Shown: piece after piece, positions 1 through 64,000 of the stretch
Layout of the letters: each line of letters starts with the position of its first letter
Position numbering within the stretch: position 1 is the stretch's first letter
Assembly (NCBI RefSeq): GCF_023055435.1
Contig: NW_025963891.1
Coordinates: forward strand, 9,982,001 to 10,046,000
Direction of reading: 5' to 3'
Source of the DNA: Haliotis rufescens
Taxonomy: Eukaryota
Length of the DNA stretch: 64,000 nt
Position numbers and translations under genes: made by a program
Notes under the pieces: model-generated
What the model was told of the DNA's origin: nothing
The model's input: only the letters and a program-made list of their open reading frames with translations
The model's database searches: none

Positions 1-9
1 CACATCAGT

Positions 10-480
10 GACGCATCAGTGACTTGTGCCATGTGGTCCCGTGTTTTTGTCAGGTGAACAACTGACTTGCATGTGCTTGTGAGGGGTGCCGCAGATGGCG
101 CAGGATACGCTCAATTTTTTCGCGGACTCTTGGTATCATCTCTTCTTGATAGTGATTCATAAACACATTTTCATGATATCGTCGGAATCGCAGAATGGAC
201 TGCTCAGAAGTTTTTTGATTCAAGGCCTCAGTAAAACTTCCAAAACGTTTTATAGAAGACAGGTGGAGGACATTTCCAAATTTGTCGCATCAGTGACAAG
301 TATGATGTCCGATGCATTTCCATATTTTAACGTGCATCATATGTTCCCGTGTTTTTTTTCAGGTGAACAATTGATTTGCCTTTGCATGTGCTTGTGACGG
401 GTGCCACCGGTGACGCAGGACACCTGGTATCATCTCTATTTGATAGAGATTCATAAACATATGTTCATGATGTAGTCGGA
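10..480 (+). repeat. Two tandem copies of a ~190-bp repeat resembling PLE terminal sequence (also ~11870-12030, ~7148-7220 and unit equivalents, ~48130-48180)
   Basis: Shared motif cccgtgttt...caggtgaacaa...gtgacgggtgcc...gcaggatacgctca...cacctggtatcatctc. It lies downstream of the PLE RT remnant in the same intron and orientation. Confidence 0.5.
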
Positions 481-639
481 GATTTCTTATGTATATGGCA
501 AAGGTTTCTGCCGCTTTTATTTTATTTTCATGGTATATGTCTACTTAAGTATCTGTTTTATGGACGAACTATGAAAGGTTGTAAATAACTCTCATGACAG
601 AACATTCTCTATTCTTCCATTATGACAACATTTACTTAC

Positions 640-1625
640 AGTTTCTCTGAGAGTGTATGAGGATAGATGAGAACATATTTCTTCCTTTAGGAAGTGTTCT
701 ACCATTTCCTGAAATGCAAAGAACAAGGTTTCCAGTAATTGCCATTATACAGAGGCTTTCGCAAATTATTGATTTCACGCGATAATGCCCCAAAATAAAC
801 ATTGAAATATGTGTAAGTTGTGTTTTACGCCGCTTTTAGCAATATTCCACCGATATCACGACAGGAAACACCAGAAATGGGCTTCACACATAGTACCCAG
901 GTTGGGATTCGGACTTGGCCTCAGCCGTGACGGCGAACGCTTTGACGCGTTTGTACAATATTTCATTGAAAGTCAGCTTAAAGTGATAGACATGTCTAAA
1001 GTCACCTTCTCCTTCGAAGACTTTTGTGAGCCATTCTCCCGTTTTTCGAGGCAATGCGGTTATATACATATGAAAGTCGTTATATCTAATGCCAATAAAT
1101 AGAACAGATCATGTATTTGACAAGCAGGAAGTAGGCACTGGTCAATCAATTTCTAATTTATTCAAGTAGCATGACTCACCACGCCTTCATCTGTATCCAA
1201 TCTGGCAATTACCGCGGTGAGGGTTTCCTTACAGTTCGTACACGCATCGTCATCCTTTGAAATGATGCAGAAGAAAAAACGAATGTTTTTCGCTTATAAG
1301 CAGTTCAATTTTTACTGAACCCTCACATTGAAAATAGATATAACGATTACAACACACACGCACGTTTATAAGTTTCGCATATATGGTTGTCAAGTGAGTA
1401 GAGAGTATACCTCTGTTGATTATGTTACTAGCTGTCTTATATTCCAGTTATTAGGCAGCGATATAGCTGAAACAAATATTGATTTTCTAAGTCAAATGTG
1501 TATGAGTTGGTAAAATATCCCGTGCACAAATATACAAAGGTTGACATATAATCAACTCCTAACGCAACCAACTTACCTGACCCAACGGAGACACATAGGG
1601 CAATAATAAGAATCGAAGTATTCAT
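640..1625 (-). pseudogene. Two-domain saposin-like (SAPLIP) gene, copy A; only exons 1-4 in window, nonsense codon in exon 2
   Basis: Exons 1625-1577 (MNTSILIIALCVSVGS), 1466-1411, 1254-1180 (DDDACTNCKETLTAVIARLDTDEGV), 708-640 (EMVEHFLKEEICSHLSSYTLRET), all bounded by AG/GT. Exon 2 has in-frame TAA at 1422-1420 where copy B has TCA and copies C/D have TCG (Ser). Remaining exons would lie left of the window. Confidence 0.8.
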
Positions 1626-1684
1626 TTTCGGGGATGAACGTAAACACGCCGTTGATGTCAGGTCAGAAGTAAACGTCATGGAGG

Positions 1685-1692
1685 TTTATATA
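1685..1692 (-). promoter_or_regulatory. TATA box (TATATAAA) of saposin-like copy A
   Basis: 60 bp upstream of the ATG; conserved in copies B, C and D. Confidence 0.65.
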
Positions 1693-4605
1693 CTCAGGCT
1701 AGGGTGACACCATGTGCAACCCGACGCTATTTAATTTTCCCATATGTCTTTTAATGGGTGCGTTTGACAATTTTGAAGAGAGCATTACCCTTTTTAGTTG
1801 GTGCTAATAAAGCCAATTGCCTAGTTAAAAGTGTCAGACATGTGAAATTGATATAGTCAAAATGTCTATTCCAATATGCTTAACAGCATGTGGAATTGAA
1901 ATATTCAATTTCAATATATGTTTCGCAAGAGCTATCATGTGTTTATCGATGTTGGCACACCTTTACATTATATGCTTCATAATATATTTTTAATGAATCA
2001 GTTTCTTGTCGTGATGAATAACAATACTATTTATTGCCACGGACATAATGTCGGCGGTCGTATTTTAAGAGTAAGGTAATATGTAATGTGTTCAATTCTT
2101 ATTTTGAAGCTGCGATAATGAGAGACTTAAGAAATTTAACAGAATTCAAAACATCTATGACAGAGAATAATCAGTGTCACATGTCTACCGAAAACATAAG
2201 GTGTAAAAGGTAAAATAATGATGAATATTACATGTATGCAATCGAGTATAGACCAGACACTCCAGTGATTGATATTATGAGCAGTTATCCACGTCGTCGG
2301 GGTACGACGCCAGGCTGTCAACCAAGACAGCAAGCCTTACCACCCGTCCCCATTAAAGTAAGTGCCAGGAGGTGTGAAAACTCATTGCAAAGGTAACAGT
2401 ATGGTTAAGCGCAGCGAATAATGTTGACAATCGACTTTGAATGTCTACCATACATTTTCTGGCATACCTTAGCCAGGTCACTGATAGTGAAGAGATGATT
2501 GAAAAGCTTTCTTTTGTTCTTATGTACCTAAGAAACCGAACAATGTAGACGCCACAAGCTGGAGCTGATACAATATTGATCAACATGGCGGGGAAACTGA
2601 CGATCCTCTTGTCTTAAAGCTTTGTACAGAAGTTGTCATCATACTCATTCTTGTTTATCTCGGCATTGTTGAATGAAATTAGGTCATTAATATATCTGAA
2701 ATTGAACTCTTTGGCAATGAATCCTTACTTTGATTTCACTGAAGCAGTAGGAGAGATTTTCTACTTTAAAATGTATTGTATTTCATCCTTACCTAATCTG
2801 AAAGTACTATGTTTTTACTCTGACGATTGCAAACTATGACGTCATCATAGGGGAAAATGACAAAGTTCATCTTTTCTTGTCTGAAGAAGTTCACGATTGA
2901 GTATGCCTGTGAGATAACAGAACATTAAGCCCCACTACCAACTAGATGTACACATATAAAAATGTCATTACATTTTGAACAGAAACGGCCGAATGATGGA
3001 CATAAATTTCAGATTTCAGCGTAGTCAGAGTTGAAAGATCAAATAAAGGTCAGAACCTAATACATCTCAAAACGGAACACACATGTTGAACCCCACTACT
3101 AAATTCATACCCAATTTCATTTGAGTAATAGCCAGAAATAGGTTTTCCAATATGATTTGATCGCAGTGGTGATATTGAAATCGGATTTCAACCTTTCCTT
3201 TAGATTCAGGTGGCATCATTTGTTGGAAGTTTCAACTTCATTGGTCCAGTGGATTCTGAAGAAATTATGTTTGTATTGGTAGGAAATGCAATTTGAGAGA
3301 ATTAGGGAGCATGGTCAAAGGGATGAAAACATTTATTATTATTAAAAAAGGAACACATATATGTTGAGTCCTACAACCATGTTGAGTACCATGTTTTATT
3401 ACATTTTGTCCAGATTTCCCACAAGCAGTTACAGCTTTCACTGTAGTCAGCCCAAGATGGAAACAAATACAACAACTCGCACAAAAACAGGAAATTTATG
3501 TCGATGCGCCCTACTACCAAGTTCCCATGCACCACCATCTCCATTTTAAACATAATGGCTAACTAACTAAATAACGCATGGCGCATGGCGCATGACGGAC
3601 AAAGACTCCTCTGTTTAAAATATGTCGCAAATATCCAACCCTTCACGTGAACTATGTCCTAGTCGTCTTTATTATTGTGTGTATAGGAAGGATTGTATAT
3701 ACGGACATGGGCAGAGATGGTTTCATTTACCAAACTGTTATTCTTGCACTTTTGACTTACAGTAATGTAACGTTTCGAGATCAAACTGAGCATCACTTCA
3801 TGTCGTTCTAAATGCTTCTTATGCTGGGCCAACATATAAGGTTGGACAGCACTGACACTGATACTATCTGGAAACTTTTTAATTCTATTCCTTGTTGTTT
3901 CAATATCATAAGTTTATCGTGAAAGACTTAAATATGAATTTATTACATGATGTTTGTTATCATTTAATTCAATTCACCACAGAACGCCTTCGTTGTTCTT
4001 GAAATGACGTTTAACCAAAGTGGTCAACGTGTGACACATGCATCACTTTGGGCTTTCCTCCCACATCAGACTGACACTCCTTGTGGATCGGTGCTCATGA
4101 TGTCAATCACTGGATTGTCTGGTCCAGACGCGATATTTTACAGACTCCCATCATACAGCTGGAATAATGCTGAGTGCGGAGTTAAACAACAAACAAGTCA
4201 TCGCGAAAAACACTTAAGCTGGTGTGTACTAAAATCATCAATCACGAATCATAAGAACAAACTTCTGAAATGCTGAAAACTCCTGCACTTCTCAATAACA
4301 CTTTTATCAGTACACTAACGTGAGATTCAACGCTTGTTCGAGTGCATGACATGTCACTTCTGTTATTAGTGTGAATTCATATTTCTCCCTCGATGTTTTT
4401 ATCTTAAACTGCCTGAATACTTTGCGTTCATGCCAACATCTTTACTTACAGTGTACGTAATCACTGTTGGGTGACCAATGCAACAGAAAATGTCTTTCCA
4501 CTAAGGCAAACTTAACTGTCATATACACTTTAATAGATTAGAGCAACAAAAACATGTATGTGATCTAGATTTCAAGTGTGGGTGTGCAAGTGACGGTGGT
4601 TCAGA

Positions 4606-4647
4606 GTGGTGGTGGTGGTGGTGGTGGTTGTTGTTGTTGTTGTTGTT
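4606..4647 (+). repeat. (GTG)n(TTG)n microsatellite, expanded SINE tail (also 27181-27242, 38534-38566; N-gap at 15885-16052)
   Basis: Seen directly. Confidence 0.9.
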
Positions 4648-6230
4648 TAACGCCGGTCTGTAAATAATTGAGTCTGGGCCAGACAATCTAGTGATTTGTA
4701 TCATGAACATCGATCCACTTAATGTGGGATACGATATGACGCATCAACCAAGTCAGTGAGCCTGACCTCCTCATCCCGTTAGTCGCCTCTTTCGACAAGC
4801 ATAGTCTCCTCTTACGACATGGGTTGCTGAAGATCTGTTCTAACCCGTATCTTCACGGCGGATTCCAAAACTATGTATATCATCGTCATATTAGTGATAG
4901 ACAATTTCCTTTAGTTGGTATGGCCTTGTGCTAGTATGGCCGTAAGCCCACTGAGATGCCATGCTGCAGTATAAAATGTCTCCCTACTCAAACACAGTAT
5001 ACTGACTAAGCGGAAAAACCCTTCGTTTATCCTCTTAATGCTAAATGCCAACAGGGTTACAACAAATATAATCTTTTAACGTATTTGGGTACGCCCCTGC
5101 AATGTTCTTGGAGAATGAGGACGTCAGCATCGATCTTCCCTTTTTGTTTGACAATCAGAGACTGTGAGGCAATAAGTGTATTTGCCTTCAGTAGCATTAT
5201 TTCGAGAGTACATGATCGGTCGTTTCTGAAAAAGACATTGTATGTGATTTTTTTATGCCCCTTCGTTTTTAACAGTCCATCTTTAAGAGTGTTGGTTTGG
5301 TCAACTGTGTAACAAACTATTATTCCAATGAAACCATACACGTTTCCTTCATATCATTGCATGTGGAACACACACACCTACATTGTTGATACCTGCATGA
5401 AATGCCTTTGTTGACTCGTGCTAGATTTGAGACTAAAGGAAACACCATTTACGGTAATTTAACTATATGACTCGCAACGTGACTCAAGTTTCTTGAGAGA
5501 GAAACAATGTCATGACATGGAAGAGTGTATGCCATGATTTTTATTAACTGTACTATGACTTTAATAATGATCTTCACCCATGACGGGTTTTTTCCAGTGT
5601 GGTAGAGCATGTTCAGCCAATCACACACACCTGGTGTCGTCGCTGAAACCCTTTGTGATTAATACTTTTGAATTTGTTGCTTTCATACCTTTTTTACTTT
5701 GATTTAAATAGTAAATGTCATAAGAAAAGGATTAACCTTTGCAAAACTCTTGACAAATCATAGCAGAGCGATGCTTCTGATTCATTTATATAACATTCCC
5801 ACGTAAGATGAAGATTGGACAATTATTGTTGTGTATAACTTTATATTGTGATTCTCAGATACATACTCTGCTTTTCAAAGGAGATTAATACAGAAAAAAT
5901 GTATATCGAAACCTTTACGCATACGAATTACCAACGGATAGAGATGCTTGATAGACTGTTTACATTGAATTTGATTTCTTTCTTTTGTTATATCTGCTCT
6001 TTGTGTCTCTGACAATATTTAACCGTAATCTTATAAAGTGTATGCTCTGCTCAAGTGTCGCAGTCATAATCTTTAAGCGAACCCTGTCCTCACACTTATA
6101 TAGTTTAGGACAACTCGTTATACATTATATGAATTTATGCAAGAATATGTGATTTGTGTTACATATGTGTATACATATGCGTCTTTGCAGGAAGGGGGTG
6201 CCTCTTTAGGTAACATCTGGGGTCACTGGA

Positions 6231-6448
6231 GGAACGGTGGCCCATACCCGCCACTGGTGAGATCATTTCCCCCTGTATGCCTCTACATTTTATCTCGCGG
6301 CCACCAGATACTTCCACTGGTGAGATAAAATATAGAGGTATACAGAGGAAAATGATCTCACCAGTGGAAGTATCTGGCGGCCGCCAGACAAAATATAGAC
6401 GCATACAGTGAAAAATGATCTCACCAGTGGCGGGTCTGGGCCACCGTA
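6231..6448. mobile_element. Foldback MITE (also ~17700-17916, ~28888-29104; absent in unit 4)
   Basis: Long inverted arms acggtggcccatacccgccactggtgagatcattt / aaatgatctcaccagtggcgggtctgggccaccgt, flanked by an A(C/A)TGGA direct repeat. Empty site near 40228. Confidence 0.8.
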
Positions 6449-6549
6449 CTGGAGTCGTTATCATGGACTCAACTTTTTTTCACAAACGGATAAATATATA
6501 GACGAATGCAATGCTATTTTTGGAAACGTTGACAATCAAAGTCCGATTC

Positions 6550-7001
6550 ATTCACGTTACATCCGCAAGACGCTGAAAAGGATACGCCTCCAGTTGAATA
6601 TGTCAGGCTTGGATATTAGGATATTAAAGAGATATTATCTTTCTGTCAATATTGCACTGGATTATAATAGTTTCCAAGATTTGTAACGTTTAATATACAT
6701 AAATGATTATCTTTATTGCGCTGTTTAACGGTAATTCAGAACCCGTGGTATTTCATTAACAGCTGAAAACAGAATTCCCTCTATGTTCAGTCATGGTTGA
6801 ATATGTATAGCCAGAATACTGAAAGCGTTTACTGAAATATCAGTAGAATATACGAATGTAGTATAGATGTCTTAGAAAGATCAAGGGATTTTTTTTAGCC
6901 TTAACATGTGTCCATATCTTTTGCAAAAATCCAGTCAACAATACATCGGATGGCTTCCCTTTAACATTCTCTGGACATAACGTGTATAGAGTGCACATAG
7001 A
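6550..7001 (-). pseudogene. Diverged relic of saposin exons 10 and 11 downstream of each gene copy (also ~18020-18470, ~29210-29657, ~40330-40787)
   Basis: 7001-6918 reads SMCTLYTLCPENVKGKPSDVLLTGFLQK versus true exon 10 GLCTLATLCPENLKGKPSTALVTDFLQK, with the donor GT changed to AT. ~6582-6557 (ttttcag CGTCTTGCGGATGTAA) mirrors exon 11 (tttttcag AATCTTTTCTTGAGGCGGATGTAA). Confidence 0.75.
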
Positions 7002-7323
7002 CTGGTAACGAGGACTGGCACCCAAAATTAATAAAATGGGATAAAATGCTTGTATTGTCTGTAATGTGCAGGGAGTGAGACAGCCTCATCTGTTTCATCT
7101 TATCAAAACTGATCCTCAGATGCAATTCCCAATTGCGAATTGGGCCAAATGTTCCCGTGTTTCTTCAGATGAATATCTGGCATGTGTTTGTCGCGGGTAG
7201 AACGGATTCAGAAGGATGTGCTGCATTAACGTATGTCACTAAATGTACGGGGTGATAAATATTACATTCCAAATCACTTCCCTCGTATTGAGTGACACCC
7301 CATTGCATTTCCGTAGTGCATTA

Positions 7324-8266
7324 CCCAGCAGGCACATGACATTGTTCTGTTGAAATTTGGTTGATCTGAGGCTGCTACGTTCAAAAACATTGTATCGACA
7401 TTGTTTCAACATTGGCCTTTCGATAGTTGAAAACATGAAGAATTTGATATTGTTTTAACATGGAAGAGTAATCTAAAAACGATGATATCTCAGAAAACCA
7501 TGAATTCTGCAATACTTAATTAAATATATATATTTGTTGTCGTTGGAATCAATATATCTAGACTCTAGATTGTTTGTTTTGTACCACATAATGATGATTT
7601 AAAGACGTATTACATATCATAAATATAGATAAACATTTGGTTTAACAATGCTAATACAGATATTTTAAATACTTTCGTGAGACATAGAAAGTATTACTGA
7701 CATACAGTGATTTACTTTACCGAAACTGCCAGGACATCTCGCATTTCAACTGAACATTCCGGCGTGTATTTGGACATTGTAACCTCAGATAATTCAACCA
7801 TAGAACGACCGAGTGATGTCCAATGAAACAAACATGCACACTGTGTGAAATTCTCTTTCCAAACATAGGAGGTGATGCTGGTATATGACAGATCAATAGT
7901 GACAATGGATTCTCTCAAAATGCAGCATTCCACCCATATTAACCAAGTAGAAAAACGGCGTCTGATATGGCGACACTGGCATGCCCCCAACACAATATGA
8001 GTCCTTGCCAGGGTCCTCTAGTATCCAGGAAGGTGCAACCCTTATGGGAGTAGACTTTTGGAGTCCATTTGACCTGTTTATATTGTCTTTTTTAGATGTA
8101 TGTGTCAGTGCAACCAATATCCATCCAATACCCAACCAAAAATCAACAATATTTCAACATTGATATCTGATGTCCATTCAACGTCAATATTTCAAATCCA
8201 ATCAAAGATCAATGTCATTTCAACGTTGAAGGACGGCATTGATTCAACATTTTTGTGACTGCTGGG
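7324..8266. mobile_element. Non-autonomous TIR DNA transposon, CCCAG termini, EnSpm/CACTA-like (also 18793-19752, 29980-30938, 41062-42016)
   Basis: tta|cccagcaggcaca ... tgtgactgctggg|tta, with clusters of subterminal caacattg/tgttgaa repeats at both ends. Confidence 0.7.
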
Positions 8267-8382
8267 TTAATTACAATTTGCAATTCGCTATTGTTTCAAA
8301 TGTATGCTGCACCACATAAGTGGTATCCAAAATGTCCACTAAAGAGAAAAAAAGACACGTGTCGATCATTGAATCCAATTAG

Positions 8383-8388
8383 TTTATT
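8383..8388 (-). terminator. Polyadenylation signal AATAAA of copy B (conserved in C, D, E)
   Basis: tttatt on the + strand, ~73 nt past the stop codon; present at the equivalent site in each unit. Confidence 0.6.
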
Positions 8389-8460
8389 TTTTAAAGAGAC
8401 ACATATACAAACAACTACTATGCTAATTCTAGTAGACGTTGATAATCTGGTCGATTCAAG

Positions 8461-11400
8461 TTACATCCGCCTCAAGAAAAGATTCTGAAAAATAGATAAG
8501 TCTTTAGTTGAGTCATGCAAGTGAATCAGTGCAAAAATGTATTACCTCATTGTAAACTTCTATAACTTAATATACAATAGCATAGGTCAGGATTGAGATA
8601 AAATTCATTCACAAGAAATATCATATTTAAGATAGTTCCTGATGATAAAGGCATTTTGTAAATGTGTTTATTGCTTTGATATGGCTCGAAGGGATTGATG
8701 CATACCTTGCTCAATGGTGATCATAACTTGTAGACTTAAGTATTTCATTAATATCTGAAAAATATATAAATGACATCAATTGCAGGACAAACTATCATAT
8801 CAAACCATTTCCTAAATATGTAGTCATAGTTGAATATGTCTAGTCATATGATGACAAACTTGATTACTGTAGTCTGAGACATTGATAATGGATAGCATGA
8901 TTGTTTGGCGTTAACATCACATAAAATCATTTATTGGGAGAAATGCTTTAATTCAGATCAGTTGTCTATATGATCATAATACAATTTTGTATATTTCTAA
9001 TGTTTTCTCATCTTGTTATTACAATTATGATTGTTTAGCATTCACATCACTTAAAATTATTTATTGGGAGTAATGCTTTAATTCAGATCAATTGCCTATA
9101 TTATTATAATACAATTTTCTATTTTTCTAATGTTTTTATCTTGTTCTTACAATGCTACCTTTTGAAGGAAGTCTGTCACCAGTGCAGTAGATGGCTTCCC
9201 TTTAAGATTCTCTGGGCATAATGTGGCGAGAGTGCAAAGGCCCTCGGGATCCTAAAGCATGAAAAAACGGTGGACTGCTCATGACGACTGGCATCAAGAT
9301 TACAACATTAAAAAATACTTCAGATTAAAAAAGAATAAAATAATATACTAATCTGTCTAACTGTTAGACCGAAATGTCAAACACACCCACGCACGCACGC
9401 ACGCACTCGAATTAGAAGTTGACAATTTGTTCATTTAAGCCCATGATAAAGTCATGATACCTGTGATATCCAATTCTTTTATGAATGGAATCGATAAACT
9501 GTAGAACGTTTTTCTTACCGCGTTTTCAACAATGTAATCCAGAACCCCGGGTATCAGAGCACGGACCTCAGCAGTACACTAAAACAAAGTAAAGAAGTCA
9601 GCAGTTGAATATTGTTTTAAAACAACTTTAACAACTACGTTGTGCATTATCAAATTAATTGGCATTCGCTACACATGCATTTATACGTGTTATGGAAGTC
9701 TTGCATCATTTCGTTTCAGAGCAAGTTATTTCTAAGAAGACAAAAGAACTAATGCAAACCAATATGTGTGGCTGAAACAATATGTGTGTCCAGGTATCAT
9801 GTAGCCACTGTTTGTTTAAGAAGAAGCAACAACACGTTTATTCAGGGACTACAACGATCTTAGCTGCTTAAGATTGGTCCGGACCAATTGTAAGTTTCGA
9901 TTGTAACTTACAACGATCTTAGCCTACAATCGCTTTGTGCAAGTGGATGACGATTGTAGCCGAAGCCAAAGATCGCGATCTTAAGGATTTTTAATAATTG
10001 TAGCGCTAAGATCGCTTTGTGCAAGTGGACCCAGGTATCCTATAGCCACTGTATGTTTAAGAAGAAGCAACAACATTAACATGATAGCCAATGTGTTTGA
10101 CTGAAATACGTATTTCAATAGAAAGAAGAGTGGAACATAAGAACAAATAGGTAAACACTTACGACTTCCTCCAGAAAATAAGCAGAAAGTGGACTGCAAA
10201 TTACATGGTCGAAATACGTCTCCACTTGTTCCTGCACAATACATTAGACACACTTGTCATTTAGGGCCTAATCCAACAACAACATTAGTAATGATTGCTT
10301 ATTTGAATTATAAACGTTGACATGTGCCCTGTGCGATATTTGGACATGTTGTCTCGGTAACTATTTGCGATGGTATACACAAAGTTTATCAGACCAACAA
10401 CGTGTCAAGCTAATTCGATTAAAATGCAATTTATGGACAGTAAGTAGGTACAAAAACTTATTCACGCTAATTCAATATGAGCGTTTTACCTTCACTTCAT
10501 CTGTGTTCAAACTCGCAATGAAATTATCAACGACTTCAATGCAGTTTGCACAAGCATCATCACCCTGGAAGAAAACAGAACCATTTTGTTTATGTTTATT
10601 AATTGTACATAAGTTGGGTTTAATCACACAATGACTCGTCGACTATTGCGCACACAGAATAAACAATCACTGTTTTTAGTCAATGACAGGTACACCAATG
10701 ACTCACTCATCGAGGTCAACATAAATAGCTATACATAGATGTGTTGTGAGTATCTCTTAAACCCTGATCTATGTTTCACGGGGGTTCAAATGTCACATCT
10801 TTGGTTTGTCAAAAGCATCGCTGTGCCATTGGTGCTAATTACTATCTGTGACATTCGTCCAACTTTAATATAACTGACATACAGTTTAAAGCGGGAATAA
10901 ATCCAACACATTCACACAAGTCATTACCGTTTGTACATCGACATTTGTAACCATCTTGAAGTGATTATTAAGCTCTTCAGGACACAACATTGCCAAACTG
11001 CACAAGACCTCAGGATCCTGAAACATATAGAATTAAATATTTTAAATTTACATTTTTAGTTTCTTTATCTTACATTAATATTTATATTCTTCCTGCTCTT
11101 CAGACGACTTCTGTTTGTAGTTTATAATTAATCACTTTCACATGTTACATACAATGATAAATAGGCCATCATGTCTCCCCTGACTTACCGCGTTCTCCAC
11201 AACATACTCCAGAAGACCTGGAACAAGCCCATGAACAGCAGAGTTACACTAAAACAAGAAGATACAATGGTAAGACTCGTGACATAATGACAATACAGTA
11301 TTCCATTGATATTGTCCTAAGTACATGTAAAGCCAAAATCCTACCTCTGTCAGGCGATTAGTCTCCAAGTCATCGTTTACATATTTTTTGCTCTACCTCA

Positions 11401-13364
11401 TTGATAACATCTATGAACAATGTTGGGGAAACATTTAGGAAAGAAGTAGGCATTCCCAAAGGCACCAATTGTGATCCCCTTCTTCCTGATCTGTTTCTTT
11501 ATGCATATGAATCAGTTGGTGAGTCAGTTGGTGAGTGAGTTCGGTTTAATATCGCTTTTAACATTATTCCAGTTATATCACGGCGTGTCAGCTTAATCCG
11601 GGAGGAGAGCCCGGAGTGATGTAGGTCTCAGACGTTTACCACTTCGATGACACCCACGAGCACGGGTATGGTGCTGACAAATCTAGAAATATAATCGGGG
11701 CGACCTGGGATTCCAACCTTCAATCATAGGTTTCTGGTGTGCCCAAGAGACGCAACTCTGCACAGCGAATCGCGGCGCCCCCCGCCCCCCATATAGGGAC
11801 ATTTCCAAACTTGACGCATGAATGACAAAAATGAAGTCCAATGCAATTCCCAATTTTGACTTGCACAATATGTTCACGTGCGTTTCAGGTGAACAATTGA
11901 CTTGCCCTTGCATGTGTTTGTAACGGGTGCCACAGATGGGGCAGGATACGCTCACCTTTTCTCGAACACCTGGTATCATCTCTAAATGATTGTGATTCTT
12001 AAACACTAGTTCATGATATATTCGAAAGATTTCTTATGAATAAGGAATGAGTTTTTCTTGGCATAAGTCTACTACTTCATGGTTCAACAATTTCCATTCT
12101 ACCATTATCACAACATTTACTTACAGTTTCTGTTAGAAAGTATGAGGATAGATGAGAACATATTTCATCCTTTAGGAATTGTTCCACCATCTCCTGAAAT
12201 ACAAAAAACATGGTTTCAGTTGTTGCCCTTAAGCTTTTGCAGAGGCTTTGCAAGTTATTTATTTCACACAATAATGCCAACTGATGAACATTTAAGTGTG
12301 TGAGTTGTGTTTTACGCCACTTTTAGCAATATCAAGGCGATAGACACCAGAAATGAGTTTCACACATTGTACCCAAGTAGGGATTCGGACGGCGAACGCG
12401 TTAACCTCTAGCCTTCCACCTTTTTAGACGTTTTCTCGTTAGTGAATATAACTGAACTCGTTTTTCATAGTTGAACTAAATTCGTGTTCATGCTTTATCA
12501 TGGAAGGATTCAACGGATGCACAATTATTACTTTATTCCCTTCTCATCAAACCCCGTTATCAACGTAGGCAATTGTGAAATTGGAAAAGGGAAGAAGTTC
12601 CTTTTCATATGTCTTGCAAGTTGAATTGCCTTTCCGACATTATGTCACTGCAAGTCCCACAAGCCACTTAGCGAACAAGGGATCGACGTCAGCGATTCGA
12701 ATCTACAACTGACAGATCTACAAAGCAAACATCATCTTCATAGAAGACTTTTCAAACCCATGCTCCCGTATTTCGAAGCAATGCAGTAATATACAACTGA
12801 AAGTCGTATATTAAATGCCAATAAATAGAACTGTTCGTTTATTTGACAAGCAGGAAGTAGGCACTGCTCAATCAATTTCTAATTTATTCAAGTTACATGA
12901 CTCACCACGCCTTCATCTGTATCCAATCTGGCAATTACCGCGGTGAGTGTTTCCTTACAGTTCGTACACGCATCGTCATCCTTTGAAATGATGCAGAAGA
13001 AACCCACTAGTATCATATCATATGTGAAACGGATTTTTTCTCTTATTAGCAGTTCATTTTGTACTGAACACTGACATTGAAAATAGATATAACGATTACA
13101 ACACACACACGTTTATAAGTTTTGCATATATAGTTGTCAGGTGAGAAGATATTTTACCTCCGTTGATGATGTTACTAGTTGTCTTATATTCCAGTTATTA
13201 GGCAGCGATATAGCTGAAACAAATATGGAGTTTATAAGTCAAATGTGTATGAGTTGGTAAAATAGCCCGTGCACAAATATACAAAGGTTGACATATAATC
13301 AACCAACCAATTTACCTGACCCAACGGAGACACAAAGGGCAATAATGAGAATCGAAGTATTCAT
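8461..13364 (-). CDS. Secreted two-SapB-domain saposin-like protein, copy B, 11 exons, 239 aa
   Basis: Manual splice, all GT-AG: 13364-13316, 13213-13158, 12980-12906, 12193-12125, 11248-11189, 11017-10928, 10564-10490, 10231-10163, 9578-9519, 9251-9159, 8484-8461. Protein: MNTSILIIALCVSVGSA ISLPNNWNIRQLVTSSTE DDDACTNCKETLTAVIARLDTDEGV EMVEQFLKDEICSHLSSYFLTET CNSAVHGLVPGLLEYVVENA DPEVLCSLAMLCPEELNNHFKMVTNVDVQT GDDACANCIEVVDNFIASLNTDEVK EQVETYFDHVICSPLSAYFLEEV CTAEVRALIPGVLDYIVENA DPEGLCTLATLCPENLKGKPSTALVTDFLQK NLFLRRM*. Two complete six-Cys saposin patterns (CxxC...C...C...PxxxCxxxxxC), an upstream TATA box and a downstream AATAAA. Confidence 0.9.
9843..10034. mobile_element. MITE fragment with gatcttag/ctaagatc subrepeats in intron 8 (present in all four units)
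   Basis: Repeated, partly palindromic motifs ending cgctttgtgcaagtggacccag, flanked by a ~45-bp direct duplication (ccaggtatc...agaagaagcaacaaca). Confidence 0.5.
11395..11513 (+). mobile_element. Shorter PLE RT remnant in intron 4 (also ~22990-23112 and ~34100-34222)
   Basis: YLIDNIY...VGIPKGTNCDPLLPDLFLYAYES; homologous to 45500-45600 and cut off at the SINE insertion point. Confidence 0.75.
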
Positions 13365-13431
13365 TTTCGGGGATGAACGTTAACACGACGTTGATGTCAA
13401 GTCAGACTGTTTGATGCAAACGCCATGGAGG

Positions 13432-13439
13432 TTTATATA
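13432..13439 (-). promoter_or_regulatory. TATA box (TATATAAA) of saposin-like copy B
   Basis: 68 bp upstream of the ATG at 13364. Confidence 0.7.
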
Positions 13440-16400
13440 CTCAAGCTAGGGTGACAGCATGTGCAACTCGACACTAATTAATTTTCCCATATGTCTTTTA
13501 ATGGGTGCGTTTGGCAATTTTGAAGAGATCATTACCCTTTTTAGTTGGTGCTAATAACGCCAATTGCCTGGTTAAAAGTGTCAGACATGTAAAACTGATA
13601 TAGTCAACATGCCTATTCCAATATGCTTAACAACATGTGTTTCGCAATAGCCATCATGTGTATATCGATATTGGCACCCCTTTACATTATATTCTTCATA
13701 ATTTATTTTTAATGCATCAGTTTCTTGTCGTGATGAATAACAATACTATTTATTGCCAAGGACATAATGTCGGCGGTCGTATTTTAAGAGTAAGGTAATG
13801 TGTAATGTGTTCAATTCTGATTTGGAAGCTGCGATAATGAGAGACATTAGAAATTTAACAGAATTCAAAACATCTATGACAGAGAATAATCAGTTTCACA
13901 TTTCTACCGAAAACATAAGGTGTAACAGCTAAAATAATGATGAATATTACATGTATGCAATCGACTATAGACCAGACACTCCAGTGATTGATATTATGAG
14001 CAGTGAGCCACGTCGTCGGGGTACGACGCCAGGCTGTCAACCAAGACAACAAGCCTGACCATCCGTCCCTATTAAAGTAAGTGCCAGCAGGTGTGAGATT
14101 TTCTACTTTAATATGTATTGTATTTCATCCTTACCTAATCTGAAAGTACTATGTTTTTACTCTGACGATTGCAAACTATGACGTCATCATAAGGAGAAAT
14201 GACAAAGTTCAGCTTTTCTTGTTTGAAGATGTTCACGATTGAATATGCCTGTGAGATAACAGAACATTAAGCCCCACTACCAATTAGATGTACACATATC
14301 AAAATGGCATTAAATTTTGAAAGAAATGGCTGAATAATGGACATAAATTTCAGATTTCAGCGTTGTCAGAGTTGAAAGATCAAATAAAGGTCAGAACCTA
14401 ATACATGGCAAAAGCGAACACACATGTTGAACCCCACTACTAACTACATACATACATACATACCAAATTTCGTTTGAGTAATAGCCAGAAATAGGTTTTC
14501 CAATATGATTTGCGTAGTGGCCATATTGAAATCGGATTTCAACCTTTCCTTTAGATTCAGGTGGCATCATTTGTTGGAAGTTTCAACTTCATTGGCCCAG
14601 TGGATTCTGAAGAAATTATGTTTGTATTGGTAGGAAATGCAATTTGAGAGAATTTGGGAGCATGGTCAAAGGGATGAAAACATATATTATTATTAAAAAA
14701 GGAACACATATATGTTGAGTCCTGCAACCTTGTTGAGTACCATGTTTTATTACATTTTGTCCAGATTTCCCACAAGCCCTTACAGCTTTCATTGTAGTCA
14801 GCCCATGATGGAAACAAATACAACAACTCGCACACAAAAAAAGGAAGTTTATGTTGATGCACCCTACTACCAGCTTCCCATGCACCATCATTCATTCCAT
14901 TTTAAACATAATGGCTAACTGACGAAATAACGCATGGCGCCTGACGGACAAACACTCCTCTGTTTAAAATATGTCGCAAATATCCAACCATTCACGTGAA
15001 CTACGTCCTAGGCGTCTTTATTATTGTGTGTATAGCGAGGATTGTATATACGGAAATGGGCGGAGATGATTTCATTTACCAAACTGTTATTCTTGCACTT
15101 TTGACTTACAGTAATGTAACGTTTCGAGATCAAACTGAGCATCGCTTCATGTCGTTCTAAATGCTTCTTATGCTGGGCCAACAGATAAGGTTGGACAGCA
15201 CTGACACTGATACTATCTGGAAACTGTTAATTCTATTCCTTGTTGTTTCAATATCATAATTGTATCGTGAAAGACTTAAATATGAATTTATTACATGATG
15301 TTTATTATCATTTAATTTAATTCACTACAGAACGCCTTCATTGTTCTTGAAATGACGTTTAACCAAAGTGGTCAACGTGTGACACATCAAACTGACACTC
15401 CTTGTGGATCGATGCTCATGATGTCAATCACTGGATTGTCTGGTCCAGACGCGATTGTTTAGAGACTGCCATCATACAGCTGGAATAATGCTGAGTGCGG
15501 AGTTACACAACAAACAAACAAAAAACAGAGTCATCGCGAAAAACACTTAAGTTGGTGTGTAATAAAAAACATCAATCACGAATCATAAGGACGAACTTCT
15601 GAAATGCTGAAAACTCCTGCGCTTCTCAATAACTCTTTTATCTATTAGTGTGAATTCATATTTCTCCCTGGATGTTTTATCTTAAACTGCCTGAATACTT
15701 TGCGTTCATGCCAACATCCTTTCCTACAGTGTACGTGATCACTGTTGGGTGACCAATACAACAGAAAATGTCTTTCCACTAATGCAAACGTAACTGCCAT
15801 ATACACTTTAATAGAATAGAGCAACAAAAACATGTATGTGATCTAGATTTCAAGTGTGGGTGTGCAAGTGACGGTGGTTCAGAGNNNNNNNNNNNNNNNN
15901 NNNNNNNNNNNNNNNNNNNNNNNNNNNNNNNNNNNNNNNNNNNNNNNNNNNNNNNNNNNNNNNNNNNNNNNNNNNNNNNNNNNNNNNNNNNNNNNNNNNN
16001 NNNNNNNNNNNNNNNNNNNNNNNNNNNNNNNNNNNNNNNNNNNNNNNNNNNNAATTGAGTCTGGGCCAGACAATCTAGTGATTTGTATCATGAACATCGA
16101 TCCACTTAATGTGGGATACGATATGACGCATCAACCAAGTCAGTGAGCCTGACCTCCTGATCCCGTTAGTCGCCTCTTTCGACAAGCATAGTCTCCTCTT
16201 ACGACATGGGTTGCTGAAGATCTGTTCTAACCCGTATCTTCACGGCGGATTCCAAAACTATGTATATCATCGTCATATTAGTGATAGACAATTTCCTTTA
16301 GTTGGTATGGCCTTGTGCTAGTATGGCAGTAAGCCCACTGAGATGCCATGCTGCAGTATAAAATGTCTCCCTACTCAAAAACAGTATACTGACTAAGCGG

Positions 16401-19400
16401 AAAAACCCTTCGTTTATCCTCTTAATACTAAATGCCAACAGGGTTACAACAAATATAATCTCTTAACGTATTTGGGTACGCCCCTGCAATGTTGTTGGAG
16501 AATGAGGACGTCAGCATCGATCTTCCCTTTTTGTTTGACAATCAGAGACTGTGAGGCATTAAGTGTATTTGCCTTCAGTAGCATTATTTCGAGAGTACAT
16601 GATCGGTCGTTTCTGAAAAAGACATTGTATGTGATTTTTTATGCCCCTTCGTTTTTAACAGTCCATCTTTAAGAGTGTTGGTTGGGTCAACTGTGTAACA
16701 AACTATTATTCCAATGAAACCAAACACGTTTCCTTCATATCATTGCATGTGGAACACACACACACCTACTTTGTTGATACCTGCATGAAATGCCTTTGTT
16801 GACTCGTGCTAGATTTGAGACTAAAGGAAACACCATTTACGGTAATTTAACTATATGACTCGCAACGTGACTCAAGTTTCTTGAGAGAGAAACAATGTCA
16901 TGACATGGAAGAGTGTATGCCATGATCTTTATTAACTGTACTATGACTTTAATAATGATCTTCACTCATGACGGGTTTTTTCCAGTGTGGTAGAGCATGT
17001 TCAGCCAATCACACACACCTGGTGTCGTCGCTGAAACCCTTTGTGATTAATACTTTTGAATTTGTTGCTTTCATACCTTTTTTTCTTTGATTTAAATAGT
17101 AAATGTCATAAGAAAAGGATTAACCTTTGCAATACTCTAGACAAGTCATAGCAGAGCGATGCTTCTTATTCATTTATATAACATTCCTACGTAAGATGAA
17201 GATTGGACAATTATTGTTGTGTATAACTTTATATTGTGATTCTCAGATACAGACTCAAAGGAGATTAATACAGAAAAAATGTATATCGAAACGTTTACGC
17301 ATACGAATTACCAACGGATAGAGATGCTTGATAGACTGTTTACATTGAATTTGATTTATTTCTTTTGTTATATCTGCTCTTTGTGTCTCTGACAATATTT
17401 AACCGTAATCTTATAAAGTGTATGCTCTGCTCAAGTGTCGCAGTCATATTCTTTAAGCGAACCCTGTCCTCACACTTATATAGTTTAGGACAACTCGTTA
17501 TACATTATATGAATTTATGCAAGAATATGTGATTTGTGTTATATCCATATAAAACATGATTTAACATTAACATTTAGGACAACTCGTTGTACATCATATG
17601 AATTTATGCAAGAATATGTGATTTGTGTTACATATGTGTATACATATGCGTCTTTGCAGGAAGGGGGTGCCTCTTTAGGTAACATCTGGGGTCACTGGAG
17701 GAACGGTGGCCCATACCCGCCACTGGTGAGATCATTTCCCCCTGTATGCCTCTACATTTTATCTCGCGGCCACCAGATACTTCCACTGGTGAGATAAAAT
17801 ATAGAGGTATACAGGGGAAAATGATCTCACTAGTGGAAGTATCTGGCTGCCGCCAGACAAAATATAGACGCATACAGTGAAAAATGATCTCACCAGTGGC
17901 GGGTCTGGGCCACCGTAATGGAGTCGTTATCATGGACTCAACTTTTTTTCACAAACGGATAAATATATAGACGAATGCAATGCTATTTTTGGAAACGTTG
18001 ATAATCAAAGTCCGATTCATTCACGTTACATCCGCAAGACGCTGAAAAGGATACGCCTCCAGTTGAATATGTCAGGCTTGGATATTAGGATATTAAAGAG
18101 ATATTATCTTTCTGTCAATATTGCACTGTATTATAATAGTTTCCAAGATTTGTAACGTTTAATATACATAAATGATTATCTTTATTGCGCTGTTTAACGA
18201 TGATTCAGAACCCGTGGTATTTGATTAACAGCTGAAAACAGAATTCCCTCTATGTTCAGTCATGGTTGAATATGTATAGCCAGAATACTGAAAGCGTTTA
18301 CTGAAATATCAGTAGAATATACGAATGTAGTATAGATGTCTTAGAAAGATCAAGGGATTTTTTTTAGCCTTAACATGTGTCCATATCTTTTGCAAAAATC
18401 CAGTCAACAATACATCGGATGGCTTCCCTTTAACATTCTCTGGACATAACGTGTATAGAGTGCACATAGACTGGTAACGAGGACTGGCACCCAAAATTAA
18501 TAAAATGGGATAAAATGCTTGTATTGTCTGTAATGTGCAGGGAGTGAGACAGCCTCATCTGTTTCATCTTATCAAAACTGATCCTCAGATGCAATTCCCA
18601 ATTGCGAATTGGGCCAAATGTTCCCGTGTTTCTTCAGATGAATATCTGGCATGTGTTTGTCGCGGGTAGAACGGATTCAGAAGGATATGCTGCATTAACG
18701 TATGTCACTAAATGTACGGGGTGATAAATATTACATTCCAAATCACTTCCCTCGTATTGAGTGACACCCCATTGCTTTTCCGTAGTGCATTACCCAGCAG
18801 GCACAAAACATTGTTCTGTTGAAATTTGGTTGATCTGAGGCTGCTACGTTCAAAAACATTGTATCGACATTGTTTCAACATTGGCCTTTCGATAGTTGAA
18901 AACATGTTGAATCTGATATTGTTTCAACATTGAATAGTAATCTAAAAACGATGATATCTCAGAAAACCATGACTTCTGCAATACTTAATTAAAATATATA
19001 TTTGTTGTCGTTGGAATCAATATATCTAGACTCTAGATTGTCTGTTTTGTACCACATAATGATGATTTAAAGACGTATTACATATCATAAATATAGATAA
19101 ACATTTGGTTTAACAATGCTAATACAGATATTTTAAATACTTTCGTGAGCCATAGAAAGTATTACTGACATACAGTGATTTACTTTACCGAAACTGCCAG
19201 GACATCTCGCATTTCAACTGAACATTCCGGCGTGTATTTGGACATTGTAACCTCAGATAATTCAACCATAGAACGACCGAGTGATGTCCAATGAAACAAA
19301 CATGCACACTGTATGAACGCGCGATTTTTTTCCAAACAAAGGAGGTGATGCTGGTATATGACAGATCAAAAGTGACACTGGATTCTCTCAAAATGCAGCA

Positions 19401-19945
19401 TTCCACCCATATTAACCAAGTAGAAAAACGGCGTCTGATATGGCGACACTGGCATGCCCCCAACACAATATGAGTCCTGGCCAGGGTCCTCTAGTATCCA
19501 GGAAGGTGCAACCCTTATGGGAGTAGACTTTTGGAGTCCATTTGACCTGTTTATATTTTGTCTTTTTTAGATGTATGTGTCAGTGCAACCAATATCCATC
19601 CAATACCCAACCAAAAATCAACAATATTTCAACATTGATATCTGATGTCCATTCAACGTCAATATTTCAAATCCAATCAAAGATCAATGTCATTTCAACG
19701 TTGAAGGACGGCATTGATTCAGCATTAATTCAACATTATTGTGACTGCTGGGTTAATTACAATTTGCAATTCGCTATTGTTTCAAATGTATGCTGCACCA
19801 CATAAGTGGTATCCAAAATGTCCACTAAAGAGAAAAAAGACACTTGTCGATCATTTACTCCAATTAGTTTATTTTTTAAAGAGACACATATACAAACAAC
19901 TAATATGCTAATTCTAGTAGACGTTGATAATCTGGTCGATTCAAG

Positions 19946-20893
19946 TTACATCCGCCTCAAGAAAAGATTCTGAAAAATAGATAAGTCTTTAGTTGAGTCA
20001 TGCAAGTGAATCAGTGCAAAAATGTATTACGTCATTGTAAACTTCTATAACTTAATATACAATAGCATAGGTCAGGATTGAGATAAATTCATTCACAAGA
20101 AATATCATATTTAAGATAGTTCCTGATGATAAAGGCATTTTGTAAATGTGTTTATTGCTTTGATATGGCTCGAAGGGATTGATGCATACCTTGCTTAATG
20201 GTGATTCATAACTTGTAGACTTAACTATTTCATTAATATCTGAAAAAATAAAAATGACATCAATTGCAAGACAAACTATCATATCAAACCAGTTCCTAAA
20301 TATGGAGTCATAGTTCAATATGTCTAGTCATATGATGACAAACTTGATTACTGTAGTCTGAGACATTGATAATGGATAGCATGATTGTTTGGCATTAACA
20401 TCACATAAAATCATTTATTGGGAGAAATGCTTTAATTCAGATCAGTTGTCTATATGATCATAATACAATTTTGTATATTTCTAATGTTTTCTCATCTTGT
20501 TATTACAATTATGATTGTTTAGCATTCACATCACTTAAAATTATTTATTGGGAGTAATGCTTTAATTCAGATCAATTGTCTATATGATTATAATACAATT
20601 TTCTATTTTTCTAATGTTTTTTATCTTGTTCTTACAATGCTACCTTTTGAAGGAAGTCTGTCACCAGTGCAGTAGATGGCTTCCCTTTAAGATTCTCTGG
20701 GCATAATGTGGCGAGAGTGCAAAGGCCCTCGGGATCCTAAAGCATGAACAAACGGTGGACTGCTCATGACGATTGCCATCAAGATTACAACATTAAAAAA
20801 TACTTCAGATTAAAAAAAATAAAATAATATACTAATCTGTCTAACTGTACAATAGACCGAAATGTCAAACACACGCACGCACGCACGCACGCA

Positions 20894-20926
<33 letters not shown>

Positions 20927-23900
20927 CACCTTTCAAAACATACAAAGGATTTCTATAATTTTAAGCTTTTTTTATTTGGAATATCTACTGATGGAAATGT
21001 TTTAAGTAACATGTAGTTGTACCTCGAATTAGAAGTTGACAATTTGTTCATTTAAGCCCATGATAAAGTCATGTACCTGTGATATCCAATTCTTATATGA
21101 ATGGAATCGATAAACTGTAAAACGTTTTCCTTACCGCGTTTTCAACAATGTAATCCAGAACCCCGGGTATCAGAGCACGGACCTCAGCAGTACACTAAAA
21201 CAAAGTAAAGAAGTCAGCAGTTGAATATTGTTTTAAAACAACTTTAACAACTACGTTGTGCATTATCAAATTAATTGGCATTCGCTACACATGCATTTAT
21301 ACGTGTTATGGAAGTCTTGCATCATTTTGTTTCAGAGGAAGTTATTTCTAAGAAGACAAAAGAACTAATGCAAACAAATTTGTGTGGCTGAAACAATATG
21401 TGTGTCTAGGTATCATGTAGCCACTGTATGTTTAAGAAGAAGCAACAACAAGTTTATTCAGGGACTACAACGATCTTAGCTGCTTAAGATTGGTCCGGAC
21501 CAATTGTAAGTTTCGATTGTAACTTACAATGATCTTAGCCTACAATCGCTTTGTGCAAGTGGACGACGATTGTACCCGAAGCCAAAGATCGCGATCTTAA
21601 GGATTTATAATAATTGTAGCGCTAAGATCGCTTTGTGCAAGTGGAACCAGGTATTCTATAGCCACTGTATGTTTAAGAAGAAGCAACAACATTAACATGA
21701 TAGTCAATGTGTTTGACTGAAATACGTATTTCAATAGAAAGAAGAGTGGAACATAAGAACAAATAGGTAAACACTTACGACTTCCACCAGAAAATAAGCA
21801 GAAAGTGGACTGCAAATTACATGGTCGAAATACGTCTCCACTTGCTCCTGCACAATACATTAGACACACTTGTCATTTAGGGCCTAATCCAACAACAACA
21901 TTAGTAATGATTGCTTATTTGAATTATACACGTTGACATGTGCCCTGTGCGATAATTGGACATGTTGTCTCGGTAACTGTTTGCGATGGTATACACAAAG
22001 TTTATCAGACCAACAACATGTCAAGCTAATTCGATTAAAATGCAATTTATGGACAGTAAGGAAGTACAAAAACTTATTCACGCTAATTCAATATGAGCAT
22101 TTTACCTTCACTTCATCTGTGTTCAAACTCGCAATGAAACTATCAACGACTTCAATGCAGTTTGTACAAGAATCATCACCCTGGAAGAAAACACAACCCC
22201 TTTGTGTATGTTTATTAATTGTACATAAGTTAGGTTTAATCACACAATGAGTCGTCGACTATTGCGTATACAGAATAAACAATCACTGTTTTTAGTCAAT
22301 GACAGGTACACCAATGACCCACTCATCGAGGTCAACATAAATAGCTATACATAGATGTGTTGTGAGTATCTCTTAAACCCTGATCTATGTTTCACGGGGG
22401 TTCAAATGTCAGATCTTTGGTTTGTCAAAAGCATCGCTGTGCCATTGGTGCTAATTACTATCTGTGACATTCGTCCAACTTTAATATAACTGACATACAG
22501 TTAAAAGCGGGAATAAATCCAACACATTCACACAAGTCATTACCGTTTGTACATCGACATTTGTAACCATCTTAAAGTGATTATTAAGCTTCTCAGGACA
22601 CAACATTGCCAAACTGCACAAGACCTCAGGATCCTGAAACATATAGAATTAAATATTTTAAATTTACATTTTTAGTTTCTTTATCTTACATTAATATTTA
22701 TATTCTTCCTGCTCTTCAGATGATTTCTGTTTGTAGTTTATAATTAATCACTTTCACGTGTTACATACAATGATAAATAGGCCATCATGTCTCCCCTGAC
22801 TTACCGCGTTCTCCACAACATACTCCAGAAGAACAGCAGAGTTACACTAAAACAAGAAGATACAATGGTAAGACTCGTGACATAATGGCAATACAGTATT
22901 CCATTGATATTGTCCTAAGAACATGTAAAGCCAAAATCCTACCTCTGTCAGGCGATTAGTCTCCAAGTCATCGTTTACATAGTTTTTGTACTACCTCATT
23001 GATAACATCTATGAACAATGTTGGGGAAATATTTTAGGAAAGAAGTAGGCATTCCCAAAGGCACCAATTGTGAGCCCCTTCTTGCTGATCTGTTTCTTTA
23101 TGCATATGAATCAGTGAGTGAGTGAGTGAGTGAGTTCGGTTTAACATCGCTTTTAACATTATTCCAGTTATATCACGGCGTGTCAGCTTAATGTGGGAGG
23201 AAAGCTCGAAGTGATGTAGGTCTCAGACGTTTACCACTTCGGTGAAACCCACGAGCACGGGTATGGTGCTGACAAATCTAGAAATCTGATCGGGACGAGC
23301 CGGGATTCGAACCTTCAATCATAGGTTTCTGGCGTGCCCAAGGGACGCATCTCTGCACATCGAATCGCGGCGACTTAGACGACTGGGCCACCCGACTACT
23401 TTTTTTCAGAGATTTCTTATGAATATGGAAATAGCTTTTCTTGGCATACGTCTACTATTTAATGGTTCAACAATTTCCATTCTACCATCATCACAACATT
23501 TACTTACAGTTTCTGTGAGGAGGTATGAGGATAGATGAGAACATATTTCATCCTTTAGGAATTGTTCTGCCATCTCCTGAAATACAAACAAAGTTGCCCT
23601 TAAGCTGCCCACATTGTACCGAGGTAGGGATTCGGACGGCGAACGCGTTAACCTCTAGCCTTCCGCCTTTTTAGACGTTTTCTCGTTGGTGAATATAACT
23701 GAACTCGTTTTCATAGTTGAACTAAATTCGTGTTCATGCTTTATCATGGAAGGATTCAACGGCTGCACAATTATTACTTTATTCCCTTCTCATCAAACCC
23801 CGTCATCAACGTAGGCAATTGTGAAATTGGAAAAGGGAAGAAGTTCCTTTTCATATGTCTTGCAAGTTGATGTGCCTTTCCGAGATTATTTCACTGCAAG

Positions 23901-24609
23901 TCACACAAGCCACGTGGCGAACAATGGATCGACGCCAGCGATTCGAATCTACAATCGTCAGATTTACAAAGCAAACATCGCCTCTATAGAAGACTTTTGA
24001 AACCCATGCTGCCGTATTTCGAGGCAATGCAGTAATATACAACTGTAAGTCATTTTATTAAATGCCAATAAATAGAGCAGTTCATTTATTTGACAAGCAG
24101 GAAGTAGGCACTGCTCAATCGATTTCTAATTTATTCAAGTAGCATGACTTACCACGCCTTCATCTGTATCCGACCTGGCAATTACCGCGGTGAGGGTTTC
24201 CTTACAGCTCGTACACGCATCGTCATCCTTTGAAATGATGCAGAAGAAAACTACTAGTATCATATCATATGTGAAACGGTTTTTCTCTTATTAGCAGTTC
24301 ATTTTGTACTGAACACTGACTTTGAAAATAGAAATAACGATTGCAACACACACACGTTTATAAGTTTTGCATATATAGTTGTCAGGTGAGTAGAGAGTTT
24401 ACCTCCGTTGACGATGTTCCTAGTTGTCTTATATTACAGTTATTAGGCAGCGATATTGCTGAAACAAATATTGAGTTCATAAGTCAAATGTGTATGAGTT
24501 GGTAAAATATCCCGTGCACAAATATACAAAGGTTGACATATAATCAACCAACCAATTTACCTGACCCAACGGAGACACAAAGGGCAATAATGAGAATCGA
24601 AGTATTCAT
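19946..24609 (-). CDS. Secreted two-SapB-domain saposin-like protein, copy C, 233 aa (6-aa in-frame deletion in exon 5)
   Basis: Exons 24609-24561, 24458-24403, 24227-24153, 23576-23508, 22846-22805, 22633-22544, 22180-22106, 21847-21779, 21194-21135, 20736-20644, 19969-19946. Open frame, GT-AG sites kept, all 12 domain cysteines kept. Exon 5 is 42 nt instead of 60. Confidence 0.85.
23114..23398 (-). mobile_element. tRNA-derived SINE with V-domain-like core and (TCAC)n tail (also 34224-34517; 5'-truncated 11515-11778)
   Basis: Head GTAGTCGGGTGGCCCAGTCGTCTAAG (A box), GGTTCGAATCC (B box), GTGGGTTTC...TTTCCTCCCAC core, tail gccgtgatataactggaataatgttaaaagcgatgttaaac(tcac)n. Confidence 0.75.
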
Positions 24610-24676
24610 TTTCGGGGATGAACGTAAACACGACGTTGATGTCAAGTCAGACTGTTTGATGTAAACGCCATGGAGG

Positions 24677-24684
24677 TTTATATA
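24677..24684 (-). promoter_or_regulatory. TATA box of saposin-like copy C
   Basis: TATATAAA on the minus strand, 68 bp upstream of the ATG. Confidence 0.7.
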
Positions 24685-27600
24685 CTCAAGCTAGGGTGAC
24701 AGCATGTGCAACTCGACACTAATTAATTTTCCCATATGTCTTTTAATGGGTGCGTTTGGCAATTTTGAAGAGATCATTACCCTTTTTAATTGGTGCTAAT
24801 AAAGCCAATTGCCTGGTTAAAAGTGTCTGACATGTAACATTGATATAGTCAACATGCCTATTCCAATATGCTTAACAACATGTGGAATTGATATATTCAA
24901 TTTCAATATGTTTCGCAATAGCCATCATGTGTATATCGATATTGGCACACCTTTACATTATATGCTTCATAATTTATTTTTAATGAATCAGTTTCTTGTC
25001 GTGATGAATAACAATACTATTTATTGCCACGGATATAATGTCGGCGGTCGTATTTTAAGAGTAAGGTAATGTGTAATGTGTTCAATTCTGATTTGGAAGC
25101 TGCGATAATGAGAGACTTTAGAAATTTAACAGAATTCAAAACATCTATGACAGAGAATAATCAGTTTCACATTTCTACCGAAAACATAAGGTGTAAAAGG
25201 TAAAATAATGATGAATATTACATGTATGCAATCGAGTATAGACCAGACACTCCAGTGATTGATATTATGAGCAGTTATCCACGTCGTCAGGGTACGACGG
25301 GAGGCTGTCAACCAAGACAACAAGCCTGACCATCCGTCCCCATTAAAGTAAGTGCCAGGAGATGTGAGATTTTCTACTTTAAAATGTATTGTATTTCATC
25401 CTTACCTAATCTGAAAGTACTATGTTTTTACTCTGACGATTGCAAACTATGACGTCATCATAAGGAGAAATGACAAAGTTCAGCTTTTCTTGTTTGAAGA
25501 TGTTCACGATTGAATATGCCTGTGAGATAACAGAACATTAAGCCCCACTGCCAATTAGATGTACACATATCAAAATGGCATTACATTTTGAAAGAAATAG
25601 CCGAATAATGGACATAAATTTCAGATTTCAGCGTTGTCAGAGTTGAAAGATCAAATAAAGGTCAGAACCTTATACATGGCAAAACGGAACACACATGTTG
25701 AACCCCACTACTAACTACATACATACCAATTTCGTTTGAGTAATAACCAGAAATAGGTTTTCCAATATGATTTGCGTAGTGGCCATATTGAAATCGGATT
25801 TCAACCTTTCCTTTAGATTCAGGTGGCATCATTTGTTGGAAGTTTCAACTTCATTTGCACAGTGGATTCTGAAGAAATTATGTTTGTATTGGTAGGAAAT
25901 GCAATTTGAGAGAATTTGGGAGCATGGTCAAAAGGATGAAAACATATATTATTATTAAAAAAGGAACACATATATGTTGAGTCCTGCAACCTTGTTGAGT
26001 ACCATGTTTTATTACATTTTGTCCAGATTTCCCACAAGCCCTTACAGCTTTCATTGTAGTCAGCCCAAGATGGAAACAAATACAACAACTCGCACACAAA
26101 AAAAAGGAAGTTTATGTCGATGCGCCCTACTACCAGCTTCCCATGCACCATCATTCATTCCATTTTAAACATAATGGCTAACTGACGATATAACGCATGG
26201 CGCATGACGGACAAACACTCCTCTGTTTAAAATATGTCGCAAATATCCAACCATTCACGTGAACTACGTCCTAGGCGTCTTTATTATTGTGTGTATAGCG
26301 AGGATTGTATATACGGAAATGGGCGGAGATGATTTCATTTACCAAACTGTTATTCTTGCACTTTTGACTTACAGTAATGTAACGTTTCGAGATCAAACTG
26401 AGCATCGCTTCATGTCGTTCTAAATGCTTCTTATGCTGGGCCAACAGATAAGGTTGGACAGCACTGACACTGATACTATCTGGAAACTGTTAATTCTATT
26501 CCTTGTTGTTTCAATATCATAATTGTATCGTGAAAGACTTAAATATGAATTTATTACATGATGTTTATTATCATTTAATTTAATTCACTACAGAACGCCT
26601 TCATTGTTCTTGAAATGACGTTTAACCAAAGTGGTCAACGTGTGACACATGAATCACTTTGGGCTTTCTTCCCACATCAAACTGACACTCCTTGTGGATC
26701 GATGCTCATGATGTCAATCACTGGATTGTCTGGTCCAGACGCGATTGTTTAGAGACTGCCATCATACAGCTGGAATAATGCTGAGTGCGGAGTTACACAA
26801 CAAACAAACAAAAAACAGAGTCATCGCGAAAAACACTTAAGTTGGTGTGTAATAAAAAACATCAATCACGAATCATAAGGACGAACTTCTGAAATGCTGA
26901 AAACTCCTGCGCTTCTCAATAACTCTTTTATCTATTAGTGTGAATTCATATTTCTCCCTGGATGTTTTATCTTAAACTGCCTGAATACTTTGCGTTCATG
27001 CCAACATCCTTTCCTACAGTGTACGTGATCACTGTTGGGTGACCAACGCAACAGAAAATGTCTTTCCACTAATGCAAACGTAACTGCCATATACACTTTA
27101 ATAGAATAGAGCAACAAAAACATGTATGTGATCTAGATTTCAAGTGTGGATGTGCAAGTGACGGTGGTTCAGAGTGTGAGTTGTGGTGGTGGTGGTGGTG
27201 GTGGTTGTTGTTGTTGTGGTTGTTGTTGTTATTGTTGTTGTTTAACGCCGGTCTGTAAATAATTTAGTCTGGGCCAGACAATCTAGTGATTTGTATCATG
27301 AACATCGATCCACTTAATGTGGGATACGATATGACGCATCAACCAAGTCAGTGAGCCTGACCTCCTGATCCCGTTAGTGGCCTCTTTCGACAAGCATAGT
27401 CTCCTCTTACGACATGGGTTGCTGAAGATCTGTTCTAACCCGTATGTTCACGGCGGATTCCAAAACTATGTATATCATCGTCATATTAGTGATAGACAAT
27501 TTCCTTTAGTTGGTATGGCCTTGTGCTAGTATGGCCGTAAGCCCACTGAGATGCCATGCTGCAGTATAAAATGTCTCCCTATTCAAACAGTATACTGACT

Positions 27601-30600
27601 AAGCGGAAAAAACCCTTCGTTTATCCTCTTAATGCTAAATGCCAACAGGGTTACAACAAATATAATCTTTTAACGTATTTGGGTACGCCCCTGCAATGTT
27701 CTTGGAGAATGAGGATGTCAGCATCGATCTTCCCTTTTTGTTTGACAACCAGAGACTGTGAGGCATTAAGTGTATTTGCCTTCAGTAGCATTATTTCGAG
27801 AGTACATGATCGGTCGTTTCTGAAAAAGACATTGTATGTGATTTTTTATGCCCCTTCGTTTTTAACAGTCCATCTTTAAGAGTGTTGGTTGGGTCAACTG
27901 TGTAACAAACTATTATTCCAATGAAACCAAACACGTTTCCTTCATATCATTGCATGTGGAACACACACACCTACTTTGTTGATACCTGCATGAAATGCCT
28001 TTGTTGACTCGTGCTAGATTTGAGACTAAAGGAAACACCATTTACGGTAATTTAACTATATGCCTCGCAACGTGACTCAAGTTTCTTGAGAGAGAAACAA
28101 TGTCATGACATGGAAGAGTGTTTGCCATGATCTTTATTAACTGTACTATGACTTTAATAATGATCTTCACTCATGACGGGTTTTTTCCAGTGTGGTAGAG
28201 CATGTTCAGCCAATCACACACACCTGGTGTCGTCGCTGAAACCCTTTGTGATTAATACTTTTGAATTTGTTGCTTTCATACCTTTTTTACTTTGATTTAA
28301 ATAGTAAATGTCATAAGAAAAGGATTAACCAAGTCATAGCAGAGCGATGCTTCTTATTCATTTATATAACATTCCTACGTAAGATGAAGATTGGACAATT
28401 ATTGTTGTGTATAACTTTATATATGGATTCTCAGATACAGACTCAAAGGAGATTAATACAGAAAAAATGTATATCGAAACGTTTACGCATACGAATTACC
28501 AACGGATAGAGATGCTTGATAGACTGTTTACATTGAATTTGATTTCTTTCTTTTGTTATATCTGCTCTTTGTGTCTCTGACAATATTTAACCGTAATCTT
28601 ATAAAGTGTATGCTCTGCTCAAGTGTCGCAGTCATAATCTTTAAGCGAACCCTGTCCTCACACTTATATAGTTTAGGACAACTCGTTATACATTATATGA
28701 ATTTATGCAAGAATATGTGATTTGTGTTATATCCAGATAAAACATGATTTAACATTAACATTTAGGACAACTCGTTGTACATCATATGAATTTATGCAAG
28801 AATAAGTGATTTGTGTTACATATGTGTATACATATGCGTCTTTGCAGGAAGGGGGTGCCTCATTAGGTAACATCAGGGGTCACTGGAGGAACGGTGGCCC
28901 ATACCCGCCACTGGTGAGATCATTTCCCCCTGTATGCCTCTACATTTTATCTCGCGGCCACCAGATACTTCCACTGGTGAGATAAAATATAGAGGTATAC
29001 AGGGGAAAATGATCTCACCAGTGGAAGTATCTGGCGGCCGCCAGACAAAATATAGACGCATACAGTGAAAAATGATCTCACCAGTGGCGGGTCTGGACCA
29101 CCGTACTGGAGTCGTTATCATGGACTCAACTTTTTTTCACAAACGAATAAATATATAGACGAATACAATGCTATTTTTGGAAACGTTGACAATCAAAGTC
29201 CGATTCATTCACGTTACATCCGCAAGACGCTGAAAAGGATACGCCTCCAGTTGAATATGTCAGGCTTGGATATTAGGATATTAAAGTTATTATCTTTCTG
29301 TCAATATTGCACTGGATTATAATAGTTTCCAAGATTTGTAACGTTTAATATACATAAATGATTATCTTTATTGCGCTGTTTAACGGTGATTCAGAACCCG
29401 TGGTATTTCATTAACAGCTGAAAACAGAATTCCCTCTTTGTTCAGTCATGGTTGAATATGTATAGCCAGAATACTGAAAGCGTTTACTGAAATATCAGTA
29501 GAATATACGAATGTGGTATAGATGTCTTAGAAAGATCAAGGGATTTTTTTTAGCCTTAGCATGTGTCCATATCTTTTGCAAAAAATCCAGTCAACAATAC
29601 ATCGGATGGCTTCCCTTTAACATTCTCTGGACATAACGTGTATAGAGTGCACATAGACTGGTAACGAGGACTGGCACCCAAAATTAATAGAATGGGATAA
29701 AATGCTTGTATTGTCTGTAATGTGCAGGGAGTGAGACAGCCTCATCTGTTTCATCTTATCAAAACTGATCCTCAGATGCAATTCCCAATTGCGAATTGGG
29801 CCAAATGTTCCCGTTTTTCTTCAGGTGAATATCTGGCATGTGTTTGTCGCGGGTAGAACGGATTCAGAAGGATATGCTGCATTAACGTATGTCACTAAAT
29901 GTACGGGGTGATAAATATTACATTCCAAATCACTTCCCTCGTATTGAGTGACACCCCATTGCTTTTCCGTAGTGCATTACCCAGCAGCCACAAAACATTG
30001 TTCTGTTGAAATTTGGTTGATCTGAGGCTGCTACGTTCAAAAACATTGTATTGACATTGTTTCAACATTGGCCTTTCGATAGTTGAAAACATGTTGAATC
30101 TGATATTGTTTCAACATTGAAGAGTAATCTAAAAACGATGATATCTCAGAAAACAATGAATTCTGCAATACTTAATTAAAAATTTATATTTTTTGTCGTT
30201 GGAATCAATATATCTAGACTCTAGATTGTATGTTTTGTACCACATAATGATGATATAAAGACGTATTACATATCATAAATATAGATAAACATTTGGTTTA
30301 ACAATGCTAATACAGATATTTTATATACTTTCGTGAGACATAGAAAGTATTACCGACATACAGTGATTTACTTTACCGAAACTGCCAGGACATCTCGCAT
30401 TTCAACTGAACATTCCGGCGTGTATTTGGACATTGTAACCTCAGATAATTTAACCATAGAACGACCGAGTGATGTCAAATGAAACAAACATGCACACTGT
30501 ATGAACGCGCGATTTTTTTCCAAACAAAGGAGGTGATGCTGGTATATGACAGATCAAAAGTGACACTGGATTCTCTCAAAATGCAGCATTCCACCCATAT

Positions 30601-31131
30601 TAACCAAGTAGAAAAACGGCGTATGATATGGCGACACTGGCATGCCCCCAACACAATATGAGTCCTGGCAAGGGTCCTCTAGTATCCAGGAAGGTGCAAC
30701 CCTTATTGGAGTAGACTTTTGGAGTCCATTTGACCTGTTTATATTGTCTTTTTTAGATGTATGTGTCAGTGCAACCAATATCCATCCAATACCCAACCAA
30801 AAATCAACAATATTTCAACATTGATATCTGATGTCCATTCAACGTCAATATTTCAAATCCAATCAAAGATCAATGTCATTTCAACGTTGAAGGACGGCAT
30901 TGATTCAACATTAATTCAACATTATTGTGACTGCTGGGTTAATTACAATTTGCAATTCGCTATTGTTTCAAATGTATGCTGCACCACATAAGTGGTATCC
31001 AAAATGTCCACTAAAGAGAAAAAAGACACTTGTCGATCATTTACTCCAATTAGTTTATTTTTTAAAGAGACACATATACAAACAACTACTATGCTAATTC
31101 TAGTAGACGTTGATAATCTGGTCGATTCAAG

Positions 31132-31979
31132 TTACATCCGCCTCAAGAACAGATTCTGAAAAATAGATAAGTCTTTAGTTGAGTCATGCAAGTGAATCAG
31201 TGCAAAAATGTATTACGTCATTGTAAACTTCTATAACTTAATATACAATAGCATAGGTCAGGATTGAGATAAAATTCATTCACAAGAAATATCATATTTA
31301 AGATAGTTCCTGATGATAAAGGCATTTTGTAAATGTGTTTATTGCTTTGATATGGCTCGAAGGGATTGATGCATACCTTGCTTAATGGTGATTCATAACT
31401 TGTAGACTTAACTATTTCATTAATATCTGAAAAAATAAAAATGACATCAATTGCAGGACAAACTATCATATCAAACCATTTCCTAAATATGTAGTCATAG
31501 TTCAATATGTCTAGTCATATGATGACAAACTTGATTCCTGTAGTCTGAGACATTGATAATGGATAGCATGATTGTTTGGCGTTAACATCACATAAAAGCA
31601 TTTATTGGGAGAAATGCTTTTATTCAGATCAATTGTCTGTATGATTATAATACAATTTTCTATATTTCTAATGTTTTTTATCTTGTTCTTACAATGCTAC
31701 CTTTTGAAGGAAGTCTGTCACCAGTGCAGTAGATGGCTTCCCTTTAACATTCTCTGGGCATAATGTGGCGAGAGTGCAAAGGCCCTCGGGATCCTAAAGC
31801 ATGAAAAAACGGTGGACTGCTCATGACGACTGGCATCAAGATTACAACATTTAAAAATACTTCAGATTAAAAAAGAATAAAATAATATACTAATCTGTCT
31901 AACTGTACAATAGACCGAAATGTCAAACACACGCACGCACGCACGCACGCACGCATTCACACACACACATACACACACA

Positions 31980-32018
<39 letters not shown>

Positions 32019-35000
32019 CACCTTTCAAAACATACAAATGATTTCTATAATTTTAATCTTTTTGTATTTGGAATATCTACTGATGGAAATGTTTTAAGTA
32101 ACATGTAGTTGTACCTCGAATTAGAAGTTGACAATTTGTTCATTTAAGCCCATGATAAAGTCATGATACCTGTGATATCCAATTCTTATATGAATGGAAT
32201 CGATAAACTGTAAAACGTTTTTCTTACCGCGTTTTCAACAATGTAATCCAGAACCCCGGGTATCAGAGCACGGACCTCAGCAGTACACTAAAACAAAGTA
32301 AAGAAGTCAGCAGTTGAATATTGTTTTAAAACAACTTTAACAACTACGTTGTGCATTATCAAATTAATTGGCATTCGCTACACATGCATTTATACGTGTT
32401 ATGGAAGTCTTGCATCATTTCGTTTCACAGCAAGTTATTTCTAAGAAGACAAAAGAAATAATGCAAACCAATATGTGTGGCTGAAACAATATGTGTGTCC
32501 AGGTATCATGTAGCCACTGTATGTTTAAGAAGAAGCAACAACAAGTTTATTCAGGGACTACAACGATCTTAGCTGCTTAAGATTGGTCCGGACCAATTGT
32601 AAGTTTCGATTGTAACTTACAATGATCTTAGCCTACAATCGTTTTGTGCAAGTGGACGACGATTGTACCCGAAGCCAAAGATCGCGATCTTAAGGATTTA
32701 TAATAATTGTAGCGCTAAGATCGCTTTGTGCAAGTGGAACCAGGTATGCTATAGCCACTGTATGTTTAAGAAGAAGCAACAACATTAACATGATAGTCAA
32801 TGTGTTTGACTGAAATACGTATTTCAATAGTAAGAAGAGTGGAACATAAGAACAAATAGGTAAACACTTACGACTTCCTCCAGAAAATAAGCAGAAAGTG
32901 GACTGCAAATTACATGGTCGAAATACGTCTCCACTTCCTCCTGCATAATACATTAGACACACTTGTCATTTAGGGCCTAATCCAACAACAACATTAGTAA
33001 TGATTGCTTATTTGAATTATACACGTTGACATGTGCCCTGTGCGATAATTGGACATGTTGTCTCGGTAACTGTTTGCGATGGTATACACAAAGTTTATCA
33101 GACCAACAACTTGTCAAGCTAATTCGATTAAAATGCAATTTATGGACAGTAAGGAGGTACAAAAACTTATTCACGCTAATTCAATATGAGCGTTTTACCT
33201 TCACTTCATCTGTGTTCAAACTCGCAATGAAACTATCAACGACTTCAATGCAGTTTGTACAAGAATCATCACCCTGGAAGAAAACAGAACCCCTTTGTGT
33301 ATGTTTTTTAATTGTACATAAGTTGGGTTTAATCACACAATGACTCGTCGACTATTGCGCATACAGAATAAACAATCACTGTTTTTAGTCAATGACAGGT
33401 ACACCAATGACTCACTCATCGAGGTCAACATAAATAGCTATACAGAGATGTGTTGTGAGTATCTCTTAAACCCTGATCTATGTTTCACGGGGGTTCAAAT
33501 GTCAGATCTTTGGTTTGTCAAAAGCATCGCTGTGCCATTGGTGCTAATTACTATCTGTGACATTCGTCCAACTTTAATATAACTGACATACAGTTTAAAG
33601 CGGGAATAAATCCAACACATTCACACAAGTCATTACCGTTTGTACATCGGCATTTGTAACCATCTTGAAGTGATTATTAAGCTTCTCAGGACACAACATT
33701 GCCAAACTGCACAAGACCTCAGGATCCTGAAACATATAGAATTAAATATTTTAAATTTACACTTTTAGTTTCTTTATCTTACATTAATATTTATATTCTT
33801 CCTGCTCTTCAGACGATTTCTGTTTGTAGTTTATAATTACTCACTTTCACGTGTTACATACAATGATAAATAGGCCATCATGTCTCCCCTGACTTACCGC
33901 GTTCTCCACAACATACTCCAGAAGACCTGGAACAAGCCCATGAACAGCAGAGTTACACTAAAACAAGAAGATACAATGGTAAGACTCGTGACATAATGGC
34001 AATACAGTATTCCATTCATATTGTCCTAAGTACATGTAAAGCCAAAATCCTACCTCTGTCAGGCGATTAGTCTCCAAGTCATCGTTTACATATTTTTTGC
34101 ACTACCTCATTGATAACATCTATGAACAATGTTGGGGAAATATTTTAGGAAAGAAGTAGGCATTCCCAAAGGCACCAATTGTGAGCCCCTTCTTGCTGAT
34201 GTGTTTCTTTATGCATATGAATCAGTGAGTGAGTGAGTGAGTGAGTGAGTGAGTTCGGTTTAACATCGCTTTTAACATTATTCCAGTTATATCACGGCGT
34301 GTCAGCTTAATCCGGGAGGAAAGCTCGAAGTGATGTAGGTCTCAGACGTTTACTACTTCGGTGAAACCCACGAGCACGGGTATGGTGCTGACAAATCTAG
34401 AAATCTGATCGGGACGAGCCGGGATTCGAACCTTCATTCATAGGTTTCTGGCGTGCCCAAGGGACGCATCTCTGCACATCGAATCGCGGCGACTTCGACG
34501 ATTGGGCCACCCGACTACTTTTTTCAGAGATTTCTTATGAATATGGAAAGAGTTTTTCTTGGCATAAGTCTACTATTTCATGGTTCAACAATTTCCATTC
34601 TACCATCATCACAACATTTACTTACAGTTTCTGTGAGGAGGTATGAGGATAGATGAGAACATATTTCATCCTTTAGGAATTGTTCTACCATCTCCTGAAA
34701 TACAAACAAAGTTGCCCTTAAGCTGCCCACATTGTACCGAGGTAGGGATTCGGACGGCGAACGCGTTAACCTCTAGCCTTCCACCTTTTTAGACGTTTTC
34801 TCGTTAGTGAATCTAACTGAACTCGTTTTCATAGTTGAACTAAATTCGTGTTCATGCTTTATCATGGAAGGATTCAACGGCTGCACAATTATTACTTTAT
34901 TCCCTTCTCATCAAACCCCGTCATCAACGTAGGCAATTGTGAAATTGGAAAAGGGAAGAAGTTCCTTTTCATATGTCTTGCAAGTTGATGTGCCTTTCCG

Positions 35001-35728
35001 AGATTATTTCACTGCAAGTCCCACAAGCCACGTGGCGAACAATGGATCGACGTCAGCGATTCGAATCTACAATCGTCAGATTTACAAAGCAAACATCGCC
35101 TCTATAGAAGACTTTTGAAACCCATGCTCCCGTATTTCGAGGCAATGCAGTAATATACAACTACAAGTCATTTTATTAAATGCCAATAAATAGAGCAGTT
35201 CATTTATTTGACAAGCAGGAAGTAGGCACTGCTCAATCGATTTCTAATTTATTCAAGTACCATGACTCACCACGCCTTCATCTGTATCCAATCTGGCAAT
35301 TACCGCGTTGAGGGTTTCCTTACAGTTCGTACACGCATCGTCATCCTTTGAAATGATGCAGAAGAAACCCACTAGTATCATATCATATGTGAAACGGTTT
35401 TTTCTCTTATTAGCAGTTCATTTTGTACTGCACACTGACTTTGAAAATAGAAATAACGATTACAACACACACACGTTTATAAGTTTTGCATATATAGTTG
35501 TCAGGTGAGTAGAGAGTTTACCTCCGTTGACGATGTTCCTAGTTGTCTTATATTCCAGTTATTAGGCAGCGATATAGCTGAAACAAATATGGAGTTTATA
35601 AGTCAAATGTGTATGAGTTGGTAAAATATCCCGTGCACAAATATACAAAGGTTGACATATAATCAACCAACCAATTTACCTGACCCAACGGAGACACAAA
35701 GGGCAATAATGAGAATCGAAGTATTCAT
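31132..35728 (-). CDS. Secreted two-SapB-domain saposin-like protein, copy D, 239 aa
   Basis: Exons 35728-35680, 35577-35522, 35345-35271, 34694-34626, 33957-33898, 33726-33637, 33273-33199, 32940-32872, 32287-32228, 31793-31701, 31155-31132. Open frame, GT-AG, exon lengths identical to copy B. Confidence 0.9.
31927..32016 (+). repeat. (CACG)n(CA)n microsatellite in intron 9 (also 20868-20923, 9381-9406; N-gap at 43287-43456)
   Basis: Seen directly; length varies among units. Confidence 0.9.
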
Positions 35729-35795
35729 TTTCGGGGATGAACGTAAACACGACGTTGATGTCAAGTCAGACTGTTTGATGCAAACGCCATGGAGG

Positions 35796-35803
35796 TTTAT
35801 ATA
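35796..35803 (-). promoter_or_regulatory. TATA box of saposin-like copy D
   Basis: TATATAAA on the minus strand, 68 bp upstream of the ATG. Confidence 0.7.
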
Positions 35804-38534
35804 CTCAAGCTAGGGTGACAGCATGTGCAACTCGACACTAATTAATTTTCCCATATGTCTTTTAATGGGTGCGTTTGGCAATTTTGAAGAGATCATTACC
35901 CTTTTTAGTTGGTGCTAATAAAGCCAGTTGCCTAGTTAAAAGTGTCAGACATGTAAAATTGATATAGTCAACATGCCTATTCCAATATGCTTAACAACAT
36001 GTGGAATTGATATATTCAATTTCAATATATGTTTCGCAATAGCCATCATGTGTATATCGATATTGGCACACCTTTACATTATATGCTTCATAATTTATTT
36101 TTAATGAATCAGTTTCTTGTCGTGATGAATAACAATACTATTTATTGCCACGGACATAATGTCGGCGGTCGTATTTTAAGAGTAAGGTAATGTGTAATGT
36201 GTTCAATTCTGATTTGGAAGCTGCGATAATGAGAGACTTTAGAAATTTAACAGAATTCAAAACATCTATGACAGAGAATAATCAGTTTCACATTTCTAAC
36301 GAAAACATAAGGTGTAAAAGGTAAAATAATGATGAATATTACATGTATGCAATCGAGTATAGACCAGACACTCCAGTGATTGATATTATGAGCAGTTATC
36401 CACGTCGTCGGGGTACGACGGGAGGCTGTCAACCAAGACAACAAGCCTGACCATCCGTCCCAATTAAAGTAAGTGCCAGGAGGTGTGAGATTTTCTACTT
36501 TAAAATGTATTGTATTTCATCCTTACCTAATCTGAAAGTACTATGTTTTTACTCTGACGATTGCAAACTACGACATCATCATAAGGAGAAATGACAAAGT
36601 TCAGCTTTTCTTGTTCAAAGAAGTTCACGATTGAATATGCCTGTAACAGAACATTAAGCCCCACTACCAATTAGATGTACACATATCAAAATGGCATTAC
36701 ATTTTGAACAGAAATGGCCGAATAATGGACATAAATTTCAGATTTCAGCGTTGTCAGAGTTGAAAGATCAAATAAAGATCAGAACCTAATACATGGCAAA
36801 ACGGAACACACATGTTGAACCCCACTTCTAACTACATACATACCAAATTTCGTTTGAGTAATAGCCAGAAATAGGTTTTCCAATATGATTTTCTCGTAGT
36901 GGTGATATTGAAATCGGATTTCAACCTTTCCTTTAGATTCAGGTGGCATCATTTGTTGGAAGCTTCAACTTCATTGGTCCAGTGGATTCTGATGAAATTA
37001 TGTTTGTATTGGTAGGAAATGCAATTTGAGAGAATTTGGGAGCATGGTCAAAAGGATGAAAACATATATTATTATTATTAAAAAAAAGGAATACATCTTT
37101 GTCGAGTCCTACAGCCTTGTTGAATACCATGTTCTATTACATTTTGTCCAGATTTCCCACAAGCAGTTACAGCTTTCACTGTAGTCAGCCCAAGATGGAA
37201 ACAAATACAACAACTCGCACACAAAAAAAGGAAATTGATGTCGATGCGCCCTACTACCAGTTTCCCATGCACCATGATTCATTCCATTTTAAACATAATG
37301 GCTAACTAACGAAATAACGCATGGCGCATGACGGACAAACACTCCTCTGTTTAAAATATGTCGCAAATATCCAACCATTCACGTGAACTACGTCCTCGGC
37401 GTCTTTATTATTGTGTGTATAGCGAGGATTGTATATACGGACATGGAGACAGATGATTTCATTTACCAAACTGTTATTCTTGCACTTTTGACTTACAGCA
37501 ATGTAACGTTTCGAGATCAAAACAACATTATAAGATTTGACAGCACTGACACTGATACTATCTGGAAACTGTTAACTCTATTCCTTGTTGTTTCAATATC
37601 ATAAGTTTATCGTGAAAGACTTAAATATGAATTTATTACATGATGTTTGTTATCTTTTAATTTAATTCACTACATAACGCCTTTGTTGTTCTTGAAATGA
37701 CGTTTAACCAAAGTGGTCAACGTGTGACACATGCATTACTTTGGGCTTTCCTCCCACATCAAACTGACACTCCTTGTCGATCGATGCTCATGATGTCAAT
37801 CACTGGATTGTCTGGTCCAGACTCGATTATTTACAGACTGCCATCATACAGCCGGAATAATGCTGAGTGCGGAGTCATCGGGAAAAACACTTAAGTTGGT
37901 GTGTACTCAAATCATCAATCACGAATCATAGGGACAAACTTCTGATATGCTGAAAACGCCTGCACTTCTCAATAGTCAGTACACTATCACTAACGTGACA
38001 TTCAACGCTTGTTCGCGTGCATGACATGTCACTCCTGTTATTAGTGTGAATTCATATATTTATCTTAAACTGCCTGAATACTTTGCGTTCATGCCAACAT
38101 CATTTCCTACAGAGTACGTAATCACTGTTGGGTGACCAATGCAACAGAAAATGTCTTTCCACTTGTTGTTTAACGCCGCACTCAGGTATATTCCAGCTAT
38201 ATGACGGCGGTCTGTAAATAATTGAGTCTGGACCAGACAATCCAGTGATTAATATCATGAGCATCGATCCACCCAATTGGGATCGATGACATGTATCAAC
38301 CAAGTCAGCAAGCCTGACCACCCGATTCCGTTAGTCGCCTTTTACGAAAAGCATAGTCACCTTTTACGGCAAGCATGGGTTGCTAAAGACCTATTCTACC
38401 CCGGAATCTTCACGGAAGTCCACTAAGGCAAACGATACTGTTATATATACTTTAATAGAATAGAGCAACAAAAACATGTATGTGATCTAGATTTCAAGTG
38501 TGGATGTGCAAGTGACGGTGGCTCAGAGTGTGAG

Positions 38535-38568
<34 letters not shown>

Positions 38569-41500
38569 ACGCCGGTCTGTAAATAATCGAGTCTGGACCA
38601 GACAATCTAGTGATTAGTATCATGAACATCGATCCACTTAATGTGGGATACGATGACATGCCTCAGCCAAGTCAGTGAGCCTGACCTCCTCATCCCGTTA
38701 ATCGCCTCTTACGACAAGCATGGGTTGCTGAAGATCGTTTCTAACCAGTATCTTCACGGCGGATTCCAAACTACCGGTACGTATATCATCGCCATATAAG
38801 TGATGGACAATTTCCTGTAGTTGGTATTGCCTTGTGCTAGTATGGCAGTAAGCCAGTTTTACAGTGCTAGCCCACTGAGAGGCCATACTACAGTTTAAAA
38901 TGTCTCCCTACTCAAACAGTATACTGACTAAGCGGAAAAACCCTTCGTTTATCCTCTTAATGCCAAATGCCAACAGGGTTACAACAAATATAATCTTTTA
39001 ACGTATTTCGGTACGCCCCTGCAATGCTGTTGTAGAATGAGGACATCAGCATCTATCGTCCTTTCCTTTTGTTTGACAATCAGTGACTGTGAGGCATTAA
39101 GTGTATTTGCCTTCAGTGGCATTATTTCGAGAGTACATGGTCGGTCGTTTCTGAAAAAGACATTGTATGTGAATTTGTATGTCCCTTCTTTTCTGACAGT
39201 CCATCTTTAAGAGTGTTGGTTGGGTCAACTGTGTAACAAACTATTATTCCAATGAAACAAAACACGTTTCCTTCACATCATTACATGTGGAAAACACACA
39301 CCTACTTTGTTGATACCTGCATGGAATGCCTTTGTTGACTCGTGCTAGATTTGAGACTTAAAGAAACACCATTTACGGTAATTTAACTATAATACTCGCA
39401 ACGTAACTCAAATTGCTTGAGAGAGAAACAATGTCATGACATGGAAGAGTGTATGACATGATCTTTATTAACTGTACTATGACTTTAATAATGATCTTCA
39501 TCGAGGACAGGTTGTTCCAGTGTGTCAGGGCTTGTTCAACCAATCACACACACCTGGTGTCATCGCTGAAACCCTTTGTTATAATACTTTTGAATTTGTT
39601 GTTTTCATATCTTTTTTACTTTGTTTTAAATTGTAAATGTCATAAGAAAAGGATTAACCTGTGCAATACTCTTGGCAGCTCATAGCAAAGCGATGCTTCT
39701 GATTCAGTCTTATAACATGCCTACGTAAGATGAAGTTTGGACAATTACTGTTGTGTATAACTTTATATTGTGATTCTCAGATACATAGTCTGCTTTTCAA
39801 AGGAGTTCAATACAGAAAAAAATGTATATCGAAAACGTTTACGCATACGAATTACCAATGGATGGAGATGCTTGATAGACTGTTTACATTGAATTTGATT
39901 TATTTCTTTTGTTATATCTGCTCTTTGTGTCTCTGACAATATTTAACCGTAATCTTATCAAGTGTATGCTCTGCTCAAGTGTCGCAGTCATAATCGTTAA
40001 GCGAACCCTGTCCTCACACTTATATATTGTAGGACAAATCGTTATACATTATATGAATTTATGCAAGAATATGTGATTTGTGTTATATCCATATAAACAT
40101 GATTAACATTAACATTTAGGACAACTCGTTATACATCGTATGAATGTATGTAAGAATATGTGATTTGTGTTATATACATATGCTTCTTTGCAGGAAGGGG
40201 ATGCCTCATTAGGTTACATCTGGGGTCAATGGAGCCGTTATCATGGACTCAACTTTTTTCACAAACGGATAAATATATAGACGAATGCAATGCTATTTTT
40301 GGAAACATTGATAATCAAAGTCCGATTCATTCACGTTACATCCGCAAGACGCTGAAAAGGATACGCCTCCAGTTGAATATGTCAGGCTTGGATATTAGGA
40401 TATTAAAGAGATATTATCTTTCTGTCAATATTGCACTGGATTATAATAGTTTCAAAGATATCAACGTTTCATACATAAATCATTATCTTTATGGCGGTAT
40501 TTAACGATGATTCAGAACCCGTGGTATTTCATTAACAGCTGAAAACAGAATTCCCTCTGTGTTCATTCATGGTTGAATATGTATAGCCAGAATACTGAAA
40601 GCATTTACTGGAATATCAGTAGAATATACAAATATATATTTAGTATAGATGTCTTAGAAAGGTCAAGGGAAATTCGTTTTTAGCCTTAACATGTGTCCAT
40701 ATCTTTTGTAAAAAATCCAGTCAACAATACATCGGATGGCTTCCCTTTAACATTCTCTGGACATAACATCTACAGAATGCACACAGACTGGTAACGAGGA
40801 CTGGCACCCTAAGTTATTAAAATGGGATAAAATGTTTGTATTGTCTGCAGTGTGCAATTCCCAATTGCGACTTGGACCCAATGTTCCCGTGTTTCTTCAG
40901 GTGAATATCTGGCATGTGTTTGTCGCGGACAAACATAGAACGGATTGAGAAGGATATGCTGCATTAACGTATGTCACTAAATGTACGGGGTGATAAATAT
41001 TAAATTCCAAATCACTCCCCTCGTATTGAGTGACACCCCATTGCTTTTTCGTAGTGCATTACCCAGCAGGCACATGACATTGTTTCAGTGTTGAAATTTG
41101 GTTCATCTGAGGCTGCTACGTTCAAAAACATTGTATCGACATTGTTTCAACATTGGCCTTTCGATAGTTGAAAACATGTAGAATTTGATATTGTTTCAAC
41201 ATTGAAATGTAATCTTAAAACGAATCACATCTCAGAAAATCATGAAGTCAGCAATACTTTATTAAATATATATATTTTTTGTCGTTGAAATCAATATATC
41301 CAGACTCTAGGTTGTAGGTTTTGTACCACATGATGATGATTTAAAGACGTATTACATATTATAAATAAAGATAAACATTTGGTTTAACAATGCTAATAAA
41401 GATATTTTAAATACTTTTGTGAGCCATAGAAATTATTACTGACATACTGTAATTTACTTTACCGAAACTGCCAGGACATCTCGCATTTCAACTGAACATC

Positions 41501-42211
41501 CCGGCGCGTATTTGGACATTGTAACCTCAGATAATTCAACCCTAGAACGGCCGAGTTATGTCCAATGAAACAAACATGCACACTGTGTGAAATTCTCTTT
41601 CAAAACATAGGAGGTGATGCTGGTATATGACAGATCAATAGTGACAATGGATTCTCTCAAAATGCAGCATTCCACCCAAATTAAACCAAGTAGAAAACTG
41701 GTCTCTGATATGGCGACACTGGCATGCCCCCAGCACAATATGAGTCCTGGATCTCAGCCAGGGCCCTCTAGTATCCAGGAAGGTTCAGCTCCTATGGGAG
41801 GAGGCTTTAGGAGTCCATTTGACCTGTTTGTATTGTCCTTTTTAGATGTATGTGTCAATGCAACCAATATCCATCCAATACCCAACCAAAATTCAACATT
41901 ATTTCAACATTGATATCTGATGTCCATTCAACGTCAATATTTCAAGTCCAATCAAAGATCCATGTCATTTCAACGCTGAAGGACGGCATTGATTCAACAT
42001 TATTGTGACTGCTGGGTTAATTATAATTAGCAATTCGCTAATGTTTCAAATGATGCTCCACCACACAAGTGGTATCCAAAATGTCAACTAAAGAGAAAAA
42101 AAAAGACACCTGTCGATCATTTTCTCCATCAAGTTTATTTTTTAAACAGACACATATACAAACAACTACTGTGCTAATTCTAGTAGACGTTGATAATCTG
42201 GTCGATTCAAG

Positions 42212-45200
42212 TTACATCCGCCTCAAGAAAAGATTCTGAGAAAAATATAAGTCTTTAGTTGAGTCATGCATGTGCATCAGTGCCAAAATGTATTACTTCA
42301 TTGTAAACTTCTATAACTTAATATCCATTAACAAGGTAGACACAATTTTATAAATAACATCTTCTTTTATTCTGTAAAAAGCGACGTTTCGGTATAGATC
42401 ATTTTACCGTTGTCAAGCAAGACTGAATGAGGGACATAGTACAGAATATATATAGTAGGTGGAGGATTAACAGTAATAACAGTTGCATATGTGAGTGGGA
42501 TAGCATAGGTATGTCTGTACCGAAACGTCGCTTTTTACAGTATTAATGAAGTTGTTATCCATAAAATTGTGTCTGCCTTGTCATCCGTCAACTTCTAAGT
42601 AATGCCTATCAAACAATTTAATATCCAATAGCATAGGTCAGGCTTGAGATAAAATTCATTCACAAGAAATATCATATTTAAGATAGTTCCTAATGATATA
42701 GACATTTTGTAAATGTGTTTATTACTTTGATATGGCTCAAAGGGATTGATGCATACCTTGCTCAATGGTGATCATAACTTGTAGACTTAAGTATTTCATT
42801 AATATCTGAAAAATATATAAATGACATCAATTGCAGGACAAACTATCATATCAAACCATTTCCTAAATATGTAGTCACAGTTGAATCTGTCTAGTCATAT
42901 GATGACAAACTTGATTCCTGTAGTCTGAGACATTGATATTGGATAGCATGATTGTTTGGCGTTAACATCACATAAAATCATTTATTGGGAGAAATGCTTT
43001 AATTCAGATCAATTGTCTGTATGATTATAATACAATTTTCTATATTTCTAATGTTTTTTATTTTGTTCTTACAATGCTACCTTTTGAAGGAAGTCTGTCA
43101 CCAGTGCAGTAGATGGATTCCCTTTAACATTCTCTGGGCATAATGTGTCGAGAGTGCAAAGGCCCTCGGGATCCTAAAGCTCGTGACGATTGGCATCAAG
43201 ATTACAACATTAAAAAATACTTCAGATTAAAAAAGAATAACATAATTTACTAATCTGTCTAACTAAACAATAGACCGAAATGTCAANNNNNNNNNNNNNN
43301 NNNNNNNNNNNNNNNNNNNNNNNNNNNNNNNNNNNNNNNNNNNNNNNNNNNNNNNNNNNNNNNNNNNNNNNNNNNNNNNNNNNNNNNNNNNNNNNNNNNN
43401 NNNNNNNNNNNNNNNNNNNNNNNNNNNNNNNNNNNNNNNNNNNNNNNNNNNNNNNNAGTAACAGGTTGTTGTACCTCGAATTAGTAGTGGATAATTTGTT
43501 CATTTAAGCCCGTGAAAAAGTCATGATACGTGTGATATCCAATTCTTATATGAATGGAATCGATAAACTGTTAACGTTATTCTTACCTCGTTTTCAACAA
43601 TGTAATCCAGAACCCCGGGTATCAGAGCACGGACCTCAGCAGTACACTAAAACAAAGTAAAGAAGTCAGCAGTTGAATATTGTTTTAAAACAACTTTAAC
43701 AACTACGTTGTGCATTATCAAATTAATTGGCATTCGCTACATATGCATTTATACGTGCTATGGAAGTCTTGCATCATTTCGTTTCAGAGCAAGTTATTTC
43801 TAAGAAGACAAAAGAAATAATGCAAACCAATATGTGTGGCTGAAACAATATGTGTGTCCAGGTATCATGTAGCCACTGTATGTTTAAGAAGAAGCAACAA
43901 CAAGTTTATTCAGGGACTACAACGATCTTAGCTGCTTAAGATTGGTCCGGACCAATTGTAAGTTTTGATTGTAACTTACAGTGATCTTAGCCGGCAATCG
44001 CTTTGTGCAAGTGGATGACGATTGTAGCCGAAGCCTAAGATCGCGATCTTAAGGATTTACAATAATTGTAGCACTAAGATCGCTTTGTGCAAGTGGACCC
44101 AGTTATCATATAGCCACTGTATGTTTAAGAAGAAGCAACAACATTAACATGAAAGCCAATGTGTTTGACTGAAATACGTATTTCAATAGAAAGAAAAGTG
44201 GAACATAAGAACAAATAGGTAAACACTTACGACTTCCTCCAGAAAATATGCAGAAAGTGGACTGCAAATTATATAGTCGAAATACGCCTCCACTTGCTCC
44301 TGCACAATACATTAGACACACTTGTCATTTAGGGCCTAATCCAACAACAACATTAGTAATGATTGCTTATTGGAATTATACACGTTGACATGTGCCCTGT
44401 GCGATAATTGGACATGTTGTCTCGGTAACTATTTGCGATGGTCTACACAAAGTTTATCAGACCAACAACTTGTCAAGCTAATTCGATTAAAATGCAATTT
44501 ATCGACAGTAAGGAGGTAAACAAACTTATTCACGCTCATTCAATATGAGCGTTTTACCTTCACTTCATCTGTGTTCAAACTCGCAATGAAATTATCAACG
44601 ACTTCAATGCAGTCTGTACAAGCATCATCACCCTGGAAGAAAACGGAACCATTTTGTGTATGTTTATGAAACGTAAATAAGTTTGGTTTAATAACGCATT
44701 GAATTAAGGACCATTGTGTAAAAACAATCAACAATTATTTTTGCAAGTTTATATCAGAAACACAAATACCCCAATGATCCAGGTCAACATAACTAGCTAA
44801 TCATGGTTGTATCATCATCTGCGAGTGTCTATTGAATGGAGAGGCGCATTTCTCGGAGGTTTCAATTTTTCGTTTCGCTTAAGCATCGCCGTCCAGTATG
44901 TGCTAATTACCACTCGTGTCTTTCGTTCAGTTCCAATCCATCATGACATAATGATACTGACAGACTGATTCACACAATTCATTACCGTTTTGACATTGAC
45001 ATTTGTTTACTTCGTGAAGTGATTCCATGGGTTTTCAGGACACAACATTGCAAAACTACACAAGACCTCCGGATCCTGAAGCATAATTTTGTTTGTACAA
45101 TCACATATTTTAAATGTACATTTTAATCAATACCAAAAATTTCTTTTAAAATATCGATTCATATGTATCATACAGAAATATTATTTTCTTCCTACTATTC

Positions 45201-45347
45201 AGACAGTTTATATTTGTAATTAATGATGCTTCAGATGCTTATGTTGTATACAAGGATACATAAGACATCACTTCTCCACTGTCTTACCGCGTTCTCAACA
45301 ACATACTGCAGAAGACCTGGAACAAGCCCATGAACAGCAGAGTTACA
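42212..45347 (-). pseudogene. Saposin-like gene copy E: 5'-truncated (exons 5-11 only), premature stop in exon 6
   Basis: Exons 45347-45288, 45075-44986 (DPEVLCSFAMLCPENPWNHFTK*, TAA at 45009-45007), 44632-44558, 44299-44231, 43646-43587, 43173-43081, 42235-42212. I found no exon 1-4 or TATA homologues between 45350 and 49300. Confidence 0.8.
42328..42617. mobile_element. 290-bp insertion with ~65-bp inverted repeats and 10-bp target-site duplication; PLE-like terminal repeat with hammerhead-like motif
   Basis: TSD ttaatatcca at 42318-42327 and 42618-42627; the other three units have the empty site. Inverted arms at 42331-~42398 and ~42513-42581. Confidence 0.75.
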
Positions 45348-45499
45348 CTGAAACAAGAAGATACAATATTCAAATGTAAGATATTTTGATACAATAAACC
45401 CAAGTCAACCAGTAGTGTCCTAAGTACATGTAACGCCAACGTTCCACCTCTGTCCAGGTGATTAGTCTCTAAGTCATCAATCACTTATTTTCTGCACTG

Positions 45500-45945
45500 C
45501 CTCATTGATAACACCTATGTAAACTGTTTAGGGGGGAAGACATTTAGGCACAAATTGTTCTCCCCGTCTTGCTGATCTGTTTCTTTATGCATATGAATCA
45601 ATATTTCTGCTTGGATTGGCAAAGTCAAAACAAGGTAATTTAGCTCAAAAGTTTAACTTTTAAAGCTTCAGGTATATCGATGATTTGGTATCGTTCAACA
45701 ACCATCAAATAACCAAGTCCCTGATTCCCATGATTTACCCAACCCAAACTAGAAGTAAAGGAGACCAGTGAGACCGCCTCGCCTGTTTCATATTTAGATC
45801 TATGCATAAAGATTCAGAGTGACAAAGCACTATCCACAACACTGTTTGAAAAGAGGGATAACTTTAACTTCCATTCACAACATTCCCATTATGTCCAGCA
45901 ATATTCCTGCAGCTCCATCCCTTGGTGTCTACATTTTACAGCTTT
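45500..45945 (+). mobile_element. Penelope-like element (PLE) reverse transcriptase remnant
   Basis: Frameshifted translation GTNCSPRLADLFLYAYES...FRYIDDL...SYLDL...LFEKRDNFNF...MSSNIPAAPSLGVYILQL matches the RT core and C-terminal motifs typical of PLEs (Naiad/Chlamys-type). Confidence 0.85.
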
Positions 45946-46343
45946 TGATTCAGTTATATAACATTCCTACGTGAGATGAAGATCGGACAGTTACTGTTGT
46001 GTATCACTTAATATTGTGATATTCAGATACATACTCAGAATATTCAGAATATACATACATATAAAAGGAGACAAATAGAGAAAAACATATGTATCAAAGA
46101 CGTGTTCGAATACGAATTACAAATGGATAGAGATGATTGATAGATTGTTTGCATTCACAATTTGTTACATTTGCTGTTTGAGCCTCTAATTATACCTATG
46201 AAGTGTATATGCTACTTTAGTGTCGCAGTGATAAATCTTAAAGTGAACCCTGTCATCACACTTTCTTTGTGCAGTTTGGTGTAATGATTCGCTGTTGAAA
46301 ACATGATTTAACATTTAGAACTACTCGTTATTACCACATATTA

Positions 46344-46805
46344 GTGAGTAAGTGCGTGAGTAAATGGTTTTACGCCGCTTTTAGCCATATTCCAGCAATA
46401 TCACGGCGGGGGGACACCAGAAAAGGGCTTCACACATTGTACCCAGGTCGGGAATCGAACCCGGTCTTCGGCGTGACGAGCGGCACTAGGCTACCTGACC
46501 GCCACCACAATAGATGCACAATAGATGTTCACGTATAACAACATATATGACTCTGTAATCGGTAGGATCAACATTTCTATTGTAGGGTTGTGTTTGAAGC
46601 GATGATTCGGGTAAAGTGTCTGCATTCAATAGTCCATTCAAGAACTACATTCGCCTTGTGGTTAAATCATTCGCTCTTCACGTCGAAGGCCCGGCTTTGA
46701 TTCTCCACGTGGATACCATGTGCGAAGGACATCTCTCATGCTGTGTCTTCTGCTGTGAAGTTGCTGTTACAATGGTCAAGGTGGCGTTAAACCGTAGTCA
46801 CTCAC
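46344..46805. mobile_element. Two short tRNA-derived SINEs in opposite orientation (46344-46505 minus, ~46650-46805 plus)
   Basis: B box (gggttcgattccc on minus) and the shared tail ccgtgatattgctggaatat...gcggcgtaaa..(tcac)n. Same family at 808-950, 12297-12410 and 63582-63661 (TSD ccctactattaag). Confidence 0.65.
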
Positions 46806-48521
46806 TTATAGGTGGAAGTATGGCATGAAACATGAAAAAATACTCAAAATCCCAATTCTGCCACTGTTACTAAAACCTTCTCATAAGAGACCTGCGAAGT
46901 TCCCACTTAGAATAGGTCTTCAGCAACCCATGGTTGCCGCTAAAGGCGACTATGCTCGTCGTAAGAGGCGACTAACGGGATCAGGTGGTCAGGCTCGCTG
47001 ACTTGGTTTGATGCATGTCATCGTATCCCAATTAGGTTGACAGATGTCCATCATGTCTTTAACTGGATTGTCTGGTCCAGACTCGATGATTTACAAACCG
47101 CCGTCATATAGCTGGAAAATTGCCGAGTGCGGTGTTAAACATCAAACAAACGACTAATTAGGCTATGGCCAAACAGACAGGAGCGTGCTGATACCATCGA
47201 TGCCAATTTGGTACCGTTTGATATCACAGAGAGTATCACAGTCATATCAGTCAAACACCAAATGACTCACATACATGCCATTGAAAATAGAGTGACGACA
47301 TTAAGAATATTTTTGCATCACTTTATCACTTTCATATTTAGAATTCGTCATACGTTCAATGAAAAAGTTAACAAGGGCGAACGAATTATTTTTGTGTGTT
47401 AAACACTTAGGTGCACCTACCATACCTTTACAGAAAAATATTCCCTAAATGTAGAAAGCATTTGGTTGTTGGTTAAGGCTACTGTGAACATATGTACTGT
47501 ACGTTTGATAAATATCAAGTCATGTTTACACATATACACATGAGTCACTGCTGTGCGTTTCCCCATAGTATCACAGTTCTCATTTATAAGCATCTGAATC
47601 TAACTATAAAGAGCTTAAAAGCGATTTTGGCTTTGATCATACTGAATAAAAGGTAAAAATGCAAACACATTAACTGTTCAAACATACCATCTACGTTTGC
47701 AGTATGTCACATCTAAGAACCGTTGTTTATTCAGCACTTTCCAGATGCCACCAACGTTAGCTTTGTTATAACCAGTGTTCAGGGAAATATTTATCACGTT
47801 ATTAAAAGGGATGTTCGTGCTCTAATTTGACAACATGTCACCCGGAAGAAAATGTGATAAAGCTTTCTTTTGGCATGGTTCAAGCGTCCAGGGCTGTCAT
47901 GATAAAAGTTACAGCACTTCTAAATCATACCTTAATTTCAGTGGGGAAGGTACACAGCGCGGATTAACGGGGTTCCACTGTACCTCGTCTTAGAAATTAT
48001 TATACACATGCTTAGCTACCAATGTGATCTAAAAGCGATTAATCATCTTTCAACAAAAGAAAACACATTGAAGAATATGAAGTTTAAGATCGAGTAGAAA
48101 CATACAATGTCATGTAAGAGTGAGTGCTGTCGGAAGAGCAGGACACGCCCTTTTCGCGAACACCTGACGTCATCACTGATGACATTAGTACACGTGTCAT
48201 GCATACGCCTTGAAACCAGTCTACCCTTTTGTACATAGTGAAAAAAAAATTCAAATCAAGAATATTAGAAATCGTTATGACCAGAGAGCTACTGATATTG
48301 TCACTGACAATAGTATTTTCCGCAAAACTAAAATGAATATTTGAACTATATTGGTGGCTGCAACTAACAATTTGACGCTCCCCACGAGTGGTTATTAAAC
48401 ATTTGTTTAAAAGGGAACGTTAACACAAAAATCAAGATATAAATCCAAATTGAGCACATTTAACTGGCAATCGAATATGATGCGCCTGACAAAAAATACT
48501 GCTGATAACGTCATGTAAAGT

Positions 48522-48876
48522 GAGGTGAGTTGAGGTGAAATTGGGTTTAACGTCGCGTCCAAGATTATTGCACTTATATAGCGACGTGCATGCACGTGTG
48601 TGTGTGTGGCTGCTTGTACTAGTACGGACTGATGCCGATTTATAGTGCTAGCTCACTGAGATACCATGCCGCAGTTTAACATGAATACCCCACTCAGACA
48701 CAGTATACTGACTCCGAGCCGACCAGTCCTTGTTTTAGCCCCTTAATGCCGAGCGCCAGACAGGGTAACAACAAGTACAATCTTTTAACGTCTTTTTGTA
48801 TGACGCGGCCCGGGATCGAACCCCGGACCTTCCGCTCTCCGGGCGGACGCTCTACCACAAGACCACGGAGGCGGTC
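48522..48876 (-). mobile_element. Full-length tRNA-derived SINE with Meta-domain-like core
   Basis: A box TGGTCTTGTGGTAGAGC, B box GGTTCGATCCC, core gactggtcggctcggagtcag...cagtgagctagcactataaa, TSD gtcatgtaaagt on both sides. Related fragments at ~4930-5085 (each unit) and ~53760-53925. Confidence 0.8.
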
Positions 48877-49394
48877 GTCATGTAAAGTATTTACGCAATT
48901 CATAAAAAAGGATTTATGGAACAAAATGCCTATATTTGACTGATTGAGCTAATAGTATCATTTCATTTCAAAATGGGATCGAACTCCTGCAACGAGATTC
49001 GATTTACTGGACATATTGCAATCAAAATGTAAATTAAACGTGTAAAATGCATAGTGGCATGTATTCTTACAGCAATATAATGAAGGTAAATTTGATCTTT
49101 TTTTAAAAGCATGACTTTTACTATTTTGAGCAAATCAAAACACATCCTATCTGCTCTTCATTTGCTGCATGGTGTCCCAATGTTATCATATTCCAGGAAT
49201 AATCCTGTCAATGCTGTTCAACGTAAACTCTAACTCTGTTTGGATATGTCACAATGCGAGGCAATGTTTATCGACGTATTTAGAGTGTTATCCAAAGCGC
49301 TCGTTCATGACTCACATTAGCTGACAGATCACCTTATGCATCATATGCTTCTAGTCACCACTGTTCAGACAAGGGAGACGAGTCAGAGGAAACA

Positions 49395-50582
49395 ATGGCT
49401 GTGAAAGTGTTCAAACGTGTCACGAGCATTGTTTTCGGCACTATTGTTCTCTTACAAATTCACGGGAAGACGCTTGCTGGACAAGGGGGACTTTTAAAAC
49501 ACCTTCTTGAAAGCTACAATCAAGAGGTTTTTCAAACAAATGAAGTGATGGATATTGGAATATATTTGACCGTATCCCAAATAGGTGAACTTGATGAACA
49601 GCGACAATCATTCTCCACCAGTGGATGGTTCACGTTCCAGTGGGTGGATGATTCCTTAAAGTGGAACGTTACAGATTTCAATGGTACAGAGCAAATATAT
49701 CTGTCTAGTCAAACAATCTGGACCCCTGATTTGGTGCTCTTAAATTCTGCCACAGGAATTAAGCTTTTCAGTCACCAACAAGTACCTGTAAGCGTGGAAC
49801 ACACCGGATTAGTAGTATGGTACCACGGTGATCTCTTCCAGAGTCAGTGCGACTTTGATATTGTCCATTTTCCGTTTGATACTCAGATTTGCAATTTTGT
49901 TCTATCAACCTGGGTTACAACGTCGGACAAAGTTAAGTTAACACCTCTTCCGCATCAGTTGGATATCTATACTACGGGTGAGAATGGATTATGGCAATTA
50001 AGAAATATAACAACATTTCTAAAGGAACATCAGTACCCTCGACTTATTGTAGAACTGACCCTGAAACGCCGACCATCATATTACGTATACAACCTGATAA
50101 TCCCCATCACGCTTCTATCTCTTCTCAGCTCCCTGGTGTTTGCTCTGCCAATGGAGTACGGTGACAAAGTGGCTCTGTCCATGACGGTTCTACTCTCCTT
50201 CGGCGTGTTCCTGACTCAGATGACCACAAACATGCCAAAAACGTCCCGACAGACGTCCTACCTCACCATCTACCTGACCGCTCTGCTCACCCTCAGCTCC
50301 CTCTCTGTGGCCATGATGATCCTCATTCTCAGGATCTACAAGCGTCAAGGAAAGGTGCCCAAAGTGCTGCAGAAATGGGTTGTTCTCTGGAAATGTTTTT
50401 CGTCAAATAAAAAGCAGACTGCGGCTGTGGATCAAGATCATGCGGATGACGTAAGTACAGAGGATCCATCCTGGAAGGATGTGTCTGCCACGCTTGAAGC
50501 CATGTGTCTGAGGTTATTCCTCTTCATGAATATCAGTCTCGGCATCGTTCTCTTCACTGTACTCATAGTATTAACAAATTGA
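49395..50582 (+). CDS. Intronless Cys-loop ligand-gated ion channel subunit, nicotinic acetylcholine receptor-like, non-alpha (395 aa)
   Basis: Signal peptide, WTPDL (loop A region), Cys-loop CDFDIVHFPFDTQIC (C-x13-C with FPFD), pre-M1 LKRRP, four hydrophobic TM segments, M2 GDKVALSMTVLLS. No vicinal Cys-Cys in loop C. AATAAA follows near 50804. Confidence 0.96.
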   Translation: MAVKVFKRVTSIVFGTIVLLQIHGKTLAGQGGLLKHLLESYNQEVFQTNEVMDIGIYLTVSQIGELDEQRQSFSTSGWFTFQWVDDSLKWNVTDFNGTEQIYLSSQTIWTPDLVLLNSATGIKLFSHQQVPVSVEHTGLVVWYHGDLFQSQCDFDIVHFPFDTQICNFVLSTWVTTSDKVKLTPLPHQLDIYTTGENGLWQLRNITTFLKEHQYPRLIVELTLKRRPSYYVYNLIIPITLLSLLSSLVFALPMEYGDKVALSMTVLLSFGVFLTQMTTNMPKTSRQTSYLTIYLTALLTLSSLSVAMMILILRIYKRQGKVPKVLQKWVVLWKCFSSNKKQTAAVDQDHADDVSTEDPSWKDVSATLEAMCLRLFLFMNISLGIVLFTVLIVLTN

Positions 50583-51579
50583 CTGTTGACTGGCTTTACA
50601 GTTTCATGCAACAGGGTAACCTTTGGTTCCCTGGGGTTGATTTTATCATGAGATGAGCTTCTTCCTATCCCATCTGGATGAGAATTCTTAAGGTTTGCAT
50701 TTGTAGACAGAGTTAATATCCTTTGACAAGCACAAGGGATACGTCTCGCAGACTGATTCCAAATGTGTCGGTGCTTGACAACCAACGGCACAAACTGCTG
50801 TCTAATAAAAAATGGCGCGCCTTTGATCTCGCCCTAAACCATGTTAGAATTCAATGGAACCTAGTGTATGTTTATGGAATCTCCGATTAAGTGATCACTG
50901 GAGCTTATATATATGAACAATTATTGTAAATAGCAAAAAAAGGTAGGTGTCCGTTTTCCGGAAACCTTCCAGATACCTTCCCACTTTGAATCCTACCTGG
51001 AAATATTCCGGCAACCTTTGTTGTTCAATTTAGTGTGAAACACATACAAAATATTTTTGAAAATTATCAAGAAGACTGAAAATATCCCGAAGGTTTCCGA
51101 AAGGTATTCAGATGCAAGTTTTGTTCTTGTTTTGTTTCTTGTAAATAATGTTAGCCTAGGCATATCTGATAGCTGCAGTAATATTTCGTGACATTTTAGT
51201 TCGAAGTATCCCCTGAAAGCTGAGATTTCTGCGCATGTACTTTTGGAGAAGACAATTTTCAAACAACATTCATTAATATTTGTTTTGGGATCTTTAGTGT
51301 GTTTAATAAACGAAAGGAATTTCTAGTAGACGTAAGGACAAAAGGATGCACAGTTGTTAGTCGGCCTTAGTAAGTCGAATGTTTAGCAATTTTGGAAAAA
51401 GATTAACGCCTCTATGGGAAACAGTAAGAGTAGTGGTTACTGTAATTTTGTGGATTATTTTAGCAAATTGGCTAATCTAATTGGTATGGTGTTTATCTAT
51501 AACGGGTGCCCGGGTATGGTCGGGTAAAAGGGTGGTGGGTACCCGGGTAGTAAATTTAGACTCGTCCCAGCCCTAGTTT

Positions 51580-52010
51580 ACACCCTCTGGTAGTTTTATA
51601 GAATGTCAAAGAACTTTATCTGAACAGGCAATGAAAGCTTTATTTTCATTGTATAGAGTTATCAATAGTATATTTCTGTTTATATTCAGTACGAGTTATT
51701 TCAATCACTAATTCCACCCATATTGTGTTATGATTGTGAGGTGTGGGGTTTTACAGAGGCTTATGCAATGGAAAGATTTATTAAAAAGATATTAATTGTT
51801 AAATTATCTACAGCATAGACATATGTTTATGGTGAATTCGGGGTACTGCCATTGATAAGTGTGCGGTTTGTTAGATTTGTTAAATATTGGATGAAAATCT
51901 TAAAGTGTGATCCAAATAGATATAATAGTATTGTGTATAAAGCTATTTTAGAAATGATGTTAAGTCGTCCTAACGTAGAAAGTTAGGCATTTCTGGTAAA
52001 AAAAATATTA
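51580..52010 (+). mobile_element. Degenerate non-LTR retrotransposon (LINE) ORF2 fragment
   Basis: FTPSGSF...KALFSL...LFQSLIPPILCYDCEVWGF...YGEFG, post-RT region of LINE ORF2, with stops and frameshifts. Confidence 0.7.
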
Positions 52011-54065
52011 GTTTTGGAATCATCACAGAAACATCAGTGTCAACTATCCCGGAAAGGTGCAACAATACCATCGTTGGAGATTAGGAATGTGCCAATGGTG
52101 AGACATTGCCTTATATGTGATATGTGGATGTTGCGGTTGAAACTAATTGTTTATGGTTCGTCATCCCAGGCAGTGAGTACATCAATCGTGTTCCCGTTTT
52201 ACTGGACCTTTGTTTCCTCAAGTGAGCAAAATGCACACACACTGGAATCTTGCCTCCCGGGGTATTAGTTTGCAGGACAAGGGACCTACAAGGAAAGATG
52301 GGACCCTGGGACTTATGTGTACCTGTGAGGTGTCACTCGTTTTTAACTCAAAACAGAACACGACAGTCACGTGTTCACTCTACAAGAAACTGCCTTATAG
52401 AGAAAATTGTGTCATGCTTCACCAGGGCCACAAAGACATCCATACCACCGGGGCTTGAGATAAACCCCTGCATTATTCAGCTGTCAGTACAAGAGGTCAC
52501 TACAAGCCCCTTTTAATTGTCAAACCTGACCAACAAGACCATAGTTGTTTCCCCTAGGACAATCATCTTCGAGATACAATTAGTCCAGATTTAGAAAGTT
52601 GCACCCATCAACGTGGAACAGATTGCCACTGAAGTAAAACAGCACAAGCTGAAGAAGGAGAACATATCTCATAAGGTTTCTGAGGAACAGAAGAAGCTGA
52701 GTGAAGAGCTAATTCAGAAATACGGCGACGTGTTTTCTACCGGAGATTTAGATTTTGGCCACTACACTGTTTTTTAGGGATTGCCAGATCGTACACCAAT
52801 CAAGGAAAGAGATGGGCGCATACCACCATCTATGTTTCAGGAGTTGAAGGAATATCTCCAACAGTAACGTGCTTCTGGAATCATCAGACGTTCTTATATT
52901 ATAGCCCATGGGCCTCTTATTTAGTCCTTGTATGCAATGGTGATGGATCTTTTGGTTTGTGTATTGATTTTAGATCACTCAACCAGCGCACTGTAAAGAT
53001 GCCTACGCTTTACATGTTGAAGAAATCTTCAAGAGACTAGCAGTTTTCTCACTGTTATGGACATGCATTCGGGTTACCATTAAACAGAGACAGGGGAAGC
53101 TTACAAAGCAGGAATCGCCTTTGCAGTTGGACTTCTAGGGTTTTACGAGTACAATTTAAGCTAATGTCATTTGAACTCGTAAATGATCCAGATGGAATAT
53201 ATGTTTGGAAGTCTTCACTTGGAAATCTGCCTGATTTATCTGGATGATCTCATCGGGTTTCCTGATTTTAAAGAGCACTTGAAGGTTAAATAGACTTGGG
53301 GTCAAACTCAAGAATCAGCCATCAAGCAACTGAATGGCGCTTTGTCAAAGCGACCTTTTGTTGGATATGAGACTTATGGCTTTCTTTTGAAGTGCACACA
53401 GATCCACATTCGCAAAATTAGGTGCAATCCTCTACCTAGAAAAAGAAGGACAAAAGAGGGTCATCGCTTATAACGGCCAATAAAGCAATAAAGCCGAGAA
53501 GAACTGTCCATCAGACAAGTTGGAGTTGCTGGAATTATAAAGGGCAGTGATTGACTACGACCACCTCTACAGAAATCAGTTAACTGTAATAACGGACAAC
53601 AACCTTTCACAAACGTCTTGAGTTCACCAAAATTGGATGCTACAAGACACAGGTGGATTGTAGCTCTTTCCTTATTCAACTTTGATATTAAGTATCATTC
53701 AGGTAAATGTAACGCAGATGCTGGTATGCTCTTCGGGTTGTCACAAGAAGACGAGAGAGAGGTGAGGTGAGGTGAAATGGGGTTTAATGTCGCGTCCAAG
53801 ATTATTGGACTTATATATCGACGTGCATGTACGTGTGTGTTTGTGTGGCTGATTGTACTAGTCCGGACTGATGCCGATTTATAGTGCTAGCATTTTTACA
53901 TGAATACCCTACTCAGACACAGAAAACTGAGAGAGAGACGATGGTTGCTACATCTGTAAAGGTGATCTGCAATACTTGTCCAACATCCAGAGTTTATGCT
54001 TCGCAGATGAACTTATTGCAGACGTTGAACACAGGAACAACACAACTTGTTTCACTCTAGTCACT
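52010..54065 (+). mobile_element. Degenerate Ty3/Gypsy LTR-retrotransposon pol relic
   Basis: Fragmentary frames: KYGDVFS.GDLD.GH, RIPPSMFQELKEYLQ..GIIRRS.SPWAS, DGSFGLCIDFRSLNQRT (RT); LGAILY..KRVIAY, TDNN, KLDATRHRWIVALS.FNFDIKY.SGKCNADA (RNase H). Confidence 0.85.
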
Positions 54066-56384
54066 CTACAGGAAGACTATCTTGATGTTCATATTTTGCA
54101 CTTCATCTCGGTGTTTTTTATGGTGAACCGCAGGGTTATTGGAGTAATATTAACAGGCTTTTCAGGTGCCTGTCGTGAACCTGACATACAGAATATAAGG
54201 CTAGTGTTGCTATGAACGAAGTAAAACAGTAATATGTGAAAGATGTGTAAAATACTTACTAAGTATGGTATATGTTGAGTGTTTGTATTATTGTATTACA
54301 CCTGTTTTCTGCATTATTTCAGAACCTCGTGAATACACATGTCAGAAAGAAATTTCTTTCCTCTTTTATTCAATCTATGCCAATCATGTGTCTGCGTATA
54401 ATATTTTGTCGTATTTCTAATTCATGTATTCCACACATGGTAGTGCGGCTGTGTTTATAGTATATTTATTTATTCAGGACTATTCACTGCATTTTTTCAT
54501 TGTATGAGGTTCTGCCTTGCGTCCCTGAGAATAAGTATAATATATATTATGTTGTATTATTTATGCATGATTTATTAGAATGTGTTTTATCTAGGAGGAT
54601 TTGTTAAAGTCTGATTGTTTGTCAGTTATTTTGCTTGTTTGTTTGTTATTTAACGCCGCATTCAGCAATATTCCAGCTTTATGACGGCGTTCTGTTAATA
54701 ATCGATAATTACAAAGCAGTATTTATTTTTTCCTTTAAGTAATGACATTGGTTTGGCTTTGTCATGGCAATGTTTTACACAGACACTTTCTTGAGGTAAC
54801 ATAAGAATAAAATAATACTACATTATCCCTACGGATATTTGTGTTACATCATAGAGAAATAAGAAATAGGTCAATGAAATAAGTTAAATACACCAACACA
54901 CATAAACACTATGACAAAAACGATGTAAAAGCACCAATCAACAATAAGTGAGAAAAGAAAATGGAAATATGGGAGGCATAAATTAAAAGGTTCTCAAGTT
55001 AGACAAATGTGGTAGATCTAGACAATAATAACACATGGTTTCATAGTTAAGGAAACGAATACTGACTGGTACGAATGATTGACGAGCTCAATTTTGTGTC
55101 CTTTGTATTTGTTTAAAACAGACAGATCCCCACACCAGCAGTGGATCGGAAAGTGAACGTTAACATACTTTGTATAAAGATATAAAACAAGGATGGAAAT
55201 AGTGGGATCAATATTAAAATCTTAAGCGACAAGGACATTATAATCTTTGTCGGACCTTTTTATGTACCAAAAACATGTGTATTTACTTCAGGGAACGTAT
55301 CAATAGGAGAAATTGTTGCTTACAGTGAGACTAATCTTTATGTACATTGTACTTGCTTATTATTTTCTTATATTAAAAGGATGATAGAAAATGTGTCACA
55401 TGTAACAGAAATACGAGTACAAATGACTAAAATCTATATTGTTCATAATGATGAATTTATTTCATGAATGCTAAAATCTTAGAATCGTAGAACAGCATCA
55501 TCTCTACGACAGACAAGATTGATACTGGTACGATTGATCATTGACTTAATATTGTGCAGCTTGTTAGTTGTTTGTGTAAACCCAATTTGATTGCAAACAC
55601 TGATTGACATATTGTCTTATAGTTTTCCAAAGAAGAAGCATTGAATGATTGTTTACAGAACTTAATTGAACGAAAATTGTTTTAATGGTACCAGTTGTTT
55701 TATATCTCTTTCAAAACAAAACCAGACACATTATCATGGCCACACGCACGAACACTGAGTTGGCTAAAATAACTCATAACATCATTTTTTGTTATCACCA
55801 AATTTTGTTTTGTATCTTTAATACTTTTCACTCGCGAAGGTTTTTGTCGTTATTTGGTTTCGAAACTTTAGCTCTATACAAAGATCTTATAATTTCATGC
55901 ATAACAGTTTTTTTAACAGATTTAACTTTCATGATCGCCGCTACAAAAAAAACTCGCTTTGTAATCCAGGGCTTATTGTTGGGATAGATCTTGATTGTCT
56001 TAACAGGTACAATAGAGCCAACGCAAAAGGTTATATGTCACTGTGGGTCAAGGTCAAAATATAAAGATGTAAAACTCAGAGTAAACCTATAAAAGGCTAT
56101 AAAAGTTATCCCATATAAAATGAACCTACTCCATCAAAGATACATTACATTATTTCAATGATTTTTGTTGGCAGCCTATACCGAGACAGCCTACTACCGT
56201 AACGGCAACTCGTATACAATATACTACTCCAAAAAAATAAAAGAACATCCAATGGTTTCGAATTACCGTAGTTAAGCTGTCATACCATGATAGATTAACT
56301 GGAGTAATATGTAGGAATCGGATGTTCTTTAACTTCTTTTCGTTAGTGTGTGTCAAAACGTTACTCATTTTATGACCTTCCACC

Positions 56385-56648
56385 GACCCGTGAAGATTCC
56401 CGTGTAGAATAGGTCTTCAGCAACCCATGCTTGCCGTAAAAGGTGACTATACTTGTCGTAAAAGGCGACAAACGGGATCGCGTGGTCAGGCTCGCTGACT
56501 TGGCTGATGCATGTCATCGATCCCAATTGCGTGGATCGATGCTCATGATATTAATCACTGGATTGTCTGGTCCAGACTCGATAATTTACAGACCGCCGTC
56601 ATATAGCTGGAATACTGCTGAGTGCGATTAAACAACAAACCAACAAAC
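56385..56648 (+). mobile_element. SINE with GTCGTAAGAGGCGACTAA (Nin-domain-like) core
   Basis: Consensus gacccgtgaaga...cttcagcaacccatg...ggattgtctggtccagactcg...gctggaata...aaacaacaaacc. Other copies: 46889-47150 (+), 38163-38417 (-, unit-4 specific), 4648-4860, 16053-16247, 27241-27457, 38565-38762 (-), plus partials at 2250-2352 and 4083-4195. Confidence 0.75.
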
Positions 56649-57172
56649 CATCTGACGCTCACTATTCTAAAGAAAGAACAATGGTAGGTTGATTAAAATC
56701 TACGTTATGATAGTTGCACAGAAAATCGTTTAATCCTCAAAACTAAAATGAACCTATTTGATTACATCGATGTCTGCAACCACTTATTTGACGCTCCCTA
56801 CCAGTGCTTATCACACATTCATTAGGAGAAGCTATTTACACAATAATCAAGACATGAAGTCAGTCTCTGTGTACTTACTTTGTTTCTACAAAGAGAATCG
56901 ATTCACCAGACAATTTGCAGTCACAAACTATTAAACGTGTATTAAATATATCGGCATGTATTCTACCAGTTATATCAAGAACGGTTACTTTGATCTTTTC
57001 TTCTCAGTAGCATGGCGTTTAGCATTTTAGGAAATCAAAATACATTCTCTTCTATTTATTTGCTGTATGTTGGTCATATCATATCCCAAGGACTAGAAAG
57101 CTAGTTGTAATTCAGTCAATATTTATCAACGTTAACTGTGTTTACTACGTCATCGATGTGGGGAAATGTTAA

Positions 57173-59269
57173 CCCCCTGGATGCCAAGTTATATTTCTGG
57201 CGCACATTTTCATAAGATTTGAAAAGTGGACGTTGTAAGAAAATTCGGTTTACTTGGTCTACATCCGACTATAAAATGACGCAGGGATGTAGAATATCAA
57301 ATTTCCATTTTGTTGGTATAAAAATGAACTGGTAGGAAAACAGAAAGTGCTAAGTTTTGCCCGAGAGTTTGTTATACGTAAAAAAATCCAGCTAATTTCG
57401 CCACTTCTTATCGAATACCAATAAAATTACTTTCCAATGATTTATTTTTTATTTAACATCTTGATGGAAACTGTGAGCTGACAATATACTGCCTAATGTC
57501 TGAACGACGTGATGATAAATGAAATGGATGTGTACGCTTATGGTGGACGTTGTACATTCGATTTGAAAAAAAGCTTGCCATAAAGGAAGAAAATCGATTC
57601 AGCTATGACGTTAAAGACGACAGGCAGGTATACACAAGCACAAATAAAAAGGGGCACAACCCTGCTATGCTTTGAACTAGTCCATTCTAACTCAGATGAG
57701 AGTTTGCTGTGCATCAAAATAATAAGGTTTTGTATTTTCTGGGTTCACTATGTACCAATCTATACGAAACACAGGCATTGATAATGAAACCGTGAACGTT
57801 TAGGTATTGTAAAAAAATCGTAAGAAATGATGAAATCGTACTACATAAAAAGGGAAGTAAAGGGGAAAGCGATGTCCCTATCTAGAGGGTAAATTAGTCT
57901 TCAGATTGCCCCACTGACAAAAACAAAAACACAGACTATTTCAAAACAAGCAAACATATTTTTAATATAGGCCATGTGTTTGTTCATTATCATGTGTTTA
58001 TTTTTCTTCGTCTCATATATAAGAGATGTAATAACCGGCGACGATATAACCGGAAAGGATTTTATAAAAACTATCCCATATAGCGGAAAGTTCTCTTCGG
58101 CGTTAGTGTTTGCGTAATTTCGAAACCACTCAAAACGATTCCGGGGTTGTTGTTGTCCCACTGTCCCACTGTCTTTTTAGGGGTGACCGACGCTCTATGG
58201 ACACACCATGATTTCAATGAATAGAAGTATGAACAAACATGCAGTCATGTTTTTTTTTATTTATATCGTATTTGATTTCACATGATTTCCATATCACAGC
58301 ACATGAACATGATTGAATTTCACAATCAATATTCTAATATCACAACAGTTTTTAATGTCTCAACATCAAATTTAAAATACAACTCGACAATTTATAATAA
58401 ACCAACATGACATTTCATGATCATCACAAACGTACAAAATTGGCCACAGCATCTGCAAATTCAATTGCTGACTTTCTTCCCTCACGTAAGTGTCTCTTTT
58501 CTGCATCAAGTCTGGTCTCAAGATGTCGATACTTAGATCTCCTGGGTCTAAGCATACCCCCACCTACAAGCTGCAGGATACTGGCCTTGGTGTAGGCTTG
58601 TTCTGTCCTAAAAAAGTCATTAATTCTGTAGATGTTGGGGTGGGGACTGCCCATGATGGAGGTGAGCTTGAAGTGCCAGCCCTCTACGTGGTTGGTCGTT
58701 CTTGGGCCGACGGTGTCGTGGTTATTCCAGGTGCTTCGTCCATGATCGCCCTCCACCAAAATTTCAGTCACATCGTCAGTAAATCGGAGAACTCTGGCAT
58801 CATGGAGAGGGGCACTTTCGTTACGGCTATACTCATAACACGCAGAAGTGTACATTAGTGAACACGGTCACTCATATTATAAGAGCCTGGCATAAGTGCT
58901 AATTGGTGAACACGGTTCGATCTGGCAGGTGGGTGAACTTAACTCACCCACCAGCACCCCTACCAATAGTGTACCCAAACCAATCACTCTATTCTTCTAC
59001 GCCTGACTGGGTTTGTTGTTATAAGAAATGTTGGGAAACCGGGGGCACCCGATTAAATACATGACAGATACCCGTGATCATTAATATCCTTTTTTTTGTA
59101 ATTGCATTCATTTTCAATAAATGTGCTTCGGTCGTCATATCACAGACCAGATAATTTGCCTCAGAATTCACAACTGTGAATTGTGTGAATGATGTATTTT
59201 AAATATTATTCGACTTCCATGTGAGGGTTGATGAGAAAGGATACATATATCCCTGTGCCATACAGGGGG
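57173..59269 (-). mobile_element. DNA transposon with TTAA target duplication and CCCCCTG termini, carrying a MULE-type transposase C-terminal fragment (58424-58855)
   Basis: ttaa|ccccctggatgcca at 57169 and tgccatacaggggg|ttaa ending 59273 are inverted repeats (16/18 match including TTAA). Internal ORF has W...RTTNHVEGWH..L......HPNIY..I..F..EQ, the motif C-terminal to Mutator-like DDE domains. The paralogous empty site is near 49267. Confidence 0.75.
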
Positions 59270-59394
59270 TTAATGGAAGTGTTAAGAGCGTTATCCGCAA
59301 CACTCTTTCATGACCTGCATAAACCGATCGATCACCTTTATTATAAGCTTCTAGTCACCACTGTTCAGACAAGGGAGACGAGTCAGAGGAAATA

Positions 59395-60594
59395 ATGGCT
59401 GTGAAAGTGTTCAAACGTGTCACGAGCATTTTTTTCGGCACTATTGTTCTCGTACAAATTCACGGGAAGATGCTTGCTGGACAAGGGGGACTTTTAAAAC
59501 ACCTTCTTGAAAGCTACAATCAAGAGGTTTTTCAAACAAATGAAGTGTTGGATATTGGAATATATTTTTCCCTATCCCAAATAGTTGAACTTGATGAACG
59601 GCGACAATCAGTCACCACCAGTGGATGGTTCACGTTCCAGTGGGTGGATGATTCCTTAAAGTGGAACGTTACAGATTTCAATGGTATAGAGAAAATATAT
59701 CTATCTAGTCAAACAATCTGGACCCCTGATTTACTGCTCTTAAATTCCGTCAAAGGAATGAAGCTTTTCAATGACCCACAAGTACCTTTATGCGTGGAAC
59801 ACACTGGATTAGTAGAATGGGACCACGGTGATCTCTTCCAGAGTCAGTGCGACTTTGATATTGTCCATTTTCCGTTTGATTCTCAGATTTGCAATCTTGT
59901 TCTATCAACCTGGGTTTCAAGGTCGGACAAAGTTAAGTTAACACCACTTCCGCATCAATTGGATACCTATACTACGAGTGGGAATGGATTATGGCAATTA
60001 AGAAATATAACAACATTTCTAAAGGAACTTCAGTACCCTCGACTAATTGTAGAACTGACCCTGAAACGCCGACCATCATATTACGTCTACTACCTGATAA
60101 TCCCCATCACGCTTCTATCTCTTCTCAGCTCCCTGGTGTTTGCTCTGTCCACAGAGTACGGGGACAAAGTGGCTCTGTCCATGACGGTTCTACTCTCCTT
60201 CGGCGTGTTCCTGACTCAGATGACCACAGACATGCCAAAAACGTCCCGACAGACGTCCTACCTCACCATCTACCTGACCGCTCTGCTCACCCTAAGCTCT
60301 CTCTCTGTGGCCATGATGATCCTCATTCTCAGGATCTACAAGCGTCAAGGAAAGGTGCCCAAAGTGCTGCAGAAATGGGTTGATCTCTGGAAATGTTTTT
60401 CGTCAGATCAAAAGCAGACTGCTGCTGTAGATCAAGATCATGCGGGTGACGTAAATGCCAAGGTGAGCACAGAGGATCCATCCTGGAAGGATGTGTCTGC
60501 CACGCTTGAAGCCATGTGTCTGAGGTTATTCCTCTTCATGAATATCAGTCTCGGCATCGTTCTCTTTACTATACTCATAGTTTTAACAAATTGA
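59395..60594 (+). CDS. Intronless Cys-loop ligand-gated ion channel subunit, nAChR-like non-alpha, paralogue 2 (399 aa)
   Basis: Same architecture as 49395-50582 (CDFDIVHFPFDSQIC, GDKVALSMTVLLS). About 90% amino-acid identity by manual alignment, with a 4-aa insertion in the M3-M4 loop. Confidence 0.96.
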   Translation: MAVKVFKRVTSIFFGTIVLVQIHGKMLAGQGGLLKHLLESYNQEVFQTNEVLDIGIYFSLSQIVELDERRQSVTTSGWFTFQWVDDSLKWNVTDFNGIEKIYLSSQTIWTPDLLLLNSVKGMKLFNDPQVPLCVEHTGLVEWDHGDLFQSQCDFDIVHFPFDSQICNLVLSTWVSRSDKVKLTPLPHQLDTYTTSGNGLWQLRNITTFLKELQYPRLIVELTLKRRPSYYVYYLIIPITLLSLLSSLVFALSTEYGDKVALSMTVLLSFGVFLTQMTTDMPKTSRQTSYLTIYLTALLTLSSLSVAMMILILRIYKRQGKVPKVLQKWVDLWKCFSSDQKQTAAVDQDHAGDVNAKVSTEDPSWKDVSATLEAMCLRLFLFMNISLGIVLFTILIVLTN

Positions 60595-61137
60595 CTGTTG
60601 ACTGGCTTTACCGTTTCATGCAACAGGGTAACATTTGGTTCCCTGGAGTTGATTTTATCATGATATGAGCTTCTTCCTATCCCATCTGGATGAGAATTCT
60701 TAAGGTTTGTATTTGTAGACAGAGTTAATATCCTTTGACAAGCACAAGGGATACCTCTCGCAGACTGATTCCAAATGTGTCGGTGCTTGACAACCAACGG
60801 CACAAACTGCTGTCTAATAAAAAGAAGGCGCGCCTTTGATCTCGCCTTGAACCATGTTAGAATTCAATTGAACCTAGCAATTTCTAATAGACGTAAGGAC
60901 AAACAGGATGCACAGTTGTTAGCTGGCCTTAGTGAGTCGAATGTTTAGCAATTTTGGAAAAAGATTAACGCCTCTATGGGAAATAGTAAGAGTAGTGGAT
61001 ACTGTAATTTTGTGGATTATTTTAGTAAATTGGCTAATCCAATCGGTATGGTGTTTATCTATAACGGGTACCCGGGTATGGTCGGGTAATAGGGTGGTGG
61101 GTACCCGGGTAGTAAATTTGGACTCGCCCCAGCCCTT

Positions 61138-61580
61138 GTTTACACCCTCTGGTAGTTTTATAGAATGTCAAAGAACTTTATCTGAACAGGCAATGAAAGC
61201 TTTATTTTCATTGTATAGAGTTATCAATAGTCATAAGTATATTTCTGTTGATATCCAGTACCAGTTATTTCAATCACTAATTCAACCGATATTGTGTTAT
61301 GAATGTGAGGTGTGGGGTTTTACGGAGGCCTATGCAATTGAAAGATTTATTAAAAAGATATTAAGTGTGAAATTATCTACACTATAGGCTTATGTTTATG
61401 GCGAATTCGGGGTACTACCCTACTACCAAGTGTGCGTTTTTTTAGAATTGTTAAATATTGGATGAAATCTTAAATAAAATAGATAAGTTAGTATTGTGTA
61501 CAAAGCTCTTTTAGAAATGATGTTAAGTCATCCTAATATAGAAAGTTGGGTTCTTTCTGGTAAGAAAAATATTAAACCAA
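61138..61580 (+). mobile_element. Degenerate LINE ORF2 fragment (duplicate)
   Basis: Second half of ORF 60932-61387: FTPSGSFIECQRTLSEQAMKALFSLY...LFQSLIQPILCYECEVWGF. Confidence 0.7.
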
Positions 61581-63745
61581 TTTGGTTTTGGAATCATCAC
61601 AGAAACATAAGTGTCAACTATCCCGGAAAGTTGCAACAATACCATCGTTGGAGATTAGGAATGTGCCAATTGTGAGACATTGCCTTATATGGGATATGTG
61701 GATGTTGCGGTTGAAACTAGTTGGTTATCTACAGGTCTCAAAAGTAATTGTTTATGGTTCCTCATCCCGGACAGTGAGTACATCAATCGTGTTACCGTAT
61801 TACTGGAGACTAATTATCTTATCCCAGCTATTAGTAGTTACAGGTAGGCAATAGGACCTAACTTTCTTCAAGTGAGCAAAATGCACACACCTTGGAATCT
61901 TGCCTCTCGAGGTATGAGTTTGCAGGACAAGGGACTTACAAGGAAAGATGGGACCCTGGGACTTATGTGTAGCTGTGATGTGTCACTCGTTTTTAACTCC
62001 AAACAGTCACTCTACAAGAAACTGCCTTATAGAGAAAGACATCCATATCACCGGGGCTTGAGATAACCCCTGCATTATTCTGCTGCCAGTACTAGAAGTC
62101 ACTACAAGTCCCTTTTCAATTGTCAAACCTGACCAACAAGACCATAGTTGCTTCCCCTAGGACAATCATCTGCGAGATACAATTAGTCCAGATTTAGAAA
62201 GTTGCACCCGTCAACGTGGAACAGATTGCCACTGAAGTAAAACAGCACAAGCTGAAGAAGGAGAACATATCTCATAAGGTAACTGAGGAACAGAAGAAGC
62301 TGAGTGAAGAGCTTATTCAGAAATACGGCGACGTGTTTTCTACAGGAGATTTAGATGTTGGCCACTACACTGTTTTTTTAGGGATTGACAGACCTTACAC
62401 TAATTTAGGAAAGAGATAGGCGCATACCACCATCTATGTTTCAGGAGTTACGTGCTTGTGGAATCATCAGACGTTCTTATATTAAAGCCCATGGGCTTCT
62501 TATGTTGTCCTTGTATGCAAGAATCAGCCATCAAGCAACTGAATTGGGCTTTGTCAAAGCTACCTATTCTTGGATATGCGAATTATGGCTTTTCAAGTTC
62601 ACACAGATCCACATTCGCATAGATTAGGTGCCATCCTCTACCTAGAAAAAGAAGGACAAAAGATGGTCATCGCTAAAAGCGGCCAATAAAGCAATAAAGC
62701 AGAGAAGAACTGGCCATCACACAAGTTGGAGTTCCTGGAATTTAAATGGGCAGTGATTGACTACGACCACCTCTACAGAAATCAGTTAACTGTACTAACG
62801 GACAACAACCTTTCAAATACGTCTTGAGTACACCAAAACTGGATACTACGAGACACAGGTGGATTGTTGCTCTTTCCTCATTCAACTTTAATATTAAGTA
62901 TCGTTCAGGTAAATGTAACGCAGATGCTGATATGATCTTCAGGTTGTCACAAGAAGACGAGACAGAGACGATGGCTGCTACATCTGTAAGGGTGATCTGC
63001 AATAGTTGTCAGACATCCAACTACATCGAGAGTTTATGCTTCGCAGATGAACTTATTGCAGACGTTTGACACAGGAACAACATAACTTGTTTCACTCTAA
63101 GGTATTGGGGGAATGCACAATACACAGGGATCCAGTACTTCCCAGAGTCTTTGCCGGATTACATCACAACAAGATATCAGAGGATATTCCTGCAGGTATT
63201 ATCCGAGAATTCAGTCGCCTCTAACTACAACGGGGAGTGATGTACATTTATACTGTCATGGGTATAGGAGAAAAGAGGCAACTAGTTCTCCGTGCAGAAT
63301 TCATCAGGAGAGCATTAAATCGACTTCATGATGAGATTGGAGATCAGATTCTCAGTTTCTAATGGCCTGGAATGGCTAAAGATGTGGATTATAGGATCAA
63401 AAACTGTCAAAGATGCTTCAGAAGAACACTAACAGAAGGTCAAGCTACTCTCCTCTCCATCCTTACCAGCCAGCCCCTTCCTTTCGTCCTCACACCAGAG
63501 AGGTCAAATGGAGGATATCAATATATTCTTTTTCTGACAGATCATTTTACAGGATATGCTCAAGCCTACCCTACTATTAAGTGAGTGAGTGAGTGAATAA
63601 GGTTTTACGCCGCTTTTAGCACTATTCCAGCAATATCACAGCGGGGGACACCAGCAATGGGCCCTACTATTAAGACAACTGCAAACGTCCTATTCAACAA
63701 CTTTTTTATACTCTATGGTTTTCCACAAAGACAATGCTGAACCAA
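61580..63745 (+). mobile_element. Degenerate Ty3/Gypsy pol relic, duplicate; RT core deleted, extends into integrase
   Basis: ORFs 62216-62419 and 62824-63069 (RNase H end), and 63372-63584 MAKDV...KNCQRC...YILFLTDHFTGYAQAYPT (integrase zinc finger and first catalytic Asp). Confidence 0.85.
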
Positions 63746-64000
63746 GTTTTAATTCAACTTACCTTTGTATTTGACTTGGGCATAAGCCATGTGTACATTC
63801 TGTAAAATGTTTTTAAGAATGAATACAAGTGATATATGTATATGTATCAATGTTGAACTTACAATCCCGATTGATTAATTCCATTAGTCTCTATGCTCTA
63901 GAATGTTATTCTTATAGGATCACCTTGATTCTTGTAGCATTTAGAAATAACAATAGCTTGTGCAAATGTCTACAAGTGACGACAAAGTACACAAATCACC

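What the first reader, a model, noticed from the sequence alone, without database searches (positions are those of the whole stretch)
8461..35728. Hidden tandem family of secreted, acidic two-domain saposin-like proteins
Seen: 11 short exons splice with GT-AG sites into an uninterrupted 239-aa (233-aa in copy C) ORF with a signal peptide, a short pro-segment and two full six-cysteine SapB domains. Three copies are intact and two are broken. Established: prosaposin has four SapB plus SapA domains, and NK-lysin/granulysin-type antimicrobial SAPLIPs are cationic. Here there are two SapB domains, no SapA, no N-x-S/T sequon after helix 1 (LDTDE/LNTDE), and the domains are strongly Asp/Glu-rich. Inference: a lineage-specific, dosage-amplified SAPLIP family, perhaps a low-pH lipid-binding or pore-forming factor in digestion, mucus or immunity, or a Ca-binding secretory protein. 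I cannot tell whether it has been described.
Basis: partly seen in the sequence, partly recalled or inferred. Interest (0 to 1): 0.85.

Follow-up and report, generated by a model that had tools for sequence, protein, structure and literature searches.

The report
Abalone tandem acidic double-saposin genes
The window holds a recent tandem array of red-abalone genes for a small, secreted, very acidic protein made of two saposin-like lipid-binding domains; the genes are real and transcribed, but RefSeq already lists them as uncharacterized proteins and nobody has studied them.

Summary
An ~11.3-kb unit is repeated in tandem from about 600 to 45600. It carries three intact minus-strand genes (A 13364-8456, B 24609-20225, C 35728-31412) and two partial, stop-bearing end copies (0: 640-1625; D: 42206-45347).

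RNA-like contigs from three organism labels show 10 GT-AG junctions of copy A. A DNA run shows none of them. The true model has 12 coding exons, not 11.

These models match RefSeq XP_048256965.1, XP_048256664.1 and XP_046354164.2 ("uncharacterized protein", Haliotis rufescens) letter for letter. The genes are therefore not hidden. The assembly gap at 15885-16052 lies in the spacer, 2.5 kb from any exon.

Each domain has the saposin cysteine spacing 2-28-11-24-5. A family profile matches solved saposin C and the proSP-B N-terminal domain (E about 1e-4). Pfam SapB_2 only just passes, and SapB_1 and SapA do not match. The pI is 4.05. That is unlike NK-lysin but ordinary for lysosomal saposins.

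Relatives were found only in Haliotis. Function is untested. My best guess is an acid-active, secreted lipid-binding or membrane-perturbing factor.

The scan had already reported this array, and a neighbouring one, from overlapping windows.

The parts
13316..13364 (-). Copy A exon 1: ATG and signal peptide
   Evidence: ATG at 13364 and GT donor after 13316. The joined model equals RefSeq P0015. This exon lay outside the stretch used for read laying.
13158..13213 (-). Copy A exon 2: pro-segment
   Evidence: AG/GT sites. The junction 12979->13157 is seen in X1 and X2 contigs.
12906..12980 (-). Copy A exon 3: domain 1, helix 1 (Cys1, Cys2)
   Evidence: Junctions 12192->12905 and 12979->13157; 75 nt, phase 0.
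12125..12193 (-). Copy A exon 4: domain 1, helix 2 (Cys3)
   Evidence: Junctions 11248->12125 and 12192->12905.
11189..11248 (-). Copy A exon 5: domain 1, helix 3 (Cys4)
   Evidence: Junctions 11016->11188 and 11248->12125.
10928..11017 (-). Copy A exon 6: domain 1, helix 4 (Cys5, Cys6) and linker
   Evidence: Junctions 10563->10927 and 11016->11188.
10490..10564 (-). Copy A exon 7: domain 2, helix 1
   Evidence: Junctions 10230->10489 and 10563->10927.
10163..10231 (-). Copy A exon 8: domain 2, helix 2. RefSeq isoform X2 of copies B and C skips the equivalent exon.
   Evidence: Junctions 9578->10163 and 10230->10489. Removing this exon from models B and C gives P0009 and P0017 exactly.
9519..9578 (-). 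Copy A exon 9: domain 2, helix 3
   Evidence: Junctions 9250->9518 and 9578->10163.
9159..9251 (-). Copy A exon 10: domain 2, helix 4 and start of the tail
   Evidence: Junctions 8754->9159 and 9250->9518. This exon was the query that retrieved P0001.
8706..8754 (-). It is open in copies A and D and carries a TAG in B and C.
   Evidence: Junction 8754->9159 in X1, X2 and X6. The 8486->8721 joint has 14 unaligned letters that match the B/C form of this exon.
8374..8484 (-). Copy A exon 12: last 8 codons plus the last two bases of a codon begun in exon 11, TGA at 8458-8456, and 3' UTR with AATAAA at 8388
   Evidence: RNA contigs cover 8374-8486; sequence.
19940..24609 (-). Copy B gene (230 aa; LOC124133713). 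Exons: 24609-24561, 24458-24403, 24227-24153, 23576-23508, 22846-22805, 22633-22544, 22180-22106, 21847-21779, 21194-21135, 20736-20644, 20239-20190, 19969-. It has an 18-nt in-frame deletion in exon 5 and a TAG at 20227-20225.
   Evidence: The model is identical to P0001 = XP_048256664.1.
31126..35728 (-). Copy C gene (236 aa; LOC124133717). Exons: 35728-35680, 35577-35522, 35345-35271, 34694-34626, 33957-33898, 33726-33637, 33273-33199, 32940-32872, 32287-32228, 31793-31701, 31426-31377, 31155-. It has a TAG at 31414-31412.
   Evidence: The model is identical to P0014 = XP_046354164.2.
640..1625 (-). Copy 0: 5' fragment with exons 1-4 only, and a TAA in exon 2 at 1422-1420
   Evidence: No exons 5-12 in the 20 kb upstream. 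Homology to copy A stops near 601, inside intron 4.
42206..45347 (-). Copy D: 3' fragment with exons 5-12 only, and a TAA in exon 6 at 45009-45007
   Evidence: Homology stops at about 45600, inside intron 4.
15885..16052 (.). Assembly gap in the spacer between copies A and B
   Evidence: an N run, with flanks colinear to the next unit. It is 2.5 kb from the nearest exon and was not filled.
43287..43456 (.). Assembly gap inside the exon 9-exon 10 intron of partial copy D
6915..7070 (-). Relic exon-10-like piece. One occurs per unit; the others are at 18384-18539, 29574-29726 and 40704-40790.
   Evidence: Local tblastn, 51% identity over 55 aligned positions, E 9e-10; own-genome search, 57-69% identity.

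Best explanation
This is a recently amplified, Haliotis-restricted subfamily of saposin-like (SAPLIP) genes.

Shown: each intact gene has 12 short exons. Exon 1 encodes a signal-type hydrophobic N-terminus and exon 2 a 19-aa pro-segment. Two four-exon, all-phase-0 cassettes follow, each encoding one six-cysteine saposin B-type domain. The gene ends in a short, poorly conserved tail. The genes are transcribed and spliced.

Inferred mechanism: the protein enters the secretory pathway and the signal peptide is removed after residue 16 or 17. Each domain folds into a helical saposin bundle locked by three disulfides. There is no N-glycan sequon and no SapA domain, so the usual prosaposin routes to the lysosome are lacking. 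The protein is therefore probably released into an extracellular or luminal acidic compartment, such as the gut or digestive-gland lumen, or mucus. At low pH its many Asp and Glu residues (net charge -13 to -15 per domain) become protonated, which would let the domains open and bind or extract membrane lipids. In that state it would act as a lipid solubiliser or hydrolase cofactor, or as a membrane-perturbing factor against ingested or invading cells, as acidic gut SAPLIPs of other invertebrates do.

The array grew by tandem duplication within the H. rufescens lineage, or has been homogenised since.
For: Gene and transcript:
- Junctions with GT..AG ends appear in contigs of X1, X2 and X6 and are absent from DNA run X8.
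- My models are letter-for-letter identical to RefSeq proteins P0015, P0001 and P0014.

SAPLIP identity:
- Both domains have the cysteine spacing 2-28-11-24-5.
- All 12 Cys are invariant in 9 Haliotis sequences.
- The family profile matches the proSP-B N-terminal saposin domain 6vyn (E 5e-5) and saposin C 2qyp (E 1e-4) over whole domains.
- Pfam SapB_2 scores 21.6 and 22.5 bits against a cut-off of 21.
- The nearest ESM Atlas clusters are all two-domain SapB proteins.
- The top Foldseek and VIA-align rows are all SAPLIPs: Z 6.4-7.6, with 75-80 residues aligned, spanning whole chains (or, for acid sphingomyelinase 5i81, its saposin domain).

Secreted and not lysosome-targeted: hydrophobic N-terminus, no sequon outside it, and no SapA hit at E<=1.

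Acidity: pI 4.05.

Recent amplification:
- Introns differ by 2.2-3.5% between copies.
- The H. rufescens copies group together in the tree, with support 80/96.

Constraint: dN/dS is 0.31-0.42 for A against B or C.
Against: - I could reach no tissue, protein-level or functional data. Run identities are coded, and contig depth cannot rank expression.
- Pfam SapB_1 does not match at all. SapB_2 is only marginal, and below the cut-off in copy B.
- Both AlphaFold models are poor (pLDDT 48.7 and 46.0), so the fold evidence is weak on its own.
- Signal-peptide cleavage is inferred by eye; no predictor was available.
- B against C gives dN/dS 0.88 on only 12 differences. Copy B also lacks six residues of helix 3 in domain 1, so some copies may be decaying.
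- Strongly anionic domains are not what classical membrane-lytic SAPLIPs look like.
Confidence: 0.55

Rival explanations
1. It is an innate-immune antimicrobial effector: a pore-forming SAPLIP like amoebapores, caenopores or NK-lysin. It would be secreted by haemocytes or epithelia, and its copy number would be driven by host-pathogen conflict.
For: - Tandem, lineage-specific amplification with copies clustering by species.
- Variable tails and copy-to-copy amino-acid changes, with dN/dS up to 0.88.
- The best PDB sequence match is the proSP-B N-terminal saposin domain. From memory, this domain is reported to be antibacterial at acidic pH.
Against: - Net charge of -13 to -15 per domain is the opposite of cationic NK-lysin and granulysin.
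- The protein has two domains, whereas classical effectors are single mature domains.
- No induction or expression data were available.
Confidence: 0.2
2. It is a short lysosomal prosaposin paralogue. It would be cleaved into two small sphingolipid activator peptides that present glycolipids to lysosomal hydrolases in digestive cells.
For: - The profile matches saposins C, D, A and B.
- An acidic pI is typical of lysosomal saposins (established knowledge).
- The 17-aa inter-domain linker resembles prosaposin linkers.
- A canonical multi-domain SAPLIP gene lies 175 kb away on the same contig.
Against: - No SapA domains and no N-glycosylation sequon, so the known sortilin and mannose-6-phosphate routes are not available.
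- Identity to the genome's canonical SapB domains is only about 29%, and the intron positions differ.
Confidence: 0.15
3. The array is mostly evolutionary debris. It would be a young segmental amplification whose copies are transcribed but are drifting toward pseudogenes, with no copy-specific function.
For: - Two of five copies are fragments with stops.
- Copy B has a 6-aa deletion in helix 3.
- The tails differ through a stop and a 1-nt indel.
- B against C gives dN/dS 0.88.
Against: - The family keeps all 12 Cys and the same architecture in H. cracherodii and in the distant H. asinina, at 64-67% identity.
- A against B or C gives dN/dS 0.31-0.42.
- Spliced contigs occur under three organism labels.
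Confidence: 0.1

Closest known systems
Prosaposin and saposins A-D (for example human saposin C, PDB 2qyp, 2z9a, 2gtg)
   Same: - Signal peptide followed by a precursor with tandem SapB-type domains joined by linkers.
- Identical six-cysteine spacing and an acidic pI.
- Whole-domain profile match at E 1e-4 to 1e-3.
   Different: - Two domains instead of four.
- No SapA domains, no N-glycosylation sequon, and Pfam SapB_1 is not detected.
- Four phase-0 exons per domain, whereas the canonical SAPLIP gene of this genome keeps helices 2-4 in one exon.
N-terminal saposin-like domain of pro-surfactant protein B (PDB 6vyn, 6w1b)
   Same: - The best sequence-profile hit (E 5e-5), aligned over residues 5-85 with all cysteines in register.
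- Among the top fold matches.
- A lipid-binding, open saposin conformation.
   Different: It is a vertebrate lung protein whose domain is part of a three-SAPLIP precursor. Identity is only 21-24%, and no orthology is implied.
Acidic gut or secretory SAPLIPs of invertebrates and protists (caenopores/SPP, amoebapores, hookworm Na-SLP-1 3s63, Fasciola SAPs)
   Same: - Small, secreted, non-lysosomal SAPLIPs, often in expanded gene families.
- Active or proposed to act at acidic pH in digestion or defence (from established knowledge).
- Na-SLP-1 appears among the Foldseek rows.
   Different: Those are mostly single-domain mature peptides. I showed no sequence-level relationship closer than the general SAPLIP level, and function and tissue are untested here.
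Neighbouring Haliotis 'double-saposin' array just upstream on the same contig (earlier scan notes s1-813580 and s1-818158)
   Same: - The same four-exon cassette with introns at the same positions, seen in the one cassette I read at L002:1670-2973.
- The same chromosomal cluster.
- The H. asinina gene models even fuse the two types.
   Different: - That cassette is Lys-rich, whereas ours is strongly acidic.
- It lies on the opposite strand (convergent orientation).
- It is too diverged to be picked up by exon-level searches with P0015.

Membership tests
SAPLIP / saposin B-type domain | Six cysteines spaced C-x2-C-x27/28-C-x10/11-C-x23-25-C-x5-C | tested here: met
   Both domains have spacing 2-28-11-24-5. 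All 12 Cys are invariant in 9 Haliotis sequences.
SAPLIP / saposin B-type domain | Pfam SapB_2 (PF03489) at or above the gathering score of 21 bits | tested here: met
   Copy A scores 21.6 bits and copy C 22.5 bits, which is only marginal. Copy B scores 18.1 and H. cracherodii 16.7, both below the cut-off. H. asinina scores 27.7.
SAPLIP / saposin B-type domain | Pfam SapB_1 (PF05184) at or above the gathering score | tested here: not met
   No SapB_1 hit at E<=1 for P0015, P0014, P0008 or P0010. There is also no six-frame hit in the window.
SAPLIP / saposin B-type domain | Sequence homology to solved saposin-fold proteins over the whole domain | tested here: met
   The profile of 5 Haliotis proteins matches 6vyn (5.4e-5), 2qyp (1.3e-4) and 2gtg (1e-3), and more weakly saposin D (5u85, E 0.03) and saposin A (2dob, E 0.075). 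Both domains are hit.
SAPLIP / saposin B-type domain | Four- to five-helix saposin fold | tested here: inconclusive
   The AF2 models are low-confidence (pLDDT 48.7 and 46.0). Even so, each domain has four predicted helices, and the 12 best VIA-align rows (Z 6.4-7.6, 75-80 residues aligned) and the 11 best Foldseek rows are all SAPLIPs.
Prosaposin (PSAP orthologue) | Four SapB domains flanked by SapA domains | tested here: not met
   There are two domains and no PF02199 hit at E<=1.
Prosaposin (PSAP orthologue) | Conserved N-glycosylation sequon in each saposin domain | tested here: not met
   The only N-x-S/T is N2-T-S, inside the signal peptide.
NK-lysin / granulysin-type antimicrobial SAPLIPs | Single, strongly cationic SapB domain | tested here: not met
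   There are two domains with net charge -15 and -13 and pI 4.05-4.06.
Amoebapore / caenopore-type pore formers | pH-dependent membrane permeabilisation by the mature domain | not testable with these tools
   This needs liposome-leakage or bactericidal assays.

The most novel reading that the evidence does not exclude
The acidic double-saposins of this array and the Lys-rich double-saposins of the convergent neighbouring array may form one Haliotis-specific system of charge-complementary secreted SAPLIPs. For example, an anionic partner could mask or deliver a cationic membrane-active partner until both reach an acidic or target compartment. The system would be built from a shuffle-ready four-exon, all-phase-0 saposin cassette. 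That would be a new mode of regulating SAPLIP activity in a mollusc.
Probability: 0.08. Interest if true: 0.6.

Novelty: new member of a known kind. Interest (0 to 1): 0.3.

Why it matters
SAPLIPs are a versatile toolkit for handling membrane lipids, used in lysosomal lipid breakdown, lung surfactant, and killing microbes or ingested cells. A Haliotis-restricted cluster of short, non-glycosylated, strongly acidic two-domain SAPLIPs is a plausible digestion or defence factor in a farmed and endangered group of molluscs. It is also a tidy example of a domain encoded by a symmetric, phase-0 exon cassette.

It is still a divergent member of a well-known superfamily. It is already present in public annotation and has no functional data, so its value lies in being a candidate for expression and biochemical work rather than in being a discovery of a new kind of system.

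Tried and rejected
- Exon-by-exon Pfam scan of the eight domain exons gave no SapB hit. The pieces are only 20-31 aa long.
- Six-frame SapB_1 and SapB_2 searches of the genome found canonical SAPLIP genes elsewhere but nothing in the window, because introns split the domains.
- The exhaustive HMMER search with exon 10 returned, besides the Haliotis proteins, five long repetitive proteins. The one named cluster among them is bacterial (Saprospiraceae) and the other four are unnamed environmental or genome sequences. I treat them as chance matches to the Cys/Pro motif.
- Rfam and tRNA scans of one unit found nothing.
- The literature holds no paper naming these loci. One H. discus hannai gonad study lists an ovary-biased 'SapB1' gene among digestive enzymes, but I could not link it to this family.
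- Two AlphaFold runs gave low-confidence models.
- The idea that the assembly gap breaks a gene is rejected. Both gaps are non-coding.
- No evidence bears on Ca binding. There is no EF-hand or other Ca-motif hit in Pfam.
- The joined spliced protein was never sent to a search, fold or complex tool.

Full report
**What is in the sequence**

Self-comparison shows a unit of 11.1-11.7 kb repeated head to tail from about position 600 to 45600, with copies 88-99% identical. There are two N runs, at 15885-16052 and 43287-43456.

The saposin-like reading frames lie on the minus strand. The window is G000:C113:9982001-10046000 of a 1.33-Gb genome. The proteins retrieved later name the organism as Haliotis rufescens, the red abalone.

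**Gene model and transcription**

I laid contigs of three RNA-like runs (X1, X2, X6, three different organism labels) and one DNA run (X8) on 8300-13300. This gave ten joints whose skipped parts end CT..AC on the plus strand, that is, GT..AG on the minus strand. None of them is present in the DNA run.

The joints define copy A's exons 2 to 12. Exon 1 (13364-13316, the ATG and a hydrophobic leader) lay just outside the laid stretch. I placed it from its GT donor and the open frame.

The model has 12 coding exons, and every intron is GT-AG. Leaving that exon out changes the frame of the last exon and gives exactly 239 aa, ending at 8461. The RNA contigs include the exon.

With it, copy A encodes 257 aa (stop TGA at 8458-8456). 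In copies B and C the same exon is 50 nt long and carries a TAG four codons in. They therefore encode 230 and 236 aa. Copy B also has an 18-nt in-frame deletion in exon 5 that removes six residues of helix 3 in domain 1.

**How the spliced model was handled**

I assembled the spliced models only inside local scripts, from window coordinates. I used them to test ORF continuity, to compute composition, and for local alignments of copy A's protein against the window and the two flanking loci. I did not send the joined protein to any database search, fold or complex tool.

Instead I searched single exons by reference. The exhaustive HMMER search with exon 10 (31 aa) returned a 230-aa protein, P0001. 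Cluster look-ups then gave P0015 (257 aa) and P0014 (236 aa). These three are letter-for-letter identical to my models of copies B, A and C. All later work used those public ids.

**The genes are already annotated**

- P0015 is XP_048256965.1 (LOC124133695).
- P0001 is XP_048256664.1 (LOC124133713, isoform X1).
- P0014 is XP_046354164.2 (LOC124133717, isoform X1).

All three are named "uncharacterized protein [Haliotis rufescens]". The X2 isoforms (P0009, P0017) equal my models with exon 8 removed.

Orthologues are named "prosaposin-like": three 238-aa proteins and a fragment in H. cracherodii, and proteins of 241, 423 and 561 aa in H. asinina. The two long H. asinina models look like run-on fusions of neighbouring units. 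No paper in the library names these loci.

**Copy census**

- Intact: A (13364-8456), B (24609-20225) and C (35728-31412).
- Copy 0 (640-1625) has exons 1-4 only, with a TAA in exon 2 at 1422-1420. Nothing resembling exons 5-12 lies in the 20 kb upstream.
- Copy D (42206-45347) has exons 5-12 only, with a TAA in exon 6 at 45009-45007.

So "three intact, two broken" is correct. An exon-level search of the whole genome with P0015 found matches only inside this array.

**The gaps**

Gap 15885-16052 is 2.5 kb upstream of copy A's ATG and about 3.9 kb beyond copy B's last exon. Its flanks align colinearly to the neighbouring unit. Gap 43287-43456 sits in the intron between exons 9 and 10 of fragment D. 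Neither affects a reading frame, and I did not fill either.

**What the protein is**

After a 16-17-residue hydrophobic leader and a 19-aa pro-segment come two domains of 98 and 99 aa. They are 51% identical to each other, and each has six cysteines spaced 2-28-11-24-5, the saposin B-type pattern. All twelve cysteines are invariant across nine Haliotis sequences.

Further evidence for a SAPLIP:

- A profile of the family matches solved SAPLIP structures over whole domains: the proSP-B N-terminal domain 6vyn (5.4e-5), saposin C 2qyp (1.3e-4) and 2gtg (1e-3), and more weakly saposins D and A (E 0.03-0.08). Both domains are hit.
- Pfam is only marginal. SapB_2 scores 21.6 bits (A) and 22.5 bits (C) against a cut-off of 21, and 18.1 bits in B. 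SapB_1 and SapA are not detected.
- The nearest ESM Atlas clusters are all two-domain SapB proteins of 205-236 aa from nematodes, plants and chordates (scores 0.86-0.88, which the tool rates as a lead only).
- AlphaFold models were poor (pLDDT 48.7 and 46.0). They do show four helices per domain. The best Foldseek rows (probability 0.97, E about 0.5) and the best VIA-align rows (Z 6.4-7.6, 75-80 residues aligned) are all SAPLIPs.

Together these make SAPLIP membership secure, as a divergent subfamily.

**Composition**

The pI is 4.05, with net charge -31 for the whole protein and -15 and -13 for the two domains. The only N-x-S/T sequon lies in the signal peptide.

The acidity separates the protein from cationic NK-lysin and granulysin. 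It does not separate it from lysosomal saposins, which are themselves acidic (established knowledge).

**Evolution**

- Introns of A, B and C differ by 2.2-3.5%.
- dN/dS is 0.31 (A-B), 0.42 (A-C) and 0.88 (B-C), the last on only 12 differences.
- The three H. rufescens proteins group together apart from the three H. cracherodii proteins (support 80/96). Identity is 95-96% within the species, 88-92% between the two species, and 64-67% to H. asinina.

This fits recent amplification or homogenisation within the lineage, on top of an older, conserved family. Three protein searches found relatives only in Haliotis. That holds only within the sensitivity of a word-indexed search.

**Relation to other SAPLIP genes in the genome**

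Canonical multi-domain SAPLIP genes lie 175 kb downstream on the same contig (C113:10221175-10236021) and on C13. Their domains are only about 29% identical to ours, and they keep helices 2-4 in one exon.

In contrast, a Lys-rich SapB-like cassette 7-8 kb before the window (L002:1670-2973, plus strand) has introns at the same positions as ours. This fits the earlier scan notes of a neighbouring double-saposin array.

**Function**

Nothing I could reach gives tissue, protein or activity data. Run identities are coded, and contig depth cannot rank expression.

My best reading is inferred, not shown. The protein is a secreted, non-lysosomally targeted SAPLIP whose anionic domains open and engage lipids when protonated at low pH. 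It would serve as a lipid solubiliser or hydrolase cofactor, or as a membrane-perturbing factor, in digestion or mucosal defence.

The rivals are a dedicated antimicrobial effector, a short lysosomal activator precursor, and partial decay of a young amplification.

**Verdict**

It is not hidden, and it is a divergent member of a well-known superfamily. The scan had already reached the same conclusion on overlapping windows.

Noticed in passing
window 6915-7070, 18384-18539, 29574-29726, 40704-40790 (minus strand): Each 11.3-kb unit carries a solitary, degenerate exon-10-like piece about 1.4 kb 3' of the gene (57-69% identical to exon 10). It looks like the remnant of an older gene copy.
   Followed up: partly
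window ~601 and ~45600: The array is bounded by complementary fragments: copy 0 has exons 1-4 and copy D has exons 5-12. Both homology breakpoints fall inside intron 4, as if the repeat unit were phased, or circularly permuted, within that intron. The intron also holds very high-copy repeats and an insertion specific to copy A at 11777-12027.
   Followed up: partly
window 49395-50582 and 59395-60594 (plus strand): Two intronless ORFs of 395 and 399 aa have Cys-loop ligand-gated ion-channel domains (Neur_chan_LBD 2.8e-41 and 7.5e-40, plus Neur_chan_memb). They sit in a second duplication of about 10 kb, 90-93% identical.
   Followed up: partly
L002:1670-2973 (+) = G000:C113:9973670-9974973: A Lys-rich SapB-like four-exon cassette has introns at the same positions as the acidic cassettes. 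It is homologous to the C-terminal part of the H. asinina 423-aa model P0003. The neighbouring family is therefore opposite in charge and convergent in orientation.
   Followed up: partly
G000:C113:10221175-10236021 (+) and G000:C13:27726281-27743748 (+): Canonical multi-domain SAPLIP genes with strong SapB_1 and SapB_2 hits. One lies only 175 kb from this array, and the C13 gene has at least ten SapB_1 units.
   Followed up: partly
window 9970-10136, 11473-11973, 12308-12474: Intron segments with contig depth thousands of times the background in every run, which marks interspersed repeats. ARAGORN and Rfam do not recognise them.
   Followed up: partly
P0003 and P0012 (H. asinina): The 423- and 561-aa 'prosaposin-like' RefSeq models contain partial extra cassettes and a cationic C-terminal domain. 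They are probably run-on fusions of adjacent array genes.
   Followed up: no
PMC11989308, Table 3: [quoted passage not shown] It sits in the table beside amylase, cellulase and mannanase, which suggests carry-over of digestive-gland tissue. Its relation to this family is unknown.
   Followed up: no

What the first reader, a model, noticed from the sequence alone, without database searches (positions are those of the whole stretch)
49480..60070. Receptor paralogues differ mainly in ligand-pocket loops while the pore is almost invariant
Manual alignment gives about 29 substitutions in the ~200-aa mature extracellular domain versus about 9 (plus one indel) in the ~170-aa TM and cytoplasmic part. 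The M2 and M3 helices are identical. Changes cluster at beta1 (YLTVSQIG/YFSLSQIV), after loop A (ATGIKLFSHQ/VKGMKLFNDP), loop E (VSVEHTGLVVWY/LCVEHTGLVEWD), loop B (WVTT/WVSR), loop F (IYTTGE/TYTTSG) and loop C (H/L). Several are radical (V>E, Y>D, T>R). Inference: diversifying selection on ligand specificity.
Basis: partly seen in the sequence, partly recalled or inferred. Interest (0 to 1): 0.7.

Follow-up and report, generated by a model that had tools for sequence, protein, structure and literature searches.

The report
Abalone receptor copies retuning ligand pocket
Two neighbouring, recently duplicated genes for acetylcholine-receptor-like ion channels, most similar to abalone proteins, keep a conserved pore while their predicted ligand pocket changes about twice as fast as neutral DNA, which likely reflects selection for new, probably non-acetylcholine ligands, as is already known for octopus taste-by-touch receptors.

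Summary
The count is right: genes A (49395-50582) and B (59395-60594) are intact, intronless Cys-loop subunits differing at 29 extracellular and 9 TM/cytoplasmic residues plus a 4-aa indel. Extracellular dN/dS is 1.15, TM/cytoplasmic 0.25 (contrast P=0.009). Gene conversion does not explain it: synonymous divergence matches flanking DNA. The title overstates: only 11 of 29 changes are at pocket positions (enriched, P=0.010), and TM/pore-flanking changes exist (N279D, P252S). The pair alone cannot show selection (pocket omega about 2, P about 0.05). With sister tandem clades on the same contig it is supported: pocket omega 1.92 (P=0.001; 0 of 462 null simulations), 1.86 in the sisters alone (P=0.008), rest of the domain 0.44-0.55. 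The domain contrast is family-wide among 95 intact intronless paralogues. The subunits lack vicinal cysteines and the loop A tyrosine, so acetylcholine is an unlikely ligand. Ligand, tissue and expression are untested. A real but modest new instance.

The parts
49395..50582 (+). Gene A: intronless nAChR-like (non-alpha) Cys-loop subunit, 395 aa
   Evidence: ORF; Pfam PF02931 + PF02932 above cut-off; model pLDDT 83.5
49479..50075 (+). Gene A mature extracellular domain (res 29-227); start after the presumed signal peptide is inferred
49566..49586 (+). beta1 cluster L58F, T59S, V60L, G64V; only T59 is in the pocket set
   Evidence: strand E; mapping through
49749..49778 (+). Cluster after loop A (res 119-128, 6 changes); outside the pocket set
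49791..49823 (+). Loop E pocket positions S133C, V141E, Y143D (complementary face)
49911..49922 (+). Loop B: W173 kept; T175S, T176R
49965..49982 (+). Loop F: I191T, G195S, E196G (low model confidence here, pLDDT 57)
50010..50036 (+). Shortened loop C without vicinal cysteines; H212L; Y214 kept
50163..50231 (+). M2 pore helix (res 257-279) starting at the D-K of a GDK motif; identical in B except N279D at the last residue
50259..50342 (+). M3 helix, identical in A and B
50583..59268 (.). Spacer of the ~10-11 kb tandem unit, homologous to the spacer after B; used as neutral reference (6.3% mismatch over 5747 aligned bases)
59395..60594 (+). Gene B: paralogue, 399 aa, 89% identical to A; 4 extra residues in the cytoplasmic loop; P252S in the M1-M2 loop; lacks the N96 sequon
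59479..60075 (+). Gene B mature extracellular domain, with acidic E141/D143 and basic R176 at the predicted pocket

Best explanation
A and B are two of three young tandem copies of an intronless, non-alpha nicotinic-type channel subunit whose transmembrane pore is under purifying selection while the predicted ligand pocket is likely under mild diversifying selection, so the copies probably form cation channels tuned to different, probably non-acetylcholine ligands. Shown: intact genes, tandem duplication of a ~10-11 kb unit, the domain contrast, and pocket omega above 1 in this subfamily. Inferred: assembly into pentamers; cation selectivity (acidic -1' residue, GDK); binding at the subunit interface using the kept aromatics W78, W173 and Y214; and a shift from a hydrophobic complementary face in A (V141, Y143) to an acidic one in B and C (E141, D143), which would favour more polar or cationic ligands. 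An external (chemosensory) ligand is my preferred guess, about 35-40%, and is untested.
For:: extracellular 29 N/7 S against 9.5/11.5 (P=0.009). A-B pocket pN 0.118 against flank 0.063 (P=0.050), M1-M3 pN 0.024 (P=0.015); pocket omega 1.92 vs 1 in three young clades (10 genes; P=0.001), rest of domain 0.55, M1-M3 0.31; sister clades alone 1.86 (P=0.008); strict 9-site set 3.22 there (P=0.002); holds with extracellular-only calibration (2.01, P=0.002); 0 of 150 random 39-site sets reach it; pocket exceeds polar variable non-pocket sites (0.70, P=2e-5); 0 of 462 null simulations reach 1.92; 11-gene tree M8 vs M8a P=0.015, pocket 1.27 (P=0.044); in the sister clades the 11 pocket sites that differ between A and B have omega 2.15, the 18 non-pocket sites 0.33; sites 133 (C/S) and 141 (E/V) switch in parallel in a sister clade; an A-type contig in two runs carries a further change at site 133.
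Against: The trio alone is borderline (P=0.054) and its non-pocket extracellular omega is 0.87, cytoplasmic loop 0.93, as relaxed constraint would give. M2a vs M1a is not significant for the trio (P=0.27), either sister clade (P=1 and 0.098) or the 11-gene tree (P=0.30). In the other 14 clades pooled, pocket omega is 0.95 (P=0.37); only loop C exceeds 1 (1.57), and pocket beta-strand sites, loops A/B and loop F are below 1. B-C pocket divergence is low (pN 0.022), so nearly all pocket change separates A from B/C. The pocket set rests on recalled nAChR numbering and was drawn after I had seen the alignments; many partitions were tested. B lost a nearly invariant proline (P252S).
Confidence: 0.58

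Rival explanations
1. Relaxed constraint after duplication: the pocket of these subunits is simply free to drift, while the pore and fold are kept; the young copies may be partly redundant or decaying.
For: Trio extracellular omega 1.09 is not different from 1 (P=0.75); non-pocket 0.87; cytoplasmic loop 0.93. Pocket omega is about 1 in the other 14 clades. B has P252S. Broken copies lie next to the array, and 9 of 104 fetched loci lack an intact ORF.
Against: Pocket omega is significantly above 1 in the subfamily under calibrated tests; synonymous divergence equals flank divergence, so dS is not depressed; all three copies are intact.
Confidence: 0.2
2. Selection is real but acts on something other than agonist choice: the same interface residues govern which subunits co-assemble, and are the surface bound by antagonists and natural toxins of nicotinic receptors.
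For: Pocket and subunit interface overlap in this fold (established knowledge); 18 of 29 changes lie outside the pocket set. Oyster nAChRs are expressed in gill and gonad and respond to infection (PMC6896357, part 3).
Against: Non-pocket sites that differ between A and B are conserved in the sister clades (omega 0.33); the fastest sites match canonical agonist-contact positions (strict set omega about 3).
Confidence: 0.17
3. Gene conversion homogenised the TM half, or the copies are assembly artefacts (two haplotypes), so the contrast is not selective.
For: B shares the outgroup state at some sites where A and C agree, a hint of mosaicism.
Against: TM dS (0.10) is not lower than extracellular dS (0.056) or flanks (0.063); extracellular and TM trees of the trio have the same topology; A-type and B/C-type variants occur together in four laid runs of two studies.
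Confidence: 0.05

Closest known systems
Expanded intronless, tandem nAChR-like genes of molluscs (Jiao et al. 2019, PMC6896357)
   Same: Intronless, tandem, lineage-specific copies with degenerate acetylcholine-binding residues; this genome has at least 105 matches and 95 intact single-exon ORFs among 104 fetched loci.
   Different: That paper has 0 occurrences of 'selection', 'Haliotis' or 'abalone' in its main text; here selection is localised to the pocket.
Cephalopod chemotactile receptors (CRT1, CRB1)
   Same: Intronless nAChR-derived channels with pocket sites under diversifying selection (review PMC11526382; bioRxiv 2025.03.03.641191).
   Different: The model of A matches alpha7 better (Z 30.3, 30% identity) than CRT1 (Z 22.6, 24%) or CRB1 (Z 22.4, 20%); B/C pockets are acidic rather than hydrophobic; no expression or ligand data here; clade membership not tested.
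Alvinella Alpo4 orphan receptor (PMC10338036)
   Same: Lophotrochozoan nAChR-like subunit without vicinal cysteines and without a known agonist; Z 25.8.
   Different: Alpo4 keeps aromatics at loops A and C; A/B have Leu at the loop A position and a loop C about 5 residues shorter than alpha4.
Haliotis 'neuronal acetylcholine receptor subunit alpha-7-like' and related automatic annotations (P0003-P0008)
   Same: Nearest named homologues, 47-59% identity.
   Different: The names are automatic; alpha-subunit features are absent in A and B.

Membership tests
Cys-loop pentameric ligand-gated ion channel | Ligand-binding plus transmembrane domain, Cys loop of C-x13-C, four TM helices | tested here: met
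   Pfam above cut-offs; C152-C166 in sequence; four helices in the model; fold matches
Cys-loop pentameric ligand-gated ion channel | Assembles as a pentamer and conducts ions | not testable with these tools
   Needs expression and recording
Cation-selective (nAChR-type) branch | Acidic residue at -1' (GEK-type motif), not PAR-type | tested here: met
   G256-D257-K258; 84 of 95 paralogues have E and 11 have D at this site; motif meaning from PMC13174522 section 3.4.3
nAChR alpha subunit | Vicinal cysteines in loop C | tested here: not met
   None in A or B; 0 of 95 paralogues
nAChR alpha subunit | Complete aromatic box (loop A Tyr, loop B Trp, two loop C Tyr, loop D Trp) | tested here: not met
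   W78, W173, Y214 kept; loop A Tyr is L116; loop C shortened, second Tyr not assignable
Molluscan intronless tandem nAChR-like expansion | Single-exon coding sequence in a lineage-specific tandem array | tested here: met
   (a 5' untranslated intron is not excluded)
Cephalopod chemotactile receptors / CR-like clade | Falls inside the CR or CR-like clade | tested here: inconclusive
   No CR sequences were available for a tree; structure and sequence scores favour nAChRs over CRT1/CRB1, which does not place a fast-evolving clade
Cephalopod chemotactile receptors / CR-like clade | Pocket sites under diversifying selection | tested here: met
   Subfamily pocket omega 1.9; borderline for the trio alone
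Cephalopod chemotactile receptors / CR-like clade | Expressed in sensory epithelium, gated by environmental molecules and not acetylcholine | not testable with these tools
   No ligand assay; no usable RNA data

The most novel reading that the evidence does not exclude
A gastropod has independently turned retroposed nicotinic-type channels into a family of about 100 ionotropic chemoreceptors; this array is being retuned at the same pocket loops as octopus chemotactile receptors, with A and B/C sensing different external cues (algal, microbial-film or predator molecules).
Probability: 0.3. Interest if true: 0.75.

Novelty: new member of a known kind. Interest (0 to 1): 0.42.

Why it matters
What the hundreds of orphan nAChR-like genes of non-cephalopod molluscs detect is an open question that recent papers pose explicitly (PMC13174522). 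A pair 89% identical, with one pore and a few switched pocket residues (133, 141, 143, 176), is a convenient natural experiment for finding ligands, and gives a first quantitative hint that pocket-directed selection is not confined to octopus. Without expression or ligand data it remains a suggestive instance of a known pattern.

Tried and rejected
Site models without a prior site set: M2a vs M1a not significant for the trio, the two sister clades or the 11-gene tree. TM gene conversion: rejected. Multi-nucleotide mutation as the cause: all 36 extracellular differences between A and B are single changes per codon, and the adjacent pair 49568/49569 occurs separately in other runs. CR placement: CRT1/CRB1 were not among the 60 best sequence matches or the 30 Foldseek rows shown, which excludes nothing. 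The primary CR papers (Allard 2023, Kang 2023) are not held; I rely on a review and a later preprint. Pfam on 58 short ORFs of the upstream repeat unit and spacers gave no match above cut-off. Earlier-findings searches returned nothing on these receptors (8 of 22 notes shown; 0).

Full report
What is there. The window holds two long ORFs in this family, A (49395-50582, 395 aa) and B (59395-60594, 399 aa), 89% identical, each in one exon. Both carry the Cys-loop ligand-binding and transmembrane domains. Nearest named homologues are Haliotis (abalone) nAChR-like proteins at 47-59% identity. The own-genome search gave 105 scored matches of 436 candidates: a third copy C (L002, 91%) about 11 kb downstream, L004 (62%), and a sister array 2 Mb away (L005-L012). 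Of 104 loci fetched, 95 have an intact ORF of at least 370 codons and 9 do not. A, B and C sit in a repeated unit of about 10-11 kb with homologous spacers; broken receptor fragments follow C.

Checking the observation. Codon alignment gives 29 extracellular, 9 TM/cytoplasmic and 3 signal-region amino-acid differences plus a 4-residue indel. Extracellular: 29 nonsynonymous, 7 synonymous, dN/dS 1.15 (not above 1, P=0.47). TM/cytoplasmic: 9.5 and 11.5, dN/dS 0.25. The contrast is significant (P=0.009). M3 is identical; M2 differs only at N279D, the last residue of the modelled helix. B also has N233Y and P252S/M253T, and P252 is nearly invariant in the family.

Gene conversion. TM dS (0.10) is not lower than extracellular dS (0.056); whole-gene pS (0.068) matches the spacer mismatch (364 of 5747 bases, 0.063). 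Domain trees of the trio agree. So the contrast comes from nonsynonymous rates. In four public runs from two studies, A-type and B/C-type variants occur together (contigs, kind not recorded, species relation to this genome unknown), so the copies are not an artefact of one assembly.

Where the changes fall. I mapped residues through alignments to human alpha4/alpha2 and Torpedo alpha; the alpha7 labels and loop names are recalled. Kept: W78 (loop D), W173 (loop B), Y214 (loop C). Lost: the loop A tyrosine (L116), the vicinal cysteines, and about five residues of loop C. I set 39 of 199 positions as pocket (12 complementary beta-strand sites, loops A, B, C, F). Eleven of 29 differences fall there (P=0.010), among them all three loop E contact sites (133, 141, 143). 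Eighteen do not. The set was drawn after I had seen the alignments.

Is it family-general? In 26 independent young pairs (pS below 0.1, of 38 pairs formed), extracellular pN/pS is 0.55 and M1-M3 0.23, and 23 of 26 have higher extracellular pN. A faster extracellular domain is therefore ordinary in this family; the focal pair is at the high end.

Selection tests. I wrote a GY94/F3x4 codon model (not codeml; branch lengths from M0, rescaled). Free site models: M2a vs M1a was not significant for the trio (P=0.27), the sister clades or the 11-gene tree (P=0.30); it was below 0.05 in 5 of 13 clades with three or more genes, 2 of 13 after Bonferroni, recombination untested. M8 vs M8a on the 11 genes gave P=0.015. 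Fixed-site models: trio pocket omega 2.09 (P=0.054), rest 0.87; three young clades together (10 genes) 1.92 (P=0.001), rest 0.55, M1-M3 0.31; the two sister clades alone 1.86 (P=0.008), strict nine-site set 3.22 (P=0.002). Controls: extracellular-only calibration 2.01 (P=0.002); 0 of 150 random site sets reach the value; polar variable non-pocket sites 0.70; 0 of 462 null simulations reach 1.92, false-positive rate 5.2% at nominal 5%. In the sister clades the 11 pocket sites that differ between A and B have omega 2.15 and the 18 non-pocket sites 0.33. Against: in the other 14 clades (67 genes; 77 of 95 were used in all, the rest having no close paralogue or being left out as too divergent) pocket omega is 0.95, twice the rest (0.47) but not above 1; only loop C is (1.57, P=5e-7; 1.51 without insertion columns, where alignment is less sure), and the other pocket parts are below 1. 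B and C differ at only two pocket nucleotides.

Further variation. Among 40 of 42 variant rows shown, those absent from A, B and C make 7 nonsynonymous codons and 1 synonymous; two are pocket sites (133, 192). This is suggestive only.

Mechanism. The model (pLDDT 83.5) matches nicotinic receptors best (alpha7 Z 30.3, rmsd 2.0 over 342 residues; CRT1 Z 22.6, rmsd 2.7 over 280). The acidic -1' residue predicts a cation channel. Loss of alpha-subunit features in all 95 paralogues makes acetylcholine gating by these subunits alone unlikely, though they could serve as non-alpha partners. A has a hydrophobic complementary face (V141, Y143), B and C an acidic one (E141, D143), and B adds R176; sites 133 and 141 switch between the same residues in a sister clade. 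I infer retuned ligand chemistry on a constant pore. Ligand and tissue are unknown.

Literature seen. PMC6896357: abstract, parts 1 and 3 of 6, term search: molluscan intronless tandem expansions with diverse ligand domains. PMC11526382: passages: octopus CR pocket under diversifying selection. bioRxiv 10.1101/2025.03.03.641191: passages, supplements closed. PMC13174522: section 3.4 and passages: proposes divergent gastropod nAChRs as chemosensors, untested. PMC10338036: passages. Six searches (listings only) showed no paper on selection in abalone nAChR-like genes; subscription journals are mostly not covered.

Verdict. Observation partly confirmed, interpretation partly supported. A new member of a known kind, with moderate evidence of pocket-directed selection at subfamily level. 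Interest 0.42.

Noticed in passing
window 1008-45600: About four tandem copies of a ~11 kb unit, 83-98% alike, without an ORF of 150 aa; only sub-threshold Pfam hints (CUB-like at 33322-33579, E=0.0015). Possibly a multi-exon gene array; N stretches at 15885-16052 and 43287-43456 lie in it.
   Followed up: partly
G000:C113:10066500-10074200 (L107): Several broken fragments of the same receptor (frameshifted or truncated) around L004, and a lone copy of the first 32 codons near C113:10059650: birth-and-death turnover.
   Followed up: partly
G000:C246:5.60-5.86 Mb (12 genes used): Strongest free site-model signal in the family (M2a vs M1a P=2e-6; top sites near loops E, F, C); a better target than the focal pair. 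Recombination not tested.
   Followed up: partly
window 48509-48875: A high-copy short repeat upstream of gene A is absent from contigs of runs X2 and X3, which join across it: a presence/absence insertion.
   Followed up: no
window 60148-60153: Gene B replaces the nearly invariant M1-M2 loop proline (P252S, M253T); may alter or impair gating.
   Followed up: partly
window 52600-53760 and 60923-61387: Degenerate retroelement-like remnants in the spacers (judged by eye; no Pfam match), duplicated with the unit.
   Followed up: partly
L052, L081, L082: Intact paralogues lacking one Cys-loop cysteine.
   Followed up: no

Follow-up and report, generated by a model that had tools for sequence, protein, structure and literature searches.

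Do two neighbouring, nAChR-like genes of the abalone Haliotis rufescens encode receptors for ACh or for some other ligand, and how did they arise? A preliminary description of the DNA analysed here (a stretch of 64 kb, referred to as the window) had proposed two single-exon Cys-loop subunits in tandem, of non-alpha type and with an incomplete ACh site, and had suggested that they may be a retro-derived chemosensory family resembling the chemotactile receptors (CRs) of cephalopods. The two genes, here A and B, are two of the only three ORFs of at least 150 aa in the whole window and are therefore not chance ORFs. Each ORF begins with a signal peptide and continues through M4, so that the CDS of both is single-exon; the UTRs may contain an intron. 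Both proteins match Pfam Neur_chan_LBD (A, E 2.8e-41; B, E 7.5e-40) and Neur_chan_memb (A, E 2.2e-14; B, E 3.6e-14) above the curated cut-offs, and they are identical at 354 of 399 positions (89%). The features of the two genes are as follows.

49395-50582, plus strand: gene A CDS, single-exon, 395 aa plus stop, non-alpha nAChR-like Cys-loop subunit (ORF, Pfam, nAChR alignment, AlphaFold)
49479-50072, plus strand: gene A extracellular ligand-binding domain, aa 29-226 (residue table; aligned with alpha4 and alpha1)
50073-50342, plus strand: gene A M1-M3 including the pore helix M2 (alignment, AlphaFold)
50343-50579, plus strand: gene A M4, preceded by a short and partly disordered intracellular loop of ~47 aa (AlphaFold)
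50804-50809, plus strand: gene A AATAAA polyadenylation signal, 222 nt past the stop codon
59339-59347, plus strand: gene B TATA-like TATTATAAG, 56 nt 5' of the ATG, candidate core promoter
59395-60594, plus strand: gene B CDS, single-exon, 399 aa plus stop, recent paralogue of A (ORF, Pfam, identity to A)
59479-60072, plus strand: gene B extracellular domain, aa 29-226 (residue table)
60073-60342, plus strand: gene B M1-M3, pore motif identical to that of A (alignment to A)
60343-60591, plus strand: gene B M4, preceded by a short intracellular loop of ~51 aa with 4 aa inserted relative to A (alignment to A)
60816-60821, plus strand: gene B AATAAA polyadenylation signal, 222 nt past the stop codon

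The TATA-like TATTATAAG, a putative core promoter of gene B, lies within a block of ~100 nt upstream that is common to A, B and the following gene C; its counterpart in gene A is degenerate (CATCATATG). The AATAAA signal is common to A and B, and gene C reads AATCAA at this position. The neighbouring ORFs at 58424-58855 (minus strand) and 60932-61387 (plus strand) as well as an ORF in locus L031 matched no Pfam family. Public gene models are truncated or mis-spliced, and no full-length model was found in the protein collection searched; such poor models would fit transcription that is weak or confined to few sites or stages.

The AlphaFold model of A (mean pLDDT 78) consists of a beta-sandwich plus four TM helices (residues 227-250, 257-279, 285-315 and 360-394), and among solved structures it matches nAChR subunits best (E ~1e-44, Z ~29). 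The M3-M4 loop is very short, as the preliminary description had noted, and in A it holds a predicted helix (residues 323-336) followed by a segment with pLDDT <50 (residues 338-354). In M2, both proteins carry G256-D257-K258 at positions -2' to 0' and Leu267 at 9'; at -1', the Asp of A and B stands where most relatives have Glu. Judged by this pore signature, with an acidic side chain at -1' and Leu at 9' but without a Pro-Ala-Arg motif of the anion type, the channel would be cation-permeable. In total, we conclude that A and B are complete Cys-loop receptor subunits of the nAChR/5-HT3 branch.

The ligand-binding site was read from an alignment to human alpha4 and Torpedo alpha1. The Cys-loop is present (C152-x13-C166, HFPFDTQ), and C152 and C166 are the only extracellular cysteines of A. 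The loop-A sequence is PDLVLLN for A and PDLLLLN for B, and Leu116 occupies the place of Tyr93 of alpha subunits, while Trp173 of loop B and Trp78 of loop D are kept in both proteins. Compared with alpha subunits, loop C (NITTFLKE[H/L]QYP), which ends in Tyr214, is shortened by 5-8 residues and contains no Cys-Cys; position 212 is His in A and Leu in B, and Tyr190 of alpha subunits has no clear counterpart in either. Thus, the aromatic box consists of L116, W173, H212 or L212 (or a deletion, depending on the alignment), Y214 and W78, with three of five residues kept. These readings bear out the preliminary description with regard to the missing vicinal Cys-Cys, the shortened loop C, the replaced loop-A Tyr and the retained loop-B and loop-D Trp. 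In the alignment, A and B lack both marks of an alpha subunit, i.e. the vicinal Cys-Cys and a complete aromatic box, and the claim that they are non-alpha subunits with an incomplete ACh site holds. With the loop-B Trp, the loop-D Trp and Tyr214 in place, the site may nevertheless bind a quaternary amine, including ACh or choline, through cation-pi contacts. The loop-E triad is S133/V141/Y143 in A and C133/E141/D143 in B, and the N96 glycosylation sequon is lost in gene B.

These features are not particular to the pair: the vicinal Cys-Cys is absent from 27 of 27 abalone single-exon paralogues examined. The canonical multi-exon alpha-type genes of the same genome keep both GSWTYDG and Y-A-C-C. 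Altogether, the H. rufescens genome contains at least 105 single-exon paralogues in one frame and of near full length. For the phylogeny, homologues were taken from a full HMMER search; word-index searches returned 11 proteins with a protein query and 14 with a 15-paralogue profile, nearly all from Haliotis and too few for a tree. A and B fall in a Haliotis-only clade (support 100/100), the sister clade of this subfamily is gastropod (Patella, Babylonia and Plakobranchus; 95/91), and both lie within a clade without Cys-Cys (100/99); species- and genus-specific clades are well supported in the tree. We conclude that A and B belong to a Haliotis-only branch of a mollusc-wide expansion of single-exon nAChR-like genes without the loop-C Cys-Cys. 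The proposal of a lineage-specific, intronless and tandem expansion is thereby substantiated. Octopus and squid CRs were compared with the abalone protein via their solved chains instead of in the tree.

Could A and B be accessory, beta-like subunits of ACh-gated heteromers that contribute only a complementary face, with loop E tuning the pharmacology of ACh or choline in neurons, muscle or non-neuronal cells? All losses are on the principal face, which beta-type subunits do not use, whereas Trp78 of loop D is retained and loop E is complete, and canonical alpha-type genes are present in the same genome. Moreover, the loop-E positions at which A and B differ align with H116, Q124 and T126 of alpha4, which we take to set agonist sensitivity at complementary faces. 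However, A and B are not orthologues of conserved beta subunits but belong to the Haliotis-only clade within the large expansion without Cys-Cys, and more than 100 such genes seem excessive for accessory roles. In canonical neuronal subunits, a long intracellular region serves trafficking and clustering, and the very short intracellular loop of A and B is without most of it. We therefore consider an accessory role quite unlikely.

The origin of the pair was read from the DNA around the two genes, in which two duplication units can be delimited by their cores.

49266-50864, plus strand: core of duplication unit 1, with promoter-proximal DNA, CDS A and 3' UTR; matches 59269-60877 at 93% identity
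59269-60877, plus strand: core of duplication unit 2, surrounding gene B

Further duplicated blocks of unit 1 reach to ~57541; unit 2 runs to the end of the window and past it, and a third unit with gene C follows outside the window. The units of ~10 kb were duplicated whole, including intergenic DNA, at 84-94% identity. Genes A, B, C and D form an array on contig C113, and a sister array of eight genes lies at 7.91-7.99 Mb; pseudogene fragments are present within the A-B-C-D array and one broken copy in the sister array. The possibility that the duplicate is a haplotig or an assembly artefact was rejected, because the divergence between the units amounts to 6-16% and includes indels, third and fourth copies follow, and independent DNA runs cover the genes at 2-3x the depth of the flanks. 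A poly(A) tract 3' of the gene, sought after the 3' UTR as a hallmark of retrogenes, was not found, and the one target-site duplication seen at the locus is that of a SINE located upstream of gene A. In total, we conclude that the A-B pair was made by segmental tandem duplication of ~10 kb, flanks included. The description of the pair as retro-derived does not stand; any retro-origin would lie far back in the history of the family, before the A-B pair.

The duplication is recent: dS between A and B is 0.071, with dN 0.047, and the recent copies of the array have dS ~0.05-0.07. Among A, B and C, dN/dS is 0.8-1.3 (0.82-1.30) in the extracellular domain (ECD) and 0.13-0.28 in the TM domain, with 0.17-0.28 in the M1-M3 region of gene A. 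The same contrast between ECD and TM domain is present in the independent L005-L007 triplet; a third recent group, L008-L011, is without it. For the older pair A-D (dS 0.65), dN/dS is ~0.4. We conclude that the pore is under purifying selection and that change in the ligand-binding domain is near-neutral or diversifying. When 11 listed pocket positions, which we assume from general nAChR knowledge to line the site, were examined, they held 5 of 33 variable ECD sites (p=0.02) and 3 of 6 changes clearly derived in B/C (p=0.002), in a test with small counts that was run after the data had been seen.

An ECD dN/dS near 1 is equally expected from plain relaxation of constraint. It is therefore to be asked whether A and B are young redundant duplicates that are heading to pseudogenisation and have no function of their own. 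The pseudogene fragments and the broken copy in the two arrays would fit this, as would the poor public gene models and the reported larger number of silent genes among intron-poor nAChRs (Jiao et al. 2019, BMC Genomics 20:937, PMC6896357). A search of sequencing runs for the genes likewise found no RNA run that carries them; four runs taken for RNA because of their small size (X1, X5, X2 and X3) were rejected and are DNA, because their contigs cover intergenic DNA at similar depth. Against such a decay, the TM domain is constrained even among the youngest copies, the A-D pair still has a dN/dS well below 1, and all three of A, B and C keep open frames of ~1.2 kb, signal peptide, Cys-loop, pore motif and poly(A) signal. 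We regard it as very improbable.

A and B are thus intact, selectively maintained genes for non-alpha Cys-loop subunits of a Haliotis-only branch, and recent unequal crossing-over of the ~10 kb unit generated the A-B-C-D array. We consider it probable that they form an orphan cation channel with a retuned pocket and a ligand other than classical ACh. In the mechanism that we propose, the subunits, alone or with their array neighbours, would assemble into a pentameric cation-permeable channel; assembly, ion selectivity and gating are here predicted from sequence. The principal face would be unable to hold ACh in the manner of alpha subunits, with Leu in loop A, no Cys-Cys and a loop C too short to cap the site. 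Because the principal face is degraded, the agonist is most likely not ACh at the classical alpha site, and it is probably a different small molecule. With each duplication, the pocket would change and the pore would not: in the B/C lineage, the loop-E triad, which lines the complementary face, would have gone from Ser/Val-like/Tyr to Cys/Glu/Asp, a change that would retune ligand specificity between neighbouring paralogues.

A rival reading, that of the preliminary description, would place the channels in sensory cells of the tentacle, epipodium, foot or larva as peripheral ionotropic chemoreceptors for environmental ligands such as contact or settlement cues, functionally convergent with the cephalopod CRs. 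The latter are derived from nAChRs, are reportedly intronless, have altered ACh-binding residues and form non-selective cation channels with demonstrated sensory expression and hydrophobic ligands; in octopus CRs, the binding pocket changes and the pore is conserved (PMC11526382; bioRxiv 2025.03.03.641191). The ECD dN/dS of ~1 relative to ~0.2 in the pore and the enrichment at pocket sites, the latter in small, post hoc counts, would be consistent with such a pattern in the abalone genes. Like the genes of chemoreceptor families, the abalone genes are single-exon and arrayed in tandem and show lineage-specific birth and death with pseudogene fragments, the ACh site is degraded, and a 2026 preprint raises the chemosensory possibility for divergent gastropod clades (PMC13174522). 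However, the abalone protein shows no specific kinship to the CRs in the structural comparison: octopus CRT1 (Z 20.4, 24% identity) and squid CRB1 (Z 20.6, 19% identity) match it less well than human alpha7 (Z 27.7, 28% identity), in a Foldseek search with re-alignment that was saturated by vertebrate nAChR entries and in which CR rows appeared only in the clustered library. In the tree, the nearest octopod sequence found (P0053) is not part of the clade, and its 60 best matches among solved structures include no CR chain. Because the nearest relatives are from gastropods and CRB1 and CRT1 rank below alpha7, the likeness to CRs is an analogy at best. Moreover, the expanded nAChR genes of bivalves are reported from early development and from responses to stress and immune challenge rather than from sense organs (PMC6896357). 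Altogether, a role of A and B as peripheral chemoreceptors seems unlikely to us. We hold equally doubtful the wider proposal that the Haliotis-only G-D-K subfamily (the A-B-C-D array and its eight-gene sister array) represents independently evolved gastropod ionotropic chemoreceptors, convergent with CRs and possibly for contact or settlement cues, in which tandem paralogues would gain ligand specificities via changes in loops B and C and in the loop-E triad, as in genes B and C with their acidic pocket (Glu141/Asp143).

If the channels detect a ligand other than ACh, abalone would be a second, independent case after cephalopods in which a neurotransmitter receptor became a ligand sensor; the settlement and feeding cues of abalone matter for aquaculture and conservation. 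The three loop-E pocket positions together with the loop-B and loop-C sites are candidate residues for mutation or swap. Moreover, the analysis extends a published molluscan phenomenon to a vetigastropod, defines a Haliotis-only subfamily, and supplies correct full-length models of genes where the public ones are deficient.

Among known receptors, the vertebrate non-alpha subunits beta2, beta4, delta and epsilon share with the abalone proteins the absence of the vicinal Cys-Cys and a shorter loop C, with a similarity comparable to that of alpha (beta2, Z 27.0, 26% identity, E 1.9e-40); the abalone genes are not orthologous to them. The vertebrate non-alpha genes are multi-exon and encode a long intracellular loop, and in beta2 the loop-A Tyr is present. 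Alpo4 of the annelid Alvinella pompejana (Z 23.7, 25% identity) is likewise a lophotrochozoan nAChR-like protein without the loop-C Cys-Cys; it is an orphan, unresponsive to ACh and serotonin, and has an aromatic residue at every box position (F103, W159, Y199, Y205 and W65) (eLife 2023, PMC10338036), whereas in the abalone proteins the loop-A position is no longer aromatic and loop C is shorter. Finally, intronless tandem nAChR expansions in molluscs are already published, as is the chemosensory idea in the above preprint. Jiao et al. 2019 (PMC6896357), in which Haliotis is not mentioned, describe 11-120 such genes per mollusc, a range that includes the at least 105 of abalone. As in that expansion, the abalone genes have a single-exon CDS, lie in tandem arrays, were duplicated within their lineage and diverge at ligand-binding residues; they differ from it in that the A-B pair arose via segmental duplication, without a retroposition event of its own, and in that the subfamily is restricted to Haliotis.

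Three ORFs of at least 150 aa are present in the window, and two of them are genes A and B, which encode proteins that are 89% identical:

Window 49395-50582, plus strand: gene A, ORF of 395 aa
Window 59395-60594, plus strand: gene B, ORF of 399 aa
222 nt 3' of the stop codon in both A and B: AATAAA

In A as well as B, both Cys-loop receptor Pfam domains were matched well over the curated cut-offs, and the closest solved structures were nicotinic subunits, i.e. alpha4 (E 7e-45), Torpedo alpha1, alpha7 and beta2. An AlphaFold model based on 35 relatives (mean pLDDT 78) predicted a beta-sandwich followed by M1-M3 and, ahead of M4, a short intracellular stretch that is partly disordered, and superposed on nAChR subunits with Z ~29 over ~350 residues. 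The M3-M4 loop has a length of ~47 aa (A) or ~51 aa (B). Because each ORF includes everything from the signal peptide through M4, the coding sequence contains no intron; judged from the sequence, the coding part of A and of B is thus a single exon. The ~100 nt 5' of the ATG are conserved across copies; B and gene C, a downstream neighbour in the array, have a TATA-like motif there.

The residues of the ligand site were read from an alignment to alpha4 and alpha1. In this alignment, the details listed in the preliminary description hold, i.e. an absent Cys-Cys, a replaced loop-A Tyr, a short loop C, retained Trp residues in loops B and D and a short M3-M4 loop. No Cys-Cys was found in loop C of A or B, and Leu116 occupies the position of the loop-A Tyr; the tryptophans of loop B (Trp173) and loop D (Trp78) and the second Tyr of loop C (Y214) are retained. 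Compared with alpha subunits, loop C is short by 5-8 residues and, because of this, Tyr190 lacks a clear counterpart; at its position, different alignments give His (A), Leu (B) or a deletion. The Cys-loop is intact (C152-x13-C166, FPFD). The pore has G-D-K at -2' to 0' and Leu at 9', and G-D-K departs only conservatively from the cation-type G-E-K. Separately, the N96 glycosylation sequon is lost in gene B (NGT in A, NGI in B; window 59680-59688), and loop E of B and C has acquired an unpaired Cys133 (window 59791-59793).

Self-comparison of the window and the downstream DNA revealed three units of ~10-11 kb each that share 84-94% identity, intergenic DNA included. In coordinates extended beyond the window, the gene starts are at 49395 (A), 59395 (B) and 70537 (C). 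Since the intergenic DNA was duplicated together with the genes, we conclude that the pair is the product of segmental tandem duplication. The family of the pair had previously been proposed to be retro-derived; this does not fit the origin of the pair itself, as the flanks are duplicated and no poly(A) tract was found after the gene. Jiao et al. propose retroposition for the expanded mollusc nAChR family (PMC6896357), which could apply only to a remote ancestor of the family. Gene D is a fourth, more distant copy downstream (73% nucleotide identity), and two pseudogene fragments and one 5' fragment lie between C and D on contig C113, of which the window is 9982001-10046000:

C113:10059170-10059750: orphan duplicate of the unit's promoter-proximal and 5' portion, between C and D (L034)
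C113:10066535-10067040 and 10067760-10068195: receptor pseudogene fragments just upstream of D (L032)

Within the first L032 fragment, C113:10066686-10067039 has 67% protein identity and contains stop codons. These remnants record birth-and-death turnover within the array. Located 2 Mb upstream is a sister array (L005-L012; C113:7909158-7994441, minus strand) with eight genes at 48-54% aa identity; it includes the near-identical quadruplets L008-L011, and L012 is broken, with five stop codons.

Among the A/B/C pairs, dS was 0.045-0.072 with a whole-gene dN/dS of 0.56-0.66, and in comparisons of A, B and C with D, dS was ~0.65 with a dN/dS of 0.38-0.41. Within A/B/C, dN/dS was 0.82-1.30 in the extracellular ligand-binding domain (ECD) versus 0.13-0.28 in the transmembrane domains (TM; Fisher p 0.02-0.06 per pair). 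In L005-L007, an independent recent triplet, the values were 0.73-0.89 (ECD) versus 0.08-0.29 (TM), and the split was not seen in the L008-L011 group. Because the pore is constrained, A, B and C are functional, and the ligand-binding domain is either free to change or driven to do so. A pocket test was run after the data had been seen, using 11 listed positions that we take, from general nAChR knowledge, to be pocket positions. Five of the 33 variable ECD sites fell on these positions (p=0.02), as did three of the six changes that are clearly B/C-derived (p=0.002). The loop-E triad aligned to alpha4 H116, Q124 and T126 is S/V/Y in A, S/I/Y in D, S/T/Y in H. asinina and C/E/D in both B and C, which would give the complementary face of B and C two acidic residues and a free Cys. 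The pocket enrichment in the recent copies is suggestive only.

A six-frame search over the 1.33 Gb assembly gave at least 105 scored matches (among 436 candidates), nearly all of which span the protein almost end to end in a single open frame, arranged as tandem arrays on many contigs. Similarly, the Pfam LBD model yielded 150 scored matches, ~105 of them with the whole domain in one frame. Among the 27 abalone single-exon paralogues examined, none had the loop-C Cys-Cys and all had G-(E/D)-(K/Q/R) and Leu at 9'; therefore, the features first listed for the pair belong to the whole expansion. The protein of L006, in the sister array, has an exact H. rufescens counterpart in RefSeq. Canonical alpha-type genes in the same genome matched only exon by exon (exons of ~190 aa), and the two such exons translated, L036 (C1 cluster) and L038 (C1:56.86 Mb), both encode GSWTYDG in loop B and Y-A-C-C in loop C. 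At C1:75013711-75416665 (L036, L037, L039), at least seven tandem matches to a canonical alpha-type exon lie within 0.4 Mb and, thus, multi-exon, ACh-competent alpha7-like genes are likewise tandemly amplified here.

In a search of sequencing runs, no RNA run containing the genes was found; the four runs examined are DNA, because intergenic DNA is covered as well as the genes. The only public model of A (P0001) starts at Met52 without the signal peptide. The model of gene C (P0014; L002, C113:10051037-10055224), named 'CHRNA7-FAM7A fusion protein-like', couples the second half of C with a spurious 5' exon, and three tandem genes are fused in the H. asinina model P0002, each represented by its TM half. 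None of the four exact full-length proteins A, B, C and D was found in a public collection of 15 billion proteins. The poor public models are compatible with low or narrowly restricted expression and prove nothing.

A 367-bp very-high-copy element (window 48509-48875) lies ~520 bp upstream of the gene A ATG, has a word depth of 1e5-1e6 in all four DNA runs and carries a 13-bp target-site duplication (CGTCATGTAAAGT) on either side; its 3' part resembles a reverse-complemented tRNA-derived SINE head. Contigs from runs X2, X3 and X5 bridge 48508 directly to 48876 and, therefore, the element is either a polymorphic insertion or one restricted to the assembled individual. The ORFs at window 58424-58855 (minus strand, 143 aa) and 60932-61387 (plus strand, 151 aa) had no Pfam match; the DNA around the latter recurs in every duplication unit (51340-51850 corresponds to 60902-61419), and both are possibly mobile-element remnants carried by the duplication. 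N runs are located at window 15885-16052 (168 bases) and 43287-43456 (170 bases), well away from the gene pair.

A full HMMER search yielded 11,679 relatives; those at least 48% identical were from Haliotis only, and the next tier (34-38% identical) comprised Haliotis paralogues, Patella, Plakobranchus, Babylonia and the bivalve Mactra. In an IQ-TREE tree of 46 proteins, A, B and C formed a clade (100/100), and D together with one H. asinina protein is its sister group (100/100). Fifteen rows made up a Haliotis-only subfamily (100/100) with three subgroups, each with H. asinina or H. rubra members as well as its own recent species-specific duplicates. The 21-row Haliotis clade was sister to a Patella/Babylonia/Plakobranchus clade (95/91), octopod and bivalve sequences fell outside, and every protein without the Cys-Cys was in one clade versus the Cys-Cys-bearing proteins (100/99). 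In total, these observations support that the pair encodes non-alpha subunits with a degraded ACh site from a lineage-specific intronless tandem family, as initially proposed. Intronless tandem nAChR expansion has already been published for molluscs (PMC6896357), and chemosensation has already been put forward as a hypothesis; the novelty is modest and consists of the Haliotis-only subfamily, the corrected gene models and the divergence at pocket positions in recent copies with a conserved pore.

The pair had also been likened to cephalopod chemotactile receptors (CRs). A 2026 preprint (PMC13174522), in which Haliotis is not mentioned, describes a 'CR-like' clade that includes gastropods and raises ionotropic chemosensation as a possible role of divergent gastropod nAChR clades. 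Our tree was built from sequences other than CRs, and solved structures were ranked using one representative per PDB sequence cluster:

Ranking of solved structures
Human alpha7: Z 27.7, 28% identity
Beta2: Z 27.0, 26% identity
5-HT3A: Z 26.2, 26% identity
Alpo4: Z 23.7, 25% identity
Squid CRB1: Z 20.6, 19% identity
Octopus CRT1: Z 20.4, 24% identity

CRB1 and CRT1 rank below alpha7 in both Z and identity, and no CR chain was among the best 60 solved matches of P0053, the nearest octopod protein in the sample. Thus, kinship with CRs is not demonstrated, and the term chemotactile-type stands as an unproven analogy: what the pair shares with CRs is gene structure and the degradation of the site.
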